Shown here piece by piece: positions 1 to 64,000 of a DNA stretch of 64,000 bases (within the stretch, counting starts at the first letter, position 1; each line of letters starts with the position of its first letter). The stretch lies in the IMG/VR virus record IMGVR_UViG_2706796244_000001, positions 1-64,000 of that record. One strand, given 5' to 3'. The translations under genes and the position numbers were made by a program. The stretch comes from a virus. Lineage: Duplodnaviria; Caudoviricetes. Below the pieces are notes generated by a model, which was given only the letters and a program-made list of their open reading frames with translations, ran no database searches and was not told the DNA's origin.

Positions 1-198
1 TGGTGCGGCCACACTGGCCCACACCTCACACACCCCCCCGGGTCGTTGCTGCCTATGCATGCACCCTACCCCCGTCATGTGCTGTCGTCCACACATCCAC
101 ACCGTCATGCTTGCGGTACGTCTGTGCCCTCGGCCCTTGCGGGCCTGTTGAGCGTGTTGTGGTGATGCGCTCTTATCTCATTAACTAAGGAGTATTCA

Positions 199-519
199 AT
201 GGCATCCACTCGTATGGCTTTCGGTTCGATCATGTCCACCATCTCTGGTGTGGCTGATTCGGCTGTGGCAATTGTCAATGTGGGCAACACCCTCGTGGCA
301 AAAGCTCAGCTCGCTGCTGACGATTCGCTGAAGGCACAAACTGTGCGCAGCAAAATCGGCAATGCTGTCCTGCAAGAAAACGCTATCCGCGAAGCTGCAA
401 TGGAACAGGCGCTCTCTACGATGAACATCAAGCAGTTCCAGGCTCAGTCTACTGAACATGCTGATGCCTTCGCCGAAGCCCATGCTTCATTCACCAAGCT
501 CTTCGACAAGAAGGACTAA
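199..519 (+). CDS. First early gene, N4 gp1-like helical protein (106 aa)
   Basis: SD AAGGAG at 187-192; position as first gene ahead of the gp2-like gene and size match the N4-like left-end layout. Confidence 0.6.
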   Translation: MASTRMAFGSIMSTISGVADSAVAIVNVGNTLVAKAQLAADDSLKAQTVRSKIGNAVLQENAIREAAMEQALSTMNIKQFQAQSTEHADAFAEAHASFTKLFDKKD

Positions 520-524
520 ACCCT

Positions 525-548
525 GTTGGGCTAAGCAATTAGCTCAAC
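525..548 (+). other. RNA hairpin (10-bp stem, GCAA loop) after gene 1
   Basis: GTTGGGCTAA-GCAA-TTAGCTCAAC; no clear U tract, so terminator versus processing site is undecided. Confidence 0.45.
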
Positions 549-572
549 TCACCTCTACTTAGGAGTTCACTC

Positions 573-662
573 ATGTTTGCCAAGTTGACCGCTTTCCTCA
601 TCCTGTGCGGTTGCCTTGGCATCGTGTGGGATTCCGTTCGTTCCCTTTCCTCTTTCATCTGA
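573..662 (+). CDS. 29-aa hydrophobic peptide (MFAKLTAFLILCGCLGIVWDSVRSLSSFI)
   Basis: SD AGGAG at 561-565, ATG 573, TGA 660-662; fills the gap between genes; below the ORF track cutoff. Confidence 0.6.
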   Translation: MFAKLTAFLILCGCLGIVWDSVRSLSSFI

Positions 663-679
663 CTCTAGGAGTTCTCATC

Positions 680-1099
680 ATGTCCGTTACCTCTCAAGCT
701 CTGCGTTCGCCCTTCGGTGCCAAGCCTGCTCAAACCTCTGCACCTGTTGCCGAGGACAAGCCCAAGACCCAGCTGTGGATCAACATCGGCTTCGACTCTG
801 GCGTGCCCGATCCTGCCAACCCTGGCAAGACTGTGTTCATCGCCATGCCTGGTGGTATCCCGCTGGAATCCATCAAGCACAAGCCCATCAAGGGCAAGGG
901 CGACTACGCTGACATGCTGGCTGCCGGCAATGCCATCCTGGATCAGGTCATGGCTGCCGCTACCGACCTGCAACCCGGCGAAGCCAAGATCATCGGCGGT
1001 GCTGAAGGTGGCCTGCTCATCGAGCTGCGCCGCATCCAGCCGGAAGCTCAGGCATCTGCGCCCGAAGCCAACAAGTTCATGCGTGCCATGAGCCTGTGA
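680..1099 (+). CDS. N4 gp2-like ssDNA-binding activator of phage RNAP II (139 aa)
   Basis: SD AGGAG before ATG 680; WINIGF...GIPL...LQPGEAKII...ELRRI pattern resembles N4 gp2 as recalled; syntenic position. Confidence 0.65.
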   Translation: MSVTSQALRSPFGAKPAQTSAPVAEDKPKTQLWINIGFDSGVPDPANPGKTVFIAMPGGIPLESIKHKPIKGKGDYADMLAAGNAILDQVMAAATDLQPGEAKIIGGAEGGLLIELRRIQPEAQASAPEANKFMRAMSL

Positions 1100-1105
1100 T
1101 CCGTC

Positions 1106-1147
1106 GGCCTCTGCTCTCTTCGGAGAGTGGGGGCCTTCGGCTTTTGT
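1106..1147 (+). terminator. Intrinsic terminator with UUCG loop
   Basis: GGCCT..CTCTC-TTCG-GAGAG..GGGCC followed by CTTTTGT. Confidence 0.65.
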
Positions 1148-1176
1148 CCCTGATAGATAGCTCAAGGAGATAGCTC

Positions 1177-1542
1177 ATGTCTTTCGTTTCCCCTGAAAGG
1201 GCTGCACTCATAGCAGCCAATGCTCTCGATAATGCAAAGGCTGCATTTCAAACCATGCCTGCCGATATGCGCAAGGAATTCATGGCCTGGTGCATCAACA
1301 AGGACAAAGAGATGCAGTCTCGCCTGTTCCCTGGTGTCCAGGCGGGATTCAAACTGGTGGCCATGTCTAACTTCTACCGAGATTATTGGGATGAGGAAGA
1401 ACATGCAGCTCGGTGGAATGACCAGGCAGAAGCACAAATACATGCCGACTACCTCAACAATCAGAAGGGCATACACGCAGAAGAACACTGGGTGGTCAAG
1501 CCTGCCAATTACCAACTGAAGAAAGGCAGTGACCAATTGTGA
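1177..1542 (+). CDS. Hypothetical early protein (121 aa)
   Basis: SD AAGGAG, ATG 1177, GTGA overlap with the next gene. Confidence 0.75.
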   Translation: MSFVSPERAALIAANALDNAKAAFQTMPADMRKEFMAWCINKDKEMQSRLFPGVQAGFKLVAMSNFYRDYWDEEEHAARWNDQAEAQIHADYLNNQKGIHAEEHWVVKPANYQLKKGSDQL

Positions 1543-1907
1543 TCTTCGTATTCGGATCCAATCAAGCAGGCATCCACGGTAAGGGTGCAGCATTGCATGC
1601 CCGTAAATACTACGGCGCACTCCAGGGTGTGGGCGAAGGTCCGACAGGAAAAGCCTATGCCATTCCTACAAAGGACAGGTCGATCAAGACCTTGCCTCTG
1701 CATACCATTCAAGAAGGCGTTGATCGCTTCCTTGAATATGCCAAGCCTTATGTGTTTGCTGAATTCCAGGTGACACGTATTGGCTGTGGCCTGGCAGGCT
1801 ACAAGGATGCGGACATTGCACCCATGTTCCTGCATGCACCCAACAACTGCATCTTCGACCGGGCCTGGAAACCATGGCTGGGTGATGCCCGTCGCTACTT
1901 CAATTAG
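1539..1907 (+). CDS. DarG/TARG1-like macrodomain protein (putative ADP-ribose glycohydrolase)
   Basis: NQAGIHGKGAAL, AIPTK and RIGCGLAG correspond to DarG NTVGVMGKGIAL, NFPTK and PLGAGNGG motifs. Confidence 0.7.
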   Translation: MIFVFGSNQAGIHGKGAALHARKYYGALQGVGEGPTGKAYAIPTKDRSIKTLPLHTIQEGVDRFLEYAKPYVFAEFQVTRIGCGLAGYKDADIAPMFLHAPNNCIFDRAWKPWLGDARRYFN

Positions 1908-1915
1908 AACCAAGG

Positions 1916-1942
1916 GGAAAGGGCAGTTGTCCTTTCCTGTTT
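1916..1942 (+). terminator. Probable intrinsic terminator
   Basis: GGAAAGGGC-AGTT-GTCCTTTCC then TGTTT. Confidence 0.5.
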
Positions 1943-1975
1943 GCTCTATCCACATCCAACTCAAAGGAGTTTCCC

Positions 1976-2344
1976 GTGAACGCATCCCAATTCATTCAAG
2001 CCGTGACTCAACCCATGGCCCAGTTCTATGTCCAGCCTCTGCACAATCCCAATAGCGGTGAGTTCTGCACTGTGCTGCGCCAAATGAGACACCTCTCCAT
2101 GCTGGGCATAACCGTACCCAAGACATTGAAGGTGCTGGCCACTGGCCGAGTGGAAGGCTATCAATACACCTGTCCCTCTTCTCGTAGGCAGGCACAGATC
2201 AATGAGACTCCCGTGCACATGGGCCGTTTCTCAATAGAAAGAGTCCAGACCCGCAAGGGTACGTGGCTCAGGTACGTCAACATCGCATGGGGAGGAGAGA
2301 TCCACCGCGTGCAGATCCAACCTACCACCTTGTTCATCGATTAA
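1976..2344 (+). CDS. Hypothetical early protein (122 aa)
   Basis: SD AAGGAG, GTG start. Confidence 0.7.
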   Translation: MNASQFIQAVTQPMAQFYVQPLHNPNSGEFCTVLRQMRHLSMLGITVPKTLKVLATGRVEGYQYTCPSSRRQAQINETPVHMGRFSIERVQTRKGTWLRYVNIAWGGEIHRVQIQPTTLFID

Positions 2345-2354
2345 GGAGATTCAA

Positions 2355-2702
2355 ATGACAAACCCAAACCTTATCCATGCTCTCGATGCAGCCGTAATCA
2401 ATAAAGCAGTGGATCATCTGAAGAAGGTGGCCTTCGAGAATGCACTCACTGCCATAGCTGTGCTGGACATTGCACAAATGGAACTGCTGCAAGCCCACAT
2501 CAGCCACGAGCTAATGCACCTCAAATTCGTGGGCCAAGCCACTACTGTGGCTGACCTTCCTACAGAAGCCATTCCATTCCCTGATCTGTATGAAATGCCT
2601 GAGCTGGTCAGCGATGACGCTCAACGCATTCATCAAGGCCAGCTGTATGCCGAAGGCATTGACCAGCTGAAGGCTGAACGCAACAAAGCACTGGGCCTGT
2701 AA
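2355..2702 (+). CDS. Hypothetical early protein (115 aa)
   Basis: SD TAAGGAG, ATG 2355. Confidence 0.75.
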   Translation: MTNPNLIHALDAAVINKAVDHLKKVAFENALTAIAVLDIAQMELLQAHISHELMHLKFVGQATTVADLPTEAIPFPDLYEMPELVSDDAQRIHQGQLYAEGIDQLKAERNKALGL

Positions 2703-2836
2703 TGTTCACGTTCATTGAACGGCATCACGACATGATGCTGCGTTATTGCACAGGCTTGCCAGTCTTCTGGACCATGCCTGAACCCAACCTCAATCTCACA
2801 GCACTCAGTGCTGCAATCAAGGAAGCATTCAAATGA
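2702..2836 (+). CDS. 44-aa hypothetical protein
   Basis: TAATG overlap upstream and ATGA overlap downstream; exactly fills the gap. Confidence 0.6.
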   Translation: MFTFIERHHDMMLRYCTGLPVFWTMPEPNLNLTALSAAIKEAFK

Positions 2837-3084
2837 CCCGAGCATTCCCTATAGCGTTGCGTCTTAATGCGGAAGGCTATCCATACTTGGCCTACGACGC
2901 CGGCTCCATGTCTGAAGAGCGTGCCCGTGAACTGATTGGCTATCGCCATCTGATGAATGGCAAACACAACATCCGCATCGCCAAGTGCGGTGGTCGCTGG
3001 TTGACATTCATTCGCCGTGGCACTCCACAGTTTGAACGTCAGCTGGCCCGTCAACATGTCGCTCGACTGAATGGAGAAATCTAA
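2833..3084 (+). CDS. Hypothetical protein (83 aa)
   Basis: Translationally coupled at both ends. Confidence 0.7.
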   Translation: MTRAFPIALRLNAEGYPYLAYDAGSMSEERARELIGYRHLMNGKHNIRIAKCGGRWLTFIRRGTPQFERQLARQHVARLNGEI

Positions 3085-3401
3085 TGCACTACGCAATCAC
3101 TGGCCTGTCTCAAGAACAGGTGCTGCACATCCGCAAGACCATACCCATGTTTCCCATTTCCACAGATGGGGCTAACGCCATATTAGATCGTATCGATCTG
3201 GCACTGGTACAGCCACAGGTGGATGACGCAATGGAGATACTGAAGCAGATGGATAACCGTCAGCTTCAAAGCATCCAGCAAGCATATGAATCCCATCCAA
3301 ATGCAGGGCCCTATGAAGTGGCATTGCGAAATGCCATCCTCCAATACCGCATATCTCAGGGCTACACCACCATCGTATTCAAGCAGGAGATCAATACATG
3401 A
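3084..3401 (+). CDS. Hypothetical protein (105 aa)
   Basis: TAATG coupling, SD GGAG. Confidence 0.7.
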   Translation: MHYAITGLSQEQVLHIRKTIPMFPISTDGANAILDRIDLALVQPQVDDAMEILKQMDNRQLQSIQQAYESHPNAGPYEVALRNAILQYRISQGYTTIVFKQEINT

Positions 3402-3550
3402 GTAATACCCTCATCGCATTGCTCGTGGCAGCAGTCCTCATTGGCTGTGCCGTGGCAACTCGCAAGACCAGCCCAACCCTGTCGGGCATCCTGACATTCC
3501 TGGGCCTGGTCGCTATCTTCACTATTGGACAGGGAATGGATAAGCCATGA
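3398..3550 (+). CDS. 50-aa protein with two hydrophobic helices
   Basis: SD CAGGAG, ATGA overlaps at both ends; MSNTLIALLVAAVLIGCAVA...GILTFLGLVAIFTIG. Confidence 0.65.
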   Translation: MSNTLIALLVAAVLIGCAVATRKTSPTLSGILTFLGLVAIFTIGQGMDKP

Positions 3551-3756
3551 GCCAACGCATCGTGATTATGTCCACCACGTTCTTTGAACAGGACACAGTG
3601 GAAATGGCCCTTGAAGAAAACGGAACCTATTCCGTGTATATGGGTGCAGCCGGCATGGAAGAAATGAAGATTGCCGATGCATATGAACTCTACAAGGATT
3701 ACGTGAAGATCCAACTGAGAAAGGTATTTGAATGTCTGCTCCAACTCTCGGCGTGA
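3547..3756 (+). CDS. Hypothetical acidic protein (69 aa)
   Basis: ATGA coupling to the upstream gene. Confidence 0.65.
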   Translation: MSQRIVIMSTTFFEQDTVEMALEENGTYSVYMGAAGMEEMKIADAYELYKDYVKIQLRKVFECLLQLSA

Positions 3757-4313
3757 TCGGCACTGCCGGTCGGGACAAGACCAAGCCCATGACAGCCAGG
3801 CTGTTCAACTCCATGTGCCACTACCTGTGGCAGCTGATCCATGACTATGGTGAGCCGGTCAACCTGGTGAGCGGCGGGGCAGCCTGGGCTGATCACACTG
3901 CTGTGGTGGTGTGGCTCAAGCTCATGGAACAGGAACACCCGAACGTGGGCAAGCTCACGCTCCACATGCCTGCTCCCTGGGACTGGGAGCGCAAGCAGTA
4001 CGCCGACTCCAAGTGTGGGGGCGTGAGCAACCACTACTTCGAGCGCATGAACTGGCGCACCCACGAAGATCACCTCGGTGAGCTGGAGTTGGTGCAACGG
4101 TTGGCGGGGTGCGAATGCACCTATGCACCCGCCTCTGCTGGCATGGGCTCCTTCTTCCAGCGCAACAGCCTGGTGGCTCAACAGTCCGACTTCCTACTCG
4201 CCTTCACCTGGGGTGAGTCGGAAGACAAGCCGGCCGACGGCGGCACCATGGACACCTGGAACAAGTGCCGAGGCATCAAGAGCCACGTCCCACTCCACAC
4301 GCTTCAGGCGTAA
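3732..4313 (+). CDS. SLOG superfamily (YspA/DprA-like Rossmannoid) protein (193 aa)
   Basis: LGVIGTAGR, LVSGGAAWAD, RNSLVAQQSDFLLAF and DGGTMDT are typical SLOG motifs. Confidence 0.65.
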   Translation: MSAPTLGVIGTAGRDKTKPMTARLFNSMCHYLWQLIHDYGEPVNLVSGGAAWADHTAVVVWLKLMEQEHPNVGKLTLHMPAPWDWERKQYADSKCGGVSNHYFERMNWRTHEDHLGELELVQRLAGCECTYAPASAGMGSFFQRNSLVAQQSDFLLAFTWGESEDKPADGGTMDTWNKCRGIKSHVPLHTLQA

Positions 4314-4406
4314 GACTTTAGCCCAACATACTTCTACTCATGGGGTTGAGGGCTATACCCTATTTCCTACTTTTTCACCCACTTTGCCCTATGGGCACCT
4401 AAGACC

Positions 4407-5264
4407 ATGAAACTCATCAAGAAACTGATCCATCGTGCCCTCGGTATCGAGGTTGTGAGTGCCCTGCGCCAGCCGCAGGCTGACCGGGAGCACGCAGTGC
4501 GGACGGTCAAGCCGAAGGATGGCAGCACCTTCCTGGCCCAGCATCCCAGCCTCTGGGATGACGTGTTGGCCATGGCAGATAGATGCATCAAGGCTGTGCG
4601 TAAGCTGTGGACAATTCCCACACCCAAGCAGCCGAGCCAAGAGGAAATGGCTGCTGTCTTCGCACGCCATACGCAGACTGCTGCCCAGGTCGGCTATGAC
4701 CTGATGAAGCAGGGTATCCGTGAGCGCCTGCGCAAGGATCAAGACGCATGGGTGCGGCAGACACTGCTCGGGTCCGACAATCCTGAAGTGGCAGCTCTTG
4801 GTGTGCGCTCCGATGTGCAAGAGCACCTGGATCTCTCCCGGCGACGGGAGGAATTGCTGGGCGAGATGAGCATGGATGCCGACAAGCTCCGTGAGTCCCT
4901 TACCCAGGCCGAGGTCTATCGCATGATTCATGGCACTTACCAGCTGACCAGCGACCAGATGGAGCGGCTGCTGATAGGCATCAAGGAGTGCAAGTCCAGG
5001 GCCAGAGCCAACCAGCTCTGGGACCGTGCACTGGCCACCTACGTGCCTGAACATACTGACCCCAAGCTCAAGGAAATCATGCAGGAAGTGGCAGACGTAA
5101 GGCTTAGACAATTCGCTGCTGAAGATGCTGCCGCTGCTCAGGCCAAGAAGCCTGTGATTCGGTGGTGTCCCGTGTTGCAGCAATGGCGTGCCGCAGGCCT
5201 ACCGTATGTAGCAGCATGCTGCGCGATCAAACTTAATCTGCTGAACCAGAAAGGAAAGAGATGA
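4407..5264 (+). CDS. Hypothetical helical protein (285 aa)
   Basis: Long ORF with coding-like codon usage, ATGA overlap downstream. Confidence 0.8.
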   Translation: MKLIKKLIHRALGIEVVSALRQPQADREHAVRTVKPKDGSTFLAQHPSLWDDVLAMADRCIKAVRKLWTIPTPKQPSQEEMAAVFARHTQTAAQVGYDLMKQGIRERLRKDQDAWVRQTLLGSDNPEVAALGVRSDVQEHLDLSRRREELLGEMSMDADKLRESLTQAEVYRMIHGTYQLTSDQMERLLIGIKECKSRARANQLWDRALATYVPEHTDPKLKEIMQEVADVRLRQFAAEDAAAAQAKKPVIRWCPVLQQWRAAGLPYVAACCAIKLNLLNQKGKR

Positions 5265-5587
5265 GCATCACCGCCGAGGCAGTCGTCCGTGACTTCTGCC
5301 TTGAGTACCACACCTGGGCTACTGATGGTGCACCTGATGGCAAGCCCTTCTACCGCTCGTTCTCCCTCTGCGAGAACCTGCGCCACCTGCTGACGCTCCA
5401 CCAGTTCCCCAAGGATCTGGCTGCATCTGCGGATGCTTGGTTGTTGCAGGCTTTGCCTGCTTCGCCCTGGCGAGACAGCTTCCCCTTCAACAACGGGATC
5501 CACGACTGGTTGGCCGAGGGCTACCAGGAAGCACACCACCTCAATGAAAAACGCATCGCATGGTGCAAGGAGTACGGAAATGTCTGA
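5261..5587 (+). CDS. Hypothetical protein (108 aa)
   Basis: SD AAAGGA, coupled to the upstream gene. Confidence 0.75.
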   Translation: MSITAEAVVRDFCLEYHTWATDGAPDGKPFYRSFSLCENLRHLLTLHQFPKDLAASADAWLLQALPASPWRDSFPFNNGIHDWLAEGYQEAHHLNEKRIAWCKEYGNV

Positions 5588-5993
5588 CAAGGATTTGTGC
5601 CTGCCGAGTGAGCAGGCCCAGAAGCTGCTGATCAATGCCAACGTGGCCCGGCGTGAATACCTCCAGGCCCGGTTCGAGGGGCCAGAGGAAATGCAGGTGC
5701 TTCACGACAAGATGCAGGCTGCGGATATCGCGGTCAACCGCTACATCCGTGACGCAGAGCAGCGTGCAGCCAAGCTGCTGCCTGGCCTGAACCTGCGCTG
5801 GGAGTTCCGATGGCTCAACCCCGGCAACCAGACCGTTCTCTGGGATGGTGCACTGGACTGGGTGCCTGTCAAACCTGACGTTCGTGGTCAGACCATCGAG
5901 CAGAAGGTCAAGGAGATCCAGGGCTACACATGGCAGGGCAAGCGCTGCTACGCAGTGCGCCCGGTGTACGAGTCCTACGGCGAGGAATGCTGA
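5580..5993 (+). CDS. Hypothetical protein (137 aa)
   Basis: SD AAGGAG before ATG 5580 within the longer track ORF. Confidence 0.7.
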   Translation: MSDKDLCLPSEQAQKLLINANVARREYLQARFEGPEEMQVLHDKMQAADIAVNRYIRDAEQRAAKLLPGLNLRWEFRWLNPGNQTVLWDGALDWVPVKPDVRGQTIEQKVKEIQGYTWQGKRCYAVRPVYESYGEEC

Positions 5994-6256
5994 TGGCCGA
6001 GCTCAACGTCTCCCAATTCGCGGTGCAGCTGGCCAAGATCTTCGGCGAGAAATCCATCGCCTATGGCAGTGGTGCCGCCACGCTGGAGCAATGCTCTGCT
6101 GCAGCCCGTGACCTGATCACCTACATCGCCAACCTGGAGCGCCGGGCCGCCATTGGTGCTGAACTGGTGGAGGCCATCCGCTTCGCACCCAACGGCATCC
6201 GTGCGATCCAGACCATCGCCAATTGGGACCAACACCAGAAGGAGCACCCGCTGTGA
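5993..6256 (+). CDS. Hypothetical protein (87 aa)
   Basis: TGATG coupling, SD GAGGA. Confidence 0.7.
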   Translation: MAELNVSQFAVQLAKIFGEKSIAYGSGAATLEQCSAAARDLITYIANLERRAAIGAELVEAIRFAPNGIRAIQTIANWDQHQKEHPL

Positions 6257-6390
6257 TGGATCACTTCATGGTCAAGCAGTTCGGCGGCATACGCATGCTC
6301 GTCATCTACGACCGCGACCTCAACCCATGGGACTTCTATTGGTCCCACTACCGCCTGATGAAGGAGCTGCCTCGTGCTGCAACTGTCTGA
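6256..6390 (+). CDS. 44-aa hypothetical protein
   Basis: SD AAGGAG, TGATG coupling. Confidence 0.55.
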   Translation: MDHFMVKQFGGIRMLVIYDRDLNPWDFYWSHYRLMKELPRAATV

Positions 6391-6607
6391 TCCCTGGCAC
6401 GTCCGTGCCGACAATGCCTACGGTCGATCCATCCTGACGCGCAACAACCACTACCAGGTGGAGCAGAAGGATGTAGGCCGTCATCTCAACAATTTCGGCG
6501 GCTATGGCCGCCCAGGCATCACGCTGCGCCAGCAACATGTGGGCCTGAAGCTGATCCATGCCGAGTACGAAGGGTGGAACAGCTGGTACTGGGACACCCG
6601 ACCATGA
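6374..6607 (+). CDS. Hypothetical protein (77 aa)
   Basis: SD AAGGAG at 6361, GTG start, ATGA overlap downstream. Confidence 0.6.
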   Translation: MLQLSDPWHVRADNAYGRSILTRNNHYQVEQKDVGRHLNNFGGYGRPGITLRQQHVGLKLIHAEYEGWNSWYWDTRP

Positions 6608-7032
6608 GCCAACACCCCATCTCGTTCACCTGGGCCCGCAAGGATCCCAATGGCTACGAATGCAGCAGCAAGGGCGACAAGCGCTTCTCTGCCTTCGGTG
6701 CCTACATGCCTGATGGCCGCACCATCGAAGCCTGGTATCAGTGCGACGTGAAAGGCTACAAGCCTGGCGGCACCGAATGGCAACTGGGCAAGGGTCAGCC
6801 TCCGGCTGTGCCCTACCTGCCTGGCCAGCTGTATCAGGCCTATCTGGGGCTGTGGCGCCTTTGGGCTGTCCGCAACCCACTGCTGATGGTCGAGCTCTAT
6901 GAGCGGGCCAAGAAGCATCGTGTGCTGACCGACATGTTTGCCGCGGCAAACGAGGACAGCATCAACCAAGCACGGGCCCTGGCCCAGATCCTCAACGAAT
7001 GGATCGTCCCTGAAATGAAAGACGGAGTTTGA
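6604..7032 (+). CDS. Divergent NADAR-like protein (142 aa)
   Basis: FSAF..DGRTIEAWYQCDVK..GKG..RNPLL..LTD..NQARALAQILNE follows the order of YbiA/NADAR motifs FSNF..EHYFQAQK..GR..QHAEL..LVE..NRLGYLLMELRE. Confidence 0.5.
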   Translation: MSQHPISFTWARKDPNGYECSSKGDKRFSAFGAYMPDGRTIEAWYQCDVKGYKPGGTEWQLGKGQPPAVPYLPGQLYQAYLGLWRLWAVRNPLLMVELYERAKKHRVLTDMFAAANEDSINQARALAQILNEWIVPEMKDGV

Positions 7033-7033
7033 A

Positions 7034-7615
7034 ATGAACACGATACGTACAGCAATGGCAGCGCAGATCAACGCATCGCGCAACTACAGCATCGAACCAG
7101 AGGAAGAAGGGCTGGTCATGTTTGGCGGGCCCATCGCCCAGGTCAAGGAATGCAAGCTGGACAGCAATGGCATGGTGGCCGGGCTGGAGCTCACTCTGGG
7201 CTCCATCTGCCCCGAGCAGACGAAGCGGCCCTACTGCCCCGAGTGTGGCCACCACGATGTGTCCATCGACGCCGTGGGCGAATGGTGCACCGTAGCCAAC
7301 GACTGGGTGCTCAAGGACACCTACAACAGCGGCGGTTGCTGCGAATGCGGAGCCTCCGAGCTCAAGCGCTTCGACGTGATGACCGATGCCGAGCACACCG
7401 CCCACTGGCAAGCCAAGCTGGATGAGAAGGGCAAGGAACTGGCCCTGTCCGTGGACAAGGATCAGGGCGTGCTCTACCGCACCGAGCAGCTGCCCAACGG
7501 CGGCGTGAAGCTGTTCCTCAAGCTGACCGAGAAGGGCAAGCTCTCCTTCGCCAAGGAGATGGGCCTGCCCTCGGCCAACATGGGTAGCTTCGCCGCTATC
7601 TCGATTGGCGACTGA
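7034..7615 (+). CDS. Hypothetical protein with a putative Zn finger (193 aa)
   Basis: CPEC...CCEC cysteine pairs; SD GGAG. Confidence 0.7.
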   Translation: MNTIRTAMAAQINASRNYSIEPEEEGLVMFGGPIAQVKECKLDSNGMVAGLELTLGSICPEQTKRPYCPECGHHDVSIDAVGEWCTVANDWVLKDTYNSGGCCECGASELKRFDVMTDAEHTAHWQAKLDEKGKELALSVDKDQGVLYRTEQLPNGGVKLFLKLTEKGKLSFAKEMGLPSANMGSFAAISIGD

Positions 7616-7845
7616 TGATCAAGTACGTGCTCCGCCCGGGGCATGTGCGGAGCAAGTCCGATGGCGAGGTGCACTTCATAAATGCACAGCGCCTGGCCGA
7701 ACTCTACCGTGTCCCCCTCAACGAATGTGCAGTCTGGGACAACCGGCTGCCACTTACCACCAACCTGAAGATGCATGCCGGCCGCCTGGCCCTGCATCCC
7801 CGTAACAACGGAAACTACGATGACCTACCTGCGATTCCGCTCTGA
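7615..7845 (+). CDS. Hypothetical protein (76 aa)
   Basis: TGATG coupling. Confidence 0.6.
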   Translation: MIKYVLRPGHVRSKSDGEVHFINAQRLAELYRVPLNECAVWDNRLPLTTNLKMHAGRLALHPRNNGNYDDLPAIPL

Positions 7846-8473
7846 CATTCTGGGCAGCTCCGATGGAGCGCCGGCCCGTGCAGTCCTCTGCATCATGGCC
7901 TTCCTGCTGTGCTGGCAAGTGCCCGGCTCTCTCCCCTGGTTCATCGGGGGAATGGTCGGTGTCATCTTGCTCGACATGGCCATGTCCTGGCTGGACGACC
8001 GCATGCGTGACCGTGAATGGGTCCGCGTGACCAACGTGTGGATGCAACTGCGGCCCCAAGAGATCATGGAGTCCTTCCTGGATGACTGGTACATCTGGGC
8101 CCAGCACAAGCTCCTGCCAGGCAAGTACGGCGAGGGTGAAGTGAGCTTCCGCGACGAGGACACCCTGTGCACTGCCTTTTGGCATTGGCAGGGTTACATC
8201 GCTGAGCGTTACGGCATCACCCAGAACTCAGTGACCTGGGCCACCTGGCGTGCTCGCTGCAACGAGGCCGGCATCATCATGCGCAAGCAGTTGATGGAGT
8301 TTGCCCACGGCACGCTCAAGGAGCGGGTCTCATCCAAGGATCCGTTCTGCGACGTGTTCTGGCTGGAAGACGAGTACGAGCCTGGCCGCTTGCCTCGCTA
8401 CCACAATCCGATCCGCGTCCAGTTTGCCTATCAGACTCGACGCTTCCACTTCTGCCACTTGCTGGCTGATTAA
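7820..8473 (+). CDS. Membrane protein with two N-terminal TM segments (217 aa)
   Basis: Hydrophobic VLCIMAFLLCWQV and WFIGGMVGVILLDMAM. Confidence 0.7.
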   Translation: MTYLRFRSDILGSSDGAPARAVLCIMAFLLCWQVPGSLPWFIGGMVGVILLDMAMSWLDDRMRDREWVRVTNVWMQLRPQEIMESFLDDWYIWAQHKLLPGKYGEGEVSFRDEDTLCTAFWHWQGYIAERYGITQNSVTWATWRARCNEAGIIMRKQLMEFAHGTLKERVSSKDPFCDVFWLEDEYEPGRLPRYHNPIRVQFAYQTRRFHFCHLLAD

Positions 8474-8478
8474 CCCAG

Positions 8479-8501
8479 GGGCTCCGAAAGGAGCCCTTTC
8501 T
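8479..8501 (+). terminator. Intrinsic terminator (GAAA loop)
   Basis: GGGCTCC-GAAA-GGAGCCC-TTTCT. Confidence 0.75.
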
Positions 8502-8517
8502 ATATCTGGAGAGAGAT

Positions 8518-9336
8518 ATGACTATTCAACAAGCCGTAGAGCAACAAATCGAATTGGAAAAGCAATTCAGCAAGAATCAATTGCTGCCACGTATGCGTCA
8601 CTACTTCCTCGTGGAAGCTGAGACGGATTACCCCACCTATATCAAGGAGCACATGGACCTGGACTTCGGTATCGACTTCCTGGTGCAAATGGCTCTGCAT
8701 AAGCGGTGCGATCTTCAGACCATGTATGGCCTGATGCGCCACCACTTCAAGGATGATCCTCAAGCCTGCGTCAATGGCCTGCTGCTTGCAGTGGAAAAGG
8801 ATCTGGCCGACTATGACCTGGATATCAACACGTTCATCGTCAAGTTTGAACTGCCACCTGAATTGCAGGCTGAGCTGGACCTGTTCCAGTATCCGCTGCC
8901 CATGGTGGTCAAGCCAGCCGAAGTGGTCACTAACCGGGACACCGGCTACCTGACTAACAAGGGCTCCATCATCCTGAAGAAGAACCACCACGACAACGAT
9001 GTGTGCCTCGACCATATCAACAGGATGAACAGCATCAAGCTGGCCCTGAATATGGACGTGGTGAAGTTCGTCAGCAACAGCTGGAAGAACCTGGATCGTC
9101 CCAAGCCAGGCGAGCTTGGGGAGGACTTCCAGAAACGCCGCAAGGCATTCGCCAAATACGACAAAACGGCGAAACAGGTGGCTGACATTCTCAATGAGAA
9201 TTCGGACCACTTCTACCTCACCCACAAGTACGACAAGCGGGGTCGAACCTACTGCCAGGGCTACCACATCACCTATCAAGGTAATGACTGGAATAAAGCA
9301 GCAGTGGAGTTCTACGACCGCGAGTACGTCATTTAA
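8518..9336 (+). CDS. Phage RNA polymerase II small subunit (N4 gp15-like, RNAP1)
   Basis: FYLTHKYDKRGRTYCQGYHITYQG matches the T7-like RNAP DxRGRxY motif; adjacent to the second subunit. Confidence 0.92.
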   Translation: MTIQQAVEQQIELEKQFSKNQLLPRMRHYFLVEAETDYPTYIKEHMDLDFGIDFLVQMALHKRCDLQTMYGLMRHHFKDDPQACVNGLLLAVEKDLADYDLDINTFIVKFELPPELQAELDLFQYPLPMVVKPAEVVTNRDTGYLTNKGSIILKKNHHDNDVCLDHINRMNSIKLALNMDVVKFVSNSWKNLDRPKPGELGEDFQKRRKAFAKYDKTAKQVADILNENSDHFYLTHKYDKRGRTYCQGYHITYQGNDWNKAAVEFYDREYVI

Positions 9337-9360
9337 TAACTGAACCAAGAGAGAAGAGAT

Positions 9361-10659
9361 ATGTTCCTGCAACCCACAATTACTGAATTCACCGGCGCTC
9401 AATACCTGGCCATTGATATTGCCAACCATTTCGGTCGGGACAGCAAGGGCAATGAACTGGACAAGACCACCTGGGCATACCGCCTGGATTGGTTCGAGTC
9501 CAACAAGCACCAGCTGGAGGCCATCGCCAACAAGTCGGAGAACGTGGCCTCGTACAGCGCCAGCGTCATGGCCTACCGCGCCATGGAGCGGGGCGAGCCG
9601 ATTGGCCGACCCATCAGCCTGGATGCCACGGCATCGGGCCTGCAGCTGCTGAGCGTGCTGACCGGCGACCGCAAGGGCGCCACCATCTGCAACGTGCTCA
9701 ACGCCTACATCGACAAGCAGGTCGGCGATATCAAGGCCATGGCCGACGATGTGGTCAGCCGCATGGACTCGTACACGGCAGTGCACGAAGAGATGGTTGA
9801 CCAGCTGGCTGCTGCCCTGGCAGACGTGACTCGCGTTACGCGCAAGGATGCCAAGCGTGCGGTGATGACTTCCTTGTACGGCTCCGAGGCCGTGCCCAAG
9901 GAAGTCTTCGGCGAAGGCCTAGCACTCCAGGTCTTCTACCGGGTCATGCAGACCGTGGCGCCGGCAGCATGGGAGCTGAACGAGTCGTTTCTGTCCATGT
10001 GGGATACCGAAGCCACCGAGTACGAATGGATCCTGCCCGACAACTTCCATGTACGCACGAAGGTCATGACCACCGTGACGAACGTGGTCCAGTGGTTCGG
10101 TGCTCCTGTGGAAGTGACACACCAGATCAACGCTCCCAAGGAGAAGGGCCGTTCGCTCGGCGCCAACTGCATCCACTCCGTGGATGGTTTTGTGGTGCGT
10201 GAAATGGTGCGTCGTTGCAGCTACAGCAAGAAGCGTGTCAACGAGGTGCTGCTGGCCCTGGATCGTGCCCGGGAGGAATGGGAAGTAGACGATGAGGATG
10301 CCCGCATGGTGCAGATCCTCATGCAGCGCTACCGCGAGAGCGGCTTCTTGTCGGCTCGAATCCTGGACCACATCACCGTGGACAACGCCATGCTGGTGGA
10401 CAAGCAGGCAGTGCGCGATCTGATCGATGAACTGCCGAGCAAGCCCTTCAAGGTGCTGACGATCCACGACTGCTTCCAGTGCCTGCCCCACTACGGGAAT
10501 GACCTGCGCAAGCAGTACAACCTGATCCTGGCCCACATTGGCGCCAGCGATACGCTGAGCTTCCTGCTCAGCCAGATTCTGAAGACAGAGTTCAAGGTGC
10601 CCCAGCTGGATCCCCAGATGTGGTATGAGATCCTGGAGTCGGAGTACGCACTTAGCTAA
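9361..10659 (+). CDS. Phage RNA polymerase II large subunit (N4 gp16-like, RNAP2)
   Basis: Motif A LDATASGLQ, motif B RKDAKRAVMTSLYGS, motif C TIHDCF. Confidence 0.95.
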   Translation: MFLQPTITEFTGAQYLAIDIANHFGRDSKGNELDKTTWAYRLDWFESNKHQLEAIANKSENVASYSASVMAYRAMERGEPIGRPISLDATASGLQLLSVLTGDRKGATICNVLNAYIDKQVGDIKAMADDVVSRMDSYTAVHEEMVDQLAAALADVTRVTRKDAKRAVMTSLYGSEAVPKEVFGEGLALQVFYRVMQTVAPAAWELNESFLSMWDTEATEYEWILPDNFHVRTKVMTTVTNVVQWFGAPVEVTHQINAPKEKGRSLGANCIHSVDGFVVREMVRRCSYSKKRVNEVLLALDRAREEWEVDDEDARMVQILMQRYRESGFLSARILDHITVDNAMLVDKQAVRDLIDELPSKPFKVLTIHDCFQCLPHYGNDLRKQYNLILAHIGASDTLSFLLSQILKTEFKVPQLDPQMWYEILESEYALS

Positions 10660-10662
10660 AAT

Positions 10663-10699
10663 GGCCAAACCTCGCAAGAGGTTTGGCCTTTATTTTTTA
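10663..10699 (+). terminator. Intrinsic terminator (GCAA loop)
   Basis: GGCCAAACCTC-GCAA-GAGGTTTGGCC-TTTATTTTTT. Confidence 0.9.
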
Positions 10700-10716
10700 T
10701 CAGATAGGAACCCTCC

Positions 10717-11262
10717 ATGGCTGCTACTCACAAGATCACCTACAACCCCCTGACCCGTGAGGCTCAGGTACTGCCACTGGCAACTGCCAATCCGGCAGGC
10801 TTCACCAAGATTGGTGAATTCGACAGCGAGACGCTGAAGCAGTACCCCGTCTGCCTGCACGTCCGCGATGCCCTGTACTTTGTGAAGCACAGCACGAATC
10901 CTCCGACTGCCGGCTTCTGGCCCGAGAACGAGACGGACATGGCACGCATCACCATCACGATGCCCACGGCACCTGCCGTGATTCCCGTCGATTTCATCTC
11001 GCCCAATGAAGCGACCGTGACGGTCAATGTGGGCGCCACGCACCAGAACGCGATCTTCTACAACCCCGAAAACGCAACCGTGAAGACCCTCACGGTCTCT
11101 TCGTCTGCCCCGGGCGTAGCCACGGCGGTCTTTGACGGTCCTCTTGGCGGCGGCAGCCAAGCAACCGGCGTGACGGTCACGGGTGTGGCAGCAGGTGAAG
11201 CCACTATCACCCTCACCACCAATAACGGCAAGACTGCCACCTTCACGGTTACGGTTTCCTAA
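10717..11262 (+). CDS. Ig-like (Big_2) capsid decoration protein (N4 gp17-like)
   Basis: C-terminal PENATVKTLTVSSSAPGVAT...VTGVAAGEATITLTTNNGKTATFTVTV; syntenic after RNAP2. Confidence 0.8.
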   Translation: MAATHKITYNPLTREAQVLPLATANPAGFTKIGEFDSETLKQYPVCLHVRDALYFVKHSTNPPTAGFWPENETDMARITITMPTAPAVIPVDFISPNEATVTVNVGATHQNAIFYNPENATVKTLTVSSSAPGVATAVFDGPLGGGSQATGVTVTGVAAGEATITLTTNNGKTATFTVTVS

Positions 11263-11328
11263 GTCAAGCCGCACCCTTGAGTGCTTTTTTGGTTGGGTTC
11301 GCCTAGCTGAACTATCTCTCTTCTTGCA

Positions 11329-11361
11329 GCCCCCTCGCCGAAAGGCTTGGGGGCATTTTTT
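11329..11361 (+). terminator. Intrinsic terminator (GAAA loop)
   Basis: GCCCCC-TC-GCC-GAAA-GGC-TT-GGGGGC-ATTTTTT. Confidence 0.75.
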
Positions 11362-11394
11362 ATGGACCAACAACCCATCTTCAAGGAGATCCTC

Positions 11395-11835
11395 ATGAGC
11401 AAACCCCGCAAGGGCATCAACCTCTTCAAGGAGGCCCTGCAACACATGCCGCCCTGCCGATCCAAGGAACGCCACTGGCTGACCAAAGGCATGGATGGCA
11501 TCTACGCACTGAGCATGGAAGGCGCACTGCAACGTGCTGCCCATCGCATCGACAACCATCCGGTGCGCTCCGCAGCATTGGCCCGCAAGTTCCGACTGCA
11601 CATCCAGCGCTGCCTGAACGGCGGCCGGACATATCGCCAATGCGGCCAGCAGATCCGCTACGTCTCGCTGAGCCAGTGGCTGACCGACTGCCACAAGCCC
11701 TTCCGTGATTGGGAAAAGCGGCAGGACTGCCACCGCGATGTGATGTACGCAATCCGCAACCACTCCTTCGATTGGATGTGCCACCTGGCCGACCAATGGG
11801 AGCGCCGGGAGATCATGTATGGCGGCCGCAAGTAA
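11395..11835 (+). CDS. Hypothetical basic protein (146 aa)
   Basis: SD AAGGAG before ATG 11395. Confidence 0.75.
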   Translation: MSKPRKGINLFKEALQHMPPCRSKERHWLTKGMDGIYALSMEGALQRAAHRIDNHPVRSAALARKFRLHIQRCLNGGRTYRQCGQQIRYVSLSQWLTDCHKPFRDWEKRQDCHRDVMYAIRNHSFDWMCHLADQWERREIMYGGRK

Positions 11836-12286
11836 CCCCTTCACCAAGGCCCGCCAGCACCTGGTGACGCTGGAGGAATCGGACCACCTGCGTTCGCTGA
11901 AGTCCCGTTCCCGTGAATGGGCCGAGGCATCTCGCCAATTGGGCTCCATCAAGAGCCTGGAGATCACTGGGGCACTGCACCGTGCACGCATGTGCGCAGG
12001 CATCGGGGAAGACCTGCTGATGCTCCGTATGGCTCAGCAGTACGTCTACAACCTCCAGGGCAACTACTTCATCTCGGCATTTCTCATCCGGGCTGGAGTG
12101 CCCCGCAAGCAGATGCTGGACCGCGGCGCCGTCCAGGTCTACCTGCACCGCTGGCTCACCCACCTGGAAGGCCAGTACCGCAGCGGGCAACTCCCTTTTG
12201 GCCGCCAGCGTCCTTCCCCCGTGGTTCGTGCCCGGCCTGTTCCTGTTCCTGTTCCTGTTCGTCTTCAACAAGGAGCTCAGCAATGA
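11819..12286 (+). CDS. Hypothetical protein with a PV-repeat tail (155 aa)
   Basis: Overlaps neighbours; C-terminal PVPVPVPV. Confidence 0.7.
   Translation: MAAASNPFTKARQHLVTLEESDHLRSLKSRSREWAEASRQLGSIKSLEITGALHRARMCAGIGEDLLMLRMAQQYVYNLQGNYFISAFLIRAGVPRKQMLDRGAVQVYLHRWLTHLEGQYRSGQLPFGRQRPSPVVRARPVPVPVPVRLQQGAQQ
12236..12259 (+). repeat. Tandem hexamer (CCTGTT)x4
   Basis: Read directly; encodes Pro-Val repeats in frame. Confidence 0.9.
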
Positions 12287-12651
12287 ATTTCCGTCCCCTC
12301 CCCAAGTACAGCAGCCAGGCGATGCTGCGTGCTGCGTGCATAGATATGCAGGCGGCGAACCAACGCACCTACAACCTGGCTGTCTACTACCGCGACCGGT
12401 TCCTTGAGCGCTCCCAACGCCCCAAGGACTGGGATGCCATCACCGGCTCCACCAAGCAGGCGGCCATCACCAGCCAAGGCATCCTCCGTGAGCGATCAGC
12501 CCAAGAGCGCTACATGCGTGGCCTGGATGAAGGCCTGGTGCTTGATGACCCGGGCCCGGCCTGCTCCGTCTGCGGTGGCCACAGCAACGTCGTGCACATG
12601 GGCGGCTCGATCCCCTATCTGTGCGACAACCCCGAGTGCATCCCTTTCTGA
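12283..12651 (+). CDS. Hypothetical protein with a C-terminal Zn finger (122 aa)
   Basis: SD AAGGAG; CSVC...CDNPEC. Confidence 0.7.
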   Translation: MNFRPLPKYSSQAMLRAACIDMQAANQRTYNLAVYYRDRFLERSQRPKDWDAITGSTKQAAITSQGILRERSAQERYMRGLDEGLVLDDPGPACSVCGGHSNVVHMGGSIPYLCDNPECIPF

Positions 12652-12667
12652 ACCAAGGAGAAAACCT

Positions 12668-12916
12668 ATGGCATTTGCCATCATGAACATCGTCCTCGCG
12701 CCGATGAAAGACTTCCCGAAGGACAGCGCTCCCCGGGACTACTACGTCCTGCGGGATATCGACGGCGAGTACGACGTGGTGCTTGCGTACCGCGACTACC
12801 AAGGCCGCTGGCGTTCCTATGACGACTGCGAGAACATTCCAGGTGAAGTCCTGGCCTGGGCCAACGTGCCGTCGCAGGAAGAGCTCAAGGAAATGCTTGC
12901 AAAGGTGCAATCCTGA
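12668..12916 (+). CDS. Hypothetical protein (82 aa)
   Basis: SD AAGGAG before ATG 12668. Confidence 0.7.
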   Translation: MAFAIMNIVLAPMKDFPKDSAPRDYYVLRDIDGEYDVVLAYRDYQGRWRSYDDCENIPGEVLAWANVPSQEELKEMLAKVQS

Positions 12917-13158
12917 TGGCCCGTGCATACGCAGTCTTCATTGCCATCCTCGTCCTGATCGTCGTGCTGTTCCAGCTGGCGATCAACGAGGTCCAGGCCA
13001 AGAAGCAATCACCTGTCATCAACCGCGTAGAACCCCGAAACCATGGCATGGAGTCCATGTGTTTCGAGGGTGTCTACGTGTTCATCAACAACCATGGCCA
13101 CATGTTCCAGCCCGTAGGCCACAAGGGCAGTGGCATCTTCTGTGAGGACCGCCCTTGA
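12916..13158 (+). CDS. Membrane-anchored protein (80 aa)
   Basis: N-terminal AYAVFIAILVLIVVLFQLAI; TGATG coupling. Confidence 0.7.
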   Translation: MARAYAVFIAILVLIVVLFQLAINEVQAKKQSPVINRVEPRNHGMESMCFEGVYVFINNHGHMFQPVGHKGSGIFCEDRP

Positions 13159-13175
13159 ACATCCGCCCCCGTCCC

Positions 13176-13307
13176 ATGAAACCCCATCTGGCGTGGGATG
13201 CCAGCCTGAAGTGCTGGCTCGTCCGCCCGAGTTCTTGTTTGGTTGGGCACTACGCAAAAGCGCTCGACTTGACCCTCACCATCAACGCTCTCAATAGGAA
13301 GCACTGA
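13176..13307 (+). CDS. 43-aa hypothetical protein (possible TTG start at 13155)
   Basis: Open frame exactly fills the 13159-13308 gap. Confidence 0.45.
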   Translation: MKPHLAWDASLKCWLVRPSSCLVGHYAKALDLTLTINALNRKH

Positions 13308-13308
13308 A

Positions 13309-13656
13309 ATGAAAAACACCCGTATCGCCGGCATCATGTCCCTGGCCGCTGGCCTTGCAGCATCCGCTGGCGCAGGCATTGCCAACTTCTTCACCGGCTC
13401 GGGCCCGACAGCCTCGCTGGTCAAGCCCGTGAAGACCGGCTCCGGTTCTCGTGCTGCCCGTTCGGCCCGCTTCCAGGCCAGCCCCGGCATCTTCAGCAGT
13501 GAATCTGCCCGTGGCATGCCCGTGGCGCCGTTCTACCAGCGTCCGCACTACGACACGCCGGCTGATCGTGCCCGCATCCAGGCGGCGCAGGACAAGCGTG
13601 ACCGCAAGGCCGCCAAGCGCCGTGCCATCCTGAACAAGCAGGGCATCCTGGCATGA
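13309..13656 (+). CDS. Basic protein with a signal-like N-terminus (115 aa)
   Basis: MKNTRIAGIMSLAAGLAASAG; R/K-rich C-terminus. Confidence 0.7.
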   Translation: MKNTRIAGIMSLAAGLAASAGAGIANFFTGSGPTASLVKPVKTGSGSRAARSARFQASPGIFSSESARGMPVAPFYQRPHYDTPADRARIQAAQDKRDRKAAKRRAILNKQGILA

Positions 13657-14381
13657 AGATCGTCGCACTCATCGGTGATCGTGGCACCGGCAAATCCCGA
13701 GCCCTGTACCACATCGCTTCTGCCACAGGTGCCTGCATCCTGACCAACAGCGATAGCGATTCAGCCAAGCTGAATGCGCTGCGCCAGCATGCTGCCTCGG
13801 GCCGTCCCATCGGCTACGTGGCAGTGCTGGACGAGGCCAGCAGTCCCTCCATCCAGTTCCTCCAGAACCTGGACGGCTACGACGAGTACACCGTCTACGT
13901 GGTGCCTGCTACCACCGCTGCCCACGACCTGCTGGGCATCGAGACCGAGGCCATGCGTGAAGAGCAGGACTCGCTGGTGCCGGCCAAGGGTGAGCCTGCC
14001 AAACCCGAGTACGTGACCGGCTACGCCGCCATGCTCATACAGCCCATCAGCTGCGATGAAGTGGCCCTGGCAAATTCCCAGCTGGAAACGGCCTACGGCA
14101 TTGACGACAGCTGGGACTTCCGTTTCAGCGTGTCGGACGATGGCTGCCTGCTCTTCGCCAAGCACACCTACAACAGCGCCAGCAACGAGATCTTCTCGGT
14201 GCTGCCTGGCGTGGAAATCCCCCGTGTGCTCACCGCCATCCAGGCCGTGACGGAATACGTCGGCGGCCACGACTTCAACGTCGTGCCGTCCAGCGTGCAG
14301 CCCATCGCCTCCACCCGTGAAAAGGTCGGCCACGTCTCGCTGGCCAACTTCTACAAGCTCTCGAAGGGCATGGACATCTGA
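13653..14381 (+). CDS. Protein with an N-terminal P-loop-like motif (242 aa)
   Basis: IVALIGDRGTGKS (Walker A-like) and VAVLDE (Walker B-like). Confidence 0.6.
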   Translation: MKIVALIGDRGTGKSRALYHIASATGACILTNSDSDSAKLNALRQHAASGRPIGYVAVLDEASSPSIQFLQNLDGYDEYTVYVVPATTAAHDLLGIETEAMREEQDSLVPAKGEPAKPEYVTGYAAMLIQPISCDEVALANSQLETAYGIDDSWDFRFSVSDDGCLLFAKHTYNSASNEIFSVLPGVEIPRVLTAIQAVTEYVGGHDFNVVPSSVQPIASTREKVGHVSLANFYKLSKGMDI

Positions 14382-14383
14382 CC

Positions 14384-15013
14384 ATGACGCATCTCCACAA
14401 CCTACACAAGCGTGGGGATGCCTTCGGGCAATCCCACGCACAACTGCTGGACTATGTGCTCCAGTTCTCCACGGCCCGTCTGCTGCCCAACGGCGCACGG
14501 TTCGCATCATCGCCCTTCCAGGACTGCTCTTTGAGCGATCTGCGCAAGGGCGATCTTGTGCTCACCATGTGCCATTCGGTGCACGACTTCCGCCTCTCCT
14601 GGTTCCTGGGAGAGACCCGTGAAAACGGGCAGGAGATCCTGCTGAAGTCCACCCGCACCGGCGAAGAAGTCTGGTGGTCCAGCATCAGCGTGGCCCGCTT
14701 CAGCAAGCCCGAAGAGATCATGGACCGCTGGCGCTGGACCAACGAGCAGCACGAATTCAACAAGCGTTGGGTGAAGGCCTGCAAAAGCGTTGACAGCTTC
14801 ATGCGTCCCCACGATCCCAAGTTCGACAAGGACACCGGCCTGGTGTACCTGGGCGTCAGCTACCGCTTCGGCATGGGCCCTGAAGGCGGCTTCTTTGACG
14901 AACTGCCTCGCGAAGGCCTGGACTGGAAAGCCCTGGTCAAGCAGGTGAAGGCCTTCAAGGCCAAATACGAAGCCTGGTGCGAACAGCGCAAGGCACACAT
15001 CACGAACCAGTAA
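14384..15013 (+). CDS. Hypothetical protein (209 aa)
   Basis: Long ORF with coding-like codon bias. Confidence 0.75.
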   Translation: MTHLHNLHKRGDAFGQSHAQLLDYVLQFSTARLLPNGARFASSPFQDCSLSDLRKGDLVLTMCHSVHDFRLSWFLGETRENGQEILLKSTRTGEEVWWSSISVARFSKPEEIMDRWRWTNEQHEFNKRWVKACKSVDSFMRPHDPKFDKDTGLVYLGVSYRFGMGPEGGFFDELPREGLDWKALVKQVKAFKAKYEAWCEQRKAHITNQ

Positions 15014-15023
15014 GGAAAAACCA

Positions 15024-16103
15024 GTGTCCAAGAATCCCACCGCCAATGCGTATGCGGTCACACCCCGAACGGCCATCCAACAGATCCAGCTTGTGCTGGC
15101 AGGTGGCCGTGTCCCCTATCTCCGTGGCTCGCCGGGTATCGGCAAGAGCGCAATCGTTCGCAAGATTGCGGCCATGGCCAACCTCCTGATCATCGACCAC
15201 CGCCTGTCCACCAGTGCGCCCGAAGATCTCTCCGGCCTGCCCCGCTTCGATGCGGACGGCAAGGCTCGCTTCAGCCCGTTCGCTGACCTGTTCCCGCTGG
15301 AAGGTCAGGCGCTGCCCGTCAACCCGGCGACAGGCCGGCAATACAGCGGCTGGCTGCTCTTCCTGGACGAGTTCAACTCGGCTTCCAAGGATGTGCAGGC
15401 GGCAGCGTACAAGCTGATCCTGGACCGCATGGTCGGCCAGCACCGCATCCACCCGGACTGCTACATGGTGGCAGCCGGCAACAAGGACACCGACCGTGCC
15501 ATCACCAACCCGATGAGCACGGCCATGCAGTCCCGGGTGGTCCACCTGTTCCTGGAGTTCAACTTCAAGGAATGGATGGAAGACGTGGTGGTCAGCCAGA
15601 AGTGGCACCCCACGGTGCGTGCATTCCTGGAGCAGGCCGGCACTGCTGCCGCCTACGACTTCAACCCATCGAACCAGGAAGCCACGTACTGCTGCCCCCG
15701 AACCTGGGAGTTCATGAGCGACTTCATGTACCAGATCGAAGACCTGGCTTCGGCCAAGGAATTCACGCCCACGTTCGCAGGCACCATCAGCGCCAACATC
15801 GCCGTGCAGTTCGTCACGTTCACAGGCAACTTCCTGAACTTGCCGTCGTTCTCCGAGATCCTGAAGGATCCGAAGAATGCACCGATCCCGTCGTCGGCTG
15901 GTGAGCAGTACGCCATCATTTCCATGGCCTCCATCAGGGCCAACAAGGATGAGTTCGACGCACTCATGGAATACGCCATGCGGTTCCAAGTCACCTTCCA
16001 ACTGATGTTCTTCCGTTCGAGTCGCCTGACGTACCCGGACGCCCGCCGCCACAAGTCCTTCATGGATGCGGCTGTCAAACTGGACCAGTACCTCCATGAC
16101 TGA
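15024..16103 (+). CDS. MoxR/dynein-related AAA+ ATPase (N4 gp24-like)
   Basis: Walker A GSPGIGKS, Walker B LLFLDEFN, AAGN and MQSR (Arg finger), PRTW. Confidence 0.88.
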   Translation: MSKNPTANAYAVTPRTAIQQIQLVLAGGRVPYLRGSPGIGKSAIVRKIAAMANLLIIDHRLSTSAPEDLSGLPRFDADGKARFSPFADLFPLEGQALPVNPATGRQYSGWLLFLDEFNSASKDVQAAAYKLILDRMVGQHRIHPDCYMVAAGNKDTDRAITNPMSTAMQSRVVHLFLEFNFKEWMEDVVVSQKWHPTVRAFLEQAGTAAAYDFNPSNQEATYCCPRTWEFMSDFMYQIEDLASAKEFTPTFAGTISANIAVQFVTFTGNFLNLPSFSEILKDPKNAPIPSSAGEQYAIISMASIRANKDEFDALMEYAMRFQVTFQLMFFRSSRLTYPDARRHKSFMDAAVKLDQYLHD

Positions 16104-16479
16104 AGCACGAGCAATCACCCATCTCATCCGCATCACGGATGACTGGCAGGAAACCTCTGTTGGCGCCAGCCTGCGCATGAGCGTGGAACGCTTCCGCATC
16201 CTGCGCCGCACTCCAAAGGGATGCTGGATCGAAGCCAATGGCCGCAAGGCTGAACGCTTTGTGCTGGACGGCAACGGTAAGCGCTTCGCCTACCCCACGC
16301 TGGAGTTGGCCATGGACAGCTACCGCATCCGCAAGCGCCGCCAGATCCAGTATCTGGCTGCCCAGCTGGAGCGTGCCGAAGGCTACGGCAAGATGGCCGA
16401 GGCCACCAAGCAGGGCATGAAGATCGTGCCCGGCGTCTTCGGCCTCGAATGGGTCGAACCAGTGGAGAAGGAGCAGTGA
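16096..16479 (+). CDS. Hypothetical protein (127 aa)
   Basis: Overlaps the ATPase stop; GTGA overlap downstream. Confidence 0.7.
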   Translation: MTEARAITHLIRITDDWQETSVGASLRMSVERFRILRRTPKGCWIEANGRKAERFVLDGNGKRFAYPTLELAMDSYRIRKRRQIQYLAAQLERAEGYGKMAEATKQGMKIVPGVFGLEWVEPVEKEQ

Positions 16480-16754
16480 GTACCAATCCCTATGCCCAGT
16501 ACACCGGCAGCGGGGATTGCGATGGCAGCGTGCAGCATAACGCTGTGCCTGCCAGCAAGGTGCCCGCATTCGTCACCCTGCTGAACGGCCTGGCCTTGCG
16601 GTTGGGCTCGGTCAACAAGGCCTGCAACGTGATCAAGGTGCCCATCACCCGGTGGAACCAGATCGCCGCAGGTGATCTCCCGCTGACGGACCTGATTGCC
16701 CGGCGCATCCTGGCGGCGCACAAGGCCCACAAGCACCTGAAGCCCAAGCGGTAA
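16476..16754 (+). CDS. Small basic protein, possibly HTH (92 aa)
   Basis: SD AAGGAG, GTG start; SVNKACNVIKVPITRWNQI resembles an HTH. Confidence 0.55.
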   Translation: MSTNPYAQYTGSGDCDGSVQHNAVPASKVPAFVTLLNGLALRLGSVNKACNVIKVPITRWNQIAAGDLPLTDLIARRILAAHKAHKHLKPKR

Positions 16755-16764
16755 GGAGAACCCC

Positions 16765-17982
16765 ATGGACACGAAACCACCTGTCGAGCCGGCAGTCATT
16801 GCCGACCTGAGCACGTTGGATCCGAACATGCTCCAGCGCTCGCTGGACATTGCAAAGACCGCGGCTTTCCTGGGGAAGACTGGCGCCTTCCTGGGCACGA
16901 TCCTATGCGCTACGCCATGGATCTGGTCCAAGGAACTGGACACCGCAGGCACTGATGCCTACAGCATCGTCTGCGATCCCCACTGGTGGCTGAAGCTGCC
17001 CAAGGCCACCCAGGCATTCATCCTGCTGCATGAGATCTGGCACATCGCTGCGCTGCACAGGCTGCGCAGAGGCCACCGACACCACCGGGTCTGGAACATC
17101 GCCTGCGATATCTGGATCAACAACCGGCTGCGCAAGGACGGGTACACCAACGTCGGCTTCGACGGATGGTTCCGTGCCGGCCTGCCGGACGAGATGACCG
17201 AAGAGGAAATCTACGATCTCCTGATGGAGGAAGCCGGCCACGACCCGGACCACAACTTCAAGGATTCGCCTTGGGGTCTGGTCAACGTGCCCAACAAAGG
17301 CCCGACCGATGTGGGTGATCTGATCCCTCCTGTCGAGGAAGAGGAAGACGATGCGGGGATCATCCACCGAGTCGTCAGCGGCATCGTTGCCCAGCAGACC
17401 ATGAGCTCGGCAGCCAACCTGCCCCCGGCCATCGAGAAGCTGGTGAACACCTGGTTGAAGCCTGTGGTGCCGTGGGAAAGCGCACTCCAGCGCTGGCTCA
17501 CTGAATTGCAGGAGAGCGGCCACACCTGGCGCCGGCCCAACCGTCGGTACTCCGACATGTACCTTCCGTCCCGCACGGAAGAGGATGGCAAGCTGCGGAA
17601 TATCCGCGCCTACATCGACGTGTCGGGTTCGATTGACGCCGCTCAGGCCACCCGCTTCTTCAGCGAGATGCGCTTCGTGAAGGACTGGTTCAAACCGGAC
17701 ACCCTCACGCTGGTGCAGTTCGATGACAACATCCGCTGCGAGGACGTGATCGGCCCCGACCAGACCATCGAGAAGATCGAACTGGTAGGCCGGGGTGGCA
17801 CCGACCTCGAACCAGTTAGGAAGGATATCGAAGAGCACCGCCCGAGCGCCGTCATCATCTTCACCGATGGTGGCTGCAATCTCATGGCAGAGCTTTCCTG
17901 GGATTGCCCGCTGATCTGGATCATCATCCGGGGCCCACACCACCAGCCGATCCAGGGCAAAACCTTCCACATCATGAACTAG
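16765..17982 (+). CDS. Zincin-like metallopeptidase plus vWA domain protein (N4 gp25-like)
   Basis: HEIWH (HExxH), MIDAS IDVSGS, GRGGT, IFTDG. Confidence 0.88.
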   Translation: MDTKPPVEPAVIADLSTLDPNMLQRSLDIAKTAAFLGKTGAFLGTILCATPWIWSKELDTAGTDAYSIVCDPHWWLKLPKATQAFILLHEIWHIAALHRLRRGHRHHRVWNIACDIWINNRLRKDGYTNVGFDGWFRAGLPDEMTEEEIYDLLMEEAGHDPDHNFKDSPWGLVNVPNKGPTDVGDLIPPVEEEEDDAGIIHRVVSGIVAQQTMSSAANLPPAIEKLVNTWLKPVVPWESALQRWLTELQESGHTWRRPNRRYSDMYLPSRTEEDGKLRNIRAYIDVSGSIDAAQATRFFSEMRFVKDWFKPDTLTLVQFDDNIRCEDVIGPDQTIEKIELVGRGGTDLEPVRKDIEEHRPSAVIIFTDGGCNLMAELSWDCPLIWIIIRGPHHQPIQGKTFHIMN

Positions 17983-17991
17983 GAGAGCTCA

Positions 17992-18504
17992 TTGATCATC
18001 AACCGCCAGTTCCTCCGTCGTCTGCGTCCCATCATCGGGATGCTGACCGGCAAGACACAGGCCCATGGCGTGAGCCACGGCCTCAGTGAGGCAGGCTACG
18101 ACATTCGCATCGCAGAGAACGTGCTGCATGTCCCCATGCTGGGGCTGCTGCCGTTCACCCTGCGGTGGGGTGGCGCCGGCCTGCCGTCGATCCGTATGGG
18201 TCGATTCATGCTCGCCAGTGCCATGGAAGAGTTCGACATGCATCCGTCCCTTGTGGGCGTAGTGCACGACAAGTCTTCCTGGGCCCGCCGCTGCATGACC
18301 GTCTGCAACACGGTGGCCGAGCCAGGCTGGAAAGGGTTCCTCACGCTGGAGCTCATCTTCCACTCCTGGCTCATCCCCGTGTTCGTCCGTCAGGGCTCGG
18401 GCATTGCCCAAGTCCTATTCCATGAAGTCGCCCAACCTGCGAAGTACGCAGGCAAGTACCAAGGGCAGGAAGCCGGCCCACAGGCCGCAAGGAAATCCAA
18501 ATGA
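17992..18504 (+). CDS. dcd: dCTP deaminase
   Basis: GLSEAGYDIR, HDKSSWARR, EPGWKGFLTLEL, IAQVLF motifs. Confidence 0.88.
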   Translation: MIINRQFLRRLRPIIGMLTGKTQAHGVSHGLSEAGYDIRIAENVLHVPMLGLLPFTLRWGGAGLPSIRMGRFMLASAMEEFDMHPSLVGVVHDKSSWARRCMTVCNTVAEPGWKGFLTLELIFHSWLIPVFVRQGSGIAQVLFHEVAQPAKYAGKYQGQEAGPQAARKSK

Positions 18505-18737
18505 ATGAAGCTCTGATCGTTCTGACCGCACTGCACTCCAGCGCTGTTGTTCTGCAATTCGACGTGGCCCGCATCGGTATGGTGTGCACTGCCAGTTCCG
18601 GCCTGAAGAAGGACGGCACCGTGATCGAATACATGGTGAACGGCGATCTGCGCGTGTACCATGTCCGCGAGACCGTGACCGAAATCACCAAGCGCATGCA
18701 GGTCGCAACGCAGCAAGCCATGAGCTTGCGCCGCTAA
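18501..18737 (+). CDS. Hypothetical protein (78 aa)
   Basis: ATGA coupling to dcd. Confidence 0.7.
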   Translation: MNEALIVLTALHSSAVVLQFDVARIGMVCTASSGLKKDGTVIEYMVNGDLRVYHVRETVTEITKRMQVATQQAMSLRR

Positions 18738-18770
18738 ACGCCACAGCTGGTGTTTGGTTTGTAGACCCTG

Positions 18771-18802
18771 AATGGGCCCCAATCCGGGGCCCATTTTTTA
18801 TT
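18771..18802 (+). terminator. Intrinsic terminator
   Basis: AATGGGCCCC-AATCC-GGGGCCCATT-TTTTA. Confidence 0.85.
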
Positions 18803-18825
18803 CATCCGTTTTCCGAGAGGAACCC

Positions 18826-19200
18826 ATGAGCCAATATTTCACCGTCAATGCCATCGTCAAGGTTCAGGCTTGGGATGGCAAAGCCCGCTTCAGCGACCGT
18901 GTGCTGTTCCATGAACGCATGGTTCGCACCTACGAATACCTGAGCATTGCCGCCAAGGCAGAGCTCGCTGGCCTTCTGCGTCAGCGCCTGTCCGAGACCC
19001 CGATCACTCCGGCCATCCAGCCGGATGAAGATGCCTACGTCTGCATCTTGGCTGCGGGCGAGACCTACTTCTGCCCCATCGACAAGAAACCCATAGTCCT
19101 TCTCCACTGGTTCAAGGCTGTGCGCCTGGGCGGCAAGACGGCTGCCCACGAGCTCAGCGTCCACTGGCGCGGCCAGGGCACATCGAGCGACGGGAGCTGA
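18826..19200 (+). CDS. Hypothetical protein (124 aa)
   Basis: SD GAGGA before ATG 18826. Confidence 0.7.
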   Translation: MSQYFTVNAIVKVQAWDGKARFSDRVLFHERMVRTYEYLSIAAKAELAGLLRQRLSETPITPAIQPDEDAYVCILAAGETYFCPIDKKPIVLLHWFKAVRLGGKTAAHELSVHWRGQGTSSDGS

Positions 19201-19202
19201 CC

Positions 19203-19625
19203 ATGGACCTGACGCACGACGACATTCTCAGCGCCACTATGAAGCTGGACACCAACCAGAAGGTGCAGGACTTCGCTGAACTGGAGAAGCGCTTGGTAGC
19301 TTTCATGATGGCCTCGAAGGCCAACGGCAAGGCCTACGACTTCGTGGTCTGGAAGTCCCCCACCGAGTGTGTGGGCTACAGCATTCAGAACGGCGAGATG
19401 CACGCAGTCACCATGTCTGAGCATGAGGTGAAGGGCAAGAATCACCGCCTACTCATCGTGGATGATCTGGTGCACGAGTCCATTGTCACCATGCAGCGTG
19501 GACAGTCCAAGAATCGCATGCTGACCGATTTGCTGGCCCAGGCCGCCATCGCCATGAGCTCCCAGATTGACCCTCCGAAGAAGGGCAAGACCCTTCCCTG
19601 GTTCCACGGAAAGCGGAGGTTCTGA
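19203..19625 (+). CDS. Hypothetical protein (140 aa)
   Basis: SD GGAG; tightly packed with neighbours. Confidence 0.7.
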   Translation: MDLTHDDILSATMKLDTNQKVQDFAELEKRLVAFMMASKANGKAYDFVVWKSPTECVGYSIQNGEMHAVTMSEHEVKGKNHRLLIVDDLVHESIVTMQRGQSKNRMLTDLLAQAAIAMSSQIDPPKKGKTLPWFHGKRRF

Positions 19626-19626
19626 C

Positions 19627-20136
19627 ATGCGCTGCTACGTCTGCCAACGCTCTGTGCGTGACTTGGTGGAGATCCCCACGGATATCCCCGGAGAGATCTG
19701 CGTGGAGGCCCGCTGCCACGGTGAGCGCCGCCAGTACCGTTTCGGCATCTCCTTCCTGCGTGAGATGGAAGCCAAGGGCCAGAAGCCTGACAACTTCGTG
19801 GCCTTCGGGCCTACCCGCCGCAAGGAAGATCCCCGGCCAAAGACTGAACCAGCGAAGGGGAATCCCGTCGATACCTTGCTGGACCTGTACCGCCCTGGGT
19901 GGCGCAATGGGCCCGGCGATACACCAAGTCGCCGCCTCCAGGCTGTCAAGGGTGCTCTGGCCGCCCAGCGTGTGATGCTCCAGTGTGCCTCTGCTGTGCA
20001 GATGCAGAACGGGGTGCTGCGCTCTGTGCTGGACCAGCTGAAAGCTGCCGGCCTGGAGAACGAGTACGCCCGCAAGGTGGCCGACCAGCTGCATGCGGAA
20101 TTTGCAACCGTCCCTAATGGAGAAATTACCGAATGA
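19627..20136 (+). CDS. Hypothetical protein with an N-terminal Cys motif (169 aa)
   Basis: SD GGAGG; CYVC...C..RCH. Confidence 0.7.
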   Translation: MRCYVCQRSVRDLVEIPTDIPGEICVEARCHGERRQYRFGISFLREMEAKGQKPDNFVAFGPTRRKEDPRPKTEPAKGNPVDTLLDLYRPGWRNGPGDTPSRRLQAVKGALAAQRVMLQCASAVQMQNGVLRSVLDQLKAAGLENEYARKVADQLHAEFATVPNGEITE

Positions 20137-20498
20137 GCTTCTTCGAGACCCTGGGCCGGGCCATTGCCTGGCTGTTCAAGTGGCTGATCATCGCGGCCAT
20201 CTGCGCAGCACTACCCACCTGCATGTACTTCACTGAGTTCAGCGAAGGTGCGCAGGAACGCAAGGCCCAAGAGGCTGAGCAGATTAAGCGCGACAAGCTG
20301 CCCCGCTACGTCAACGACAGCGGTGGCTGCGAGGTCTGGGCCTTCAAGCCCAACGACCGCTGGCTCTACTTCACGAAGTGCGGCTCCGCCCGCACCGAGA
20401 CGAAGAACACCTGGGAAGAATGCCGCCAGAGCGGCAAGACCCGGACTTGTACCAACCAAGAGATGGCGATAGCCTCTCATCCCAAGGAGAAACCGTGA
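20133..20498 (+). CDS. Membrane-anchored protein with a Cys-containing exported domain (121 aa)
   Basis: TM segment AIAWLFKWLIIAAICAALP; four C-terminal Cys. Confidence 0.7.
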   Translation: MSFFETLGRAIAWLFKWLIIAAICAALPTCMYFTEFSEGAQERKAQEAEQIKRDKLPRYVNDSGGCEVWAFKPNDRWLYFTKCGSARTETKNTWEECRQSGKTRTCTNQEMAIASHPKEKP

Positions 20499-20842
20499 GC
20501 GAACGCCCCACCTACTGCCCGGAATGCGCCATGCCGCAATTCGAGACCCCGAGTGGCATGACCTGTGCCAACGGCCACGGCGGCCTGCAAGGTGTCGAGG
20601 TCGAGAACGACAACCTGGTGGCGCTACTGAAGCGCCTGCACCCGGCACACATCCAGCATGCTGTGTCCTTGAACTGGTGCTGCTCCCCGCCGCCTGCTGA
20701 CGTGCACTCTGCCGTCATGACCTCGTTGCACGTCCTGGGCTACAAGGATCTGACCCGACAAGATGCCAAGGTATTGGCGTACTGGTGGCTGGGTCAGACA
20801 GCCTTGGGTCCGCTGATCCAGAACCAGAAGGAAGAAGGCTGA
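20495..20842 (+). CDS. Zn-finger protein (115 aa)
   Basis: SD AAGGAG, GTG start; CPEC...CANGH. Confidence 0.65.
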   Translation: MSERPTYCPECAMPQFETPSGMTCANGHGGLQGVEVENDNLVALLKRLHPAHIQHAVSLNWCCSPPPADVHSAVMTSLHVLGYKDLTRQDAKVLAYWWLGQTALGPLIQNQKEEG

Positions 20843-21063
20843 TGCAGAAGGCAGGCACCCGGTGCCGTCACGATGGCGCCAAGCTGCGGGTCATTGCTAC
20901 CGAAACTGGTGATGGCCTGCCGATCATGGTCTACCGCATACGAGAATGTCCCGTATGCAAGGACCGCACCGTAACCGTGGAGATCCCCTACAGCGGGGAT
21001 TTCCCATACTCGAAAGTGAAGGCGCTGGCCGCCTCACGCAGAAAGGATGACGATGAGCAATAG
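20842..21063 (+). CDS. Zn-ribbon protein resembling the NrdR N-terminal ribbon (73 aa)
   Basis: CRHDGAKLRVIATE...RIRECPVCKDRTVTVE. Confidence 0.55.
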   Translation: MQKAGTRCRHDGAKLRVIATETGDGLPIMVYRIRECPVCKDRTVTVEIPYSGDFPYSKVKALAASRRKDDDEQ

Positions 21064-22000
21064 CGAAACCGCCCACAACAACATGAAGCCCTACATGGAT
21101 CTGCTCCACCAGATCTACTACCAGGGCGAGGGCAAGTCTGACCGCACTGGCACAGGCACCAAGTCCGTATTCGGTGCCCAGATGGAATTCGATCTGCGTG
21201 AGGGCTTCCCCCTGCTCCAGAAGAAGACCACCCCCTTCACCACGATCTTCACCGAGCTCTCGTGGATGATGCAGGGCCTGACCAATGTGAACTGGCTACA
21301 GCAAAAGGGCTGCCACATCTGGGACGAATGGGCTGGTCCTGATGGCGGCCTCGGCCCGATCTATGGTGCCCAGTGGCGCAGCATCCAAGGCCCCGATGGA
21401 AAGAACATCGACCAGCTGGCCAAGGCACAAGAGCTGCTGCTGAACGACCCGGACAGCCGCCGCATCATCGTGAATGCCTGGAACGTGGCCGAGCTCGACC
21501 AGATGGCCCTGACACCGTGCCATGCGATGTTCCAGTTCTGGACCCGCAAGCTGACGCTCACCGAGCGCATCAACCTGGCGCCGATCCCCGAATACCAGCG
21601 CAATGTCTGGTTCTCGGGCCTGGCCTCGGACACCCTCCATGAGAAGCTGGCGCTGCTGTCCGTGCCGGAGCGTGCCCTGAGCTGCAAACTCTATCAGCGC
21701 AGCGCTGACATGTTCCTGGGCGTGCCCTTCAACATCGCCAGCTACGCGCTGCTGACGCACCTCATGGCGGCCACGGTCGGCATGCAGGCCGAGAAGTTCA
21801 TCTGGTCTGGCGGTGACTGCCACCTGTACTCGAACCACATGGACCAGGCCAAGCAGCTGATGGACCGTCCAACGGTCATCGGCAACCCGCACCTGTTCGT
21901 CATCCGTGCACGCGAGTTCGTGGCCGACTACAAGCGCGAAGACTTCGAGCTCATAGGCTACAAGCCTGCGGGGGTGATCTCCGCTCCCGTTGCCGTGTAG
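21047..22000 (+). CDS. thyA: Thymidylate synthase (ThyA type)
   Basis: DRTGTGT, DSRR, ALTPCH, YQRSADMFLGVPFNIASY, GDCHLYSNH. Confidence 0.95.
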   Translation: MTMSNSETAHNNMKPYMDLLHQIYYQGEGKSDRTGTGTKSVFGAQMEFDLREGFPLLQKKTTPFTTIFTELSWMMQGLTNVNWLQQKGCHIWDEWAGPDGGLGPIYGAQWRSIQGPDGKNIDQLAKAQELLLNDPDSRRIIVNAWNVAELDQMALTPCHAMFQFWTRKLTLTERINLAPIPEYQRNVWFSGLASDTLHEKLALLSVPERALSCKLYQRSADMFLGVPFNIASYALLTHLMAATVGMQAEKFIWSGGDCHLYSNHMDQAKQLMDRPTVIGNPHLFVIRAREFVADYKREDFELIGYKPAGVISAPVAV

Positions 22001-22240
22001 CGTTTTTGTGGTTGTGGCCCGGTGAGCATCTGAGATGCATCGGGCACTAGGCTGACAACCACCGGCCAGCGTTTGCGAAAGCAGCGCTGGCCACCTTTCG
22101 ACAGAGCACTGTCGTGGGAATGCTGGAGCCAAACTCTAGACCTATCCTGTGGCTCGGGAGAAGTCCAAGGGGCCAGTTTCCCTACGAGAGTGCTCTTTAA
22201 AGAGGCAGTACACTAGAGTTTTCTTAGGAGAACTCTATGG
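22001..22240 (+). promoter_or_regulatory. Highly structured intergenic leader with several hairpins and a sequestered RBS
   Basis: Hairpins at 22017-22045, 22064-22092, 22099-22114, 22126-22155 and 22214-22237; the last covers SD AGGAG and the A of ATG 22237. Confidence 0.6.
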
Positions 22241-22551
22241 CTGCACAACGCTCTTCCCGAAAGGCATCCGACGAGGATTTGATCCGACTGAACTCCATGG
22301 GCCTGTCCCTGGGGACCATCGGGCGAATGCTCGGCGTACACCCAACAACCGTCACCATCCGGCTGCAAAACCTGGGCATCCGAGTGGCGGACACCCGGCG
22401 CACCTTCATGGAAGACGTGCTCGGGACTCTCCCTCCAGCGACATGTGATTGGGTGGCCGATCAACTCGGCCCTCACCACAGCATCGCTGATTTCATCCGC
22501 AATCTCCTGACCGAAGCCTATGTGCGACGGAACCAGAAAGGAAACCCGTGA
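22237..22551 (+). CDS. HTH DNA-binding protein of a type seen in N4-like phages (104 aa)
   Basis: GLSLGTIGRMLGVHPTTVTIRL helix-turn-helix. Confidence 0.75.
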   Translation: MAAQRSSRKASDEDLIRLNSMGLSLGTIGRMLGVHPTTVTIRLQNLGIRVADTRRTFMEDVLGTLPPATCDWVADQLGPHHSIADFIRNLLTEAYVRRNQKGNP

Positions 22552-22955
22552 AAGCTGTCCTTCTCGCCCTCGTGGCTGCACTGTCCCTGGGCGCCTGCAA
22601 AGACGATGCCACCGTGGCGTCGGCCAACCTGTCCAAGGCCGCCGACAACTTCGAGATCAATCGCCGCATCGTCTTCTTCAACGGCATCACCGACAGCTAC
22701 CTGCTGTCGATTGAAGGCCGCTGCTCCTTCGTGGTCGAGTCGGCCCAGAAGGTTGCTGTGACCTGCAAGCTGGGCCGCGATCAGTACAAGAAGCACACCC
22801 TCGGCCTGTCCGACAACGTGAGCTTCTTCAGCGAGCAGCTGGACTCAGCCGACGTGTCGGTCTACCACTACCGCGTCACCTTCAAGCCGCAGTCCATCAT
22901 CCGCGATATTGACTTTCGCGGCTCGACCACGGACCTCCCCCGCAACCAACCCTGA
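22548..22955 (+). CDS. Predicted lipoprotein (135 aa)
   Basis: Signal peptide II MKAVLLALVAALSLGA-C; NFEINRRIVFFNGIT motif of a widespread phage lipoprotein family. Confidence 0.75.
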   Translation: MKAVLLALVAALSLGACKDDATVASANLSKAADNFEINRRIVFFNGITDSYLLSIEGRCSFVVESAQKVAVTCKLGRDQYKKHTLGLSDNVSFFSEQLDSADVSVYHYRVTFKPQSIIRDIDFRGSTTDLPRNQP

Positions 22956-22973
22956 ACCAGAAGGAAACTCTCA

Positions 22974-23567
22974 ATGAGCGAAGCTCCCATCATCGGTGTC
23001 AACTACGCCGAATTCGTCAAGTCCCGTTTCAAGACAGGCATCGCCACTGCCGACGACATTGCCAACAAGGTGGTGCCTTCCCAGCTGGCTCGTCTGCATG
23101 CAGCCATGGGCCTGCTGGGCGAAACCATCGAAGCCTGGTGGAGCGACAGCCGCGAAAACCTCGAAGAGGAACTCGGCGACCTGGTGTTCTTCCACGAAGC
23201 CATGGGCCAGTGCTTGTGGCCGCAATTCCAGCCCGGCGTTGGCCTGGGCACGTTGATCACTCCACCACCTGGTGGTGCCGAAAGCATCGACGTGTGCTGG
23301 TGCAACATGGTCAAGCTGGCCAATGTGATGCACGATCTGTCCAAGAAGGAGACGATCTACGCCAAGGAATTGGACGCAGACCAGACAGGCACGTATGCCA
23401 GCGCCTACAACGCTTTCGCCGTGTACCTGGACCGTCAGATCGGCAACTTCGGCTTCACCCTCCAAGGCCTGCGTGACAGCAACATCGCCAAGCTGACCAA
23501 GCGCTACAAGACCGGCTACAGCAACAAAGCTGCCGCCGAACGTGCCGACAAGCCGGCTGGCGAATAA
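22974..23567 (+). CDS. MazG-like NTP pyrophosphohydrolase
   Basis: LHAAMGLLGETIE, EEELGDLVF, NIAKLTKRY. Confidence 0.8.
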   Translation: MSEAPIIGVNYAEFVKSRFKTGIATADDIANKVVPSQLARLHAAMGLLGETIEAWWSDSRENLEEELGDLVFFHEAMGQCLWPQFQPGVGLGTLITPPPGGAESIDVCWCNMVKLANVMHDLSKKETIYAKELDADQTGTYASAYNAFAVYLDRQIGNFGFTLQGLRDSNIAKLTKRYKTGYSNKAAAERADKPAGE

Positions 23568-23588
23568 TCCAACCTCCCTCATCAACCT

Positions 23589-23615
23589 GGCCCCACTTCG
23601 GTGGGGTTTCTTTTT
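23589..23615 (+). terminator. Intrinsic terminator (UUCG loop)
   Basis: GCCCCAC-TTCG-GTGGGGT-TTCTTTTT. Confidence 0.8.
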
Positions 23616-23622
23616 GCCTCAA

Positions 23623-24933
23623 ATGACTCAGCAAAAATTCCCCCCGAACGAGGGCCAAGCCAAGGCCATCGAAGATTTCTTCAAGTTCATGCTCGACCCC
23701 TACGCCAAGCGCCACATCCTGTCTGGCCCTGGCGGCGTCGGCAAGACCTTCACCATGGGCGAGATGATCGACACGGTGATCCCCCGCTACATGGAAATGT
23801 GTCAGCTGCTGGGCCTGCCCATCGAGTACGACAACGTGGTGATGACGGCCACCACCAACAAGGCGGTGGAAGCACTGTCCAAGGCCACTGGCCGCCCGGC
23901 CAAGACCATCCAGTCGTTCCTGTGCCTGCGGCCCAAGGAGAACTACCAGACCGGAGAGATGGACCTGATCCGCACTCCCGGCTGGATGGAGCATGACCGT
24001 CTGGTGATCTTCATTGATGAATGCTCCATGATCGACCGCAACCTGTTTGACGAGATCGAAGCGGCCACGGCCCGCTGCAAGGTGGTCTATGTCGGCGATC
24101 ATGTGCAGCTGCCGCCTGTCAAGGAAACGCTGTCCAAGATCTACAGCCAGAAGTACGGCATGAGCGAGCTCACGCAGCCCATGCGGACTGATGTGCCCGA
24201 GCTCCAGGCGTTGAACGAACAGTTCCGCCAGGTGGTGCTGACCGGCGTGCACACGGATATCAAGATCGTCCCTGGCATCATCGACTGGATGGGCGAGGAC
24301 GAGGCCATGGATGAGATCGACCGTGCCTTCACCAACGGCAACAGGGAAGACCGCATCCTCTGCTACAGCAACCCCCAGGTGATGGCCATCAACGACTACA
24401 TCCGCAGCCTGCGCCAGCTGCCTGCGGAGTTCGTGGTTGGCGAGACCCTGGTATCGAACTCGGCCTACCAGAACAGCAAGAAGAAGGACGCTCCCCGCAT
24501 CAGCATCGAAGACGAGCTCGTCGTGCTGGAGGCAGGCAGCATTGTCCAAAGCGAGCTGTACGAGGATGATATCGCCATCGAATTCCGGGACTATGTGATG
24601 GAGACGCCCTACGGTGAACGCATCAACGTGCCTCAGCCGGTGGACCGCGACTACTTCAACCAGTGCCTGGCCTACTACAAGGGCAAGAAGAACTGGCGGG
24701 TTTTCTACAAGCTGAAGGAGACCTACCCGGATCTGCGCCAGCGTGATGCAGCCACGGTCCACAAGTCGCAGGGTTCCTCGTACACCACATCCTATGTGGA
24801 CCTGGGCAACATCTCGACCTGCCATCTCCCCGGCATGGCCGCTCGCCTGATGTACGTGGCATTCAGCCGTGCCCGCAAACGTGTCGTCCTGTTCGGCGAC
24901 CTGCACCCGAAATTCGGAAAGCTCATCTTCTAA
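23623..24933 (+). CDS. SF1 (Dda/RecD-like) DNA helicase (N4 gp37-like)
   Basis: GPGGVGKT, IFIDECSMI, GDHVQLPPV, TVHKSQGS, YVAFSRAR. Confidence 0.92.
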   Translation: MTQQKFPPNEGQAKAIEDFFKFMLDPYAKRHILSGPGGVGKTFTMGEMIDTVIPRYMEMCQLLGLPIEYDNVVMTATTNKAVEALSKATGRPAKTIQSFLCLRPKENYQTGEMDLIRTPGWMEHDRLVIFIDECSMIDRNLFDEIEAATARCKVVYVGDHVQLPPVKETLSKIYSQKYGMSELTQPMRTDVPELQALNEQFRQVVLTGVHTDIKIVPGIIDWMGEDEAMDEIDRAFTNGNREDRILCYSNPQVMAINDYIRSLRQLPAEFVVGETLVSNSAYQNSKKKDAPRISIEDELVVLEAGSIVQSELYEDDIAIEFRDYVMETPYGERINVPQPVDRDYFNQCLAYYKGKKNWRVFYKLKETYPDLRQRDAATVHKSQGSSYTTSYVDLGNISTCHLPGMAARLMYVAFSRARKRVVLFGDLHPKFGKLIF

Positions 24934-24942
24934 GGAGGCCCT

Positions 24943-25461
24943 ATGTCTGATCCCACTCGCCGAATCGACGGAGGCGAACTGGTCATCACCATCGTGTCGA
25001 AGCTCTTTGAACCAGAGGAAAGACGGATGCTGGACGAGATCACCCAGCTCGTGCAGCAGAACAACGAAGTGCGTGGAGCGGCTGATGGCTGCTTCATGTA
25101 CGCCGGGAAGTATTTCATGGCCCGGGGCCAGTCCCAACTTCCCCCTTCTGGTTCAAGGCCTGCCCTGGATTACTCGTTGCTGCCGCGCATGCGCAAGCAT
25201 GTGGCTGACCGCAACGAGCTCACCCAGGACCGCAATCAGATCCAGCAGATGCTCTTCAAGATCACCAAGCCCTGCAAGACGGCTCAGGACTTTGTGGATG
25301 CGTTGCCTGATACCCTTCACCGTTTTATCGCGGAACTGAACGGCATACCGCGGACTCGTCCGCAATGCTGGCCGGTTCTGGATGATGAGCGCACCATGCG
25401 CCAATTCGCCAACATCGAGCCCAAGATTCGTCTGTACTCGGTGGCGGCATTGCTGTACTGA
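24943..25461 (+). CDS. Hypothetical protein between helicase and polymerase (N4 gp38 position)
   Basis: SD AAGGAGG; synteny. Confidence 0.7.
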   Translation: MSDPTRRIDGGELVITIVSKLFEPEERRMLDEITQLVQQNNEVRGAADGCFMYAGKYFMARGQSQLPPSGSRPALDYSLLPRMRKHVADRNELTQDRNQIQQMLFKITKPCKTAQDFVDALPDTLHRFIAELNGIPRTRPQCWPVLDDERTMRQFANIEPKIRLYSVAALLY

Positions 25462-25472
25462 AGGAGGACTGC

Positions 25473-28127
25473 ATGCACCATCTGCTCTTCACCGAGCACA
25501 CCTACCCAGAGTACCCCATCTGCATCCTGGCCCACAGGTTGCAGCAGGGTCCGATGGAGGATGCCTACATCAAGCCCTTGGGGCTTGATCCGGCCAACGT
25601 CATGGCGCTCACCACCCATGTGAGTGAGACCAAGAAGAAGACCCCGGCTGCTGAAATGCAGGCCTGGATCGCGGAAGAGCTCATCCCCGTCTTGAAGGAA
25701 AACGGTGTCCAGTACATCCTGTGCACGGACGCCGCCTACTTCAAGGAGCTCACGAAGTCGCAGAACGCCCCGGCCATGCTGGGGTACGTGCTCGACTGCC
25801 ACTACGACGACGATATCAAGGTGGCCTTCGCCCCGGCGCAAACCACCAAGTTCACCGATCCGGTGAACGTGCAGGCCCGCATCGACCGTGCAGTGAATGC
25901 TCTGCTGCTCCATGCCCAGGGCCTGTACCGGCCACCTGGCGCCGATATCATCCACTACGCCGACTACCCGGACACCGACGAGGCAATCCAAGCCTGGCTG
26001 GACAAGCTCCTGGAGATGGACACCGATCTGTCCTCGGACATTGAGGCGTTCGATCTGCACCCTGTGCATGCCGGCATCGGGACGATCACCTTCTGCTGGA
26101 ACCAGCATGAGGGCATCGCCTTCGCGGTGGACTACGAAGAGATCCCTGGCGCAACCAAGGCACCGTTTGGCCGTCAGGTCAAAAACGAGAAGCGCCGGGC
26201 CATGCTGTTGGATTTCTTCCGCAAGCTCCGAGCCAAGGGGAAGAGGCTGCTCTTCCACAACATCTCGTTCGATGCCACGGTGCTGATTTATCAGCTGTTC
26301 ATGAAGGACATTCTGGACACCACCGGGCTGCTCGACGGCATGGCCACGCTGCTTGCCAGCTGGCACTGCACGATGCTCATCACGTACCTGGCCACCAACA
26401 CCTGCGCCGGGAACAAGCTGGGCCTCAAGGACCAGGCTCAGGAGTACAGCGGCAACTGGGCGGTGGATGAGATCAAGGACATTACTCGGATCCGGCTGCC
26501 GGACCTGCTCCAGTACAACCTGGTGGACGGCATCTCCGCCTGGTACGTGTTCGACAAGAACTACCCCAAGATGGTGGCCGACGAGCAGGAAGAGGTCTAC
26601 ACCGGCCTGTTCCGCAAGGCTACCATCGACATCATCCAGATGCAGCTGACCGGCATGCCGATCAACATGCGCACCCTGCGAAAGAACAAGGCCAAGCTCG
26701 TGGCCCTGGAGCAGGACAGCCTCAACAGGCTGTGCAACTCGGAGATCGCCCAGGAATTCAACTACTGGCTCACCGAGAAGCATGTGGAGAAGCGCAATGC
26801 TGCGCTGAAGAACAAGCGCATCACGATGGCCGACGAGCCCCAGTTCTTCAACCCCAACTCGGGACCGCAGCTCCAGCAGCTGCTGTTCACCCAGCTGGGG
26901 CTGCCGGTGATCAACACCACGAAGACTGGCCAACCCAGCACCGATGCTGACACCATCGAGCTGCTGGAGAAGCACCCCCTGGTGACAGGCAATCCGAAGG
27001 TCAAGGCGTTCATCGACGCCCTTCAGGATTACGCCAGCGTCAACAAGATGGTGACTTCGGTGATCCCTGCTCTGGAGAAGGCTGTGCCAGGCCCGGATGG
27101 CTGGCACTACCTGCTGGGCAATCTGCGGCTGGGCGGCACCAAGTCCGGTCGGCTGTCGAGCCAGAAGCCGAACCTGCAAAACCTGCCGGCATCCAGCATC
27201 TATGCCAAGCTCATCAAGGAGATCTTCGAGGCCCCGCCTGGATGGATCTTCTGCGGCCTGGACTTCGCATCGCTGGAAGACCGCATCAGTGCCTTGACCA
27301 CCAAGGATCCCGAGAAGCTGAAGGTGTATACCGACGGCTACGACGGCCACTGTCTGCGGGCCTATGCCTACTTCGGCGACCAGATGCCGGATATCGTGCC
27401 CACTTCGGTGAGTTCGATCAACAGCATCGCCAAGGCCTACAAGAGCCTGCGCCAGGACTCGAAGGCACCGACCTTCGCACTGACCTACCAAGGAACGTGG
27501 TCCACGCTGGTGAAGAACTGCGGCTTCACGCCGGAGGTGGCCAAGGCCATCGAGATGCGCTACCGCAAGCTCTATGCCGTGTCCATCGCATGGGTGAACG
27601 CTCGCCTGGACGAAGCTGCCAAGACCGGCTACGTGATCACTGCCTTCGGGCTGCGGTTACGCACACCGATCCTCGCGCAGGTAGCCCGGGGCGGAAAGTA
27701 CACACCGAAGGAAGCCGAGGCAGAAGGCCGCAGTGCAGGCAATGCGCTGGGCCAGGGATGGTGTCTGCTGAACAACCGGGCATGCTCGGAGTTCATGGAC
27801 AAGGTGCGGGAGTCCCAGTACCGCCTGGATATCCGCCCCTGCAACCACATCCACGATGCGCAGTATTACCTCATCCGTGAGGACATGGACGTGCTGCATT
27901 TCGTGAACAAGCACCTGGTGGAAGCCGTAAACTGGAACGACCACCCGGATATCTATCACCCCGAAGTTGGTCTTGGGGGTGAGGTCTCGTTGTTCTTCCC
28001 CACATGGGCGAATGAGATCGAGATCCCCAATGGCGCCACCACCGAGCAGGTGGAGGAAGCCATCCGCGTCTCCATGGAGGCGATTGAAAAAGCCAAGGCG
28101 AAAGCGGCAGAAGCCGTTCCAGTCTGA
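25473..28127 (+). CDS. Family A DNA polymerase with 3'-5' exonuclease (N4 gp39-like)
   Basis: Exo DIE, HNISFD, YNLVD; pol DFASLEDRI, KAPTFALTYQG, HIHDA. Confidence 0.95.
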   Translation: MHHLLFTEHTYPEYPICILAHRLQQGPMEDAYIKPLGLDPANVMALTTHVSETKKKTPAAEMQAWIAEELIPVLKENGVQYILCTDAAYFKELTKSQNAPAMLGYVLDCHYDDDIKVAFAPAQTTKFTDPVNVQARIDRAVNALLLHAQGLYRPPGADIIHYADYPDTDEAIQAWLDKLLEMDTDLSSDIEAFDLHPVHAGIGTITFCWNQHEGIAFAVDYEEIPGATKAPFGRQVKNEKRRAMLLDFFRKLRAKGKRLLFHNISFDATVLIYQLFMKDILDTTGLLDGMATLLASWHCTMLITYLATNTCAGNKLGLKDQAQEYSGNWAVDEIKDITRIRLPDLLQYNLVDGISAWYVFDKNYPKMVADEQEEVYTGLFRKATIDIIQMQLTGMPINMRTLRKNKAKLVALEQDSLNRLCNSEIAQEFNYWLTEKHVEKRNAALKNKRITMADEPQFFNPNSGPQLQQLLFTQLGLPVINTTKTGQPSTDADTIELLEKHPLVTGNPKVKAFIDALQDYASVNKMVTSVIPALEKAVPGPDGWHYLLGNLRLGGTKSGRLSSQKPNLQNLPASSIYAKLIKEIFEAPPGWIFCGLDFASLEDRISALTTKDPEKLKVYTDGYDGHCLRAYAYFGDQMPDIVPTSVSSINSIAKAYKSLRQDSKAPTFALTYQGTWSTLVKNCGFTPEVAKAIEMRYRKLYAVSIAWVNARLDEAAKTGYVITAFGLRLRTPILAQVARGGKYTPKEAEAEGRSAGNALGQGWCLLNNRACSEFMDKVRESQYRLDIRPCNHIHDAQYYLIREDMDVLHFVNKHLVEAVNWNDHPDIYHPEVGLGGEVSLFFPTWANEIEIPNGATTEQVEEAIRVSMEAIEKAKAKAAEAVPV

Positions 28128-28132
28128 ACTTC

Positions 28133-28159
28133 GGGGGCAAAGGCATGCCCCCCATTTCT
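28133..28159 (+). terminator. Possible weak terminator after the polymerase
   Basis: GGGGGCA-AAGGCA-TGCCCCC-CATTTCT. Confidence 0.4.
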
Positions 28160-28178
28160 GAACCAAGAGGAAAACCCA

Positions 28179-28562
28179 ATGAGCGAAGCTACCCGCAACG
28201 AAGTCGTGTCCGCCGAAAAGCCCGCAGCTGTGCCCTTCCACCATCACCTGGCCGCCGTGCAGGTCATGTTCCATGCCAAGGGCTCGGCCATGCCCAGCGC
28301 CATGCCGGTCAACGTGGTGTTCACCACCACGGACGGCGTGATCAATGGCCGTGACCTGCAAGAAATCGGCATCATGGGCCAGAAGGAATTCTTCCGCGGC
28401 ATCCCCCAGACCGAGCAGGCCCAGTACGAGGTCTTCCGCACTGCCATCCTGGACATTTCCTACCTGGGCCTCCAGAGCATGGAAAACTTCGCTGGCGTGA
28501 CCGTGGGCGAAGCCGCTGAAGCACCGGCCGCTGCCAACGACGGCGTGGGCACCGAGGCCTGA
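28179..28562 (+). CDS. Hypothetical protein (127 aa)
   Basis: SD GAGGA; N4-like position after the polymerase. Confidence 0.75.
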   Translation: MSEATRNEVVSAEKPAAVPFHHHLAAVQVMFHAKGSAMPSAMPVNVVFTTTDGVINGRDLQEIGIMGQKEFFRGIPQTEQAQYEVFRTAILDISYLGLQSMENFAGVTVGEAAEAPAAANDGVGTEA

Positions 28563-28564
28563 TC

Positions 28565-29425
28565 ATGGGCAGCAAGCACGCTCACTACTTCAAGGACGTT
28601 GCCGACCTTGATGAACTCGACGTGTACATGGTGTGCGAGCTGTTCGGAGTCCAGGACTCCAGCGGCGCCACCCAGCATGCGCTCAAGAAGCTGCTGCTGC
28701 CCGGTCAGCGTGGCGCTGGCAAGGGCCTGATCCAGGATCTGAAGGAAGCCAGCGACAGCATCATCCGTCGCATCGCCATCCTGGAATTCCTGGAGAAGCG
28801 CGAGGGCGCTGTGCTGTCCCAACTGGACCAGGCCGCCTATGAGGAAATGCATGCCGCTGTCGTGGCCGCACCTCTGCCGGTAGAGCCTGCTGGAGATACC
28901 GAGATCCCGGTGTTCCAGCGCGTGATGCGTAGCCGTTCGTCTGGCCAGTGCAGCCCTGAACCTCTGCAGTACGAGGGCCACGGCTACCTGTACTTCCCGC
29001 TGTATTCGCAGGAAGACCAGCAGCTGCACACTGACCAGGGCCGCATGACCGTTCCCAAGCACTGGAAGACTGGTCAGAAGACCTTCGCCGGCATGCACCA
29101 CGAAGCCATCGTGGTTGCCTACCCCAAGGGTAGCGGCGATCCTGTGCGCGGCATGGCCACCGAGATCGAGTGGGACAAGATGGGCGAGTACCGTCTGGCC
29201 ACGCTGGATGAAGGTGGCTGGTGGCGCTGGGATCCCAGGCATGACAGCAAGATGCCGAGCCAGCTGGCCAAGGATGATCTGGTGCTGGTGTCCTCGAATT
29301 CCGGCGACATTGATCGCCGTGCTCGCACGGCTGACAGCTGGACCTGGTACTGCGGTGTCACCGACAGCGCCCTGACCGTCATCAACCGCTGGCGCTACGC
29401 CAACCCCGGCCCGATTCTGGGCTAA
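28565..29425 (+). CDS. DUF3310-like N-terminal domain fused to Trp-rich modules (286 aa)
   Basis: HYFKDV..LDVY..C.LFGV....QHALKKLL..GQRGAGK..DLKEA pattern. Confidence 0.55.
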   Translation: MGSKHAHYFKDVADLDELDVYMVCELFGVQDSSGATQHALKKLLLPGQRGAGKGLIQDLKEASDSIIRRIAILEFLEKREGAVLSQLDQAAYEEMHAAVVAAPLPVEPAGDTEIPVFQRVMRSRSSGQCSPEPLQYEGHGYLYFPLYSQEDQQLHTDQGRMTVPKHWKTGQKTFAGMHHEAIVVAYPKGSGDPVRGMATEIEWDKMGEYRLATLDEGGWWRWDPRHDSKMPSQLAKDDLVLVSSNSGDIDRRARTADSWTWYCGVTDSALTVINRWRYANPGPILG

Positions 29426-29430
29426 ACCCA

Positions 29431-29467
29431 GAAGCGTCCCTACAGAAATGTGGGGGCGCTTCTTTTT
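29431..29467 (+). terminator. Intrinsic terminator (GAAA loop)
   Basis: GAAGCGTCCCTACA-GAAA-TGTGGGGGCGCTTC-TTTTT. Confidence 0.8.
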
Positions 29468-29483
29468 ACTTGGAGGCCTCACG

Positions 29484-30431
29484 ATGGCACGACTGACAAA
29501 CTCCCACGGTATTCCTCTGGCTCTGGCCCTGTGGGCCGTGGATGATGACTACGACTACAACGACGACCCCAGCTACATCAGCGCCACCTCGCTGCTGAAG
29601 CCGCTGCGCGAGATCACGCTGCGCCCCCGGGTTCCGTTCGAGCTCAAGAAGGTGGAGGACGTGGCCGACTACCTGGCCCGAGCCATGGGCAACTCCATCC
29701 ACGCCGGTGTGGAGATGGCCTGGACTCACCGCTACGTCAGGAACCTGCGCAAGCTAGGCTACGACGAAGACACCATCGCCATGGTGCAAATCAATCCGCC
29801 GAAGCCTATCCCCGGCACCATCCCGGTCTACATCGAGCAGCGCAATGTGCGCGAACTGGGCAAGTGGAAGATCGGTGGCAAGTTCGACCTCTGCATTGAA
29901 GGCGTGCTGCACGACACCAAGACCGCCAGCACCTTCAAGTACCGCAAGGGCGACACGAAGGACTACATGCTCCAGGGCTCCATCTACCGATGGCTGCACC
30001 GCGACAAGATCACCTCCGATGTGATCCGCATCTGCTTCGTATTCACGGACTGGCAGGCCTTCCGCGCCAAGCAGGATCCCGACTACCCGCAGACCAAGGT
30101 GCTCAGCATCGACGTGCCGCTCATGAGCATCGAAGAAACCGAGACCTGGATTCTCCAGCGGCTCAGCCTCATTGAGCAATTTTCTGGGGTGCCTGAACGG
30201 CAGCTGCCGGCCTGCACACCCGAAGAGCTCTGGGTGGAGCCCACCCAGTACAAGTATTATTCCGACCCCATGAAAACGGAACGAGCGACCAAGGACTTCA
30301 AGACCGACAAGGCAGGCGCCTACGCCTACCTGGCCTCGAAGGGCAAGGGAATCGTGAAGGAAATCGTGGGAACCCCGAAGCGCTGCGGCTATTGCAGTGC
30401 CTTCCCAATCTGCACCCAAAGGACCACATAA
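29484..30431 (+). CDS. PD-(D/E)XK (Cas4/AddB-like) exonuclease (N4 gp42-like)
   Basis: ISATSL, GNSIH, IEQR, GKFDL, HDTK, C-terminal RCGYC..C. Confidence 0.8.
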   Translation: MARLTNSHGIPLALALWAVDDDYDYNDDPSYISATSLLKPLREITLRPRVPFELKKVEDVADYLARAMGNSIHAGVEMAWTHRYVRNLRKLGYDEDTIAMVQINPPKPIPGTIPVYIEQRNVRELGKWKIGGKFDLCIEGVLHDTKTASTFKYRKGDTKDYMLQGSIYRWLHRDKITSDVIRICFVFTDWQAFRAKQDPDYPQTKVLSIDVPLMSIEETETWILQRLSLIEQFSGVPERQLPACTPEELWVEPTQYKYYSDPMKTERATKDFKTDKAGAYAYLASKGKGIVKEIVGTPKRCGYCSAFPICTQRTT

Positions 30432-32606
30432 ATGATCGACCTTACCGGAGTCGAGCACCATCCCATCCTCGAAGAGATCGTGGGCGTGATGTGCAAGAAG
30501 ACTCAGAACACCGACCGGAAATTCTTCCGTGCGGCCACCGCCTACTTCTTCGGGAAGATGGCGGCCAACCAGCGTGCTGTGATCTACACCAAAGACCGCG
30601 GCAACATACCAGTGAACATCTACTCGATGGCGCTGGCTGAGTCCGGCTTCGGCAAGGGTCACAGCGTCGGCATCTTCGAGAACGAGTTCCTGGCAGGCTT
30701 CAAGAAGCGATTCTTGGAAGACACCATGCCGGTGATCGCGGACAAGAATCTGATCGCCATTGCCACCGAGCGTGCCTTGCGCAACAACTCGGACCAGGCC
30801 GAGGAATACGAGACGGTCAAGAAGGAATACAACCTGGCCGGCGCATACGCATTCACCTTCGACTCGGGCACCTCGCCTGCGGTCAAACAGATGCGGCGCA
30901 AGCTCATCCTGGCCAATTGCGGATCCATCAATCTCCAGATCGATGAGATCGGCTCCAACCTGGTCGGCGAAGAGGAAATCATCACCCTTTTCCTGGAGCT
31001 CTATGACCAGGGCCTGGTGAAGCAGAAGCTGACGAAGAGCACCTCGGAGAATACCCGGGGTGAGGAAATCGATGGCAAGACGCCCACCAACATGCTGCTG
31101 TTCGGCACGCCCTCCAAGCTGCTGGACGGTGGCCTGGTCGAGAGTCAGTTCTACACCCTGCTGGAGACCGGCTACGCACGCCGCTGTTTCTTCGCTCTGG
31201 GTCAGCAGGACCGCAAGGCCTTCCACGAGCAGACGGCTGAAGAGATCTTCAGGGCCCTGATCGAACCCGAGAACCAGGAGAGCGTGGACAAGTGGGCCGA
31301 CCACTTCCACAGCCTGGCCGATGCCACCAAGTACGGCTGGACCATGACGATGGCAGACGAGGTGGCCATCAAGCTGATCGAGTACAAGATCAACTGCGAA
31401 CGGGCTGCCGACAAGCTGGCGCTGCACGACTCCATCCGCAAGGCAGAGCTCGGCCACCGCTACTTCAAGGCCCTGAAGCTGGCCGGCGCATACGCTTTCG
31501 TGGACGAGTCCAACGAGATCGAAATGTCGCACCTGCTCCAGGCGATCAAGCTGGCCGAGGAATCAGGTGAATGCTTCCAGCAGATCCTGACACGCGAGAA
31601 GGCGTACCAGAAGCTGGCACGCTACATGGCCGAGAAGGACGAAGACCTGACCCACGCTGACCTGAAGGAAGCGCTGCCGTTCTACCCGGCATCCGCTGGA
31701 GCCAGAAGGGAAATGATGGACCTGGCCACCGCCTGGGGCTACAAGCAGCAGATCGTGATCAAGAAGAAGTACATCGACGGTATTGACTTCTATCGCGGCG
31801 AGAGCCTGAAGCCCACGGACCTGGATCAGCTGATCGTCAGCTACTCCAACCACTACGCCTACAACTACCTTAGCGAGCCGATGGCATGGGACAACGCCCA
31901 AATGCTGTTCCAGGCTGCCGGCGAGAACTGGGTGAACCACGCCCTGGTAGGTGGCGGGAATGGCAATGGCCATCGGGCGGAAGAGAACGTGGTGTCGGGC
32001 TTCAACCTGATCGCCATCGACGTGGACGGAGGCCCTGCGCCGGAGCTCGTGAGCGATCTGCTCAAGGAGTACCGGCACATGATCTACACGACCAAGAGCC
32101 ACGACCCGGCCAACAGTGAGAACCGCTACCGGCTGATCCTGCCGACCAACTACGTGCTGCACCTGGACACGGACGACTACAAGGAGTTCATGAACGGGAT
32201 CCTGGCATGGCTGCCATTCGAGACGGACGAGACTGCCAACCAGCGGGCCAAGAAATGGTCCTGCCACGCTGGCGGCGAGTTCATCAAGCATGACGACGGC
32301 CAGCTGTTCGACGTGGTGCCCTTCATCCCGAAGACCACGAAGAACGAGCAGTTCAAGAAGGCGAATGCCGAGCTCGGAAACCTGGGCAATCTGGAACGCT
32401 GGTTCGCTACTCGCATGGTCGAGGGCAGCCGCAACAACCACATGATCAAGTTCGCGCTGGCGCTGGTCGATGGCGGCCTGTCCTTGCAAGAGGTGCAGGC
32501 ACACGTCAACGACTTCAACTCCCGCATCCCGAATCCTCTGGATCAGGACGAGATCGACAAGACGGTCATGGTGACTGTGGCCAAGCGCTATACGCGCGTG
32601 GTTTAA
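30432..32606 (+). CDS. DNA primase (ATPase-like N-terminal region, AEP and PriCT-like domains; N4 gp43-like)
   Basis: AESGFGKG; IAIDVD, YTTKSH, RYRLILP; GSRNN..PLDQDEI. Confidence 0.85.
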   Translation: MIDLTGVEHHPILEEIVGVMCKKTQNTDRKFFRAATAYFFGKMAANQRAVIYTKDRGNIPVNIYSMALAESGFGKGHSVGIFENEFLAGFKKRFLEDTMPVIADKNLIAIATERALRNNSDQAEEYETVKKEYNLAGAYAFTFDSGTSPAVKQMRRKLILANCGSINLQIDEIGSNLVGEEEIITLFLELYDQGLVKQKLTKSTSENTRGEEIDGKTPTNMLLFGTPSKLLDGGLVESQFYTLLETGYARRCFFALGQQDRKAFHEQTAEEIFRALIEPENQESVDKWADHFHSLADATKYGWTMTMADEVAIKLIEYKINCERAADKLALHDSIRKAELGHRYFKALKLAGAYAFVDESNEIEMSHLLQAIKLAEESGECFQQILTREKAYQKLARYMAEKDEDLTHADLKEALPFYPASAGARREMMDLATAWGYKQQIVIKKKYIDGIDFYRGESLKPTDLDQLIVSYSNHYAYNYLSEPMAWDNAQMLFQAAGENWVNHALVGGGNGNGHRAEENVVSGFNLIAIDVDGGPAPELVSDLLKEYRHMIYTTKSHDPANSENRYRLILPTNYVLHLDTDDYKEFMNGILAWLPFETDETANQRAKKWSCHAGGEFIKHDDGQLFDVVPFIPKTTKNEQFKKANAELGNLGNLERWFATRMVEGSRNNHMIKFALALVDGGLSLQEVQAHVNDFNSRIPNPLDQDEIDKTVMVTVAKRYTRVV

Positions 32607-32615
32607 CCCCGGCCT

Positions 32616-32649
32616 GGGCCTGGAGCCTTTGTTTGGTTTCAGGCCCTTT
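32616..32649 (+). other. Hairpin (12-bp stem) between primase and ATPase genes
   Basis: GGGCCTGGAGCC-TTTGTTT-GGTTTCAGGCCC-TTT. Confidence 0.5.
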
Positions 32650-32672
32650 GGCCTGCTTTGAGGAAGGAAAAA

Positions 32673-33422
32673 ATGGAAGCTGACCAATTCGATCCCGATG
32701 AGCTCAACCAGCTGGTGCTCATCTCGGGCAAATCTACAGCTGGCAAGTCGATGAGCTTGCGCAACCTGCGCGATCAAGAGCGCTGGTACAACTTCATCAC
32801 CGAGGCCGGCAAGCGTCCGCCGTTCCGCAACAAGTTCAACAACGTCCGTGTGAAGGATCCCTATGAGGTGATCGATTACATGGACGAGCTGATTGCGAAC
32901 CAGGCGGATGTGTCCGGGGCCATCCTGGACACGATGACCTTCTGGATGGACATGATGGAAATCATGTACGTCATGGGATCGACCAACACGCAGCAGGCGT
33001 GGGGCGAGTACGCGATGCTGCCCAAGACGCTGCTGCAAACGAAGGTGGCCGCATTCGGCAAGCCTTTCCTCTGCCTGGCTCACGTCAAGGACACCATCGA
33101 CAAGGACATGAACCGTGTCACCGCCGTGCCCATCAAGGGTTCCATGGCGAACAACGGTGTGGAGGCCTACTTCTCCACCGTGGTGATGGCCAAGCTCATG
33201 ACCATCAAGGATCTGGAAAAGTACAAGGACAACGGCCTGCTCACCTTCAGCGAAGATGAGCTGGAGCTGGGTGTCAAGCACGTCTTCCAGACCCGGCAGA
33301 CGCCGGAAACCCTGGGCGAGCGCATCCGCTCTCCCTACCAGATGTTCAGCCGCGATCAGACCTACATGGACAACGATGCGCAGCTGCTGCTGGACCACAT
33401 GCACGAGTTCTACAACGGCTGA
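32673..33422 (+). CDS. Sak4-like/AAA_24 P-loop ATPase (N4 gp44-like)
   Basis: LISGKSTAGKS, ILDTMT, LAH, RIRSP. Confidence 0.8.
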   Translation: MEADQFDPDELNQLVLISGKSTAGKSMSLRNLRDQERWYNFITEAGKRPPFRNKFNNVRVKDPYEVIDYMDELIANQADVSGAILDTMTFWMDMMEIMYVMGSTNTQQAWGEYAMLPKTLLQTKVAAFGKPFLCLAHVKDTIDKDMNRVTAVPIKGSMANNGVEAYFSTVVMAKLMTIKDLEKYKDNGLLTFSEDELELGVKHVFQTRQTPETLGERIRSPYQMFSRDQTYMDNDAQLLLDHMHEFYNG

Positions 33423-33475
33423 CCGTTGTGACCCCGTGAGATCTTTTTCCCCTTTCACCTTTTAAGGAACATGCC

Positions 33476-34237
33476 ATGAGCAACAATCCCTTCGCAAAAT
33501 TCTCGAACGACGGCCTGGAAAAGGCCAAGGACACCCTGGGCGGTGGCGGCTTCATCAAGGACAGCGACCTGTACAAGGGCGCCATCCGTGAGTTCTACGC
33601 CACCCAGTCCGAGTCGGGCTCGATGTTCGCCCACTTCACCATCGAAATGGCCGATGGCAGCAAGTACAGCGACCGCGTGTGTGTGGCCGGCAAGAGCGGT
33701 GACAACTTCTACCTGAACAAGCAGGACAACACCAAGAAGGTGCCGCTGCCCGGCTACCTGATCGCCGAGCACATGGCGCAGATCGCCGTGGGCAAGTCGC
33801 TGAACGAGCTGGACTTCCAGACCAAGACCATCACGCAGCGCAACTTCGACACCAAGAAGGACGAGCACGTCGATGTGCAGATGGCCGTCGAAATGCTGGG
33901 CAAGGTCGTGGAACTGGGCGTGCTGAAGGTCCGCACCAACAAGAAGGGCCCGGCGCCGGACTACGCCCTGACGAACGAAGAAAAGTTCGAGAACGAAACC
34001 GACAAGGTGTTCCACCCCGAATACGGCATCACCGTGGTCGAGGCCGAGAACGAGATCTCCGAACCGCTGTTCCGCAAGGGCTGGCTGGAACGCAACAAGG
34101 GCCAGATCCGCGACAAGTTCAAGGAAGTCAAGGGTGCCGGCGCAGCAGGCGCTCCGCAGCGTCCCACTCCCTCGGGCGGCGCAGCTGCCGGTGGTGCCCC
34201 GGCCCGCAAGTCGCTGTTCCCCAGCAAGTCGGCTTGA
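33476..34237 (+). CDS. ssb: Single-stranded DNA-binding protein (N4 gp45-like, late transcription activator)
   Basis: Synteny; acidic OB-like body, G/A/P-rich linker, C-terminal RKSLFPSKSA. Confidence 0.85.
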   Translation: MSNNPFAKFSNDGLEKAKDTLGGGGFIKDSDLYKGAIREFYATQSESGSMFAHFTIEMADGSKYSDRVCVAGKSGDNFYLNKQDNTKKVPLPGYLIAEHMAQIAVGKSLNELDFQTKTITQRNFDTKKDEHVDVQMAVEMLGKVVELGVLKVRTNKKGPAPDYALTNEEKFENETDKVFHPEYGITVVEAENEISEPLFRKGWLERNKGQIRDKFKEVKGAGAAGAPQRPTPSGGAAAGGAPARKSLFPSKSA

Positions 34238-34240
34238 TAG

Positions 34241-35359
34241 GTGGACGAGCGCTACGACATAGCGCTCCCCCTGCGCATCGACTACGGGAAGAAGAAGGTC
34301 AGTGAATTCATCCTGAACCTGAACCACTACAGGAACGCTCACCAGCGAGTCCTGGCTGCGGCGAAGGTGGCCTACACAGAGGCCATCCTTCCCCTGGTTC
34401 AGCATCTTCCCGTGTTCAGCACTGTCCGCCTGGTCTACACGCTGTACGTCAAAAACGCGCAGCTGTGTGACACGAGCAACCCATGCTCGATCATCGACAA
34501 GTTCTTCAGCGATGCGCTGGTGGACGCCAAGAAAATCGAGGACGACAACTACACCATCGTTGAAGGTGTTGATTACCGCTTCGGCGGCATTGACCGCGAG
34601 AACCCTCGCTGCGTTGTCTCCATCATCCCAACCGGACCCCTGAAAGAAGATCCCATGAAGATCGTGACCATTTTTGACGCGGACGACGTTCGCGCCGCAC
34701 TGCTGGCCTACGCAGGTAATGCCCTGCCGGAAGGCCACACCGCCCACCTGGATCTGCCCGACGACTTCGAGCTCCAGATGGAAATCCTGCCTGACGGCGT
34801 GGCGCCCACTGCCGGCCCCAACAAGGCGAACCCCCTGGGCCTGGCCGACAAGATCAAGACGGCTCGCAAGCCTCGTGGCCCCAACAAGGCCAAGGAAACG
34901 GCCCAGGACGCTCCGAAGCCCGATGCCGCTACCCAGACCTCGACTGGTCCTGGCGACGGAACCAGCACCCCGCTGAGCCCTTCCACGGGCCCGCAAGAAG
35001 GTGCCAAGGCCAACGAAGGTGGCAGCGAGTCCCAGGCTGACGGCCAGACCGGCGAACAGACCCCGCCGTGGGAAGGCGAAAAGCAGGAAGCTGCTGCTCC
35101 CGCTGCTCAGCCCCCGGCACCTGCACCCGAGCCGGAACCTGAGAAGGAAACCCCTGCTCAGGAACAGGCCCAGGCTGCTGCCGGCCAACGCAAGTCGCTG
35201 TTCGCCCCCAAGCCCCAGACGGCTGCTGATCCGGCTGACGACGTGCGTGACCCTCCTGGTGCAGCTGCGGCGACTGGCACTGCCCCAGCTGCGGCCAATG
35301 GTGAGGGCGCTCCCCGCAAGTCGCTGTTCTCCGGCCTCGGCAAAGTGAAGAACGACTGA
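34241..35359 (+). CDS. rusA: RusA-like Holliday junction resolvase domain fused to a long low-complexity tail (372 aa)
   Basis: DTSN..SIIDKFFSDALV..IEDDN in residues 1-130; in-frame internal ATG at 34655; A/P/E/Q-rich tail. Confidence 0.7.
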   Translation: MDERYDIALPLRIDYGKKKVSEFILNLNHYRNAHQRVLAAAKVAYTEAILPLVQHLPVFSTVRLVYTLYVKNAQLCDTSNPCSIIDKFFSDALVDAKKIEDDNYTIVEGVDYRFGGIDRENPRCVVSIIPTGPLKEDPMKIVTIFDADDVRAALLAYAGNALPEGHTAHLDLPDDFELQMEILPDGVAPTAGPNKANPLGLADKIKTARKPRGPNKAKETAQDAPKPDAATQTSTGPGDGTSTPLSPSTGPQEGAKANEGGSESQADGQTGEQTPPWEGEKQEAAAPAAQPPAPAPEPEPEKETPAQEQAQAAAGQRKSLFAPKPQTAADPADDVRDPPGAAAATGTAPAAANGEGAPRKSLFSGLGKVKND

Positions 35360-35544
35360 TGGATGGCGGGACGATCCTGATACTGATCGTCCTGGGCATT
35401 GCCGCGTGGATGCTCATCACGCAGGCCATCGTCGTGATCGCCCCCTACATTGCAGGGGGCGTCATCATCCTGGCGGTCGGGGGGTTCGTGTGGTTTGCCA
35501 GCCGAACCCAGCGCAATGAGCAAAACGAAGAAGGCCCCGAATAG
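35359..35544 (+). CDS. Small two-TM membrane protein (61 aa)
   Basis: Two hydrophobic stretches; TGATG coupling. Confidence 0.7.
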   Translation: MDGGTILILIVLGIAAWMLITQAIVVIAPYIAGGVIILAVGGFVWFASRTQRNEQNEEGPE

Positions 35545-35555
35545 GGGCCTTTTTT
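35532..35555 (+). terminator. Intrinsic terminator
   Basis: AGGCCCC-GAATA-GGGGCCT-TTTTT. Confidence 0.8.
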
Positions 35556-35574
35556 ATGAACCAAGGAGAAAACT

Positions 35575-35772
35575 GTGAAGCACTTCGAGATCCCTCTGCG
35601 GGTCAACATAACGGTGCTGGCCGAGTCCCGCGAAGAGGCGATCTCGCTTGCCCAGCACGTCATCTCTGCCGGTGTCGAAACTGTGGGTGAGGCAGCGGGT
35701 AGCCAGCTGCTGTCCACCTCCACCGTGATCGACCACCCCAACATCAAGGAAAAGGAGAATCCCTATGTCTGA
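35575..35772 (+). CDS. Hypothetical protein (65 aa)
   Basis: SD AAGGAG, GTG start. Confidence 0.65.
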   Translation: MKHFEIPLRVNITVLAESREEAISLAQHVISAGVETVGEAAGSQLLSTSTVIDHPNIKEKENPYV

Positions 35773-36472
35773 GCAACGGATGCCCAAACCCCTGTCTGTT
35801 CCCGCTTCCGCCATCGACTCCAGTATCTCGGTCTTGGACTCGCTGGCCAAGGTCGATGGCCAATCTCGCCACGTCATGCCCAACGTTGCTGTGTCCATCC
35901 GCGACACCATGGAGGCCATGCAGCGAGAGCTAATCTACCTGCGTGCCCTGGCGGCAACACGCACCGAGACCACTCCCGGCGTGGAAGCCATCCAGCTCAT
36001 TCGCAGCAAGCAAATCAGCAAGGGCTACACGGCTGCGTCCGATTTCGGTGAGCGCTCCCGCCGTGGCGATGTGCTGATCCAAGCGGCCATTGCACTGCTG
36101 TGCAACCCGTCCTCTGTGCGCCCTTCCCGTGGTTCGGGCTGGCCCTGGGACGACATGTTCTGGCCTCAGCAGGGCGGCAAGCGTGGACGCATCAGCCATG
36201 CCGGTGCATTGATCGCTGCCCACCTGGAGATGGAATTCGAGCACGACAAGACCCGCACCTACGTGCTGCGCGATACCACCATCACCGGCGACAAGATGGC
36301 CTTCGTGGACATGGACGCCGGCCGCACAACGCTGCTGGACAGGGCCAACATGTACGGCCTGAAGGATGCCCAGGAACAGTGCCGTGGCAACCCGGACCTG
36401 GAAATGTGGCCGGTGGATCAGCTGGAGAAGATCGTTGTCCGCACGATCCCCTCCACCACGCAGCCGGAGTAA
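35765..36472 (+). CDS. Hypothetical protein (235 aa)
   Basis: SD AAGGAG; WPWDDMFWP and LIQAAIALL motifs. Confidence 0.75.
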   Translation: MSEQRMPKPLSVPASAIDSSISVLDSLAKVDGQSRHVMPNVAVSIRDTMEAMQRELIYLRALAATRTETTPGVEAIQLIRSKQISKGYTAASDFGERSRRGDVLIQAAIALLCNPSSVRPSRGSGWPWDDMFWPQQGGKRGRISHAGALIAAHLEMEFEHDKTRTYVLRDTTITGDKMAFVDMDAGRTTLLDRANMYGLKDAQEQCRGNPDLEMWPVDQLEKIVVRTIPSTTQPE

Positions 36473-36475
36473 GCC

Positions 36476-36784
36476 ATGGCCCACCCTGCTGACAAAGAGT
36501 GGGTCGAACAGGTAAAGGCGGAGTACCGTGAGAACGGCTTTCTGCACGATGGCAAACCACCCATTCAGGGATCGATTGCCCGTCGCATTCGTGGCCGTGC
36601 CTACCTGCTCGCCTATGCCCTGTCCCGCAACAGCCTGTGCTGGGGCCGCCTGACCGCAGAAGGCTCCTTCCACAGTGTCTGGTTCGGCCTGGCCCACAAC
36701 GTGTTCATGTGCGACCTCACAGGTGCCATGCACATGTATACGCTGCATCTGGGCCCGCTGACCATCACCTTCGGGAAAGACTGA
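36476..36784 (+). CDS. Hypothetical protein (102 aa)
   Basis: SD GGAG. Confidence 0.65.
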   Translation: MAHPADKEWVEQVKAEYRENGFLHDGKPPIQGSIARRIRGRAYLLAYALSRNSLCWGRLTAEGSFHSVWFGLAHNVFMCDLTGAMHMYTLHLGPLTITFGKD

Positions 36785-36963
36785 TGGACGGCCTACTCAA
36801 GCTCATTGGCATCGTGTGCATAGTTATGTGGATCGCCGGTGAGGTGATCCCAGGCTGGCACTGCCACATCATCTTCGGCGGCGATGAGTTCGCTGCTGAA
36901 GCCCATGAAACCATGGCTCGGGAGATCCGGGCCAAACTGAACCAAGGAGAAAGCAATGAATGA
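36784..36963 (+). CDS. Small membrane-anchored protein (59 aa)
   Basis: TGATG coupling; hydrophobic LLKLIGIVCIVMWIAG. Confidence 0.6.
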   Translation: MDGLLKLIGIVCIVMWIAGEVIPGWHCHIIFGGDEFAAEAHETMAREIRAKLNQGESNE

Positions 36964-37252
36964 GCGTCCGAACTGCTTCAGCGAAGCATTGCAGCTGCTG
37001 AAGGACGGCTACTACATGCGCCGCTCGGGCTGGAATGGCTCGGGCATGTGCGTGCAGCTGGTCCGTCCTGGCCAGACGTCTCGCGGCGTGGCCAGTGTGC
37101 GCCACGGCCACGATACCAACCACACCGTGCTGGAGCCCTTCTTCGTGATCGTCAAGTCCCAGGGCAGCGGCGACAACGTGAAGCGCACGGCCAACACCTG
37201 GGTGCCCAGCGTGTCGGATCTGCTCGCCGAGGACTGGGAGGAAGCTCCATGA
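36956..37252 (+). CDS. tad2: DUF2829 / Tad2-like cyclic-nucleotide sponge (anti-Thoeris)
   Basis: FSEALQLLKDG..RRSGWNG.GM...WVPSVSDLLAEDW matches the DUF2829 signature. Confidence 0.8.
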   Translation: MNERPNCFSEALQLLKDGYYMRRSGWNGSGMCVQLVRPGQTSRGVASVRHGHDTNHTVLEPFFVIVKSQGSGDNVKRTANTWVPSVSDLLAEDWEEAP

Positions 37253-38115
37253 GCGACACCTTCAACACCGAGCTGGTGGCCGGCTCCATCAAGCGCCACC
37301 TGAACTCGTCCAACGGCGTATCGTCCGGCGACTTGTTCAAGATCCCCCGGGACAAGATCCACGTCCTGCCAGGTTACAACGTCCGTGAGCAGCGCAGCCC
37401 CAGCTACCGCCAGCGCATCCGTGAAATCGCCGATTCCATGGTGCGCAATGGCTGGCTGGTCACTGAGCCCATCAGCGGCTTCGTGGCCCGTGAAGGGGAA
37501 GAGGACATCTTCTACCTGGTGAAGGGCCACACCCGCCTGGAAGCCTACGACCTGGCCGTCTCGGAAGGTGCGAAGCTGGGAACCATCCCGGCCATTCCGC
37601 AGCCCCGAGGCACGGACATGCGTGCGCTCAACAACGACCTGGTGATCAGCAACTCCGGTGCCCGGCTGGCGCTGATCGAAGTCGGCACCGTCTGCCAGCG
37701 CAAGCTGCGCAATGAAGGGCTGACCGAGGCCGAGGTTGCCGCCGACCTGGGCCTGACGGTCAAGCAGGTGGAAGACGCCGTGGCGCTGCGCACCAGTCCC
37801 AAGGGTGTGCAGGAGCTCGTGATCCTGGAGAAGGTTTCGGCCACCACGGCACTGGCTGCACTGCGCAAGCATGGCAGTGGCGCTCTGGCTGTGCTGCAGG
37901 CCGGCATCGCCAAGGCAGAGAGCCAGGGGAAGGAGAAGGCCACGCCCAAGCACTTCGCACCGCCGAGCTGGAATCGCAAGGTGGTCGAGAAGAGCATGAC
38001 GGCGTTCCGTGATCTCCAGCGCCAGCGTGGCCTGGAGCCCATCCCCGAAGATCCGACCGAGGCCTTGCAGTTCCTGATGAAGAAGGCCTACCCGGACCTG
38101 GTGGACCTGCAATGA
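37249..38115 (+). CDS. ParB/Srx-like domain protein with a downstream HTH (288 aa)
   Basis: GYNVR..IREIADSM..G...PI..YLVKGHTRLEA (GHxR box); LTEAEVAADLGLTVKQVE HTH. Confidence 0.75.
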   Translation: MSDTFNTELVAGSIKRHLNSSNGVSSGDLFKIPRDKIHVLPGYNVREQRSPSYRQRIREIADSMVRNGWLVTEPISGFVAREGEEDIFYLVKGHTRLEAYDLAVSEGAKLGTIPAIPQPRGTDMRALNNDLVISNSGARLALIEVGTVCQRKLRNEGLTEAEVAADLGLTVKQVEDAVALRTSPKGVQELVILEKVSATTALAALRKHGSGALAVLQAGIAKAESQGKEKATPKHFAPPSWNRKVVEKSMTAFRDLQRQRGLEPIPEDPTEALQFLMKKAYPDLVDLQ

Positions 38116-38444
38116 GCGGCATGCTCAAGAATGGCAAGTACGTCGTCACCGAGTACGAGAAGATCCTGGCAGCCGCCATGCGGCATGTCGAGAAAGTCAC
38201 GGACCAGGTGGCGGCGGATGTGCGCCGGATGCACGTCATCCCCTACTGCGACAAGCACAACCTCAAGTTTGTCGCCGGCATGGGCATGTGGATGTTCGTC
38301 ACCACCAAGGGCGAGATCCTGAAACCCGACAAACTGCCAAAGCGGCTGGCGCACCTGATGTACGCATCCACGTACAGCCAGGCCAATAGCTTGGGCAGCC
38401 TCATCCAGGACTACACGCCGAAAGGCTTCAAGGAGGATTCATGA
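38112..38444 (+). CDS. Hypothetical protein (110 aa)
   Basis: ATGA coupling at both ends. Confidence 0.7.
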   Translation: MSGMLKNGKYVVTEYEKILAAAMRHVEKVTDQVAADVRRMHVIPYCDKHNLKFVAGMGMWMFVTTKGEILKPDKLPKRLAHLMYASTYSQANSLGSLIQDYTPKGFKEDS

Positions 38445-38959
38445 AAAGACCCATCACCAAGCACGAAGTGCTCATCTGCCTGAAGCAGGCCACAGCCCCC
38501 GGCGACACCAGCGTTACAGCGCTGCTCCTGTCTGGGCACATGGGCGTCTCAACCAATGCCGTGGCCCAGGCTCTTCGCCCTCTGGTTCGTGAAGGCCGGG
38601 CCGGCGTCGTCAAGGATGGCGGCCGGTCCTTCTACTATTGGATCTCCGACAAGATCCAGGAGGACAGACTGCAACCGCTGTTCAAGGGCTTCGACTTCAT
38701 GGACAGCCGGGCCTGGGTCAGCGATGAGCAGATCGTCAAGGCGTTCACGGGAACAAACTTTGGACCTAACTCACTGTCCTACCATCGCACTCTGCTGGAG
38801 AAGGCCTGCGTCAAGAAGTCCCAGGCCTACCACTGCGGCGGCACCATCACCCGCATCATGCTGGAGATGGGGCTGATCCACCGCAATGAGACCCTGACTG
38901 CCCTGGGCAAGCAGGTCAGCCGGTGCGCTCTGCACAAGTACCTGACGGACGCACCGTAG
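38441..38959 (+). CDS. Putative winged-HTH protein (172 aa)
   Basis: TALLLSGHMGVSTNAVAQALRPLVREG followed by a beta-hairpin. Confidence 0.6.
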   Translation: MKRPITKHEVLICLKQATAPGDTSVTALLLSGHMGVSTNAVAQALRPLVREGRAGVVKDGGRSFYYWISDKIQEDRLQPLFKGFDFMDSRAWVSDEQIVKAFTGTNFGPNSLSYHRTLLEKACVKKSQAYHCGGTITRIMLEMGLIHRNETLTALGKQVSRCALHKYLTDAP

Positions 38960-39060
38960 GCGCTTCAGCGCTTTTGTGGTAAAAACCGTTTTCTGTCCTG
39001 AAGACCAACCCACCGGAGACCACCCATGAAATAACCTGACCTCCCCCTGATGCAAGACGC

Positions 39061-39095
39061 AAAAAGGCCCCTCAATGAGGGGCCTTTTTTATTTT
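39061..39095. terminator. Bidirectional terminator between converging middle and late units
   Basis: AAAAAGGCCCCTC-AAT-GAGGGGCCTTTTTT. Confidence 0.92.
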
Positions 39096-39106
39096 CACCG
39101 CGGAGG

Positions 39107-42100
39107 TCAGCTCACGAGAGCCATAAACGGATTCAGCGTCGGTGCACGCATTCCCATGCCAGGCCCGATGGAGTTGCCCAGACGACCCTCGGCCATGGCC
39201 GTGAACAGGTTGTCTTCGAGGGGCAGGCCCACATCAGAAGGTTGGGGAATGGTGCCGGCCAGCAGCGCATGCAGCGGATTGTTACGCAGCGTGCTCAGGG
39301 CGATCTTGCTGATGCGGATCTTGAAGTTGTAGAACCACAGCAGGCCCACCGATTCAGCATAACCACGGGTGCGACCAGGCAGACGGTCGTAGTTCACGAA
39401 CTCTTCCGTGACCCGAGCCAGAGCATCTTCGGCGCTCATCTTCTTCCGCTGGGTCAGGTCATCGAAGATGATGGCCTTGGCCAGGAAGTCGCCGAAGTCC
39501 ACAGCCTTCTGGAGGCCCTGGAACAGTGCCGTGTCCTTGGTGATCAGCGCGTACTTGCCAGCCGTCTTCATGGACTCGGGCAGCCGGTCGGTCAGCGCCT
39601 CAACGTAGGAGTGCAGGCGGCCTTCCGACAGCATGCGCTCTTCCACGCCCAGGGCGGCATCCGAGATGGCAGCGAACTCGCCAGCCTGAACCAGAGGGAA
39701 GATGCTCAGCCGAGTCCAGCCATCCTTGATCGCCTTGATGCGGTTGTTCAGCACCAGTTCCTTCGAGGGGTTGCCCCGGGCAGCCAGCAGATCAGCCTCC
39801 AGGCGGATGACTTCGGAGCGGCCATCGGTATAGGCCTTCACCTCTGCCATCTTCTTGGGCACGCCCCGGACGATGTTGCCGATGGGTACACCACGCGAGA
39901 TCAGCTGATAGACGTTCGAGATCATGTTCGCCCAAGGCACGATCATGGACTTCACCACGATGATGGTCTTGGCATCGGCCACGAAATTCTTCAGCACCTG
40001 CTCGGAATTCACCATGTAGCGGTAGGCATCGTTACCGAATACTGCCGTGGCGATATCGGTCACACGCTTCTGCGTTGCTTCGCTCCAGCGGGTGTTGCCG
40101 GTCCAGGCGTCACCGATGGATGCAGCACGGTAGCCCATGGCGTCGTCCAGCATGTCCTTGCGCACCCAGAACTCACCCTCGCCGAAGCGGGCTTCGATCT
40201 GTGCGACCTGGGCTTTGTTCAGCAGATTCACCGCGTCACGCAGCACAGGATCCTTTACCGGGCCAGCCAGGTTCACGTACTGGTCCTTCTTGCCATCGGC
40301 CAGGTCACGCTCCCACATGTCGGCCAGACGATCCACCAGCACCTCGTTAAAGGCAGTGCCCTGCACCTCTTCGACCTGACGGCCACGCCATTGACCGATT
40401 GCACTGGCCAGGTTCTTCTCTTGGTTCAGCAGCGCCAGCTGAGCAGGATCCACAGCACGCTCCAGAGCCACCACCTTGCCGAGCTCATCGTAGACGGGGA
40501 TCAGCGAGCCGGCGCCGGTATCCCGGTCCAGCCACTTCGCCAGATCCTTCACCTTCTGGGGATCGGTGATGCGGCCACCAGTCATGCCTTGGCTGAAGCC
40601 GTTCAGGGCATCCACACCGCCAGCAGTCATGCGGACGTTCTGCATGATGCCCTGGGCGAAGGCAGCCTTGGCGCTCACCGGGGCGAAGTAGTAGCCACGG
40701 CTGCGGGCACCACGGTCCAGATCCGATCCCACGAAGTCAGCCACACGGGTGTAGCTGCGCTCGGCCAGGCTGGCGAACTCGGCATCGTCGGCCACCACCA
40801 GGGACACACCGGCCTGGGCAGGCGAAGGCAGTTCACCCTTCAGGGCGTTGTACTTGGCCATGGGGTATTGGGCAGCCTTGCGCTCTTCTTCCACACGCTG
40901 GCCCATCAGGTAGGAGATGGCGAAGTCGATGCCTTCGGCCTCTTGTTGAACCAGAAGGGAAGTGGAGTTGGTGGCGGGTAGAGAGTCCAGCGCGTACAGG
41001 CTCACCAGCTTATCGATGGCGGCGATGCCGTCAGCGTTGCCCATCAGCTTGGGGTTGGCCACGGCCAGATCCCAGATGGCGCTGGCGTTGCGCAGCAGAC
41101 GTGCACCAGCCTTGGCGCCCATCATGTAGGCAGCCAGCTGCTTGGCCTTCTCGATACGCTTGGCAGCGCCAGCGCCGTCGATGCTCTTCACCTCGGCTTC
41201 GGCAGCCTTGATGGCAGCAGCCCGAGCCTTGGGATCGGCAGCCAGGCGGCGAGCTTCCTCAACGCTGGTGGCCTGGGCCAGTGCAGCGATATCGGTCTTG
41301 CCCAGACCCTGGTGCAGGTCAGCCCACTCGGTAGCCGTCAGGTCACGCGAGAACTTGCCACGGATGATGGCGGGCACCTCTTCACGGAACTGCTGGCGGG
41401 TCTGCTGAACCGTGGAGCGCACCAGCTTGATCAGGTCGTACACCGCAGCATTGCTGCTTGTGCGGCCAGACAGGTCGTTCAGCAGATCGAAGGCAGGCTT
41501 CCACAGGTTTGCTGCATTGGCCATGCCCATGATGCCTTCGGCCACAGCCTTGCCATTCTTCTCGCTGGTCAAGGCAGCCACACCACGCAGGATGGATGCG
41601 CCGGTCTTCTCCACGATGTTGCCTTGGGCCAGCTTTTCGCCAGCGGCCAGAGATGCATCGCTCAGGGCCTGAAGGCCTTCCACCATCTTGTCGTTCACCG
41701 TGTCGATGACGCCACCGGCAGCCGAAGCAGCAGTGCTCAGGAAGTTGGCACGTTCCTGGGCCACCTCGGCAGCATGCAGGCTCAGGGAGTCGGCAATGTC
41801 GCTCAGGGTGTTGCCCTTCACGCCACCCACGGCACGGCCCAGGCGGAACATGGCGTCCTCGCCTGCATTGCGCAGCATGGTGTTCAGCGTGCCATCGGTG
41901 CCCTTGGCAGCCTTGGGCAAGGGCAGCTTGGCCAGCGCTTCACGCATCTCGGGGCTGGTGACGGCCAGGGCCAGGAAGACAGGCATCAGGGTCTCACGGC
42001 CCAGGGCATCCTTGACCTCACGGGTGTTGCCGACCACAGCGTCGTACTTGCGCTTGGCGTTGTAGTAGGCACCGGGGTCACGGCTATCCGGGTCGGCCAT

Positions 42101-45100
42101 GAAGTGCTCAGGCTCCAGGTTCTTCAGCACATGCTGGTACAGGGCATCAGCCTCGGCCATGGAGTTGGGATCCAGCTTGGCCTGGGAAGCCATGGCGGCC
42201 ACCATGTTGCGGAAGGTGGTCATCTGCTGGGCGCTCATCACGAAGCCTTGGCCGGCAACCACCAGGCTGGCATCAGCTGCGGTCTTCAGGGCCTGGTTGA
42301 TCTTCGGGTTCACTGCCGTGGGGGCGATGGCCTCCAGGCGTTGCAGTGCCTGGGCAAAGCCACGGTTGATGGTGTCCAGGCGGGTGTCGTCGCCGTAGGC
42401 TTGGTTCTGCGCCAGCGCAGTGTCGGCCACAGCATCGCTCACGGCCATCTGGCCACGCATCACCACCATGGTGTTGAACAGCAGGTTGGATGCCACATCG
42501 CTACCGGGTGCAGTGGCGGCTTTGGCCCTACCCCACACCAGCTTCTTCAGGGCAGCCACAGCAGCCTGTGCCAGGCGAACCAGGGGGGAAGCAGCAACCG
42601 CCTTGGCAGTGCTCACCAGATAGGTGTTGGCCAGGGTCCAAGCCATGAACTCGTTGGTGGCGATGGCCTGGCGCTCATCAGCACCCAGCTCACGGTTGCG
42701 CAGAGCACCCAGCACAGCAGCCTTGGCGTCCATGAAGGAGCGAAGAGCCACAGGGCCGGCAGCTGCTGCGGCAGAGCTGAAGTCGCCATTCAGGAACTGC
42801 TCACGCAGGGCCTTGATACGTTGCACGGCTTGGTTGGTGGCAGCATCGTTGAGCTCGGGGGCCATCTCAGCAGCCAGCACCTTCTCGTAGGTGGCAGCGT
42901 GCACGATCTCATGCACCAGGGTCTCGACGGTAGGCGATGCCAGCAGGATCGTCTTCACGCCGGGCAGGGTGACACCGCGGTCTCCAGCATTCAGGCCGGC
43001 AGGCATGCCCTTCTCGATGGCATAGGCGTTCAGCTGCTCTTCCGTGCCGAAGACCACCTTCCAGCCAGCCAGGTGCTTGCCGCGCATGGCTTCACCGTAC
43101 AGCTCGGCCTGCTCGGGGCTCATGGCCAGAGCCTTCCCCACCTGGTTCAGTGCCGTAGGCGAGAGCTCACGAACACCAGACTTCAGGGCACGGCCAGCAT
43201 TGCCGATGGCATCCAGGGCGGACTGGCCAGCAGCTGCTTCCTTGGCCGGCTTCACCCGGGCCTTGGCCTTACGCATGGTGGCCTGCTCTTCCGCCAGCAG
43301 GGCATTCAGCTGGGAAGCGATCTCCTTGGGGGAGCCGTCCAGCACGACAGAGCCCTGGTTGTGGAAAGGTGCGCCAGCGGCAGCCATCTGGTCCACGCTC
43401 ATGGCGACACGGGACAGCACACGATGGCGGGCCTCTGCCGAGTCAGCCACCGCAGAGAGGCCGTCACCCAGCAGACGGATTTCCTCTTCCAGCTGGTCCA
43501 CGGTGAAGCCGGCTTCGGCTTGCTTCTTGCCCAGCACAGCCTCGGCCAGCTTCTTCAGACCTTCGGGCCGCATGCTGACCAGATCCAGCTTCTCCAGGGT
43601 CACGGCGAAGGACTTCTGCACGGCGGCCAGCGGGTTGCGCTGCCACGATGCGTACACCGCTTGGTTGGCCATGCGGGAGTTGTCCATCAGATGATCCAGA
43701 CGGAAGTTCACGCCGTCGAAGATCTTCAGGTTGTCGCCGGGAGCGCCAGGCATGGTGCTCAGATCTTGCATCAGCATGCCGTCTCCAGAGCCGATGGTCA
43801 TGAACGGGATGCCCGCCACACCAGCATTGGCCGGGCCAGGTGCCGATGCTTCGATCTCGAACGTGCCATCCAGTGCAGCAGCAATGGAGGTGTTGGTCAC
43901 AGGCGAGTTCTGGGAGCCGGCGATGAAGTAGGTCTGCTTGCCATCCAGGCTCACGAAGGGAGCCAGAGGAAGAACAGCCTGCAGGGCCTCGTCCAGCTGC
44001 TCGCGCGAGAGGAAGTCACCCTTGCGGTACTCGGGCTTCTTGGCTTCCTCGGCCATCATTTCATCGACCTTGCGGGCGAATGCATCTTCCAGGATCAGGG
44101 ACTGGATCTGGGTAGCGTCACGCAGGTAGGCCACCGAGCTCATCACGCCTTCACCCACCGTGGTGTTGATGGCTTGCACCATCGGGCCCACAAACAGGTT
44201 CAGCATGTTGTCGGTCAGGGCCGAGATGGACGGGCCATCCAGCTTGAAGGTCTTCGGGTCGAAGGTGGCAGGCAGGGACGATTCCGTGTCCAGCAGCATC
44301 CACTGGCCCTTCTTTTTGGAGTAGACGGCCTTCTTGGTCAGCAAGGCATGCATGCCGGCCCAGAAGCGGTCGTACTTGGCCTCTGCATCAGCGTTGTCGC
44401 CGAACATAGCACGAGCGCTGTCCAGGCCAGGGTTCTTCGCCTGGGCTTGGAGCATGGCGCTCATCTTCTCGTAGACCTCATCCATGACGTTGCTCACCAG
44501 CTTGCCGGCGATACCACGGGCACCGGAGCCGTAGATGGTGATCGTCAGCGGATTCTTGGCGATGCCGCGCTTCATTTGCAGAGCACCGTCCTTGAAGGTC
44601 AGATCCTTCAGGAACAGCTCCATCAGGCTTTCCAGCTGGGACAGCTGCTCAGCCACTTCAGGTGCAGAGCTCAGCTCGCTACGCAGGGTAGCCAGGTTGC
44701 GGGTCAGTTCATGGGTAGAGGCCTCGTACATGTCCACCGAGTCATCGTTGGAACGGTGCTGGTTCATGGTCTTCTCGGCTGTGCCGAAGAACATGCCGCC
44801 CTTGCCGATGTTCTTCACCCAGCCTTCGGTGAACAGGCCAGAGGTCATCAGGGCCATGGCATTGATGGGGCCGTTGGTCACGCCGTCAGCTTCCACGTAG
44901 ACACCAGTACGGAATGCGCTCTTATCGTCGGCCATTTGCAGGCGGGCCCAGTCCACCAGGGCGTGGAAGCCCACGTTCGTCAGGTCAGCACCGGCTGCCT
45001 TGAAGTTGGACTTCAGCTCCTGGATCTGCTCGGGCGTCAGGCGGCCACCGGCCAACACATCACGCAGGATCTCGGTCGAGGGAGCCAGGTCGGAAAGCAT

Positions 45101-48100
45101 CTTGCCCAGCTGCTCGCGCATCACCTCACGAGACACGTTGTGCACCTTGATGCCAAGGCCTTGGGCCAGACCCAGGCGGAACAGATCCATCTGCTCGCCA
45201 TCCTTGCTCAGGTCCAGGGTGCTCCAGGTGGGCAGCAGCATTTCGCGGATCAGCTTGTTGGACTGCGGGTTGTGCTTGCCCAGCATCTGCATGCGGTTCA
45301 CGCGGGTGAAGTTGTAGGCGAAGCGCACAGGCACTTCAGTGATCGGGCGACCACCAGCCACAGCTTCGAGCTCAGCCAGCATGGTCTCCATGTGGTCGAG
45401 ACCTGCCACCACGGAACGGTTCTTCCCTTCCTGGCTCTGGTAGTGGGTTTCGTTCGTGGTCTCGGGATCGATGTTGCCGTGGCCAAACAGCTCCAGCACG
45501 CCATCAGTGCCCAAGGCACGGTACACGTTCACCATGTCCTGGTCCACGAAGTAGGCCGTGGCCTGGTCATGCTCCAGGGCCTTCTTCTGGTCAGCGGTCA
45601 GCTTCACCGAAGGATTGCGCAGCTGGCTGGTGGCCACCGGGGGCACAGCAGTGTCGAAGAAGAACTGCTCAGGCGGGTCGGTCAGCACGGCATGGTCGAT
45701 GGCGCCGGAGAACTCACGCTTCACGTCATCCTTGTCCATGCCCTTGGGCACGAAACGGTAGAGAGTGCGGTAGGCGTCCGTGCTCTTGGTGTCGGCAGGC
45801 AGCACCATGCCATCGGAGTTGATGTGCGTGACCTTCTGCTCAACCAGACCTTGGGCCACCATGGCACGCAGGAGCTCGGCACCGATGGCCATGGGGATAC
45901 CTTCGGTGTAACCCTGGGCAATGTCCTTGCCGGCAGGCACCACACCCCAGTAGTCAGCGACCTTCTGGCCCAGGCTACGGATGGCCTCACGCATGCTCAT
46001 GCCCTCGTCCAGGATATCCACGAGGTGATCCACCTGGTCCATGGGCAGGCCGGTCATGGCAGCCACGTCAGCAGCATCAACATGCGTGCCCATGGAGTCG
46101 GCAGTCAGCAACCACTGTGCGCCAGCCAGGCCGGCAGCTTCCACCAGAGCAGGCTGATAGAACAGGTTGCCATCGGCATCTTGCGCCAGGGCGTTGAAAG
46201 CCTTGCCTTCAGTCCAGCGCTGGGGATCAGTCAGCTTACTGTCCAGCACCTTCTGCTGGACAGTAATGCCCTTGCTATCTTTCTGGGCCAGCTTGGCAGC
46301 CATCTGCTCTTCCAGCTGGGCCACCAGACCACCAGCAGTGTCCACGGTGTAGTCGCGGAATGCCTTGGCCAGATCGCCGCTGAAGTCTCGGGTCATGGCC
46401 TTGCCGGTGAACTGCGCCAGCTTGGAACCAGAAGAGAAAGCACCCAGCACCGAGGCAATGGGGTTCTCTTCGCCGATCAGACGAGACTTGGCTTCGGCGG
46501 GCAGCTTGAAGGCCTTCTCCAGCCAGTTGGTCTTGGAGACGCCCATTTTGATCAGGCCCGGGAAAGCAGCAGCAATAGGAGAGACAGGCTCAGCAGCCAC
46601 GGCAGGAGCTTCTTCAGCGACGGCTTCAGCTCGCTCCACAGTAGGCACAGGGTCAGCAGCAGGCTCTCGAACTTCGGGAGTCGATTGGGTTTCTTCATTC
46701 TGTTTCACTTCCTCACGAACTGGTTGGCGTGCCCCCGTATCATCCGTGGTAGGCGCTGCGTCCACCTTGGATGCGGCTTCTTCAACCACCGGCTTCGCGG
46801 CAGGTTGCTTCTTGGCAGCGGACTGGCTACGAACGTAGGCTTCACGCAGGTTCCGGGGAGTGTCCGCCAGCAGGGCCGGATTCAATTCCACAGGAACCTT
46901 ATGCGCAACACCAAGCTCACTGAACGCACCCGCCAGGCCATTGAAGATATCCGTCAGGGCCTGAGTTTCAAACCCAACCTGCTGAGCAAGCTCGATGCTT
47001 TTCTCTTGCAGGAGATTGACGTACATCGGCTTCTTGGCTTCCCGCAGCGAACGGTTCGGCATCAGTGCCATGTAGGGGACACCATCAGCGTTTGGGTTCC
47101 CCGCAGCGAAGTGTTCGTTCAGGGCGGTGACTTTGCGGCCCATGTGATCGACAAAAGCCCCGAAGTCGTTAAGACGCTCCCGGGCAAGGTCGAAGTTTCC
47201 TGCACGCATCGCCGATGCAATGCCGCGAGCATGCTGTACCGCCGACTGCTCGCCAGCGCCCGTGCGGCTATCGTCCGTCTTAATCTGCTTTGAAACGATG
47301 TCAATCTTGCGGTTGTGGCCGGCAGCTTCAACCTGGGCATCGTATGCCTTGGCTGCTTCCACGACCGACTGGGCAACCTTCAGCGACTGATACTGTGCAT
47401 TGGTCAGCGCAATCTCACCAGACTCGGCCTGCTTCAGCACAGCAGCGACTGTAGCAGCCGGCATTTTCTCAGGTGCCACCTGAGCCACCAGCACAGCAGC
47501 CTGAACCTGCTCAGGCGTGGCAGCCACACCCTCAACAACAGGTGCAGCCTCCATCTGGGCAACCACCTTCGGCAGCAGCTTACGTTCCACGAAATCGTAG
47601 GCCTGCTTCACCTTGGGGGTGTTGTCCATGTTCGCCAGCACACGGTCAAACTGCTGGAGTGCAGCCACCGACTCAGGGCTGCCCATGGCGGCACGGATGT
47701 TGTCCTCGTTGGCGTTCTCTTGCAGGGCCGTGATCGGCTCGACCTGCATGTACAAGGCATAGGCCATGGCCACCTGGTCCTGCACATTGTCCGAGGCGGC
47801 AATGGAACTGGACAGGCGCTGGATGGCATCAGCCCGGGAGGTCGAACCTTCCAGGGCAGCAGCGACGACAGGGGTGATTCCCTCTTGGTTCACGAACTCG
47901 GGGTCGTAGGCCACCGTGGAGGCAATGTCCTGCACGTACTGGTGGACCTGGGCCTTCACTTCGGGGGCAGCATCAGAAGCGTCCACAGCGGCAGCCATGG
48001 TCTCGACAGCGGCCGGTGCAGCCTGTACAGCAGCTTCAGCGGCAGCAGCTACCTTGTCGTCGGCGATGGGGCTGGCCTTGGCATTGCGATTGCGAATCTT

Positions 48101-49348
48101 CTCTGCACGGGCAGCTACGGTATCGTTCACGGCAGCAGCACCGGCCATCAGGCTCTTGCCTCCACGGATCACTGCACCGCCTGCCAGGCTGGGGGTCTGC
48201 ATGGTGCCGGCTGCCAGGGAGCCCAGCAGTGCACCTTCACCCGTCTGCTCGCCAACACCCTCCAGCAGATCTTGGCGGTTGTCCGCCAGGGACTTACCCA
48301 CGTTGCCTGCAATGGCGCCGGAAGCGGACTGAGCACCTTCCTCAAGGAACTCACGGCCCACGTTGGCCAGGGCCTCACGGCTTGGAACCACGGAAAGAGG
48401 ATTGCCCTCGAACTTGGAGACCAGCTTGCCAGTTGCCGCGGCAATCGGAGCTTGGATGGCACCAGAGACCTGGGCAGCTTGCCAGGCCAGTGCACGCTTG
48501 GCACGGTCGGGGGTCAGGCCTTGATCCACCAGAGCACGGAAGTGCTCGGAATTCTTGGCCAGATCATCGGTGCTCATCTTCATGATCTCGTTGGCCGTGC
48601 CAACGAATGCGCCGCCGCCTTCCATGGCGCCGATACCAAGAGCCACACGGCCACCAGTGGCGAGTGCGGCAGTCGGGGCAGCAACGATAGAGCCCACGGC
48701 TTGACCAACACCGGCAGCAGCCAGGGCCGAGTCATCGGTCAGGCCTGCCATACCATCCAGAACACCCTGGCCGATACGCTTCAGGTTGCCGATGGTCGTG
48801 CCATCGTTGGCATTGTCGGCATCACGCTTACGCAGGGCAGCACGGACAGTGCCGGCAGCCTTGCGCTCATTCATATTGGTCGTGTTCAGGGTGTCGAGTG
48901 CCTTATTGGCCTCATCCACCTTGGCAGCCATGGCCAGCCCTGCATCCTTGTCGAACCAGCTGGTGCCCCAAGCGGTCATGCCGCCCAGAGCATTGACAGT
49001 GCCTCGGCCAATTTCAGTCACCAGATCCGCAGCCATGTCTTCGCCGGTAGCGAAGCCACGTTGGGAGTTGGTGTAATCCACCAGGGCATTGGCCTGGTCG
49101 GCAATGGCGTTGGGCGCAGTACGGCCCATGGCAGAAGAGATCTGCGCAGGATCGCCAGTGGCAAGGAGATTTTCAGCGGGAGTTGCGGATGCTGCACCCA
49201 GTCCAGTGAGGCGCTGGACAGCCGGGAGAATACCGGCAGCGTTGGCGTCCAAACGTGCTTGCTTGTCAGCGGCGGCGCTGGATACCGCATCCGTCTTGGA
49301 TTGCGTCCCGAAGGCTGCACGCTGGAGCATATCAAGGTAGTTGGCCAT
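39107..49348 (-). CDS. Virion-encapsidated RNA polymerase (N4 gp50-like, 3413 aa)
   Basis: Size; motif A EADGVTNG, motif B RGIAKNPLTITIYGSG, motif C KIFDG; no Cys seen. Confidence 0.97.
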   Translation of the reverse strand: MANYLDMLQRAAFGTQSKTDAVSSAAADKQARLDANAAGILPAVQRLTGLGAASATPAENLLATGDPAQISSAMGRTAPNAIADQANALVDYTNSQRGFATGEDMAADLVTEIGRGTVNALGGMTAWGTSWFDKDAGLAMAAKVDEANKALDTLNTTNMNERKAAGTVRAALRKRDADNANDGTTIGNLKRIGQGVLDGMAGLTDDSALAAAGVGQAVGSIVAAPTAALATGGRVALGIGAMEGGGAFVGTANEIMKMSTDDLAKNSEHFRALVDQGLTPDRAKRALAWQAAQVSGAIQAPIAAATGKLVSKFEGNPLSVVPSREALANVGREFLEEGAQSASGAIAGNVGKSLADNRQDLLEGVGEQTGEGALLGSLAAGTMQTPSLAGGAVIRGGKSLMAGAAAVNDTVAARAEKIRNRNAKASPIADDKVAAAAEAAVQAAPAAVETMAAAVDASDAAPEVKAQVHQYVQDIASTVAYDPEFVNQEGITPVVAAALEGSTSRADAIQRLSSSIAASDNVQDQVAMAYALYMQVEPITALQENANEDNIRAAMGSPESVAALQQFDRVLANMDNTPKVKQAYDFVERKLLPKVVAQMEAAPVVEGVAATPEQVQAAVLVAQVAPEKMPAATVAAVLKQAESGEIALTNAQYQSLKVAQSVVEAAKAYDAQVEAAGHNRKIDIVSKQIKTDDSRTGAGEQSAVQHARGIASAMRAGNFDLARERLNDFGAFVDHMGRKVTALNEHFAAGNPNADGVPYMALMPNRSLREAKKPMYVNLLQEKSIELAQQVGFETQALTDIFNGLAGAFSELGVAHKVPVELNPALLADTPRNLREAYVRSQSAAKKQPAAKPVVEEAASKVDAAPTTDDTGARQPVREEVKQNEETQSTPEVREPAADPVPTVERAEAVAEEAPAVAAEPVSPIAAAFPGLIKMGVSKTNWLEKAFKLPAEAKSRLIGEENPIASVLGAFSSGSKLAQFTGKAMTRDFSGDLAKAFRDYTVDTAGGLVAQLEEQMAAKLAQKDSKGITVQQKVLDSKLTDPQRWTEGKAFNALAQDADGNLFYQPALVEAAGLAGAQWLLTADSMGTHVDAADVAAMTGLPMDQVDHLVDILDEGMSMREAIRSLGQKVADYWGVVPAGKDIAQGYTEGIPMAIGAELLRAMVAQGLVEQKVTHINSDGMVLPADTKSTDAYRTLYRFVPKGMDKDDVKREFSGAIDHAVLTDPPEQFFFDTAVPPVATSQLRNPSVKLTADQKKALEHDQATAYFVDQDMVNVYRALGTDGVLELFGHGNIDPETTNETHYQSQEGKNRSVVAGLDHMETMLAELEAVAGGRPITEVPVRFAYNFTRVNRMQMLGKHNPQSNKLIREMLLPTWSTLDLSKDGEQMDLFRLGLAQGLGIKVHNVSREVMREQLGKMLSDLAPSTEILRDVLAGGRLTPEQIQELKSNFKAAGADLTNVGFHALVDWARLQMADDKSAFRTGVYVEADGVTNGPINAMALMTSGLFTEGWVKNIGKGGMFFGTAEKTMNQHRSNDDSVDMYEASTHELTRNLATLRSELSSAPEVAEQLSQLESLMELFLKDLTFKDGALQMKRGIAKNPLTITIYGSGARGIAGKLVSNVMDEVYEKMSAMLQAQAKNPGLDSARAMFGDNADAEAKYDRFWAGMHALLTKKAVYSKKKGQWMLLDTESSLPATFDPKTFKLDGPSISALTDNMLNLFVGPMVQAINTTVGEGVMSSVAYLRDATQIQSLILEDAFARKVDEMMAEEAKKPEYRKGDFLSREQLDEALQAVLPLAPFVSLDGKQTYFIAGSQNSPVTNTSIAAALDGTFEIEASAPGPANAGVAGIPFMTIGSGDGMLMQDLSTMPGAPGDNLKIFDGVNFRLDHLMDNSRMANQAVYASWQRNPLAAVQKSFAVTLEKLDLVSMRPEGLKKLAEAVLGKKQAEAGFTVDQLEEEIRLLGDGLSAVADSAEARHRVLSRVAMSVDQMAAAGAPFHNQGSVVLDGSPKEIASQLNALLAEEQATMRKAKARVKPAKEAAAGQSALDAIGNAGRALKSGVRELSPTALNQVGKALAMSPEQAELYGEAMRGKHLAGWKVVFGTEEQLNAYAIEKGMPAGLNAGDRGVTLPGVKTILLASPTVETLVHEIVHAATYEKVLAAEMAPELNDAATNQAVQRIKALREQFLNGDFSSAAAAAGPVALRSFMDAKAAVLGALRNRELGADERQAIATNEFMAWTLANTYLVSTAKAVAASPLVRLAQAAVAALKKLVWGRAKAATAPGSDVASNLLFNTMVVMRGQMAVSDAVADTALAQNQAYGDDTRLDTINRGFAQALQRLEAIAPTAVNPKINQALKTAADASLVVAGQGFVMSAQQMTTFRNMVAAMASQAKLDPNSMAEADALYQHVLKNLEPEHFMADPDSRDPGAYYNAKRKYDAVVGNTREVKDALGRETLMPVFLALAVTSPEMREALAKLPLPKAAKGTDGTLNTMLRNAGEDAMFRLGRAVGGVKGNTLSDIADSLSLHAAEVAQERANFLSTAASAAGGVIDTVNDKMVEGLQALSDASLAAGEKLAQGNIVEKTGASILRGVAALTSEKNGKAVAEGIMGMANAANLWKPAFDLLNDLSGRTSSNAAVYDLIKLVRSTVQQTRQQFREEVPAIIRGKFSRDLTATEWADLHQGLGKTDIAALAQATSVEEARRLAADPKARAAAIKAAEAEVKSIDGAGAAKRIEKAKQLAAYMMGAKAGARLLRNASAIWDLAVANPKLMGNADGIAAIDKLVSLYALDSLPATNSTSLLVQQEAEGIDFAISYLMGQRVEEERKAAQYPMAKYNALKGELPSPAQAGVSLVVADDAEFASLAERSYTRVADFVGSDLDRGARSRGYYFAPVSAKAAFAQGIMQNVRMTAGGVDALNGFSQGMTGGRITDPQKVKDLAKWLDRDTGAGSLIPVYDELGKVVALERAVDPAQLALLNQEKNLASAIGQWRGRQVEEVQGTAFNEVLVDRLADMWERDLADGKKDQYVNLAGPVKDPVLRDAVNLLNKAQVAQIEARFGEGEFWVRKDMLDDAMGYRAASIGDAWTGNTRWSEATQKRVTDIATAVFGNDAYRYMVNSEQVLKNFVADAKTIIVVKSMIVPWANMISNVYQLISRGVPIGNIVRGVPKKMAEVKAYTDGRSEVIRLEADLLAARGNPSKELVLNNRIKAIKDGWTRLSIFPLVQAGEFAAISDAALGVEERMLSEGRLHSYVEALTDRLPESMKTAGKYALITKDTALFQGLQKAVDFGDFLAKAIIFDDLTQRKKMSAEDALARVTEEFVNYDRLPGRTRGYAESVGLLWFYNFKIRISKIALSTLRNNPLHALLAGTIPQPSDVGLPLEDNLFTAMAEGRLGNSIGPGMGMRAPTLNPFMALVS

Positions 49349-49399
49349 GGAGGTTCCTAGAGATATGATGAACTAACACCGGGAGTGTACCCGGAATTG

Positions 49400-49422
49400 A
49401 AAAGAGCCCCGAAGGGCTCTTT
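49400..49422 (-). terminator. Intrinsic terminator (UUCG on the minus strand)
   Basis: Minus strand AAAGAGCCC-TTCG-GGGCTCTTTT. Confidence 0.75.
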
Positions 49423-49435
49423 CTATTGTGCCAGC

Positions 49436-51574
49436 TTACCGGCTGAACAGCGCTGCCAGTCGGCGTGCTTTCTGGACCTGCCGCTCTGCTTGCGCATAGG
49501 CCTGAGTGCCGGGAGTGGCATTTGCCAGGGCAGCCTCGGCACGGCGAAGGTCAGCAGCTGCACGGCCACCGGCAGAGTCGGCATCAGCCTGGGCTTGCGC
49601 CTGCTGCTCCACGGATGGGCCGCCAGATGCCTCAATGGCAGCAGGCTCCATACCACGGTTGCCTGCATTCTGGTAGCGGGGGCGGAGGTTCGTGCTGCGC
49701 TCCTGAGCATCCAGTGCACTGGCCAGAGCTTGCTCTGCCTTGGTGACGTTGGCTTGCAGCGGAGCCAGGCCGGAAGCAGCGCCCGGGCGGCCCTTCACAC
49801 GTTCCTTGCCGGCAGCCAGTTCGGCCTCTGCATCCTTCAGCGCCTTCTGTGCCGAGCTCACCGTCTTGCCTGCATCCTGCACCAGGTCACGGTTGGCGTC
49901 GATCACGGCTTGACCACCGGAGTTCACCAGCGCACCCAGAGCGTCGAGCTCCTTCATGTTCACCATGTCCCGGATGTTGGGGGAACTCAGCCACTGGAAG
50001 GGCTTCCAGCGGTCATCGCCCACACCAGCACGCTGGATGATGGCAGCGGCCACGGACGGCTGCACCTTGTACTTGGTGCCGACTTCAGCAATCAGCTGAG
50101 CCATATCCGAAGACTTGGCGCCAGAGAATGCACCTTCCTTGCCGGTCATCTTCTGGGCCAGCTCCATGCGGCTGGACTGATCCTTCTCGATTTCCGACAG
50201 GTTGGGAATACCGGCTGCTGCCATCTGCGCATCACGGCTGGCGATGGAACGGCCAGCCCAAGTGCCGGCCATCTGCATTTGGGCGTTTGTGCGTTGGCCG
50301 CCATCAGCAGCTGCTTGCTCAGCATTCGGAGGCACATCGGAAGACTCCCGACCGGCACGGCCCATGATGTTGGGCACGTACTTCTGGGTTTCCTGGGGCA
50401 GAGCCTTGAGCCATGCACCCGTGTCCTTGGAACCTGCGGTGGCAGCAATGGCCTTGTCCACCCGGCCAGGGCCAGCGTTGTAGGCGGCCAGAGCCTTCTC
50501 TTCGTCGCCGCCGTACTTGTTGAGCATGCTCGTGAAGTAGGCCTGGCCCAGAGCTTTGTTGTAGGCAGGGTCGGTCTTGTAGCGGTTCTCGTCCCAGGGC
50601 AGGCCAGCCATACGAGCAGCTTCGGGAGCAGTGTCAGGCATGACCTGGGCCACTCCGATTGCACCCTTCGAGCTGGTCTTGACGGAGCCATCGGCGTTGA
50701 ACTGCTGGCCGCCAGATTCCTGGAACAGGAGCGAGTCCATCAGCTGGTTGATACGGGCTGCACTGCCAGCCGGCGCTGCGACGGCACCACCTGCTTTACC
50801 CTTGGTTCCACCTGCGGTGCCCGAACCAGAGGAAGAAGTACCGGCAGGGGCTTGCCCCCACTGGTCCAATCCTGCCTGCTTCAGCATCTGCATCTTTTGC
50901 TGGGGAGTTGCCTTCGGGTCATTGATGATTCGGGCAGCAGTCTCGGCAGGGCCAAAGTCATTGGCCAGGGCATCAGCACCGAACTGCGCAACTGCCGCGG
51001 CATCTGCCAGCTGTTGGCTACGGCCACCGGATGCCTGAGCAGCAGCGACGTTCGACTGGTTGCCAGAGAGGATGCCCTGCAGCTTGTCGGCGGGGATACC
51101 GTTGAAGGCGCCTGCCTTATAGGCCTCGGCCTGAGCCTGCTGATACGCCGGGTAATTGCCGGAGGCGGCAGCCTGCTGCATGGCCTGGATGTACGGGCTT
51201 GCCGCGTCCAGCGCCTGATCGGTACGGACGGTGCGGCCCATGTCATAGGCACCCTTTTGCACAGCCTGGGCGATCTGCGTCTGGCGCATACCGTTCAGCT
51301 GATTTTCTTGGATCTGCTTCAGGGTGCCCATGTTCAGGGTCGAAGGATCGACACCGCGCATCATGGCTTCAGCAGCCGCAGGGTCACGGCGAGCCATGTC
51401 GTTGAGCATGGCCGAAGTGCCAGCCTGGTCAGCCTGATTCTGGCGCCAGCCAGCAATGGCGTTCTGTCCGGCTTGCGCTGCATTGTTGAGCAGCGTGCCG
51501 AAGGTGGAGAGTGCGGAGGCGCTGCCCGAGAAATTCGGTGCAGACACCTCACGCCAGGTGAGGGGTCCAGCCAT
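49436..51574 (-). CDS. Ejection protein with a lytic transglycosylase (SLT) domain (N4 gp51 position, 712 aa)
   Basis: QESGG, GAIGVAQVMP, ALAAYNAGPGRV, ETQKYV. Confidence 0.85.
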   Translation of the reverse strand: MAGPLTWREVSAPNFSGSASALSTFGTLLNNAAQAGQNAIAGWRQNQADQAGTSAMLNDMARRDPAAAEAMMRGVDPSTLNMGTLKQIQENQLNGMRQTQIAQAVQKGAYDMGRTVRTDQALDAASPYIQAMQQAAASGNYPAYQQAQAEAYKAGAFNGIPADKLQGILSGNQSNVAAAQASGGRSQQLADAAAVAQFGADALANDFGPAETAARIINDPKATPQQKMQMLKQAGLDQWGQAPAGTSSSGSGTAGGTKGKAGGAVAAPAGSAARINQLMDSLLFQESGGQQFNADGSVKTSSKGAIGVAQVMPDTAPEAARMAGLPWDENRYKTDPAYNKALGQAYFTSMLNKYGGDEEKALAAYNAGPGRVDKAIAATAGSKDTGAWLKALPQETQKYVPNIMGRAGRESSDVPPNAEQAAADGGQRTNAQMQMAGTWAGRSIASRDAQMAAAGIPNLSEIEKDQSSRMELAQKMTGKEGAFSGAKSSDMAQLIAEVGTKYKVQPSVAAAIIQRAGVGDDRWKPFQWLSSPNIRDMVNMKELDALGALVNSGGQAVIDANRDLVQDAGKTVSSAQKALKDAEAELAAGKERVKGRPGAASGLAPLQANVTKAEQALASALDAQERSTNLRPRYQNAGNRGMEPAAIEASGGPSVEQQAQAQADADSAGGRAAADLRRAEAALANATPGTQAYAQAERQVQKARRLAALFSR

Positions 51575-51583
51575 TGTTGCTCC

Positions 51584-51991
51584 TTACCGCGTCAGGCGGT
51601 TCTTTTCGACGTAGGCATCAGCACTGGCCTGATCACGGCCCTCAGTGAATGCACGAGCACGGGCACGATCTTCCAGTGCCGTGTTGTAGCTCTTCAGCTG
51701 AGCGCCCAGATTGGTCTCGGTGACACCCTTCTGGAAGTTGAACTGGTCACGAGCCAGCTTATTCGCCTGGAAGGCACCGTACAGGCCACCCAGGGATTGC
51801 AGCATACCCATGCCGAACTGTGCCGTGGGCATGTTGAAGCCGAAGCCCTGGGGTGCCTGTGGCTGATACTGGCTGGGTGCGTAGCCCGGCATCTGGATGC
51901 CTTGGGCACCACCCATCATGGGCAGGCCAGCAGCACCAGGCATTTGCAGGCCGTAGTTGGCCATGGAAGAAAAGTCGTATGGGCTGGCCAT
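51584..51991 (-). CDS. Small ejection protein (N4 gp52 position)
   Basis: G/M/Q-rich with amphipathic GMLQSLGGLYGAF; synteny. Confidence 0.75.
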   Translation of the reverse strand: MASPYDFSSMANYGLQMPGAAGLPMMGGAQGIQMPGYAPSQYQPQAPQGFGFNMPTAQFGMGMLQSLGGLYGAFQANKLARDQFNFQKGVTETNLGAQLKSYNTALEDRARARAFTEGRDQASADAYVEKNRLTR

Positions 51992-52003
51992 GGGCCACCT
52001 CCT

Positions 52004-54769
52004 TTACTGGTTGTCCAGAGCCAGGGTGAGCTCTGTGAACTTCGAGATCATAGCGAGCGACATTTCTGCCACGTCGCTACCTACCATCAGGGTCCGCCCC
52101 AGGAACCCATCTTGCCGCTCGAAAGAGGCAAGGCCAGCCTCCGTCAGCCGCATCGGATCGAACAGGTTGTCGGGGCTGCCGATGTTGGCGTCCCAGGCAT
52201 CCTTGATCTTCTCCATGGTGCTATTGTAGTTTTCCAGCAGGTTCTGGGTATCCCGCAGGATCTCCGCAGTATCGGCTGCCATGTACCGGGTCAAGGCGTC
52301 GATGCCGCTCAGGCTCAGCTTCATCAGGTTGTCGGCCCGGAACAGGGAACCCATGTTCAGGACGAAGCCCTTGCCGTTCATCAGGTTGGTGCCGACCTGA
52401 ATGGCCACGATGGAAGCGATGGTGCCGATGATGGCGCCCAGCTTCTCACCGAACACCGCCACCGACACGGCGCTGATCATCTGGGTCAACAGCATGGCGG
52501 CCAGGGCATTGGCCACGGCGCCCACAATGGTGGCAGCCAGACCTGTGAAGCCCAGGGCAGCACCCACCGTGGCATTGGCACCGAGCAATCCATAGCCGGC
52601 CCCCGGCGCATAGAAGTTGATCACGATGGCGATGATCACGATGAAGACCTTGAACAGGCCCGACTGATACCACTTCTGCTTCACCACCTGGTAGCAGTTG
52701 AACACCAGGAAGGAATTGGCCGTGCTCATCTGGGTCTGCTTGACCAGGCTCATCTGCTTCAGGATCTCAGGGTGCACCGGCACAATGAATCCCGACTCTT
52801 CCTTGTCGTCCAGAGCCTCCCAGGCAGAAATCTCCACCGCCTTATTGCGGTAGATGTTGTTGCGGTGCTTCAGGCCCCACAGGCTCAGGATACGCCAGGT
52901 GCTGCTGCTGTCTTGCCAGCAGATTTGCACCTTCTCGATATCCCGGTAGCCGGTGTAGAAGTTGTCCTCGGACTGGAACGTGAACGGGAAACGGTCGGTG
53001 CCGGCCTTGCGCAGCTCCATGTCCCCCTTCTTGGCTCCAGCCTTGTAGGTGCCCTTGCCGGTGAGCTCGTCCATGCCGACCCATGTGACCAGCACGTCAT
53101 AGTTCATGACCGGCATGTCGCCGCTCATGATCCGCACGTTGAAGTCCGGCAGGATCGGGTAGTTGGCCCGTGGTGGTTCGGGCTGGCCGAACTGGTCATC
53201 GTTGGGGTCACGCTGGCCTTGGAACCAGCGGCGCCACACCTGCATGCGGTAGTTGGCCTCGTTCCACTGCTCCACCCACTTCTGGTAGTTCAGGTGGCTA
53301 CCGCCCGGCAGCCGAGTGCGCAGGTAGTCGAAGAAGGTATACAGGTATTCCCTGCAGGCCTTCTCCACCACATTCAGGCTCACCCCGAACATCACGTAGG
53401 CGTAGTCGATATCCTTCAGCGACTCGTTCTTCTTGATGTTCTTCTCCACCTCATCGTACTTGGCGCCGATGGCCTTTTTCAGGGCCCGCTTGCACATCTT
53501 CAGGGTATCAGGCGGCAGAGCATTTTCCATCTCCGACACCATCTTGTTGTCCAGGCGGAATGGGATGGGCGGCAGGAACTTGCCCATGTCGATGTTGTTG
53601 CTGAACATCCGATCCAGGCCGGGGGTGCCACTGCCCTTCTTGTAGATGAACTTGCGGTTCTCCGACCAGGCCTTGACCAGCTCGAACTGCTCAGCTCCCC
53701 ACCAGTTGAAGTTGGTGTCCACGATGGGATCCTTGAGGACGTGCCTGTAGTGGCGAGTCCAGCCAGCGCCCAGATCTTCAGTCCAGCTGTCGTGCTGCTC
53801 CACAAACGAAGATTCCCGGGGCTTCCACTGTCGGCGGTGATACCGCTTCTCAACGCGCCACTTCAACTCAGCACCTTGCAGGCCGACGAAGAAACGACGT
53901 TCGTACACGTCCACCGTGATTTCTGCTTCCCAGGGATCCACGTTCCATTGCTTGTAGAAACTTAGTTCAGGGCGATCCTGATATTCCCCATTAGGGCCGG
54001 TATCCCACACCTGCTGTTGCTCGAAACCGATGAAGTAGTACCCCTCATATTCAGGCGGCCAGCTATTGAGCTGGCGCCAAGTACCCTTCTCAGGATCATC
54101 CTCCAGAGGTGGGAAATTCTCTTCCGTCAGCCCCAGGTAGTTGGGCTCTTCAGCCGAACCAGAGGAAGAGATAGGCGTGATGCTCGGGTACTGGATCAGG
54201 ATGTAGTCGCAGTAGATGTACCAGCCGTCAGGGTCGAAGTCATCCGGCGCAGGAATGATGAGCTCCTGCTGGGTAGGCCAGTGCCAGCAACGCCAGGTGC
54301 CATTCTCCTTGGGGTAGATCTCCCAGTTTTCAGTGGTGCGTCCCTTCTGATTCTTGTAGAGCCACCGGGCCAGGAACTGCTGTGGATCAGCAGGGCCGAT
54401 ATGCGCCAGCTGAGCCTGGGGGTAGGCTTTACGCCATTCGTTGGTCGTCTCATCGAAGATATCTTCGTGGGGGATGTACGCACCGATCTGGTTGGGATCG
54501 ATGGTCTTCTGGGCATTGATCGTGCCGTTGGTCATCCCCATGAGAGAGTTGAATCCCTGCACATCGCACCAGCGTGCGAACGAGCGGAACTTGATGCCGG
54601 GCCCATTCAGGTATGCGCCCTGGATGGTGTCACCCATGCTGAAGCCATTCTGGCCGATGACGTTGGAAATCACCGTGGTCTTCAGGTAGTTCGGTCGATC
54701 CTTTTCGGGCCCAGCGAGGTTGTACGCCACGCTGGACACGTAGACCTTTTCACCGCCAAAGATCCCCAT
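52004..54769 (-). CDS. Virion structural protein (N4 gp53 position, 921 aa)
   Basis: Synteny; hydrophobic C-terminal segments. Confidence 0.75.
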   Translation of the reverse strand: MGIFGGEKVYVSSVAYNLAGPEKDRPNYLKTTVISNVIGQNGFSMGDTIQGAYLNGPGIKFRSFARWCDVQGFNSLMGMTNGTINAQKTIDPNQIGAYIPHEDIFDETTNEWRKAYPQAQLAHIGPADPQQFLARWLYKNQKGRTTENWEIYPKENGTWRCWHWPTQQELIIPAPDDFDPDGWYIYCDYILIQYPSITPISSSGSAEEPNYLGLTEENFPPLEDDPEKGTWRQLNSWPPEYEGYYFIGFEQQQVWDTGPNGEYQDRPELSFYKQWNVDPWEAEITVDVYERRFFVGLQGAELKWRVEKRYHRRQWKPRESSFVEQHDSWTEDLGAGWTRHYRHVLKDPIVDTNFNWWGAEQFELVKAWSENRKFIYKKGSGTPGLDRMFSNNIDMGKFLPPIPFRLDNKMVSEMENALPPDTLKMCKRALKKAIGAKYDEVEKNIKKNESLKDIDYAYVMFGVSLNVVEKACREYLYTFFDYLRTRLPGGSHLNYQKWVEQWNEANYRMQVWRRWFQGQRDPNDDQFGQPEPPRANYPILPDFNVRIMSGDMPVMNYDVLVTWVGMDELTGKGTYKAGAKKGDMELRKAGTDRFPFTFQSEDNFYTGYRDIEKVQICWQDSSSTWRILSLWGLKHRNNIYRNKAVEISAWEALDDKEESGFIVPVHPEILKQMSLVKQTQMSTANSFLVFNCYQVVKQKWYQSGLFKVFIVIIAIVINFYAPGAGYGLLGANATVGAALGFTGLAATIVGAVANALAAMLLTQMISAVSVAVFGEKLGAIIGTIASIVAIQVGTNLMNGKGFVLNMGSLFRADNLMKLSLSGIDALTRYMAADTAEILRDTQNLLENYNSTMEKIKDAWDANIGSPDNLFDPMRLTEAGLASFERQDGFLGRTLMVGSDVAEMSLAMISKFTELTLALDNQ

Positions 54770-54781
54770 GTCCAGCTCTCC

Positions 54782-55684
54782 TTACAGACCGTTCTTCGTC
54801 TTGATCGAGGTCATCACCTGATCGACAGAAGCATTGGTGAACATGTTCGGAGCGAGCACCGCTTCGTCAATGGTCTTCTGGGTGATCCAGGCATCGGTCC
54901 ACATCTTGGCAGCCTTCAGCTCGGAGTCGCGCTTGTAGCTCTCGATCTGCTGGGTGTAGAGATCCTTCTGCTTACCAAGCACGCCCATGACGGGTTGGCC
55001 ATCGGTGCGGGTGTCAGAGGTCTGGCCACGTTGGGCTTCTTTCTGCTCCTTGACCAGGCCCTGCTGTTCCGTCAGCAGCTTGGTCTGTTCCTTCTGGCCA
55101 TTGATCTGCTCGGTCAGCAGAGAGGCATTCTTCGGCAGGATGTTTTCATGCGTGAACTTGCCCTGGCAGTAGTTGATATCCTCGGTGGCCATCTGCATGA
55201 TGGTCAGGCCGTAGCGTGCCTTGTTCGTCAGGGCCTCACCCTTTTTGGCGGCGAACTCCATCTTGGCCACGGCCAGGTCCACGTTACCGCGGATGGCGGC
55301 CACCTGGGCATTCACACCAGACCAATAGGCTTGGTCCTTGCCCAGCTGGAACTGGACAGCACCTGCAATGCAGGCCTCGGTCATGGCGATCCAGGTCTTG
55401 GAGAACTCGGCTGCCGTGATGCGGCCAGACTTGTACTCGCGGTCGAGCCAGACACTGGTGCCCTTCATCAGGTAGTCGAAGGTGCCTTCGCCATCCACCT
55501 TGCGTTCGGTCAGGTCTTCGTTCGTGACACGCTTCACGAACTCGAACATGGGATTGGCAGTGCCGCCAGGGATCTCGTACTGGCCCCCCGACATGTCAAT
55601 GTCTTGGAAGTCGAAATTCAGACCCTGGGTGATATTGGCAAGAGCAATCTTGCCGGCGCTATCTGCTCCACAGCTCATGATCAT
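54782..55684 (-). CDS. Virion structural protein (N4 gp54 position, 300 aa)
   Basis: Synteny; SD GAGAGGA. Confidence 0.75.
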   Translation of the reverse strand: MIMSCGADSAGKIALANITQGLNFDFQDIDMSGGQYEIPGGTANPMFEFVKRVTNEDLTERKVDGEGTFDYLMKGTSVWLDREYKSGRITAAEFSKTWIAMTEACIAGAVQFQLGKDQAYWSGVNAQVAAIRGNVDLAVAKMEFAAKKGEALTNKARYGLTIMQMATEDINYCQGKFTHENILPKNASLLTEQINGQKEQTKLLTEQQGLVKEQKEAQRGQTSDTRTDGQPVMGVLGKQKDLYTQQIESYKRDSELKAAKMWTDAWITQKTIDEAVLAPNMFTNASVDQVMTSIKTKNGL

Positions 55685-55702
55685 TTCCTCTCTGGTTCAA
55701 TG

Positions 55703-55735
55703 AAAAAAGCGCCCCGCAGTTTCCTGTCGGGGCGC
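55703..55735 (-). terminator. Intrinsic terminator
   Basis: GCGCCCCG...CGGGGCGC with TTTTTT on the minus strand. Confidence 0.7.
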
Positions 55736-55752
55736 CTGCTCAGCGGTCTAGC

Positions 55753-56550
55753 TTAGCCGACCTGACTGGTGCCTGCTGCAATCTGGGCCTTGCCCAGTTG
55801 TTTCAGCTGTTCGGGGGTCAGCGGGTCCAGCACTTCGATGTTGAACTCGCGGGGCCAGAAGTTGTTGTCCACGACGGGAATGCCGTTGACCTTCTTGCCA
55901 AAACGGACCTGGAGATAGCGCTTGGACTTGAGGTGGTTGAACATCACCAGCGGGATGTGCCAGCCGTTCTCTGTGGCCTCACCATACGGCACGAACATGC
56001 GAACGGTGCCCAGCACACGGTTGCTGATGGTGTGGAACTCGCCGGGCAGGTTCTGCTTGGCGGGGTTCATGACCGAGATGCGGCAGCGGACCAGCACCAT
56101 CTGCTCATCACGCAGCAATTGCGCCAGCGAGGTGTCCTTGATACGGGGCTTGGCCGCCACAGCTGCACGCAGATCTGCCATGGTCTGGGGCTGGGCGGTA
56201 TGCAGGTGCTTGTCCAGTTCTGCCGAGCGAGTTACCAGGCCCTTGGGATCGTCCAGCTTGGCGGGGGTAGGAGACGAACCAGAGGGAGAGGCTTCTGCCT
56301 TGCCTGCGTCCACGCCCAGGCGGGCATCAATGGCAGCTTCGGCCTGGGCTTCAAAGGATGCGGCGACGGAAGCCTGCTCTTCGGCTTCTTCGGCGGCCTG
56401 GGCACCCAGGTGGTCGTTGATACGCTTGCGCAGGGTATCGACGGAAATGTTGTTGCTGAAGGAAATGCCCAGCATGGTGGCCTTCTGCTTCAGGTGTGCC
56501 AGCTCATCGACTTGTTGGGCGGCTTCGGTGTTGACGTTCGAGTGATCCAT
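55753..56550 (-). CDS. Conserved late protein (N4 gp55 position, 265 aa)
   Basis: LKQKATMLGISFSNNISVDTLRKRI; LVRCRIS.MNP.K; synteny after the capsid gene. Confidence 0.75.
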   Translation of the reverse strand: MDHSNVNTEAAQQVDELAHLKQKATMLGISFSNNISVDTLRKRINDHLGAQAAEEAEEQASVAASFEAQAEAAIDARLGVDAGKAEASPSGSSPTPAKLDDPKGLVTRSAELDKHLHTAQPQTMADLRAAVAAKPRIKDTSLAQLLRDEQMVLVRCRISVMNPAKQNLPGEFHTISNRVLGTVRMFVPYGEATENGWHIPLVMFNHLKSKRYLQVRFGKKVNGIPVVDNNFWPREFNIEVLDPLTPEQLKQLGKAQIAAGTSQVG

Positions 56551-56571
56551 TTTCTTCTCCGGGTATTTGTG

Positions 56572-56595
56572 GAAGAAGGGGCCGGAGCCCCTTCT
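56572..56595 (-). terminator. Terminator-like hairpin after the capsid gene
   Basis: AGAAGGGGC-CGGA-GCCCCTTCT. Confidence 0.55.
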
Positions 56596-56611
56596 CTAGC
56601 TCACCTGCCGA

Positions 56612-57847
56612 TTAGCGGGGTGCGACGGTCTTGATGATGCCGATGCGCTCGGGGCGCAGGAACAGGATGCCGTACCACCACTGCACGGACGAGAAGCCGA
56701 CCTTGCCGTAGGGATCGTTGCGATCCATGGTTTCCTTGCCAGGCATCTTGGTGTTGACCTCGAACTTCAGCGTGGAGCCGTCGGTCTGGAAACCGATGGT
56801 CGTGAAGGACTCGGCGCCCACCACCATCAGCGGGTACACGTCGTACTTTTCCTTGCCGTCAGCCGGGTCCACGCTGGAGCGGAAGCCGGGGTTCGCCGTG
56901 ACTTCAGCACCGGCGTGGGCGAAGTGCAGCATTTCCTGCACACGGATGATACGGAACATGCCGACTGCGCCGACTTCGTTCTTCATCAGGGCCGTGGCCG
57001 CGCCGTACTTGTGCACGGGGATGAACGCCGGATCGCCGAAGTTGTCACGCATGCGCTTGATGTGCGGCAGCAGGTCATTGCTGCAGTACATGATGCGCGT
57101 TGCACCCACGGTGTTGGTGTCGATCTTGGTCGAACCCGTGATGATGGTGACGTGCGTGGGGGTACGGTTGTCGGTCAGGATCTGGTCCATGCGCTCGAAG
57201 TCATCGAACGTCAGGGTGGACGCAGGGATCGTGATCGAACCAGCCGTGGTTTCTTCGGCGGTCACTTCGCTGTCCTGGGTGGCGGCACCGCAGTACAGGA
57301 TCGTGGTGGCGCCCAGCAGCAGGTCACGCTGCAGCGTGGCTTCGGTCAGCTGGTTGCAGGCGTTGATGGTCTCGCGGGCCAGGATTTCGCGCAGCTGATC
57401 GTCGGAGTCGAAGTTCAGCGAGTCGCGGGTGAACTCGTAGAACAGGCCGAAGTTGAAGATCGTGCCTTCACGCTCCAGACGGGTGAAGCCGATGCGGTTC
57501 ACACGGCCACCGTTTTCAGACAGGTGCGGCAGCTTGCCGGTAATGGTGCCCACGTCACGGCTGGAGCCGTACAGGTTGCCGTTGACCGTGCTCACGCCGT
57601 TGGCGTCGATGCCCTGGTCGTTGATGTTGCTGTCGTGCAGAACCGGCAGGTACTCGTAGACCTTGATGGTCTTGCCGAAGTGCATCGGCATGTTGGTCAC
57701 GTCGGCCAGGGGCATGAACACCTGGTCCTTGACCGCATGGCGGATGGACTTGCGCAGCCAGAAGTAGGAGCGCATCTGGTCGGCATTGCCGCCCTTGTCG
57801 ATGCTGGACTTTTGCCCGTCAATCGGGGCGTTGTAATTCAGAGCCAT
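56612..57847 (-). CDS. Major capsid protein (N4 gp56-like, 411 aa)
   Basis: [36 protein letters not shown]. Confidence 0.92.
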
Positions 57848-57867
57848 GGTTCAGGTTCCTTCTTGGG

Positions 57868-58713
57868 TTACGGGAGAAGTCGAGGATCGAGCTTGTCGAT
57901 TTCCTCATCGGTCATGCGAGTGAGATCCGCCATGGTCAGCTTCTGTTGAGTTGCCGACGCACTGCGGGACGGAGAAGCAGCAGCTGCCGCTTTTGTTGCG
58001 GCCGGAGGCTTGGCCACCGAACGCACTGCCAGCGGTTGCCGAGCTACCGCAGCCGCAGTGGCCGTAGTACCAGCATTGCCCTGGTCAGGGATCTGGGTAG
58101 TTGCCGCAGCAGTACCCGTGTTTTCCTGCTGGTTCGTCTGCACCGGAGGCTGACCCTTCGGCACCAGTTTGCCAGCAGCGTGGAGCTCATCGCCAACAGC
58201 CTTGTAGCTGTGGACGAATGGTTGATTGGGGAGTTGCCCCAGGGCCTGGCGCCGTGCCATTTCAGCAGTGATCACGTCGTATGCGCCGATCTCACGATGC
58301 TTGGTGAACATGGCGAGCATGCCCGGGGTTTCTCCGAGAATGTTCTGCGATTGCGCATCCCAGGTTTGGGTGATCGCCTGGATCATCGCCTGGCCGTGCT
58401 CGGAAGCCTTGGCTTCTGCGATCTCGTCGGCGAACCGGAGATCATCGTCGCTGGGAGGCGCAATCTGCGGAACGTATGCAGCGGACTGTTCAGGATCCAG
58501 GGAAAGAGGATCGACCTTCTTGTCCTTCAGCAGTTTCTGGATGGCGGCAGGGTTGCCCTTGCTCACCTCGATCAGGTGCATGACCTGATCCATCTCCGTC
58601 AAACCTGCTTGCTGGAGAGCGGCGACCAACTTTCGCTGGGGTGCCAGTTCCTGCATGCGGCGGGTGTAGCCCACACCCTTCTGCATCAGAGTCCGGGCTT
58701 CTTCGGGAGTCAT
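57868..58713 (-). CDS. C-terminal part of an N4 gp57-like scaffold-type protein (281 aa)
   Basis: EEARTLMQKGVGYTRRMQ; ends DLTRMTDEEIDKL; ATG overlaps the upstream TGA. Confidence 0.7.
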   Translation of the reverse strand: MTPEEARTLMQKGVGYTRRMQELAPQRKLVAALQQAGLTEMDQVMHLIEVSKGNPAAIQKLLKDKKVDPLSLDPEQSAAYVPQIAPPSDDDLRFADEIAEAKASEHGQAMIQAITQTWDAQSQNILGETPGMLAMFTKHREIGAYDVITAEMARRQALGQLPNQPFVHSYKAVGDELHAAGKLVPKGQPPVQTNQQENTGTAAATTQIPDQGNAGTTATAAAVARQPLAVRSVAKPPAATKAAAAASPSRSASATQQKLTMADLTRMTDEEIDKLDPRLLP

Positions 58714-59063
58714 CAGCTGATCTCTTGGCCGCCCGCTTTGAACGGCGCCATGATTGCTTCGTACTTCGCCTTGTAGTCCGTGGTGTCTTCCGCAGCAGTT
58801 GTTGCGCCATCTGCTGCGGAACCTTGACCTTCTGCTTCGGTGGTCTGGGTTTCACCCGCGGGGGTAACTGTAGCAGAAGTTTCTGCCGCAGTTTGTTGCT
58901 GCTCGCCTTCGGCGGCAGCTTGGGTTTGTTCGGTTTGCTGGGTTTCGGCCTCACCCTCAGCCGACGCATCGGCCTTCAGGGTGTCGCCGGCAACCAGCGC
59001 ATCGAACTCTTCGTCCGAGAGCTCGTAGATGTTCTCGGGCAGTTTGGAGAGGTCGAATGGCAT
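58713..59063 (-). CDS. N-terminal acidic part of an N4 gp57-like protein (116 aa), ends at an apparent frameshift
   Basis: LSDEEF, E/A/T-rich, ends YKAKYEAIMAPFKAGGQEIS*. Confidence 0.65.
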   Translation of the reverse strand: MPFDLSKLPENIYELSDEEFDALVAGDTLKADASAEGEAETQQTEQTQAAAEGEQQQTAAETSATVTPAGETQTTEAEGQGSAADGATTAAEDTTDYKAKYEAIMAPFKAGGQEIS

Positions 59064-59075
59064 GGTTGCGGTTCC

Positions 59076-59492
59076 TTACTCGGCGGATTCGTCGCGGTTC
59101 TGGGCAGCGACGGCAGCCTTCTGGGCTTCGTCAATGGACTTGAGCTCGGCCTTGGCACCTTCAATGGATGCTTCGGCACGGTCAGCCGCCGACAGGATCT
59201 GGGCCAGGTAGCCCTTCAGGTGGGTGGCTGCCTTGGCGGAAGCATCGGCCATGGCGGCAACATGCGCATCTTCGTGGGTGGCGGCGATGCCCAGGCTGCG
59301 CAGGGCGTTGTCCTTCAGGAAGCCTTCCTGGATCACCAGCTTGAAGTCTTTGCTGCCCATCAGGCGACGAAGTGCCTGGCCCAGCTTAAGGTCGGCGGTG
59401 CGATGTTCGATGAACTCGTGGAGACTGGCAACGCTGCCAGCTTCCGACTGCTGCATCTCCGAGTTGTCGAGGAAAGGATTGTGATTACTCAT
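59076..59492 (-). CDS. Conserved late protein (N4 gp58 position, 138 aa)
   Basis: ALRRLMGSKDFKLVIQEGF; synteny between portal and gp57-like genes. Confidence 0.75.
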   Translation of the reverse strand: MSNHNPFLDNSEMQQSEAGSVASLHEFIEHRTADLKLGQALRRLMGSKDFKLVIQEGFLKDNALRSLGIAATHEDAHVAAMADASAKAATHLKGYLAQILSAADRAEASIEGAKAELKSIDEAQKAAVAAQNRDESAE

Positions 59493-59504
59493 TTGCGTAC
59501 TCCA

Positions 59505-61805
59505 TCAAACTTGAGCGTTCAGGTTGGTCGCGGGATCCAAGGCCGGGTCATAAAACTGCGACCCCAGGTTATATCGCGGATCGACTTGCGCAGCTGCATC
59601 ACGTTGAATTGCGTTAGCAGGTTGCGCAGGCGGAAGTGTATCAGCTTTGCTGAGCTCATTAAAACCGATAGCAGCTTCAATATCGGGCGCCTTTTCACCT
59701 TCCTTTGTTGGGGTAACGAGTGCCTTGGTGATATCGCGGGCTTGGTTGCCTTCAGCCTGGGCCTGTTGGCGCTGCATATCCCGAGCATGCTTGGTGCCGG
59801 TTTCCTGCTCCACATAATCGAGGTCAGCTTGCTCCGCACGAGCCAAGGAAAGACGAGCATCTGCCTTGGCCTTCTCGGCACGGGCAAGCATCTCTTCCAC
59901 TTCAGCCTGCTTCAGCTGCATCTCCAGTTCCTTCATCTTTTCCGCTACGGGATCAGGTTCAGGCTTGAAGTTGCGCAGCTTATGGGCCAGCTCAGGCATA
60001 CGCTTCAGCTCAGCGATCTCAGCCAGGATCAGGTACACCATATCAGGCGGCGAGTTGGGGCCCAGCGTCTGGAGCATGAACGCCAGGTCCGATGCCTTTG
60101 CGCTGTCTACCTCGGCAGTCGAGATATCCACCTTCAGGTGGAACTGGCCCACCAGGTCTTCCTTGGAGATTTCCACGAACTCTTCATTCGTGACCTGCAC
60201 CACTTCCTTGGCGTCCAGGAACTCCTTGTTCATGGCGATGATCTTGGCAGCGATCTCCTTCATGCCTTCAGCCAGCCGGCGCAGGATCGTCATCTCCCGC
60301 TTCGATGCAGCATCCAGCACACCACGAATACCGGCAGCCACATCGCCAAACGCCTCACCAGACATGCCACCGGAGAACGCCTTCACCCCGGACATGGACT
60401 CTGCCTCCTGGTTCTGGATCTGGGCCATGACCAGCGCAGACTGGGAGATCTCAGGAGTCTTGTGCAGCACAAGGCCACCAGCTTCCGGGTTCATGTTCGG
60501 GTTGAACTCGTAGTCCTCGCCTCGCTGGAACTTGCGCAGGTTCACCGGGTCGAGCATGCCCTTGGCGATACCCTGCTGTGCGTTGGCACTGCGGGCCAGC
60601 AAGTCGATCATGCCGCGCATCACAGCACCCAAGGTTGCCTGGTTGTCGGCCAGCAGCTCAGCGTCAGGTTCGCCGTACAGCTTGCGCTTGATCGGGCGGT
60701 ACTTGGAGATCACATACGGCGGCTTCCGGTCGGGGTACGGATTTTCCTCCAGACGGATCATCACGTTGCCGATCCAGGTGGCAACGATGGGAGTCAGCTC
60801 GCCATTCCCGTGCACGTCGTAGTAGCCCCAGTATTCATGGGCGATGACCTTTTTCCGCGCCTTGTCGCTGAAGTAAAAGTTCTGGGGCGTGTTGGTAGCG
60901 TGCTCGGGGTTGTTGATCGGGCCTGCCGATTCCCAGTTGATCAGGTCCAGGTTCTGGTAGAGGCCGGTCTTCGACAGCTGGCTGCGGTTCACCTCGAACG
61001 TCTCCACCACGAACATGGCCTTGTTCAGGTCGCCCTGGCAAGACGGGTCGATGATGATGTTCTGGGGGTTCTTCACCTCCAGTGTCGGGTAGTTGGCGAT
61101 GACCTCTTCGACTTCCTGCTGCTCAGTGCCGGTCTCCACCGCGTAGTTGGGCACCTGGGTTTCCATGAAAAACTCCACGGCGGCCTTCAAGGCCGGAGAC
61201 ACCTTGGCCTCATAGTCCCGGGGAGCGTCCACCTGCAGGTTCAGGGCTTCCATCAGCTGAGCCTGCTGCTCTTCCGTCTCGATAGGGTAGTAGGCATAGA
61301 CCGGAAAAGCCTTCATTACCCGGCGCACCTCACGGTGCCAGCCCAGACGGACGATGGCAGAACCCTCATCCACGTTGGCACGGACGTAGTTGTCGATGAA
61401 ATCCACACGGTTGATCTTCGTGCGGAATTGCCAGTTGAGCAGGGTGGCGTTCTGGCGTGCACCGGCTGCATCAGCATGGGTGGCAGGTTCGACCTTGAAA
61501 GTCTTGTCGCCGGCCACGAATGGTTCGGACAGCGCTGGGTAGCGCCACTCGTTCTGCCGCTTGATCAGCTGGGGCTGCACATTGGAACGGCCCGCTACCT
61601 TTTCAGGGCGGGCCTTGCCGGTCGTGTTCAGCAGGTCATTCCAGCGGTCAATGTCCTTCATCTGGGCATCGTGGGCTGGCTTGGCCAGGTCAAAATCCTT
61701 CTTCAGCTGGTCGATGCGGGGAGCATTTTTCCATTCCGGCTGAAGGGATGCTTGGCTCGTGGGGTCGAGCTCTTGCCGGGAGGTGGGTTCACCGTTGACG
61801 CTCAT
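59505..61805 (-). CDS. Portal protein (N4 gp59-like, 766 aa)
   Basis: WKNAP...QNEWRYPALSEPF, IIIDPSC, RLEENPYPD; size and synteny. Confidence 0.9.
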   Translation of the reverse strand: MSVNGEPTSRQELDPTSQASLQPEWKNAPRIDQLKKDFDLAKPAHDAQMKDIDRWNDLLNTTGKARPEKVAGRSNVQPQLIKRQNEWRYPALSEPFVAGDKTFKVEPATHADAAGARQNATLLNWQFRTKINRVDFIDNYVRANVDEGSAIVRLGWHREVRRVMKAFPVYAYYPIETEEQQAQLMEALNLQVDAPRDYEAKVSPALKAAVEFFMETQVPNYAVETGTEQQEVEEVIANYPTLEVKNPQNIIIDPSCQGDLNKAMFVVETFEVNRSQLSKTGLYQNLDLINWESAGPINNPEHATNTPQNFYFSDKARKKVIAHEYWGYYDVHGNGELTPIVATWIGNVMIRLEENPYPDRKPPYVISKYRPIKRKLYGEPDAELLADNQATLGAVMRGMIDLLARSANAQQGIAKGMLDPVNLRKFQRGEDYEFNPNMNPEAGGLVLHKTPEISQSALVMAQIQNQEAESMSGVKAFSGGMSGEAFGDVAAGIRGVLDAASKREMTILRRLAEGMKEIAAKIIAMNKEFLDAKEVVQVTNEEFVEISKEDLVGQFHLKVDISTAEVDSAKASDLAFMLQTLGPNSPPDMVYLILAEIAELKRMPELAHKLRNFKPEPDPVAEKMKELEMQLKQAEVEEMLARAEKAKADARLSLARAEQADLDYVEQETGTKHARDMQRQQAQAEGNQARDITKALVTPTKEGEKAPDIEAAIGFNELSKADTLPPAQPANAIQRDAAAQVDPRYNLGSQFYDPALDPATNLNAQV

Positions 61806-62301
61806 CGTGCGCCTCCATGAGTTTGCGGTCTGCCAGGATCTGCTGGCCCAGTTGCTTCAGTTGTTGGTCACGGAGTCCAAGAGCTGCTTGGAGTTCTGCG
61901 ACCACGAAGATGCCTTCTTCAAGAGCTGCGTCGAGTCGGGCTGCGTGCTCTGCAAGACGGACTCGCTCAGCGGCGTCGGCTTGGGACATACGTTGGTAGG
62001 CACCAGCACGGCTTTCGGACTGGCGCAGCCGGCCAGCGTACTCGCTGCGAGCAGCAGCCAGAGCAGCATCGGATTCATATTTGGCGGCTTCAAGGGCACG
62101 ATTGATCTCCTTCTGGTTCGATTCGTGGATGGTTTCGAGTTGAGAGTTGAGGATGTGCAGAGCATCCTCCTTGGCCTTCAGTTCGGCCATCACCTCGGTT
62201 CGCTGACGCTCACCTTCGGCGCGGCCTACCTGCTGGCCAAGGAGGAAGGTGAGGGAGAGGATGGCGGCTGCACCGCCGAGCTTATACAGGAGGCTTTTCA
62301 T
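61789..62301 (-). CDS. Rz-like inner-membrane spanin (170 aa)
   Basis: N-terminal TM then coiled coil; follows the endolysin; contains an embedded lipoprotein ORF. Confidence 0.85.
   Translation of the reverse strand: MKSLLYKLGGAAAILSLTFLLGQQVGRAEGERQRTEVMAELKAKEDALHILNSQLETIHESNQKEINRALEAAKYESDAALAAARSEYAGRLRQSESRAGAYQRMSQADAAERVRLAEHAARLDAALEEGIFVVAELQAALGLRDQQLKQLGQQILADRKLMEAHDERQR
61857..62078 (-). CDS. Rz1-like outer-membrane spanin lipoprotein (73 aa), embedded in Rz
   Basis: MNPMLLWLLLAASTLAG-C lipobox, Pro-rich linker, alternative frame. Confidence 0.85.
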   Translation of the reverse strand: MNPMLLWLLLAASTLAGCASPKAVLVPTNVCPKPTPLSESVLQSTQPDSTQLLKKASSWSQNSKQLLDSVTNN

Positions 62302-62887
62302 TGCACTCTTCCAGCGGCACATGGCCGATTCGATTGGTCATCCAGCCGTAGGTGAAGTCGGTCATCTTCTCCAGGCTCATGTAGTGCATGGTCTGTTGGC
62401 CGTCGATCAGTTTGATCATGACCTGGCAGGCTGCCACCCGGCCACGCTTCTTCTCTAGTCCAACATAGCTCGCTATTGTGCCAGGTCCGATGTTGCCGTC
62501 CACGACTACCTTCGGGAAATCCTTGCCGTCCCGGCTCACGGCATTCAGCCCACGCTGGAACCAGAGGGACATTTGCCGTGTGCCTACGTTTACGCCACCG
62601 TCGATCACCCGTTTGCCCAGCGCAGGACTGCGGGCCACGATCTCGGTGAAGCCCGGCTTGTGCACGTAGCTCTCGGCGTAGATATCCAGGGCAGTCTCCA
62701 CCGGCAGGTCTCGCATGTCGCCGGTGTAGTCGTGGGCCCGAGCCACCTTCTCGGTGATGCCGTGATTGGTGGCACCGCCAGGATCTTTCGGGTTGTTGGA
62801 GTAGCCCTGCTCCAGAGCCACCGTGCCTCCAAGGATGGAGGCGATGATGGCGGCAATGCCGCCTGCTTTCTTGGGAGTCATCGCCAT
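62282..62887 (-). CDS. SAR endolysin, GH108 N-acetylmuramidase (N4 gp61-like, 201 aa)
   Basis: SD GAGG; G/A-rich anchor KKAGGIAAIIASILGG then EQGYSNNPKDPGGATNHGIT. Confidence 0.88.
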   Translation of the reverse strand: MAMTPKKAGGIAAIIASILGGTVALEQGYSNNPKDPGGATNHGITEKVARAHDYTGDMRDLPVETALDIYAESYVHKPGFTEIVARSPALGKRVIDGGVNVGTRQMSLWFQRGLNAVSRDGKDFPKVVVDGNIGPGTIASYVGLEKKRGRVAACQVMIKLIDGQQTMHYMSLEKMTDFTYGWMTNRIGHVPLEECNEKPPV

Positions 62888-62894
62888 GGCTACC

Positions 62895-63221
62895 TCACTT
62901 ACTGAACCAGCCGAAGATGGTGTCCTTGAAGAATACGGCGACGGAGAGCACGGCCACCACGCCAGACCAGATATAAGTGCCGGCCCGGCCAGCACCCACA
63001 ATCTTGTGCTTGACCTCGATGTAGTCGTTGAGGGTAGGCTGTGCCTTGGCCAGGGCGGCATCCAGATTGTCCAGCCGACCTTCCATCTTCGTCACCGCGG
63101 TCTTCGTGTCACCTGCCGACTGCTGAATTTCACGGACCATGGTGAAAAGGGTCTTCATGTTCTCTTCGTAGCGGGCCTCCAGCACCGCCATCTGTCGAGC
63201 AATATCGGGATGATCACTCAT
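62895..63221 (-). CDS. Holin-like protein (coiled coil plus C-terminal TM, 108 aa)
   Basis: TM YIWSGVVAVLSVAVFF; directly upstream of the endolysin; SD TAGGAG. Confidence 0.6.
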   Translation of the reverse strand: MSDHPDIARQMAVLEARYEENMKTLFTMVREIQQSAGDTKTAVTKMEGRLDNLDAALAKAQPTLNDYIEVKHKIVGAGRAGTYIWSGVVAVLSVAVFFKDTIFGWFSK

Positions 63222-63235
63222 TACGAGCTCCTATG

Positions 63236-63255
63236 AAAAAGGGGCCAATGGCCCC
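63236..63255 (-). terminator. Intrinsic terminator
   Basis: Minus strand GGGGCC-ATT-GGCCCC-TTTTT. Confidence 0.75.
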
Positions 63256-63266
63256 TGGGTTGAGGT

Positions 63267-64000
63267 TTAGCAGCCGCAGTCTCGCAGACGCTGCATGACG
63301 ATATTATCCCGCATCACCTGCGTATAGCTCCAAAGGTACTTGTACGGGATCTGCGCTTCAATGGCCAAGCCCAGAGCCTGGTCACAAGTTCGCCAGATAT
63401 AAGCATCCTCGGCCTTGAGCACAAAGCCGATGAAGTAATGGACCTCGCTCAGCGGGTAGTTCAGCAGATTGGTGGCTGCATCGAACGTCTTGGGCACCAG
63501 CTCGATATCCCCGGCAATGATCCAGTCGTAGTCCTCAATCTGCACGAAGTCGTAGTTGGGGTAGCTCCACTCGGCAATGGGGAAGTTCAGCCGGTAGGTC
63601 AGCTCCGACGCCGGGCTCATGATCTGCGGGGTAAAGAACAGCAGCGTGGCCTTGGAACCAGGGATGAGAGACTTCACCCGGTCACGGATGTAGTTGGTGC
63701 TGTCCCCCAGCTTCTTTCGCAGCCAGTCCACATACGGCCACTGGTTGCTGGCCACCGGGTCGAAGATGCTTTTGATGTAGGGAGTCGGCACCTGGTTGCC
63801 GGTCTCGGCCTCGTACAGGACCATCGTCGCAGGATCGTACAGGCAGGGTGCATTCTTCCCTTCCCCGGTCGAGTAGCTGCCGTCCCACCACCATGGTTCG
63901 CCGATCTGGAACAGCGGCTCCATGCCCAGGGCTACAGCCTCACGCAGGATCTGGGCCTGCACCGCAGAGATGTAGTTCAGGGCGTCGAAGTTGGTCGGCT
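63267..64000 (-). CDS. Tail-associated protein (non-contractile sheath-like TIM-barrel type), 5'-truncated by the window edge
   Basis: Frame open to the window end; [24 protein letters not shown] motifs. Confidence 0.55.

Follow-up and report, generated by a model that had tools for sequence, protein, structure and literature searches.

The stretch of DNA analysed here (64,000 nucleotides, hereafter the window) comes from the Delftia phage RG-2014, whose genome is 73,882 bp long and bears a terminal repeat of 450 bp. An RG-2014 protein in BFVD is 100% identical to its counterpart in this DNA, and the figures given in PMC5735904 agree. The presence of a gene for a 3413-residue virion RNA polymerase (vRNAP), located on the minus strand (39107..49348) in the list of open reading frames and matched by blastp to the vRNAP homologues P0455 and P0401, makes RG-2014 an N4-like phage. 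Four genes of the plus strand, each present in a single copy in the genome, code for a minimal macrodomain of 122 residues (1539..1907), a stand-alone SLOG-superfamily protein of 193 residues (3732..4313), a divergent NADAR-fold protein of 142 residues (6604..7032) and a Tad2/DUF2829 protein of 98 residues (36956..37252). Their starts are plausible: the macro gene begins with a GTG at 1539 that overlaps the stop of the upstream gene, the SLOG gene with an ATG at 3732 that has GAAAGG as its Shine-Dalgarno site, the NADAR-like gene with an ATG at 6604 that shares an ATGA with the stop before it, and the Tad2 gene with an ATG at 36956 preceded by AAGGAG. Each protein has hundreds of homologues, with E-values of about 1e-28 to 1e-126 among the matches listed. 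The original prediction had named these four genes and their folds. The reading frames are real, with the right coordinates, strand and starts, and all four fold assignments hold. As the Pfam models for Macro, NADAR and YpsA did not detect the macro, NADAR-like and SLOG proteins, those three were assigned by structure, by motifs and by comparing profiles.

The macrodomain is a homologue of N4 gp14 (52% identity) and belongs to the NCBIfam family A1S_2505_Nterm (NF049995, E 8.7e-43). Foldseek, the comparison proposed along with the original prediction, found TARG1 (E 1.4e-4) and DarTG and DarG (E 3e-4 to 7.5e-4) as the best matches of its AF2 model (pLDDT 96.6). VIA yielded Z-scores of 11.0 for TARG1 and 10.2 for DarG, which do not set these two apart from alphavirus macrodomains (also Z 10-11). 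When the family profile was compared with the PDB, TARG1 was matched at E 0.06, with K45 opposite its catalytic K84, the counterpart of DarG K80 (PMC5179494). Alignment by hhalign with AdfM (phiKZ gp104), an orphan DarG2-like macrodomain validated against DarT2/DarTG2 and mutated at N23 in that work (PMC13309987), gave an E-value of 0.0076 and placed N8 opposite N23, the two proteins having N...PTKD...GC-GG motifs in common. N8, K45 and G82-G87 are invariant in 120/120 homologues, and an equally invariant Ala86 is found where TARG1 has D125.

With AdfM, DarG and TARG1, the RG-2014 protein thus shares the macro fold, the conserved Asn (N22 in DarG), the PTKD motif with the catalytic Lys and the Gly-rich loop, and like AdfM it is a stand-alone protein with no DarT-binding domain. 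It differs from them in being trimmed (AdfM has 162 residues, DarG and TARG1 about 150), in its identity of about 15-21%, in escaping the Pfam Macro model and in the loss of the TARG1 Asp. Furthermore, it is found in a podovirus of the N4-like kind, in the early region, whereas AdfM belongs to a nucleus-forming jumbo phage. We consider it a candidate Lys-dependent ADP-ribosyl glycohydrolase of the DarG/TARG1/AdfM type; the initial description as DarG-like is supported by the nearest solved folds and by the retained catalytic Lys and Asn. The gene was found in 379 phage records, part of them not N4-like, compared with 471 for RNAPII, and most N4-like records seem to have it. A macro match was also detected inside a putative RNA polymerase of a crAss-like phage.

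The NADAR-like protein (PHROG 9995) has no Pfam family, and PF08719 matched 0 of 36 family members. Its AF2 model (pLDDT 93.8) has the Geobacter NADAR 8bat as best Foldseek match (E 0.57, TMq 0.46; others about 0.2). In a wide VIA search of 48,161 chains, the three NADAR structures included came out as the top three, namely 8bat (Z 9.0 over 128 residues), YbiA (7.7) and 8bau (7.6), clear of the next hit at 4.6. The link to NADARs in sequence is weak: hhalign with YbiA gave an E-value of 0.16 over 21 columns, pairing RFSAF...DGR-TIEAWYQC with DFSNF...DGKTWPTSEHYFQA and aligning the signature Glu. The retention of this Glu and the VIA ranking both bear out the NADAR-like call. Among 144 domains taken from clusters at 50% identity, E42 and K50 are present in 143, and K63, D110 and Q122 in all 144. 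In NADARs, catalysis is carried out by Glu and Lys (PMC11543638; PMC11825919), and the spacing between the two is i+8 in this family, compared with i+7 in known NADARs. The protein is a candidate N-glycosidase or ADP-ribosyl glycohydrolase.

Similarities with the validated orphan eraser AdfN (T4 gp30.3, Bas32, Bas60; PMC11825919), the DarG1 NADAR antitoxins and YbiA (PMC11543638) include the NADAR alpha+beta fold, the FS-F...DG...E--[YF]Q motif, whose Glu is invariant, a Lys conserved on the helix of that Glu and, close to the C-terminal helices, an Asp that is likewise invariant; as with AdfN, the protein is a stand-alone phage product. It is shorter than known NADARs, in addition to lacking a PF08719 match and having its Lys one residue farther from the Glu, and its N-terminal ECSSKGDKR segment is atypical. 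Also unlike known NADARs, members of its family occur within giant virion proteins, including vRNAPs. The family is most common in phiKZ-like jumbo phages and rare among cultured N4-like phages, where the gene was found in only eight Achromobacter N4-like records. In two other N4-like phages the domain lies inside the vRNAP, which we count as delivery with the genome, the vRNAP being injected. The RG-2014 vRNAP contains no such insert, as the macro, NADAR-like and SLOG profiles did not match it.

As for the SLOG protein (YpsA/YAcAr/DprA-like), the Atlas placed it with YpsA and DprA clusters (feature score 0.93) and, by structure, with YpsA clusters (TM 0.63-0.68). A phmmer search of the PDB gave YpsA 2nx2 at E 0.18, and hhalign with the Pfam-validated YAcAr domain of P0368 gave E 1.2e-3 over the GxGR...SGxAxGAD motifs, so that the Atlas and hhalign concur with the SLOG assignment first made. 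GRD13-15, SGGAxWxDH47-55, RN144-145 and GGT170-172 are kept in 118-120 of 120 homologues, mostly in all of them. The gene is rare among cultured N4-like phages and was found in two Erwinia phage records.

The Tad2 call is borne out by a Pfam PF11195 match of 70.5 bits (E 1.8e-19; cut-off 25) and by solved structures aligned over residues 8-95, namely Tad2 8v3e, ModTad2 9eib and SPO1 Gp34.65 8sme (E 1.3-1.6e-9). By tblastn, SPO1 gp34.65 and annotated Tad2 proteins are 37-39% identical to it. It resembles SPO1 gp34.65 (about 38% identity) in size, in the DUF2829 domain spanning the whole protein and in the conserved R-GWNG-GM and TW-PSVSD-LAEDW blocks, but has longer central loops. N4 gp49 was matched as well; in that 160-residue protein the homologous domain makes up only the C-terminal half, of which the RG-2014 Tad2 is the counterpart. 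Tad2 sequesters gcADPR, the Thoeris signal (10.1101/2023.05.01.538930), and by analogy the RG-2014 protein is a candidate gcADPR sponge against Thoeris.

The macro, SLOG and NADAR-like genes lie downstream of a gp2 homologue (605..1099, plus strand; tblastn with N4 gp2, 33% identity, E 7e-19) and upstream of the homologues of both RNAPII subunits, the small N4 gp15 and the large gp16 (8518..10659, plus strand; individually 8518-9336 and 9361-10659), which tblastn matched to N4 RNAP1 (50% identity, E 3e-88) and RNAP2 (44% identity, E 3e-120). Between these two markers, the region is syntenic with the N4 early region by sequence comparison. The position initially attributed to the three genes is therefore sustained, and they would be expressed early.

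Natural fusions relate three of the families to one another. Seven representative proteins join the NADAR-like domain to the RG-2014-type macro family, in either order, and three (P0436, P0443, P0345) join it to the SLOG family. Further partners of the NADAR-like domain are DUF4326 (16/70), YAcAr SLOG (4), RNase H (2), an AlkB-like dioxygenase (1) and guanylate kinase. On viral contigs, a macro gene lies within 10 kb of 10/80 NADAR-like loci and 5/74 SLOG loci, often adjacent. The fusions with macro and SLOG families back, at the level of sequence, a functional linkage or shared chemistry of the NADAR-like domain. The same chemistry had been proposed for all four genes; the fusions back this for macro, NADAR-like and SLOG, and Tad2 is tied to them by annotation alone. 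Nor do the genes form one system: none of the other families was found within 10 kb at 66/74 SLOG and 70/80 NADAR-like viral loci, and the four RG-2014 genes are independently inherited.

To call the combination undescribed was also too strong, since AdfN and AdfM are validated and Iyer, Burroughs, Anantharaman and Aravind (2022) reported, from a contextual analysis of 21,191 viral proteomes, that Macro, NADAR and SLOG domains occur together, are fused and are deployed early across DNA viruses, and noted SLOG fusions with Macro, NADAR and DUF4326 (PMC9503650). RG-2014 and its gene families fit the network they describe, with the three domains in one DNA-virus genome, mutual and DUF4326 fusions, and genes that are early or in packaged virion proteins. 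RG-2014 differs in that its genes are dispersed across 5.5 kb, neither fused nor adjacent; the parts of that paper drawn on here give no special place to N4-like phages, to gp14 or to the Pfam-dark NADAR-like family.

Alongside the observed folds, conserved candidate active sites, fusions and syntenic early-region position, we propose, with a probability of roughly 0.55, that the products of four separately inherited genes bind or cleave ADP-ribose derivatives and together most likely blunt NAD+/ADP-ribose-dependent host defences. The macro protein would strip nucleic-acid bases of ADP-ribose by means of Lys45, Asn8 and the G82-G87 loop, with the DarT2-made thymidine adduct as the most probable substrate. 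The NADAR-like protein would act as an N-glycosidase through Glu42, Lys50 and Asp110, most probably on guanine-linked ADP-ribose from DarT1-type enzymes, as for AdfN. As the fusions indicate, the SLOG protein would work in one pathway with the NADAR-like enzyme, where it would probably bind or further process the ADP-ribose or nucleotide moiety, and Tad2 would sequester gcADPR. Both the DarT2 and DarT1 specificities and the defence systems countered in Delftia are what we only infer, and a driving role of the ssDNA-exposing life cycle, as originally suggested, is speculation. A gene directed against a sporadic defence would not usually be as universal as the macro gene is, which counts against a counter-defence role.

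It is conceivable, albeit rather unlikely, that soluble ADP-ribose derivatives, and not DNA adducts, are the substrates of the macro, NADAR-like and SLOG proteins, which would work beside the Tad2 sponge. Cyclic ADP-ribose (cADPR) isomers, ADPr-1''-phosphate or other NAD+-derived signals or toxins would be candidates, the labour being divided over different bonds. Iyer et al. favour such substrates for these phage domains on the basis of their contextual analysis (PMC9503650), and the fusion partners DUF4326 (a predicted ribose-phosphate phosphatase), SLOG and guanylate kinase fit soluble nucleotides as well as DNA adducts. The presence of Tad2 in the same genome shows that the phage is indeed confronted with signals derived from ADPr. 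Nevertheless, DNA adducts are the target of every phage NADAR and DarG-type macrodomain tested (PMC11825919; PMC13309987), the macrodomain falls in the Lys-dependent TARG1/DarG/AdfM group, and nucleic acids are suggested by the RNase H and AlkB-like fusions and by the presence of the NADAR-like domain within the DNA-bound vRNAP. Those nucleic acids might be RNA, if the enzymes reversed RNA ADP-ribosylation of the CmdTAC type or cleared ADP-ribose by-products of RNA repair, thereby protecting the three-polymerase transcription programme of the phage. An mRNA-targeting antiviral ADP-ribosyltransferase exists (10.1101/2024.02.24.581662), NADARs also reverse cytidine ADP-ribosylation (PMC12945103), and the NADAR-like domain in vRNAPs, the macro match in the crAss-like polymerase and the RNase H fusions are in keeping with this idea. 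We regard it as improbable; a search for RNA ligase or RNA-repair neighbours in the early region revealed none.

Alternatively, the four genes might be unrelated passengers whose grouping stems from reading their annotations jointly, with the macrodomain performing a housekeeping task in N4-like development such as the reversal of a protein modification made by the phage or the host. The dispersal and independent inheritance of the genes, the wide occurrence of macro in N4-like records set beside the few Achromobacter and Erwinia records with NADAR-like or SLOG genes, the homology of Tad2 to gp49 and the occurrence of one family alone at most viral loci agree with this. We regard this reading as improbable: that these very families are repeatedly fused, in both orders, and often adjacent is difficult to account for unless they share a function. 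Moreover, a search of the genome for one transferase family, the ART-PolyVal ADP-ribosyltransferases, detected none. Phage sets of ADP-ribose-handling genes are already known, and AdfM, AdfN and Tad2 have been validated. What is new here are the fusions of the NADAR-like family with the RG-2014-type macro and SLOG families, and its occurrence within two N4-like vRNAPs.

All four open reading frames of the original prediction are present on the plus strand of the window, with plausible starts, in single copy per genome and with a large family each: a macrodomain gene (1539-1907, 122 aa), a SLOG gene (3732-4313), a NADAR-like gene (6604-7032, 142 aa) and a Tad2 gene (36956-37252, 98 aa). The virus record, of 73,882 bp (the window being bases 1-64000) with a direct terminal repeat of 450 bp, is that of an N4-like phage, and the 6604-7032 product and a protein from Delftia phage RG-2014 have the same sequence (100% identity). 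Homologues of N4 gp2, gp14, the RNAPII subunits, gp24/25, the helicase, the DNA polymerase, gp42-44, SSB and gp49 retain the N4 order in the window, and the virion RNA polymerase (vRNAP, 3413 aa) is encoded on the minus strand. The RG-2014 genome paper mentions neither ADP-ribose nor macrodomains (PMC5735904), and our analysis proposes functions, open to experimental test, for four 'hypothetical' proteins from this cultured, therapy-oriented phage. Neither the early region nor the Tad2 region had a megablast match in a phage collection, and the Macro, NADAR, YpsA, DUF4326 and ART-PolyVal Pfam models had zero matches on the genome. Ten further early ORFs scanned with PHROG and Pfam harbour no other NAD+/ADP-ribose-related domain, and a search that covered ART-PolyVal found no phage-encoded ADP-ribosyltransferase partner. 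Scans of bases 1-9500 for direct and inverted repeats gave no clear repeated vRNAP promoter hairpin motif.

The macro fold proposed for the 1539-1907 product is borne out by its AlphaFold2 model (pLDDT 96.6), a three-layer alpha/beta/alpha structure whose top Foldseek matches are TARG1, Thermosipho DarTG and the DarG proteins of Mtb and Taq (E from 1.4e-4 for TARG1 to 1.6e-3), DarG and DarTG being among the first six. VIA-align gave a Z score of 11.0 with TARG1 (rmsd 2.3 over 108 aa) and 10.2 with DarG. As alphavirus macrodomains reach equal Z scores, these values alone do not settle the subgroup; predicted membership of the TARG1/DarG/AdfM subgroup follows from sequence. Pfam Macro (PF01661) matches neither the protein (E up to 1) nor the genome (E up to 10), and the single sequence has no match in the PDB. 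The protein matches NCBIfam A1S_2505_Nterm (E 8.7e-43) and is 52% identical to N4 gp14. With the family profile, TARG1 is the sole PDB match at E < 0.1, and the invariant K45 falls on catalytic K84, the Lys 41 residues before the Asp of GCGLD in TARG1, whose DarG equivalent is K80 (PMC5179494). An hhalign comparison with AdfM, the phiKZ gp104 macrodomain validated as an anti-DarT2 factor (PMC13309987), gave an E value of 0.0076; it places N8 on the mutated N23 of AdfM, and the PTKD motif is common to both. In the same comparison, GCGLAG is aligned with GCANGG of AdfM in the Gly-rich ligand-gripping loop. N8 is the predicted active-site Asn, equivalent to DarG N22 as well as to AdfM N23, and N8, K45 and G82-G87 are kept in 120/120 homologues. 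The equivalent of TARG1 D125 is missing, with an invariant Ala86 in its place, and AdfM likewise has no Asp in that column.

We could rule out a DarG antitoxin proper, since the 122-aa protein consists of the macrodomain only, without the C-terminal DarT-binding domain. The neighbouring genes are small phage ORFs, and Pfam and PHROG detected nothing DarT-like, hence no adjacent darT, among them. The protein is an orphan candidate eraser, not a DarG. The analysis groups N4 gp14, whose gene occurs in about 380 phage records, with the DarG/AdfM erasers.

As for the 6604-7032 product, the NADAR fold was also recovered. With its AlphaFold2 model (pLDDT 93.8), the top Foldseek match is 8bat, a Geobacter NADAR and the sole match with a meaningful TM score. 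In an exhaustive VIA search of 48,161 chains, the three NADAR structures took the first three ranks: 8bat had a Z score of 9.0 (rmsd 3.5 over 128 aa), 2b3w one of 7.7 and 8bau one of 7.6, against 4.6 at the fourth rank. Pfam NADAR (PF08719) has no match in the protein, in the genome (E up to 10) or in any of 36 family members; the single sequence matches nothing in Pfam, NCBIfam or the PDB, and the family profile gave a chance match only in the PDB. Using an alignment of 38 YbiA-like NADARs, taken from YbiA-like loci in genome contigs, hhalign found a weak local match (E 0.16) lying exactly on the NADAR signature, with TIEAWYQC on TSEHYFQA. This match sets the invariant E42 on YbiA E48, in the E--[YF]Q motif. 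Among 144 domains from clusters at 50% identity, E42 is found in 143 and Q46 in 141, and E42, K50, K63, D110 and Q122 are each kept in 143-144. The catalytic Glu of the signature motif is E36 in the T4 AdfN (PMC11825919) and E88 in the EcC7 NADAR (PMC11543638); from the shared motif, via YbiA E48, we infer that E42 would be their equivalent. EcC7 has a catalytic Lys seven residues after the Glu (K95) and a C-terminal acid, D171, whereas K50 is at i+8 in the NADAR-like family; D110 is invariant in that family and may correspond to D171. We accept the protein as a divergent candidate enzyme of the NADAR superfamily. A transposase proposed by the Atlas for this protein was rejected as chance level (score 0.87, few shared features, no Atlas structure).

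The SLOG-clan Pfam models match neither the 3732-4313 product nor any of 36 family members, and PF06908 has no match in the genome. The proposed SLOG fold nevertheless stands: Atlas features score 0.93, all named matches are YpsA, DprA or YAcAr proteins, and comparison by structure in the Atlas gives TM scores of 0.63-0.68. Against the PDB, phmmer with the protein found YpsA as a weak match, and the family profile found none. A domain-only hhalign comparison with the Pfam-validated YAcAr domain of the protein P0368 gave an E value of 1.2e-3 across the SLOG motifs; it was used in place of a comparison between the SLOG alignment and P0368 whose E value of 3e-30 was driven by the fused member P0345. 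The Gly-rich N-terminal loop, the SGxAxGxD motif and the GGT motif are invariant in the family. The Tad2 assignment is unambiguous: the predicted gcADPR sponge scores 70.5 bits with Pfam PF11195 (cut-off 25; E 1.8e-19; residues 8-96) and matches the solved Tad2 structures 8v3e, 9eib and 8sme with E values of about 1e-9. In tblastn searches, SPO1 gp34.65 and annotated Tad2 share 37-39% identity with it, and it is homologous to N4 gp49. The latter (34003-34485 of locus L133) has 160 aa, and its match to the Tad2 domain is confined to residues 84-157; what is part of a longer protein in N4 is free-standing in RG-2014.

The original prediction grouped the four genes into one system acting on the same chemistry. 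A single co-inherited system does not fit the distribution data: no other of the families is present within 10 kb in 66 of the 74 SLOG loci and 70 of the 80 NADAR-like loci, and the families occur in 379 (macrodomain), 80 (NADAR-like), 2 (SLOG) and 105 (Tad2) phage records, the RNAPII large subunit being found in 471 for comparison. In IMG/VR, a macrodomain gene lies within 10 kb, often adjacent, in 5/74 SLOG and 10/80 NADAR-like loci. Organism tallies suggest that the macrodomain is present in nearly all N4-like phages of Pseudomonas, Achromobacter and Pectobacterium and apparently not in those of Vibrio, and the NADAR-like records are mostly phiKZ-like jumbo phages plus eight Achromobacter N4-like phages. 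Domain fusions show that families are linked in function, but do not imply that they must be inherited together. When 1.84 billion representatives were searched with the profile of the NADAR-like family, 799 cluster representatives had E values of 0.001 or less, and many of these are multidomain proteins; the search thus defines a large NADAR-fold family beyond Pfam coverage. Among the best 150 of these 799 matches, seven carry the macrodomain family, in both orders, and two the SLOG family, P0345 being a third SLOG fusion. Pfam annotation of 70 NADAR-like fusion proteins identified DUF4326 in 16, YAcAr SLOG in four, RNase H and DprA in two each, and three further domains once each (AlkB-like dioxygenase, guanylate kinase, DUF488-N3a). 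Given these fusions, 'same chemistry' is a credible description of the macrodomain, NADAR-like and SLOG proteins; Tad2 is tied to them by annotation only.

Two very large proteins, P0455 (3841 aa) and P0401 (3506 aa), are homologous to vRNAP and contain an inserted NADAR-like domain. P0455 is encoded on a 72.4-kb N4-like contig and has the Pfam vRNAP domains; homology to vRNAP is demonstrable by blastp in these two giants only. In both, the insert is in the N-terminal part (residues 952-1073 of P0455, encoded at 10001-21526 of locus L134, and residues 623-745 of P0401). In these two other N4-like phages, the NADAR-like domain would be injected together with the DNA; the RG-2014 vRNAP has no such insert. 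Pfam detected nothing in two other giant carriers, P0376 (3911 aa) and P0383 (4009 aa), or in a 1360-aa fusion protein. P0376 and P0383 are not detectable as vRNAP homologues by blastp and may be polyvalent virion proteins. Among the matches listed, about 30 proteins over 2 kaa, of roughly 2-6 kaa, carry the NADAR-like domain.

Two models of what these proteins act on each find support in the computed data. The closest validated relatives, AdfM for the macrodomain and AdfN/DarG1 for the NADAR-like protein, favour removal of base-linked ADP-ribose made by DarT2 and DarT1, and the contexts with RNase H, an AlkB-like domain and vRNAP agree with action on nucleic acids. The rival possibility, that soluble ADP-ribose derivatives are the substrates, fits the DUF4326, SLOG and guanylate kinase contexts and the case made by Iyer et al. 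2022 (PMC9503650). The fusions with macrodomain, SLOG, DUF4326, RNase H and AlkB-like domains, together with the vRNAP insertion, provide handles on DNA adducts versus soluble signals for phage Macro, NADAR and SLOG proteins.

The idea that exposure of single-stranded DNA makes such phages vulnerable has some support, in that N4-like phages widely carry the macrodomain and that the NADAR-like domain is present in vRNAPs; running counter to it, both families are abundant in phages without ssDNA-templated transcription. It is tempting to speculate that N4-like phages, which transcribe from hairpin or single-stranded templates, would for that reason depend on de-ADP-ribosylation of their own DNA. 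The gp14-type macrodomain would then be a widely kept early gene serving that need, and the NADAR-like module would be made early or, in some lineages, form part of the injected vRNAP, where it might clean ADP-ribose adducts off the template on entry. We consider this reading as a whole, with its transcription-coupled erasure, unlikely, at about one chance in eight.

The combination had been put forward as one not known to be described as a system in N4-like phages. However, Macro, NADAR and SLOG domains that occur together or are fused in DNA viruses, and are used early or virion-packaged, have been reported (PMC9503650), and orphan erasers and Tad2 had been validated before. Worth pursuing are the existence of a NADAR-fold family outside Pfam and the NADAR-like insertion in vRNAPs. 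If both erasers are active, N4-like phages would offer a compact model of layered counter-defence against DarTG1, DarTG2 and Thoeris.

Several minor observations concern the same families. phiKZ harbours both AdfM (gp104) and a NADAR-like homologue of 51% identity directly after gp82 (NC_004629.1 79873-80235; L216:1874-2236). The annotation at that site consists of only a 38-aa piece, PHIKZ082.1, and the ORFs listed for it include none that has a canonical start and reaches 60 aa, so the annotation may be wrong or the gene interrupted. On one viral contig, three paralogous gp14-type macrodomain genes flank a NADAR-like gene within 9 kb (L149:4659-13339). A macrodomain homologue lies inside a 'putative RNA polymerase' gene of the crAss-like uncultured phage cr112_1 (MT774388.1, 2123-2491; hit H60), a second case of an ADP-ribose eraser-type domain within a giant phage polymerase. 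Gene 55 of Rhodobacter phage RcRios (L217:2492-2860) encodes a gp14-type macrodomain labelled 'ADP-ribosyltransferase', probably wrongly, and the same cluster contains a DprA-like (SLOG) gene about 2.4 kb upstream of it. In the window, an imperfect hairpin at 1905-1948 (21-nt arms, 76% complementary, 2-nt loop) starts at the macrodomain stop codon and might act as the terminator of an early transcription unit. Lastly, the box CCAACTGA(A)GAAAGG precedes the macrodomain start (1513-1526) and the SLOG start (3711-3723), and TGAACCAAGGAG precedes the Tad2 start (36938-36949); the motif thus recurs at all three starts, in each case joined to the Shine-Dalgarno site.

Follow-up and report, generated by a model that had tools for sequence, protein, structure and literature searches.

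The characterised members of the macrodomain class that comprises TARG1, DarG and SCO6735 all cleave thymidine-linked ADP-ribose (dT-ADPr); TARG1 has a Lys84/Asp125 dyad, of which DarG keeps only the lysine (K80), and this Lys-only enzyme is specific for DNA and has no activity on proteins (PMC9411070). Phages carry related enzymes: gp104 of PhiKZ (AdfM, anti-DarT factor macro) clears DNA of DarT2 marks and relieves the toxicity of DarT2, N23 being the residue that was mutated in that study (PMC13309987), and Tk.4/AdfM of T4 is required on DarTG2 hosts (PMC13716836), whereas against DarTG1 T4 uses an enzyme of the NADAR type, AdfN (PMC11825919). A wider phage network of Macro, NADAR, SLOG and DUF4326 proteins was described by Iyer et al. 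2022 (PMC9503650).

The gene considered here belongs to an N4-like podophage. The window, that is, the whole stretch of DNA that was analysed, comprises the initial 64 kb of a virus record that is complete at 73,882 bp and has direct terminal repeats. Its minus strand carries a 3,413-aa ORF for the virion RNA polymerase; the window also contains the two genes of an N4-type RNA polymerase II (RNAPII), and its first 6 kb gave no match in a megablast search of phage records. An earlier reading of the macrodomain gene from the DNA letters (hereafter, the sequence-only reading) had proposed that its product is a minimal DarG/TARG1-like macrodomain that erases dT-ADPr and thereby counters DarT2. The features discussed below are the following:

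1177..1542, plus strand: upstream ORF, 121 aa, assigned through PHROGs to phrog_19873 (function unknown)
1539..1907, plus strand: minimal macrodomain of the N4 gp14 family, 122 aa (ORF and translation; NF049995; phrog_2072; AF2; structure matches; hhalign)
1915..1938, plus strand: 10-pair hairpin, then GTTTGCTCT, 8 nt 3′ of the macrodomain stop codon; terminator-like
3732..4313, plus strand: stand-alone SLOG (YpsA/DprA-like) protein (Atlas features 0.93 to YpsA clusters; structure TM 0.63-0.68; missed by Pfam)
6574..7032, plus strand: protein of predicted NADAR fold, 152 aa (AF2 pLDDT 91.3; VIA structure matches; phrog_9995, function unknown)
8518..9336 and 9361..10659, plus strand: the two subunits of N4-type RNAPII (phrog_2166, 3.8e-103; phrog_2051, 1.5e-155; Pfam RNA_pol, 2.5e-11)
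36956..37252, plus strand: homologue of the Tad2-like Thoeris anti-defence sponge (PF11195, 1.8e-19)

The macrodomain ORF (1539..1907, plus strand) has a GTG start and a TAG stop and encodes 122 aa. An in-frame stop codon at 1530-1532 makes the GTG at 1539 the sole usual start, and the sequence AAAGG lies about 10 nt 5′ of it. The stop codon of the preceding ORF (1177..1542) and this start codon share the tetranucleotide GTGA, an overlap that suggests translational coupling of the two genes. On the other side, the hairpin at 1915..1938 may represent a transcript end or punctuation within the transcript; it is weak evidence of a terminator because, in a consensus scan, hairpin-terminator sites were no commoner in the region than in shuffled sequences. 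The distance from the left end to the gene is 1.5 kb; the RNAPII genes (8518..10659), which form the downstream limit of the gene block that contains it, follow 7 kb downstream. Given its position 5′ of RNAPII on the same strand, the macrodomain gene is, by synteny, probably expressed early in infection.

The encoded protein is a full member of the family represented by NF049995, phrog_2072 and N4 gp14, which has no assigned function. It matches NCBIfam NF049995 with 145 bits against a cut-off of 45 (8.7e-43, profile positions 1-109 of 109) and phrog_2072 (function unknown) at 4.6e-51, and is the orthologue of gp14 of Escherichia coli phage N4 (hhalign 100%, E 4e-51, 50% identity). The family comprises 4,023 clusters at 50% identity (E ≤ 1e-3); a copy is present in 379 of 50,697 phage records, mostly N4-like genomes of 70-77 kb, and species-representative bacterial genomes contain at least 575 stretches with the family. 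As the sequence-only reading had remarked, such proteins usually bear the label of a hypothetical non-structural protein: NF049995 bears the name 'A1S_2505 family phage non-structural protein' and most phage records read 'hypothetical protein', whereas a few are labelled 'ADP-ribosylglycohydrolase', and 'O-acetyl-ADP-ribose deacetylase 1' is among the names given automatically to Atlas clusters. The Pfam search returned no match for the ORF at E ≤ 1, and the Pfam Macro model (PF01661) had none anywhere in the phage genome at the same threshold, the family being too divergent for this model. Similarly, neither PADLOC, including its DarG models, nor phmmer against the PDB gave a match for the protein at E ≤ 10. 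Literature searches on the A1S_2505 family, on N4-like phages combined with macrodomains and on DarTG combined with Schitoviridae found no study of the gp14 family.

The AF2 model of the protein, built with 59 relatives (pLDDT 97.4, pTM 0.90), is a three-layer α/β/α macrodomain. Foldseek against the PDB placed DarTG of Thermosipho (7omu), TARG1 and DarG at the top ranks, and in a fold search independent of Foldseek the best-scoring entry was Mycobacterium tuberculosis DarG (Z 10.3, rmsd 2.5 over 109 aa), with macrodomains in nearly all of the 40 or so leading rows. After re-ranking of the structure matches, human TARG1/OARD1 (PDB 4j5r, 4j5s) came first (Z 11.1, rmsd 2.3 over 108 aa, 18% identity), followed by DarG (5m3e, 5m3i, 7omu; Z 10.2-10.3, rmsd 2.5 over 109 aa, 16-19% identity). 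Given that alphavirus macrodomains tie with these by Z (~10.5) at an identity of merely 5-8%, the Z-score proves the macro fold and not the class, and the class assignment rests on the motifs, hhalign and the Foldseek rank. The fold claimed from the letters is thus borne out.

The motif strings singled out by the sequence-only reading are all present in the translation (NQAGIHGKGAAL at residues 8-19, YAIPTK at 40-45, EGVDRF at 59-64 and RIGCGLAG at 80-87). Those that it had quoted for DarG were essentially correct, the PDB chain of Thermus aquaticus DarG containing NTVNTVGVMGKGVAL, NFPTKKHWR and PPLGAGNGGL, and that of M. tuberculosis DarG NTVNCVGVMGKGIAL, NFPTKKHWR and PPLGVGNGGL. AdfM-type proteins were represented by a profile from a 44-sequence alignment built around PhiKZ gp104, which matches the sequences of DarG crystal structures at 1e-51 to 1e-52, so that the gp104 family is a true DarG-type family. 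With this family the gp14-family profile aligned at an hhalign probability of 95.7% (E 8.6e-9, 103 columns), with GSN8 on TVN23, PTK45 on PTK78, which corresponds to NFPTK of DarG, and G82-C-G on G124-C-G. With three motifs in register and a fold Z of 10-11, the resemblance to DarG is far above chance. The matches of the gp14-family profile to PDB sequences (E~1 for TARG1, E 0.19 for SCO6735) are not significant alone, with a register that is nevertheless usable: YAIPTK falls on YYLITK and RIGCGLAG on RIGCGLDR of TARG1, in agreement with the AdfM register. By residue count, the aligned lysine and aspartate of TARG1 are K84 and D125. The first segment of the SCO6735 match (chain 95-121, score 2.0) was discarded as spurious, being in the wrong part of the protein, and no shared histidine is deduced from it.

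The key residues of the protein are N8, H13, G14-x-G16, P43-T44-K45-D46 and G82-C83-G84-L-A86-G87. Within the family, N8, G16, T44 and G82 are each present in 271 of 271 members, H13 in 270/271, A86 in 267/271 and K45 in 261/271. K45 aligns with K78 of AdfM, the lysine of DarG FPTK and K84 of TARG1, and the lysine of the IPTK string accordingly occupies the catalytic-lysine position, as had been claimed for it. The Lys/Asp dyad of the TARG1 type is absent from the family, A86 being aligned with Asp125. With K45 retained and the aspartate replaced by alanine, the family thus shows the DarG-like active-site state, Lys being present and Asp absent. Taken together, the AF2 model, the hhalign match to the AdfM family and the motifs in register support the assignment of the protein to the ALC1-like (TARG1/DarG/SCO6735/AdfM) class.

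Like AdfM, the gp14 protein is a stand-alone phage macrodomain that lacks a DarT-binding domain, and the Asn, PTK-Lys and GCG-loop motifs follow in the same order in the two families. The gp14 family differs in being ~40 residues shorter, without the N-terminal strand, and in the presence of His13 (GxHG) where AdfM and DarG have Met (GVMG); furthermore, Pfam Macro detects PhiKZ gp104 (4.9e-7) but not the gp14-family protein. The hhalign match between the gp14 family and T4 Tk.4 is not significant (E 0.11, 21 columns). DarG has the same fold and, like the gp14 protein, a lysine at the catalytic position but no counterpart of the TARG1 Asp; in contrast to DarG, the gp14 protein has no C-terminal DarT-binding domain, is missed by the DarG models of PADLOC and is encoded by a gene that does not adjoin darT. 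With TARG1, the best structural match, it shares an identical RIGCGL and an (I/P)TK lysine, and it differs from it in Ala86 and in having no counterpart of the first 27 TARG1 residues. The structural alignments start at residue 28 of TARG1 and residue 15 of DarG, and the gp14 protein accordingly lacks the N-terminal strand. The description 'minimal' also holds: the protein consists of the macrodomain only and is ~30-40 residues shorter than DarG, AdfM and TARG1.

The SLOG gene (3732..4313) and the NADAR-fold gene (6574..7032) share the left-end block upstream of RNAPII with the macrodomain gene, whose setting is in this respect centred on ADP-ribose. The best structure matches of the model of the latter product are Geobacter lovleyi NADAR (8bat; Z 9.1, 129 aa aligned), Phytophthora NADAR (8bau; Z 7.9) and YbiA (Z 7.6). 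Given that the model matches NADAR structures only, the next best Z being 4.2, this ORF, for which the Pfam search found no match, appears to encode a divergent NADAR and is, on the strength of the model, a candidate AdfN-like guanine-ADPr hydrolase. The models for DarT, ADPrib_exo_Tox, DUF4326 and Macro had no match in the phage genome; neither had the ART-PolyVal model, a weak result as its control matched nowhere either. A phmmer comparison of the neighbouring ORFs of the window with all retrieved proteins yielded nothing significant among the matches listed. The anti-signalling hotspot of N4-like phages (bioRxiv 2026.06.04.730250), considered as a possible setting for the gene, was rejected: it lies between the primase-polymerase and virion RNA polymerase genes and excludes the macrodomain gene.

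In N4, Pseudomonas phage Ebordelon and Klebsiella phage phi1_146050, the gp14 orthologue is located directly upstream of RNAPII. In Ebordelon, a DprA-like SLOG gene lies 1.3 kb upstream of the gp14 orthologue, and in N4 (L086, 3605-4528) the DUF4326 protein gp12 is encoded two genes upstream of gp14, directly before RNAPII. Among 65 long relatives, SLOG is the commonest fusion partner (12 proteins: YAcAr in 8, DprA-like in 3, YpsA in 1) and NADAR the second commonest (4 proteins), followed by DUF4326 (3 proteins), with RNase T and an Acb2/Tad1 hairpin in a single protein each and the other partners likewise found once; these fusions represent the same network as that described by Iyer et al. 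2022. In the crAss-like phages cr116_1 and cr50_1 (BFVD A0A7M1RZQ7, A0A7M1RUN7), the minimal macrodomain, at 36-37% identity, is found inside polyvalent proteins of ~1,200 aa or more, one of which carries the label ART-PolyVal-like.

Given the near-invariance of the catalytic Asn and Lys, the gp14 protein is probably an active ADP-ribosyl hydrolase of the DarG/AdfM type. For its role, the reading that we favour, with a probability of roughly 0.4, is that of an orphan-antitoxin counter-defence against DarT2, with thymidine-linked ADP-ribose on single-stranded DNA as the substrate. Under this scenario, the ADP-ribose moiety would most likely be bound in the cleft between the N8...H13-G-x-G16 loop and the G82-C-G-x-x-G87 loop, and K45, at the end of the PTK strand, together with N8 would release it from the modified nucleobase. 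The substrate would most likely be placed on single-stranded phage DNA by host toxins of the DarT2 type, so that the gp14 protein would act like AdfM, as an orphan antitoxin against DarTG2, whereas the NADAR-fold gene 5 kb downstream could deal with guanine-linked ADP-ribose (the product of DarT1) as T4 AdfN does. Several considerations favour dT-ADPr as the substrate: every characterised member of the class cleaves it (PMC9411070), two phage macrodomains counter DarTG2 (PMC13309987, PMC13716836), the Lys-only active site is the state of the DNA-specific DarG, and the combination of a NADAR-fold protein with a macrodomain in the same phage parallels the AdfN and AdfM pair of T4. The models tried, among which the control for ART-PolyVal matched nowhere, detect neither a DarT nor an ART in the phage, and this was also counted in favour of the anti-DarT2 reading. 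On the other side stand the failure of the PADLOC DarG and Pfam Macro models to detect the protein, the insignificant match to T4 Tk.4, the invariant H13 in place of the Met of DarG and AdfM, the dominance of SLOG among the fusions, with one relative fused to an Acb2/Tad1 hairpin, and the genomic context in bacteria, where DarT is found in just 2 of 40 genomes carrying the gp14 family, in neither of them inside the 6-kb flanks retrieved around the macrodomain gene, and one copy adjoins NrtR.

The same fusions point toward nucleotide-signal chemistry and thus bear on the principal alternative, namely, that the substrate is not DNA but low-molecular-weight ADP-ribose derivatives, the macrodomain forming an ADP-ribose clean-up set with the SLOG and NADAR proteins. 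ADPr-1''-phosphate, O-acyl-ADPr, His-ADPR, immune signals of the cyclic-ADPR type and toxic products of NAD breakdown are all candidates, and such an early set would blunt TIR/Thoeris-like or NADase defences. We consider this alternative somewhat unlikely. It draws, in addition to the prevalence of SLOG and the occurrence of DUF4326 and of the Acb2/Tad1 sponge hairpin among the partners, on the SLOG gene in the block both in this phage and in Ebordelon, on DUF4326 gp12 near gp14 in N4, on the bacterial copy next to NrtR (a Nudix domain combined with an ADPr-sensing regulator domain) and on the Tad2 homologue, which implies that signal-based defences are evidently a selective pressure on this phage; furthermore, Iyer et al. 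2022 (PMC9503650) argued for small derivatives as the substrates of phage Macro/NADAR/SLOG/DUF4326 sets. However, since 2022 ADP-ribosylated DNA has been established as a target of both a phage NADAR (AdfN) and a phage Macro (AdfM) (PMC11825919, PMC13309987). The closest characterised relatives of the gp14 protein, DarG, AdfM and TARG1, act on ADP-ribose linked to macromolecules. To our knowledge, no small-signal substrate is known for an active site of the Lys type.

A role in the removal of ADP-ribose from RNA or protein, for example, uracil-linked marks on RNA or Glu/Asp-linked marks on protein left by other ADP-ribosyltransferase (ART) defences of the host, appears improbable. TARG1 is the best structural match (Z 11.1), macrodomains similar to it are efficient at reversing U-ADPr on RNA (PMC13036486), proteins are further substrates of TARG1 and SCO6735 (PMC9411070), and in two Rhodobacteraceae genomes the gp14-family gene lies between rpoB and rpoC; however, 267 of 271 family members have Ala in place of the dyad aspartate that TARG1 uses on protein substrates, which is the DarG-like state, and DarG has no activity on proteins (PMC9411070). 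As to RNA, we know of no host defence that ADP-ribosylates uracil.

Comparably doubtful is the broader proposal that the minimal macrodomains of the gp14 family form a clade of their own, in which His13 and the SLOG, NADAR and DUF4326 fusions mark a new activity and which, rather than simply copying DarG, would participate in a multi-enzyme pathway dismantling an undescribed ADP-ribose-derived immune signal or nucleic-acid adduct. Finally, many macrodomains are readers only, and crAss-like phages embed this domain in giant polyvalent proteins, one of them ART-PolyVal-like, but the near-invariant catalytic Asn and Lys and the lack of ADPrib_exo_Tox, DarT or (with a control that matched nowhere) ART-PolyVal matches in the phage genome make a non-catalytic binder of ADP-ribose (a reader or sponge), or a regulator of an ADP-ribosyltransferase of the phage itself, very improbable.

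The publication of orphan DarG-like macrodomains of phages (AdfM) dates from 2026, and gp14-family proteins are labelled as ADP-ribosylglycohydrolases in a few records, so the anti-DarT2 idea is less new than the sequence-only reading assumed. The result to retain is that N4 gp14, which is conserved in Schitoviridae, previously had no assigned function and belongs to a very large family missed by Pfam-type libraries, can be placed in the DarG/TARG1/AdfM class. Under the anti-DarT2 reading, the present findings suggest that many N4-like phages, including therapeutic phages of Pseudomonas and Klebsiella, carry a paired NADAR and macrodomain answer to defences of the DarTG type. If the substrate is not DNA, the strong linkage to SLOG, NADAR and DUF4326 would point to an undescribed ADP-ribose pathway.

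The bacterial copies of the gp14 family occur in heterogeneous surroundings: when 92 ORFs adjacent or fused to them at 44 bacterial loci were tallied by Pfam domain, no neighbour recurred. In Ramlibacter monticola (L008, 4989-6339), the gene is immediately downstream of, and overlaps, the gene for an NrtR-type regulator (NUDIX and NrtR winged helix), a neighbour that ties the family to NAD/ADP-ribose metabolism. In the two Rhodobacteraceae (L030, 5959-6372; L041, 5974-6369), the gene between rpoB and rpoC overlaps both of these ORF calls. In Acinetobacter calcoaceticus (L044, 5947-6738), the family member is a 263-aa protein of the core chromosome whose gene diverges from uvrB and precedes a GGDEF gene, and other Acinetobacter (L038, L058) have forms of 275-296 aa with a similar large divergent ORF upstream, the chromosomal position being similar in three species of the calcoaceticus-baumannii group. 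In these Acinetobacter proteins, the macrodomain is N-terminal and is followed by a C-terminal region of ~130 aa.

What the first reader, a model, noticed from the sequence alone, without database searches (positions are those of the whole stretch)
22001..22240. Hairpin-packed 236-nt leader with a switch-like RBS-sequestering pseudoknot
Seen: five hairpins in the largest gap of the middle region. The last (TAGAGTTTTC 22214-22223 with GAGAACTCTA 22228-22237) hides the SD and start of the HTH gene. Its 5' arm CTAGAGTTT (22213-22221) is also perfectly complementary to AAACTCTAG (22131-22139), most of which lies in the loop of hairpin 22126-22155; pairing there would free the RBS. A second long-range pair, AGAGCACT (22103-22110) with AGTGCTCT (22189-22196), competes with hairpin 22099-22114 and crosses the first pair. 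Inference: an undescribed cis-regulatory RNA or riboswitch-like element (thyA is immediately upstream). Alternative: an ssDNA hairpin cluster, since it contains GCGAAAGC (22075-22082), the stable mini-hairpin known from the phage G4 origin.
Basis: partly seen in the sequence, partly recalled or inferred. Interest (0 to 1): 0.75.

Follow-up and report, generated by a model that had tools for sequence, protein, structure and literature searches.

The report
Conserved folded RNA leader, N4-like phage

Summary
The gap folds far better than shuffled sequence (z -5.8), and so do three independently diverged relatives (z -4.1 to -6.0).

I found the element only in three lineages of uncultured N4-like phages. 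Across them it keeps four modules:
- two hairpins just after thyA;
- a ~94-nt domain at 22103-22196, a 22-bp stalk capped by an H-type pseudoknot;
- a hairpin that buries the SD and AUG.

Nine base pairs keep pairing through changes on both sides, against 0-2 in slid controls. That includes 3 of 5 pairs of a pseudoknot stem that was not part of the search model.

There is no Rfam match, no tRNA and no conserved ORF.

The proposed switch helix (22131-39 with 22213-21) is perfect only in the window's own cluster. It has a C·A mismatch in both diverged lineages, shows no covariation, and costs about 16 kcal/mol when forced. Position 22135 covaries with 22170 instead.

GCGAAAGC occurs at chance frequency and reads GCGAGAGC in 9 of 11 relatives.

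In 59 other N4-like phages, N4 apparently included, the same gene (labelled gp35 in one N4-like record) follows a single hairpin plus U-run that also pairs the SD.

Best reading: a new cis-acting translational-control leader whose release mechanism is unknown. The scan had already noted this same stretch, read from another window (e1-5897308).

The parts
21047..22000 (+). thyA (thymidylate synthase), the upstream gene. It is context, not part of the RNA element.
   Evidence: PF00303 on the homologous gene in relatives. Homologues were found. The stop codon is at 21998-22000.
22008..22062 (+). Hairpin 1: a long, imperfect stem-loop directly after the thyA stop codon.
   Evidence: Present in the folds of the window, L109 and L211. 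In L102 the sequence is replaced by an unrelated one that again forms a hairpin at the same place. It has no U-run.
22064..22092 (+). Hairpin 2: a G+C-rich 12-bp stem with one bulge and a GNRA tetraloop at 22077-80. No U-run follows it.
   Evidence: The outer stem differs in L102, L109 and L211 but stays complementary. The loop is GAAA in the window, L212 and L213 and GAGA in 9 other relatives.
22103..22196 (+). Central domain. The stalk has three helices: P1 22103-10 / 22189-96, P2 22112-20 / 22178-87 and P3 22122-26 / 22173-77. It encloses a pseudoknotted head.
   Evidence: Recovered independently in the MFE folds of the window, L102, L109 and L211. Five stalk pairs keep pairing through changes on both sides.
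22127..22154 (+). Pseudoknot stem S1, 22127-31 with 22150-54.
   Evidence: It has three sequence versions in three lineages, all complementary. Three of 5 pairs are compensatory and 100% of cells are paired. The stem was not in the covariance model, so this test is independent of the model-fitted alignment.
22134..22171 (+). Pseudoknot stem S2, 22134-41 with 22163-71. It crosses S1. The loops 22142-49 and 22155-62 are well conserved.
   Evidence: Pair 22135:22170 occurs as U·G, U-A and C-G. Pair 22136:22169 occurs as C-G and U-A. The columns 22145-49 and 22155-59, which lie in these loops, vary less than the stems do: 2 of 10 against 25 of 58.
22131..22139 (+).
   Evidence: Perfect in the window's cluster only. 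C at 22135 in L109 and L211 gives a mismatch. The same bases are paired inside the domain.
22205..22244 (+). Extended RBS stem-loop. The core is 22214-23 / 22228-37 and the outer pairs are 22205-12 / 22238-44. It buries the SD (22226-30) and the AUG (22237-39).
   Evidence: dG is -20.7 kcal/mol. SD bases 22228-30 have an unpaired probability of 0.003 or less. The core is almost invariant across the three lineages: 1 variable column of 24. Outer pairs change A-U to G·U and U·G to U-A. It is the second least accessible of 59 gene starts in this genome.
22237..22551 (+). Downstream gene: a 104-aa helical protein labelled gp35 in one N4-like phage record, probably with a helix-turn-helix.
   Evidence: phrog_6377, E 4e-51. 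The Pfam HTH_38 match is below its cut-off. It was found in 158 phage records, one of which labels it gp35. The AF2 model has pLDDT 81 and gives only weak fold matches to HTH regulators.

Best explanation
The gap is transcribed with the + strand genes. It forms a conserved cis-acting RNA leader of the gene labelled gp35 in an N4-like phage record.

Two hairpins close the thyA message. A 22-bp stalk capped by an H-type pseudoknot follows. After a 17-nt linker, a very stable stem-loop holds the SD and AUG in double-stranded form.

Shown:
- the fold and its conservation through compensatory change;
- strand specificity;
- absence of coding;
- burial of the ribosome-binding site;
- the same gene has its SD paired by an upstream hairpin in most other N4-like phages.

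Inferred:
- The leader keeps translation of this gene low on read-through transcripts.
- Relief needs something beyond the naked RNA. One candidate is a factor (protein or small molecule) acting on the pseudoknot domain or the invariant RBS hairpin. Another is a transcript that starts inside the hairpin, as in T4 late genes.
For: Fold significance:
- z is -5.8 for the window, -5.95 for L109, -4.1 for L102 and -4.3 for L211.
- All four give the same four-module architecture when folded on their own.

Covariation:
- 6 pairs changed on both sides in a MAFFT alignment of 7 sequences.
- 9 pairs (13 cells) in 13 distinct sequences, against 0-2 in slid controls and 0 of 500 shuffles.
- Pseudoknot stem S1 was not in the model and has 3 of 5 compensatory pairs.

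Strand:
- The + strand fold is -116.9 kcal/mol against -101.2 for the complement.
- For the RBS hairpin the values are -20.7 against -11.6.
- The structure contains several G·U pairs.

No conserved ORF: frames, starts and ends differ among relatives.

RBS burial. It ranks 2nd of 59 gene starts for inaccessibility.

Sequence invariance: the RBS hairpin has 1 variable column of 24. The relatives' proteins are 79% (gp35-like) and 56% (ThyA) identical.

Family context:
- 59 unique N4-like loci have one hairpin plus U-run plus SD before this gene.
- The sense strand is the more stable in 50 of 59 (p 2e-8).
- Median SD unpaired probability is 0.25, and 86% of loci are below 0.5.
Against: - There are no expression data. 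The transcription start, read-through and translation are all inferred.
- Only three lineages exist, so each covarying pair rests on one or two events, too few for R-scape-type statistics.
- The alignment was fitted to the nested part of the structure.
- In L109 the complement strand folds slightly better than the sense strand (-114.1 against -111.6 kcal/mol).
- The core RBS hairpin never varies, so covariation says nothing about it. Two variants in relatives weaken it: T22236C in several and a G at 22219 in L106.
- A -21 kcal/mol RBS structure on a widely conserved gene demands an opening mechanism, and I could not identify one.
Confidence: 0.55

Rival explanations
1. A metabolite-sensing riboswitch. 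The pseudoknot domain would be an aptamer. Ligand binding would decide whether 22131-39 pairs inside the domain or with 22213-21, and so close or open the RBS.
For: - The three-way arrangement is real: 22131-39, 22213-23 and 22228-37 can pair alternately, and 22131-39 is engaged inside a covarying domain.
- A 9-mer complement to the anti-SD arm within about 100 nt is unlikely by chance, roughly 1 in 1000 by my estimate.
- The columns 22145-49 and 22155-59, inside the pseudoknot loops, vary less than the stems do: 2 of 10 against 25 of 58.
Against: - No Rfam class matches, even at E up to 10.
- The switch helix has a mismatch in 2 of 3 lineages and no covariation.
- The open state is about 16 kcal/mol worse in nested folding, and by my estimate about 20 kcal/mol worse if the stalk is kept. 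That is far from the balance a thermodynamic switch needs.
- The element was found in only one narrow phage clade and before only one gene of unknown function.
Confidence: 0.1
2. A passive boundary between transcription units. The hairpins and the stalk would be partial terminators, barriers to 3' exonucleases, or RNase III/E processing sites that separate the thyA message from the replication-gene message. There would be no regulated switching.
For: - Hairpins 1 and 2 sit directly after the thyA stop and keep their structure while their sequence changes.
- The stalk is an irregular 22-bp duplex. From my own knowledge, that is the size RNase III recognises.
- 'Hairpin, U-run, SD, ATG' modules recur in this genome at 8479, 10663, 23591, 32640 and 35531.
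- The same module stands before this gene in other N4-like phages.
Against: - Hairpins 1 and 2 lack the U-run that this phage's other terminators have.
- A mere barrier does not explain the covarying pseudoknot head, the conserved loops, or the near-invariant RBS hairpin.
Confidence: 0.2
3. DNA-level hairpins. Either hairpin 2 is a hairpin-type middle promoter of the kind reported for the Pseudomonas N4-like phage LUZ7, or the cluster is a single-strand origin as in phage G4.
For: - LUZ7 middle promoters are described as G+C-rich hairpins with a stem of at least 6 bp and a 3-4 nt loop, about 15 bp upstream of a G start (PMC9163698).
- Hairpin 2 has that shape. It covaries and is followed by a conserved linker just before the stalk begins.
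Against: - GCGAAAGC is at chance frequency and is replaced in 9 of 11 relatives.
- The folds contain G·U pairs and the sense strand is favoured in the window, L102 and L103.
- A GNRA loop is an RNA signature.
- No similar hairpin motif recurs at other gene starts of this genome.
- Most of the covariation lies in the domain downstream of hairpin 2, which a promoter does not explain.
Confidence: 0.07
4. The central domain is a stand-alone small RNA that acts in trans and is released from the transcript. It would not be a leader.
For: - The domain is self-contained and closed by its own long stalk.
- Small RNAs from intergenic regions are reported for LUZ7 (PMC9163698).
Against: - I found no promoter or terminator flanking the domain.
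- It always lies about 17 nt from the RBS hairpin of the same gene.
- There is no second copy in the genome.
Confidence: 0.05

Closest known systems
T4-type translational control by an RBS-sequestering hairpin (T4 lysozyme gene e, soc, I-TevI).
   Same: A stable hairpin buries the SD and AUG of a phage gene on read-through transcripts from upstream genes.
   Different: In T4, relief comes from a late promoter inside the hairpin. No promoter was found here. This leader also carries a large pseudoknot domain that the T4 cases lack.
Protein-binding translational operators with pseudoknots: the T4 gene 32 leader pseudoknot, and the E. coli rpsO (S15) and alpha-operon (S4) leaders. Cited from my own knowledge.
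   Same: An H-type pseudoknot in the 5' leader of a gene whose product binds nucleic acid. The primary sequence near the RBS is conserved.
   Different: No binding protein is known here. The pseudoknot is about 40 nt from the RBS and sits on a 22-bp stalk. No sequence or Rfam similarity was found.
Translational OFF riboswitches with an aptamer, an anti-sequestor and a sequestor.
   Same: The layout is the same: a folded domain holds a segment that could otherwise pair with the anti-SD strand.
   Different: The two states are not balanced in energy. The alternative helix is not conserved. No ligand or class is known, and the element has a very narrow distribution.
The single hairpin plus U-run that stands before the gp35-like gene in other N4-like phages.
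   Same: It stands at the same position before the same gene, and the SD is mostly paired. The 3' arm, U-run and SD of the window (22213-30) resemble those of the widespread version.
   Different: The others have one hairpin of 10-14 bp in a 55-100 nt gap after an rIIB-like gene. The window has 236 nt after thyA, with an extra pseudoknot domain. The covariance model finds that domain in none of the 80 viral-collection N4-like loci (L126-L205) nor in the other gp35-bearing loci searched outside the clade.

Membership tests
Any described RNA family (Rfam 15) | Covariance-model match at the gathering score, or at least a weak match | tested here: not met
   No match in the whole window at the gathering score. 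None in 21900-22350 at E up to 10. None in the relatives L109 and L102 at E up to 1. No tRNA or tmRNA.
Riboswitch | A conserved structured domain supported by covariation | tested here: met
   Nine pairs changed on both sides, against 0-2 in slid controls. The pseudoknot stem is supported independently of the model.
Riboswitch | An expression platform with two mutually exclusive pairings that are conserved and comparable in energy | tested here: not met
   The alternative helix has a mismatch in 2 of 3 lineages and no covariation. The forced state is 15.6 kcal/mol worse.
Riboswitch | Specific binding of a small ligand | not testable with these tools
   This needs in-line probing, ITC or structure probing with candidate ligands.
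Intrinsic (rho-independent) terminator | A G+C-rich hairpin followed directly by a U-run | tested here: not met
   Hairpins 1 and 2 have no U-run. The scan's only + strand hit at the gap is a weak 6-bp stem across the thyA stop codon. The phage's other terminators have clear T-runs.
Hairpin-type promoters of N4-like phages (N4 early, LUZ7 middle) | A short G+C-rich DNA hairpin with a 3-4 nt loop, about 11-15 bp upstream of a mapped start | tested here: inconclusive
   Hairpin 2 has the shape described in PMC9163698 and covaries. No start site is known, and no shared motif was seen at other genes.
G4-origin-type ssDNA mini-hairpin | The octamer GCGAAAGC, conserved and more frequent than chance | tested here: not met
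   Three copies against 2.6 expected. It reads GCGAGAGC in 9 of 11 relatives.
FourU-type RNA thermometer | A U-run pairs with the SD in a hairpin that melts in the physiological temperature range | tested here: not met
   Four U do pair with the SD region, but the extended hairpin is still -18.4 kcal/mol at 42 °C.
Translational operator hairpin (protein-bound RBS hairpin) | A hairpin that contains the SD or AUG and whose primary sequence is conserved | tested here: met
   The SD and AUG lie inside the hairpin. One variable column of 24 across three lineages.
Translational operator hairpin (protein-bound RBS hairpin) | A cognate RNA-binding protein | not testable with these tools
   The downstream protein is only weakly HTH-like. 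No binding data exist.
Small protein-coding gene | An ORF whose frame, start and stop are conserved in relatives | tested here: not met
   The ORFs in the gap differ in frame, start and end between the window, the close relatives and L109.

The most novel reading that the evidence does not exclude
The pseudoknot-capped domain is a new phage-borne sensor RNA, responding to a small molecule or a phage protein. It gates translation of the gp35-like regulator at the head of the replication gene cluster. If so, N4-like phages would time or tune this gene through RNA structure, and the simple hairpin seen in the rest of the family would be the minimal form of the same control.
Probability: 0.12. Interest if true: 0.8.

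Novelty: new variant of a known kind. Interest (0 to 1): 0.45.

Why it matters
It is a candidate new structured RNA motif from an uncultured phage. The evidence for the fold is good, and it includes a pseudoknot that covaries.

It also points to something broader. Across N4-like phages, N4 apparently among them, the gene labelled gp35 in an N4-like phage record starts the replication module. It is consistently preceded by an RNA hairpin that pairs its ribosome-binding site. I know of no description of that, and I did not search the literature for it. It could be tested directly in phage N4 itself, which is a laboratory phage.

The window's version is a more elaborate form of this control, and comparing the two may show how the control works.

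The specific riboswitch claim is weak, so the finding is of moderate rather than high interest.

Tried and rejected
**Searches for more copies**
- Exact-pattern scans found nothing for hairpin 2 in viral contigs.
- They found nothing for a conserved core of the domain in metagenome contigs or genome contigs.
- A 17-mer from the RBS hairpin gave four unrelated loci in viral contigs.
- A protein-seeded scan of metagenome contigs found no relative.
- ThyA has no relatives between about 100% and 54% identity. Two looked-up contexts were unrelated.
- The covariance model found the domain in none of the 80 viral-collection N4-like loci nor in the other gp35-bearing loci searched outside the clade.
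- blastn against 50,697 phage records gave no match inside the gap.

**Expression**
I therefore could not look for RNA reads or transcript ends.

**Promoters**
- No sigma-70-like site was found.
- No repeated motif in the early region could be carried over to this gap.
- No recurring hairpin motif was found at other gene starts.

**Ideas dropped**
- A leader peptide that ends at the TAG at 22214-16 and opens the hairpin by translation. Its frame is not conserved.
- Insertion of the domain into the loop of the ancestral hairpin. The domain starts upstream of the 5' arm, so its borders do not fit.
- A double-stranded operator palindrome for the family-wide hairpin. Loop and stem lengths vary, and the sense strand is favoured through G·U pairs.

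**Fold of the downstream protein**
- It gave only weak matches (E about 0.5 and above) to HTH regulators.

Full report
**What the window is**

The window is the first 64 kb of a 73.9-kb virus record with direct terminal repeats. It encodes a 3413-residue virion RNA polymerase on the minus strand. Its genes are arranged as in N4-like phages. The nearest cultured relatives are distant Pseudomonas phages.

The finding lies between thyA (21047-22000) and a 104-aa gene (22237-22551).

That gene belongs to phrog_6377, E 4e-51. It has only a sub-threshold Pfam HTH_38 match. It occurs in 158 N4-like phage records, one of which labels it gp35. An AlphaFold model (pLDDT 81) is all-helical and gives only weak matches to HTH regulators.

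**The observation**

As RNA, the gap plus the first codons folds to -118 kcal/mol, z -5.8, with no shuffle as good.

Nothing else accounts for the region:
- no Rfam family matches, even at E up to 10;
- there is no tRNA;
- there is no sigma-70-like promoter in 20500-23500; the scan's only + strand terminator-like hit at the gap is a weak 6-bp stem across the thyA stop codon.

**Relatives**

Homologues of the downstream protein led to contigs that carry the same gap. They fall into three lineages:
- the window's own cluster, 94-100% identical in the gap: L102-L104, L107, L108, L209, L210, L212, L213, and the partial L106 and L214;
- L211;
- L109.

In L109 the downstream protein is 79% identical and ThyA only 56% identical.

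L102, L109 and L211, folded on their own, each give the same four-module architecture with z of -4.1, -5.95 and -4.3. In L102 hairpin 1 is replaced by unrelated sequence that again forms a hairpin.

Conservation of the gap is as high as that of the flanking coding sequence.

No ORF in the gap keeps its frame, start or stop among relatives.

**The structure that evolution keeps**

*Hairpins after thyA.* Hairpin 1 (22008-62) and hairpin 2 (22064-92) follow thyA. Hairpin 2 changes its outer stem in L102, L109 and L211 but stays paired. It keeps a GNRA loop. Neither hairpin has a U-run.

*The central domain (22103-22196).* It is a stalk of three helices totalling 22 bp:
- 22103-10 / 22189-96;
- 22112-20 / 22178-87;
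- 22122-26 / 22173-77.

*The head of the domain.* It is best read as an H-type pseudoknot.
It has three different sequences in the three lineages, all complementary.
- Stem S2 (22134-41 / 22163-71) pairs the loop of that hairpin with downstream bases.
- Pair 22135:22170 occurs as U·G, U-A and C-G.

*Counts.* Nine pairs have changes on both sides, against 0-2 when partners are slid by 1-3 columns. No shuffle of 500 reaches the observed values. A MAFFT alignment of seven sequences had already given six such pairs.

*Caveats.*
- S1 was not in the covariance model used for the larger alignment, so its support does not depend on the model.
- A small nested hairpin (22145-49 / 22155-59) predicted by the folding programs has little support. 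By my reading of the geometry it cannot coexist fully with S1.
- There are only three lineages, so each pair rests on one or two events.

*The small hairpin 22099-22114* is not kept in L109 or L211.

**The ribosome-binding site**

The core hairpin (22214-23 / 22228-37) extends through 22205-12 / 22238-44 into a -20.7 kcal/mol stem-loop. SD bases 22228-30 have an unpaired probability of 0.003 or less.

It is the second least accessible of 59 gene starts in this genome.

Across the three lineages it has one variable column of 24. The stems of the domain vary at 43% of columns. That suggests a constraint on sequence as well as on pairing. The outer pairs change A-U to G·U and U·G to U-A.

**The proposed switch**

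The 9-mer 22131-39 is a perfect complement of 22213-21 in the window's cluster. Several results argue against a switch:
- In both L109 and L211, position 22135 is C, which gives a C·A mismatch. The partner strand never changes.
- The same bases covary with 22163-71 inside the domain.
- Forcing the helix costs 15.6 kcal/mol in nested folding.
- If the stalk is allowed to persist, a 9-bp helix of -9.4 kcal/mol still cannot outweigh a -20.7 kcal/mol stem-loop.

A self-contained, balanced two-state switch is therefore unlikely. A kinetic or factor-assisted role for this segment is not excluded.

**DNA-level readings**

GCGAAAGC occurs three times in the window against 2.6 expected. It reads GCGAGAGC in 9 of 11 relatives, and both forms give a GNRA loop.

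The sense strand folds 15.7 kcal/mol better than its complement in the window. L109 is an exception.

For the Pseudomonas N4-like phage LUZ7, middle promoters are reported as G+C-rich hairpins about 15 bp upstream of a G start (PMC9163698). Hairpin 2 has that shape, so a promoter role for it cannot be excluded. It would not explain the domain downstream.

**Family context**

A profile of the downstream protein brought in 80 N4-like loci. One of them, L151, comes from a 70,153-bp record that I take to be N4 itself, from my recollection of its genome length.

In 59 unique sequences the gene follows an rIIB-like gene after a gap of typically 55-100 nt. That gap holds one hairpin of 10-14 bp, then a U-run, then the SD.
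- The sense strand is the more stable in 50 of 59 (p 2e-8).
- The SD is mostly paired: median unpaired probability 0.25, with 86% of loci below 0.5.
- Many of these hairpins share arm sequences resembling 22134-39 and 22213-18 of the window. This is an inference.
- In three of the five whole relatives searched, that strict motif occurs once per genome; the other two lack that exact form.
- The covariance model finds the pseudoknot domain in none of these loci.

**Verdict**

This is a real, conserved, non-coding structured RNA of a kind not yet described. It was found in only a narrow clade of uncultured N4-like phages.

It most likely acts in cis, limiting or controlling translation of the gp35-like gene (confidence about 0.55). 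How the ribosome-binding site is opened is unknown.

Passive boundary or processing elements are the main rival (0.2). A true riboswitch is possible but poorly supported (0.1). DNA hairpin functions are unlikely (0.07).

Noticed in passing
L126-L205 (for example L148:1400-1500 and L151:1400-1500); window 22213-22230: In 59 unique N4-like phage sequences, N4 apparently among them, the gp35-like gene is preceded by one conserved hairpin plus U-run that pairs its SD. The arm sequence is conserved in many sub-groups. In three of the five whole relatives searched, the strict motif occurs once per genome; the other two lack that exact form. It is either a terminator that doubles as a translational block or a family-wide control element. 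I know of no description of it, and I did not search the literature for it.
   Followed up: partly
L200:1300-1510, L202:1300-1495, L183:1215-1510, L195:1240-1505: A second, unrelated conserved non-coding stretch (about 100-150 nt) lies upstream of the same gene in another group of N4-like phages. A strong hairpin with a U-run follows it. The stems covary and there is no Rfam match. It may be another structured leader.
   Followed up: partly
window 22548-22955: A 135-aa gene of the Phage_VG64 family (PF25682; phrog_478, annotated as a recombination directionality factor in mycobacteriophages) with a lipobox-like N-terminus. It is present in the window, L213 and L214 but absent from the otherwise near-identical L102-L104 and L209. 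It is about 80% identical in DNA to a gene of Pseudomonas phage Ebordelon. It looks like a recently gained or lost accessory gene.
   Followed up: partly
window 23542-23640: The longest ORF for the helicase starts at GTG 23542 (463 aa), but relatives aa. A terminator-like hairpin with a T-run at 23591-23606 lies inside the extension. The true start is probably further downstream, after the hairpin.
   Followed up: no
window 8479-8496, 10663-10688, 18771-18795, 32640-32655, 35531-35551, 39061-39089: This genome has recurrent 'hairpin with a stable tetraloop, T-run, SD, ATG' modules between + strand genes, and a bidirectional terminator at the switch of strands.
   Followed up: no
window 12000-22000: This phage seems to lack the rIIA/rIIB-like genes that precede the gp35-like gene in most N4-like relatives. 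A set of small genes and thyA stands there instead.
   Followed up: no
L163:1260-1486: One N4-like relative has a 55-aa ORF inserted between the rIIB-like gene and the conserved hairpin.
   Followed up: no
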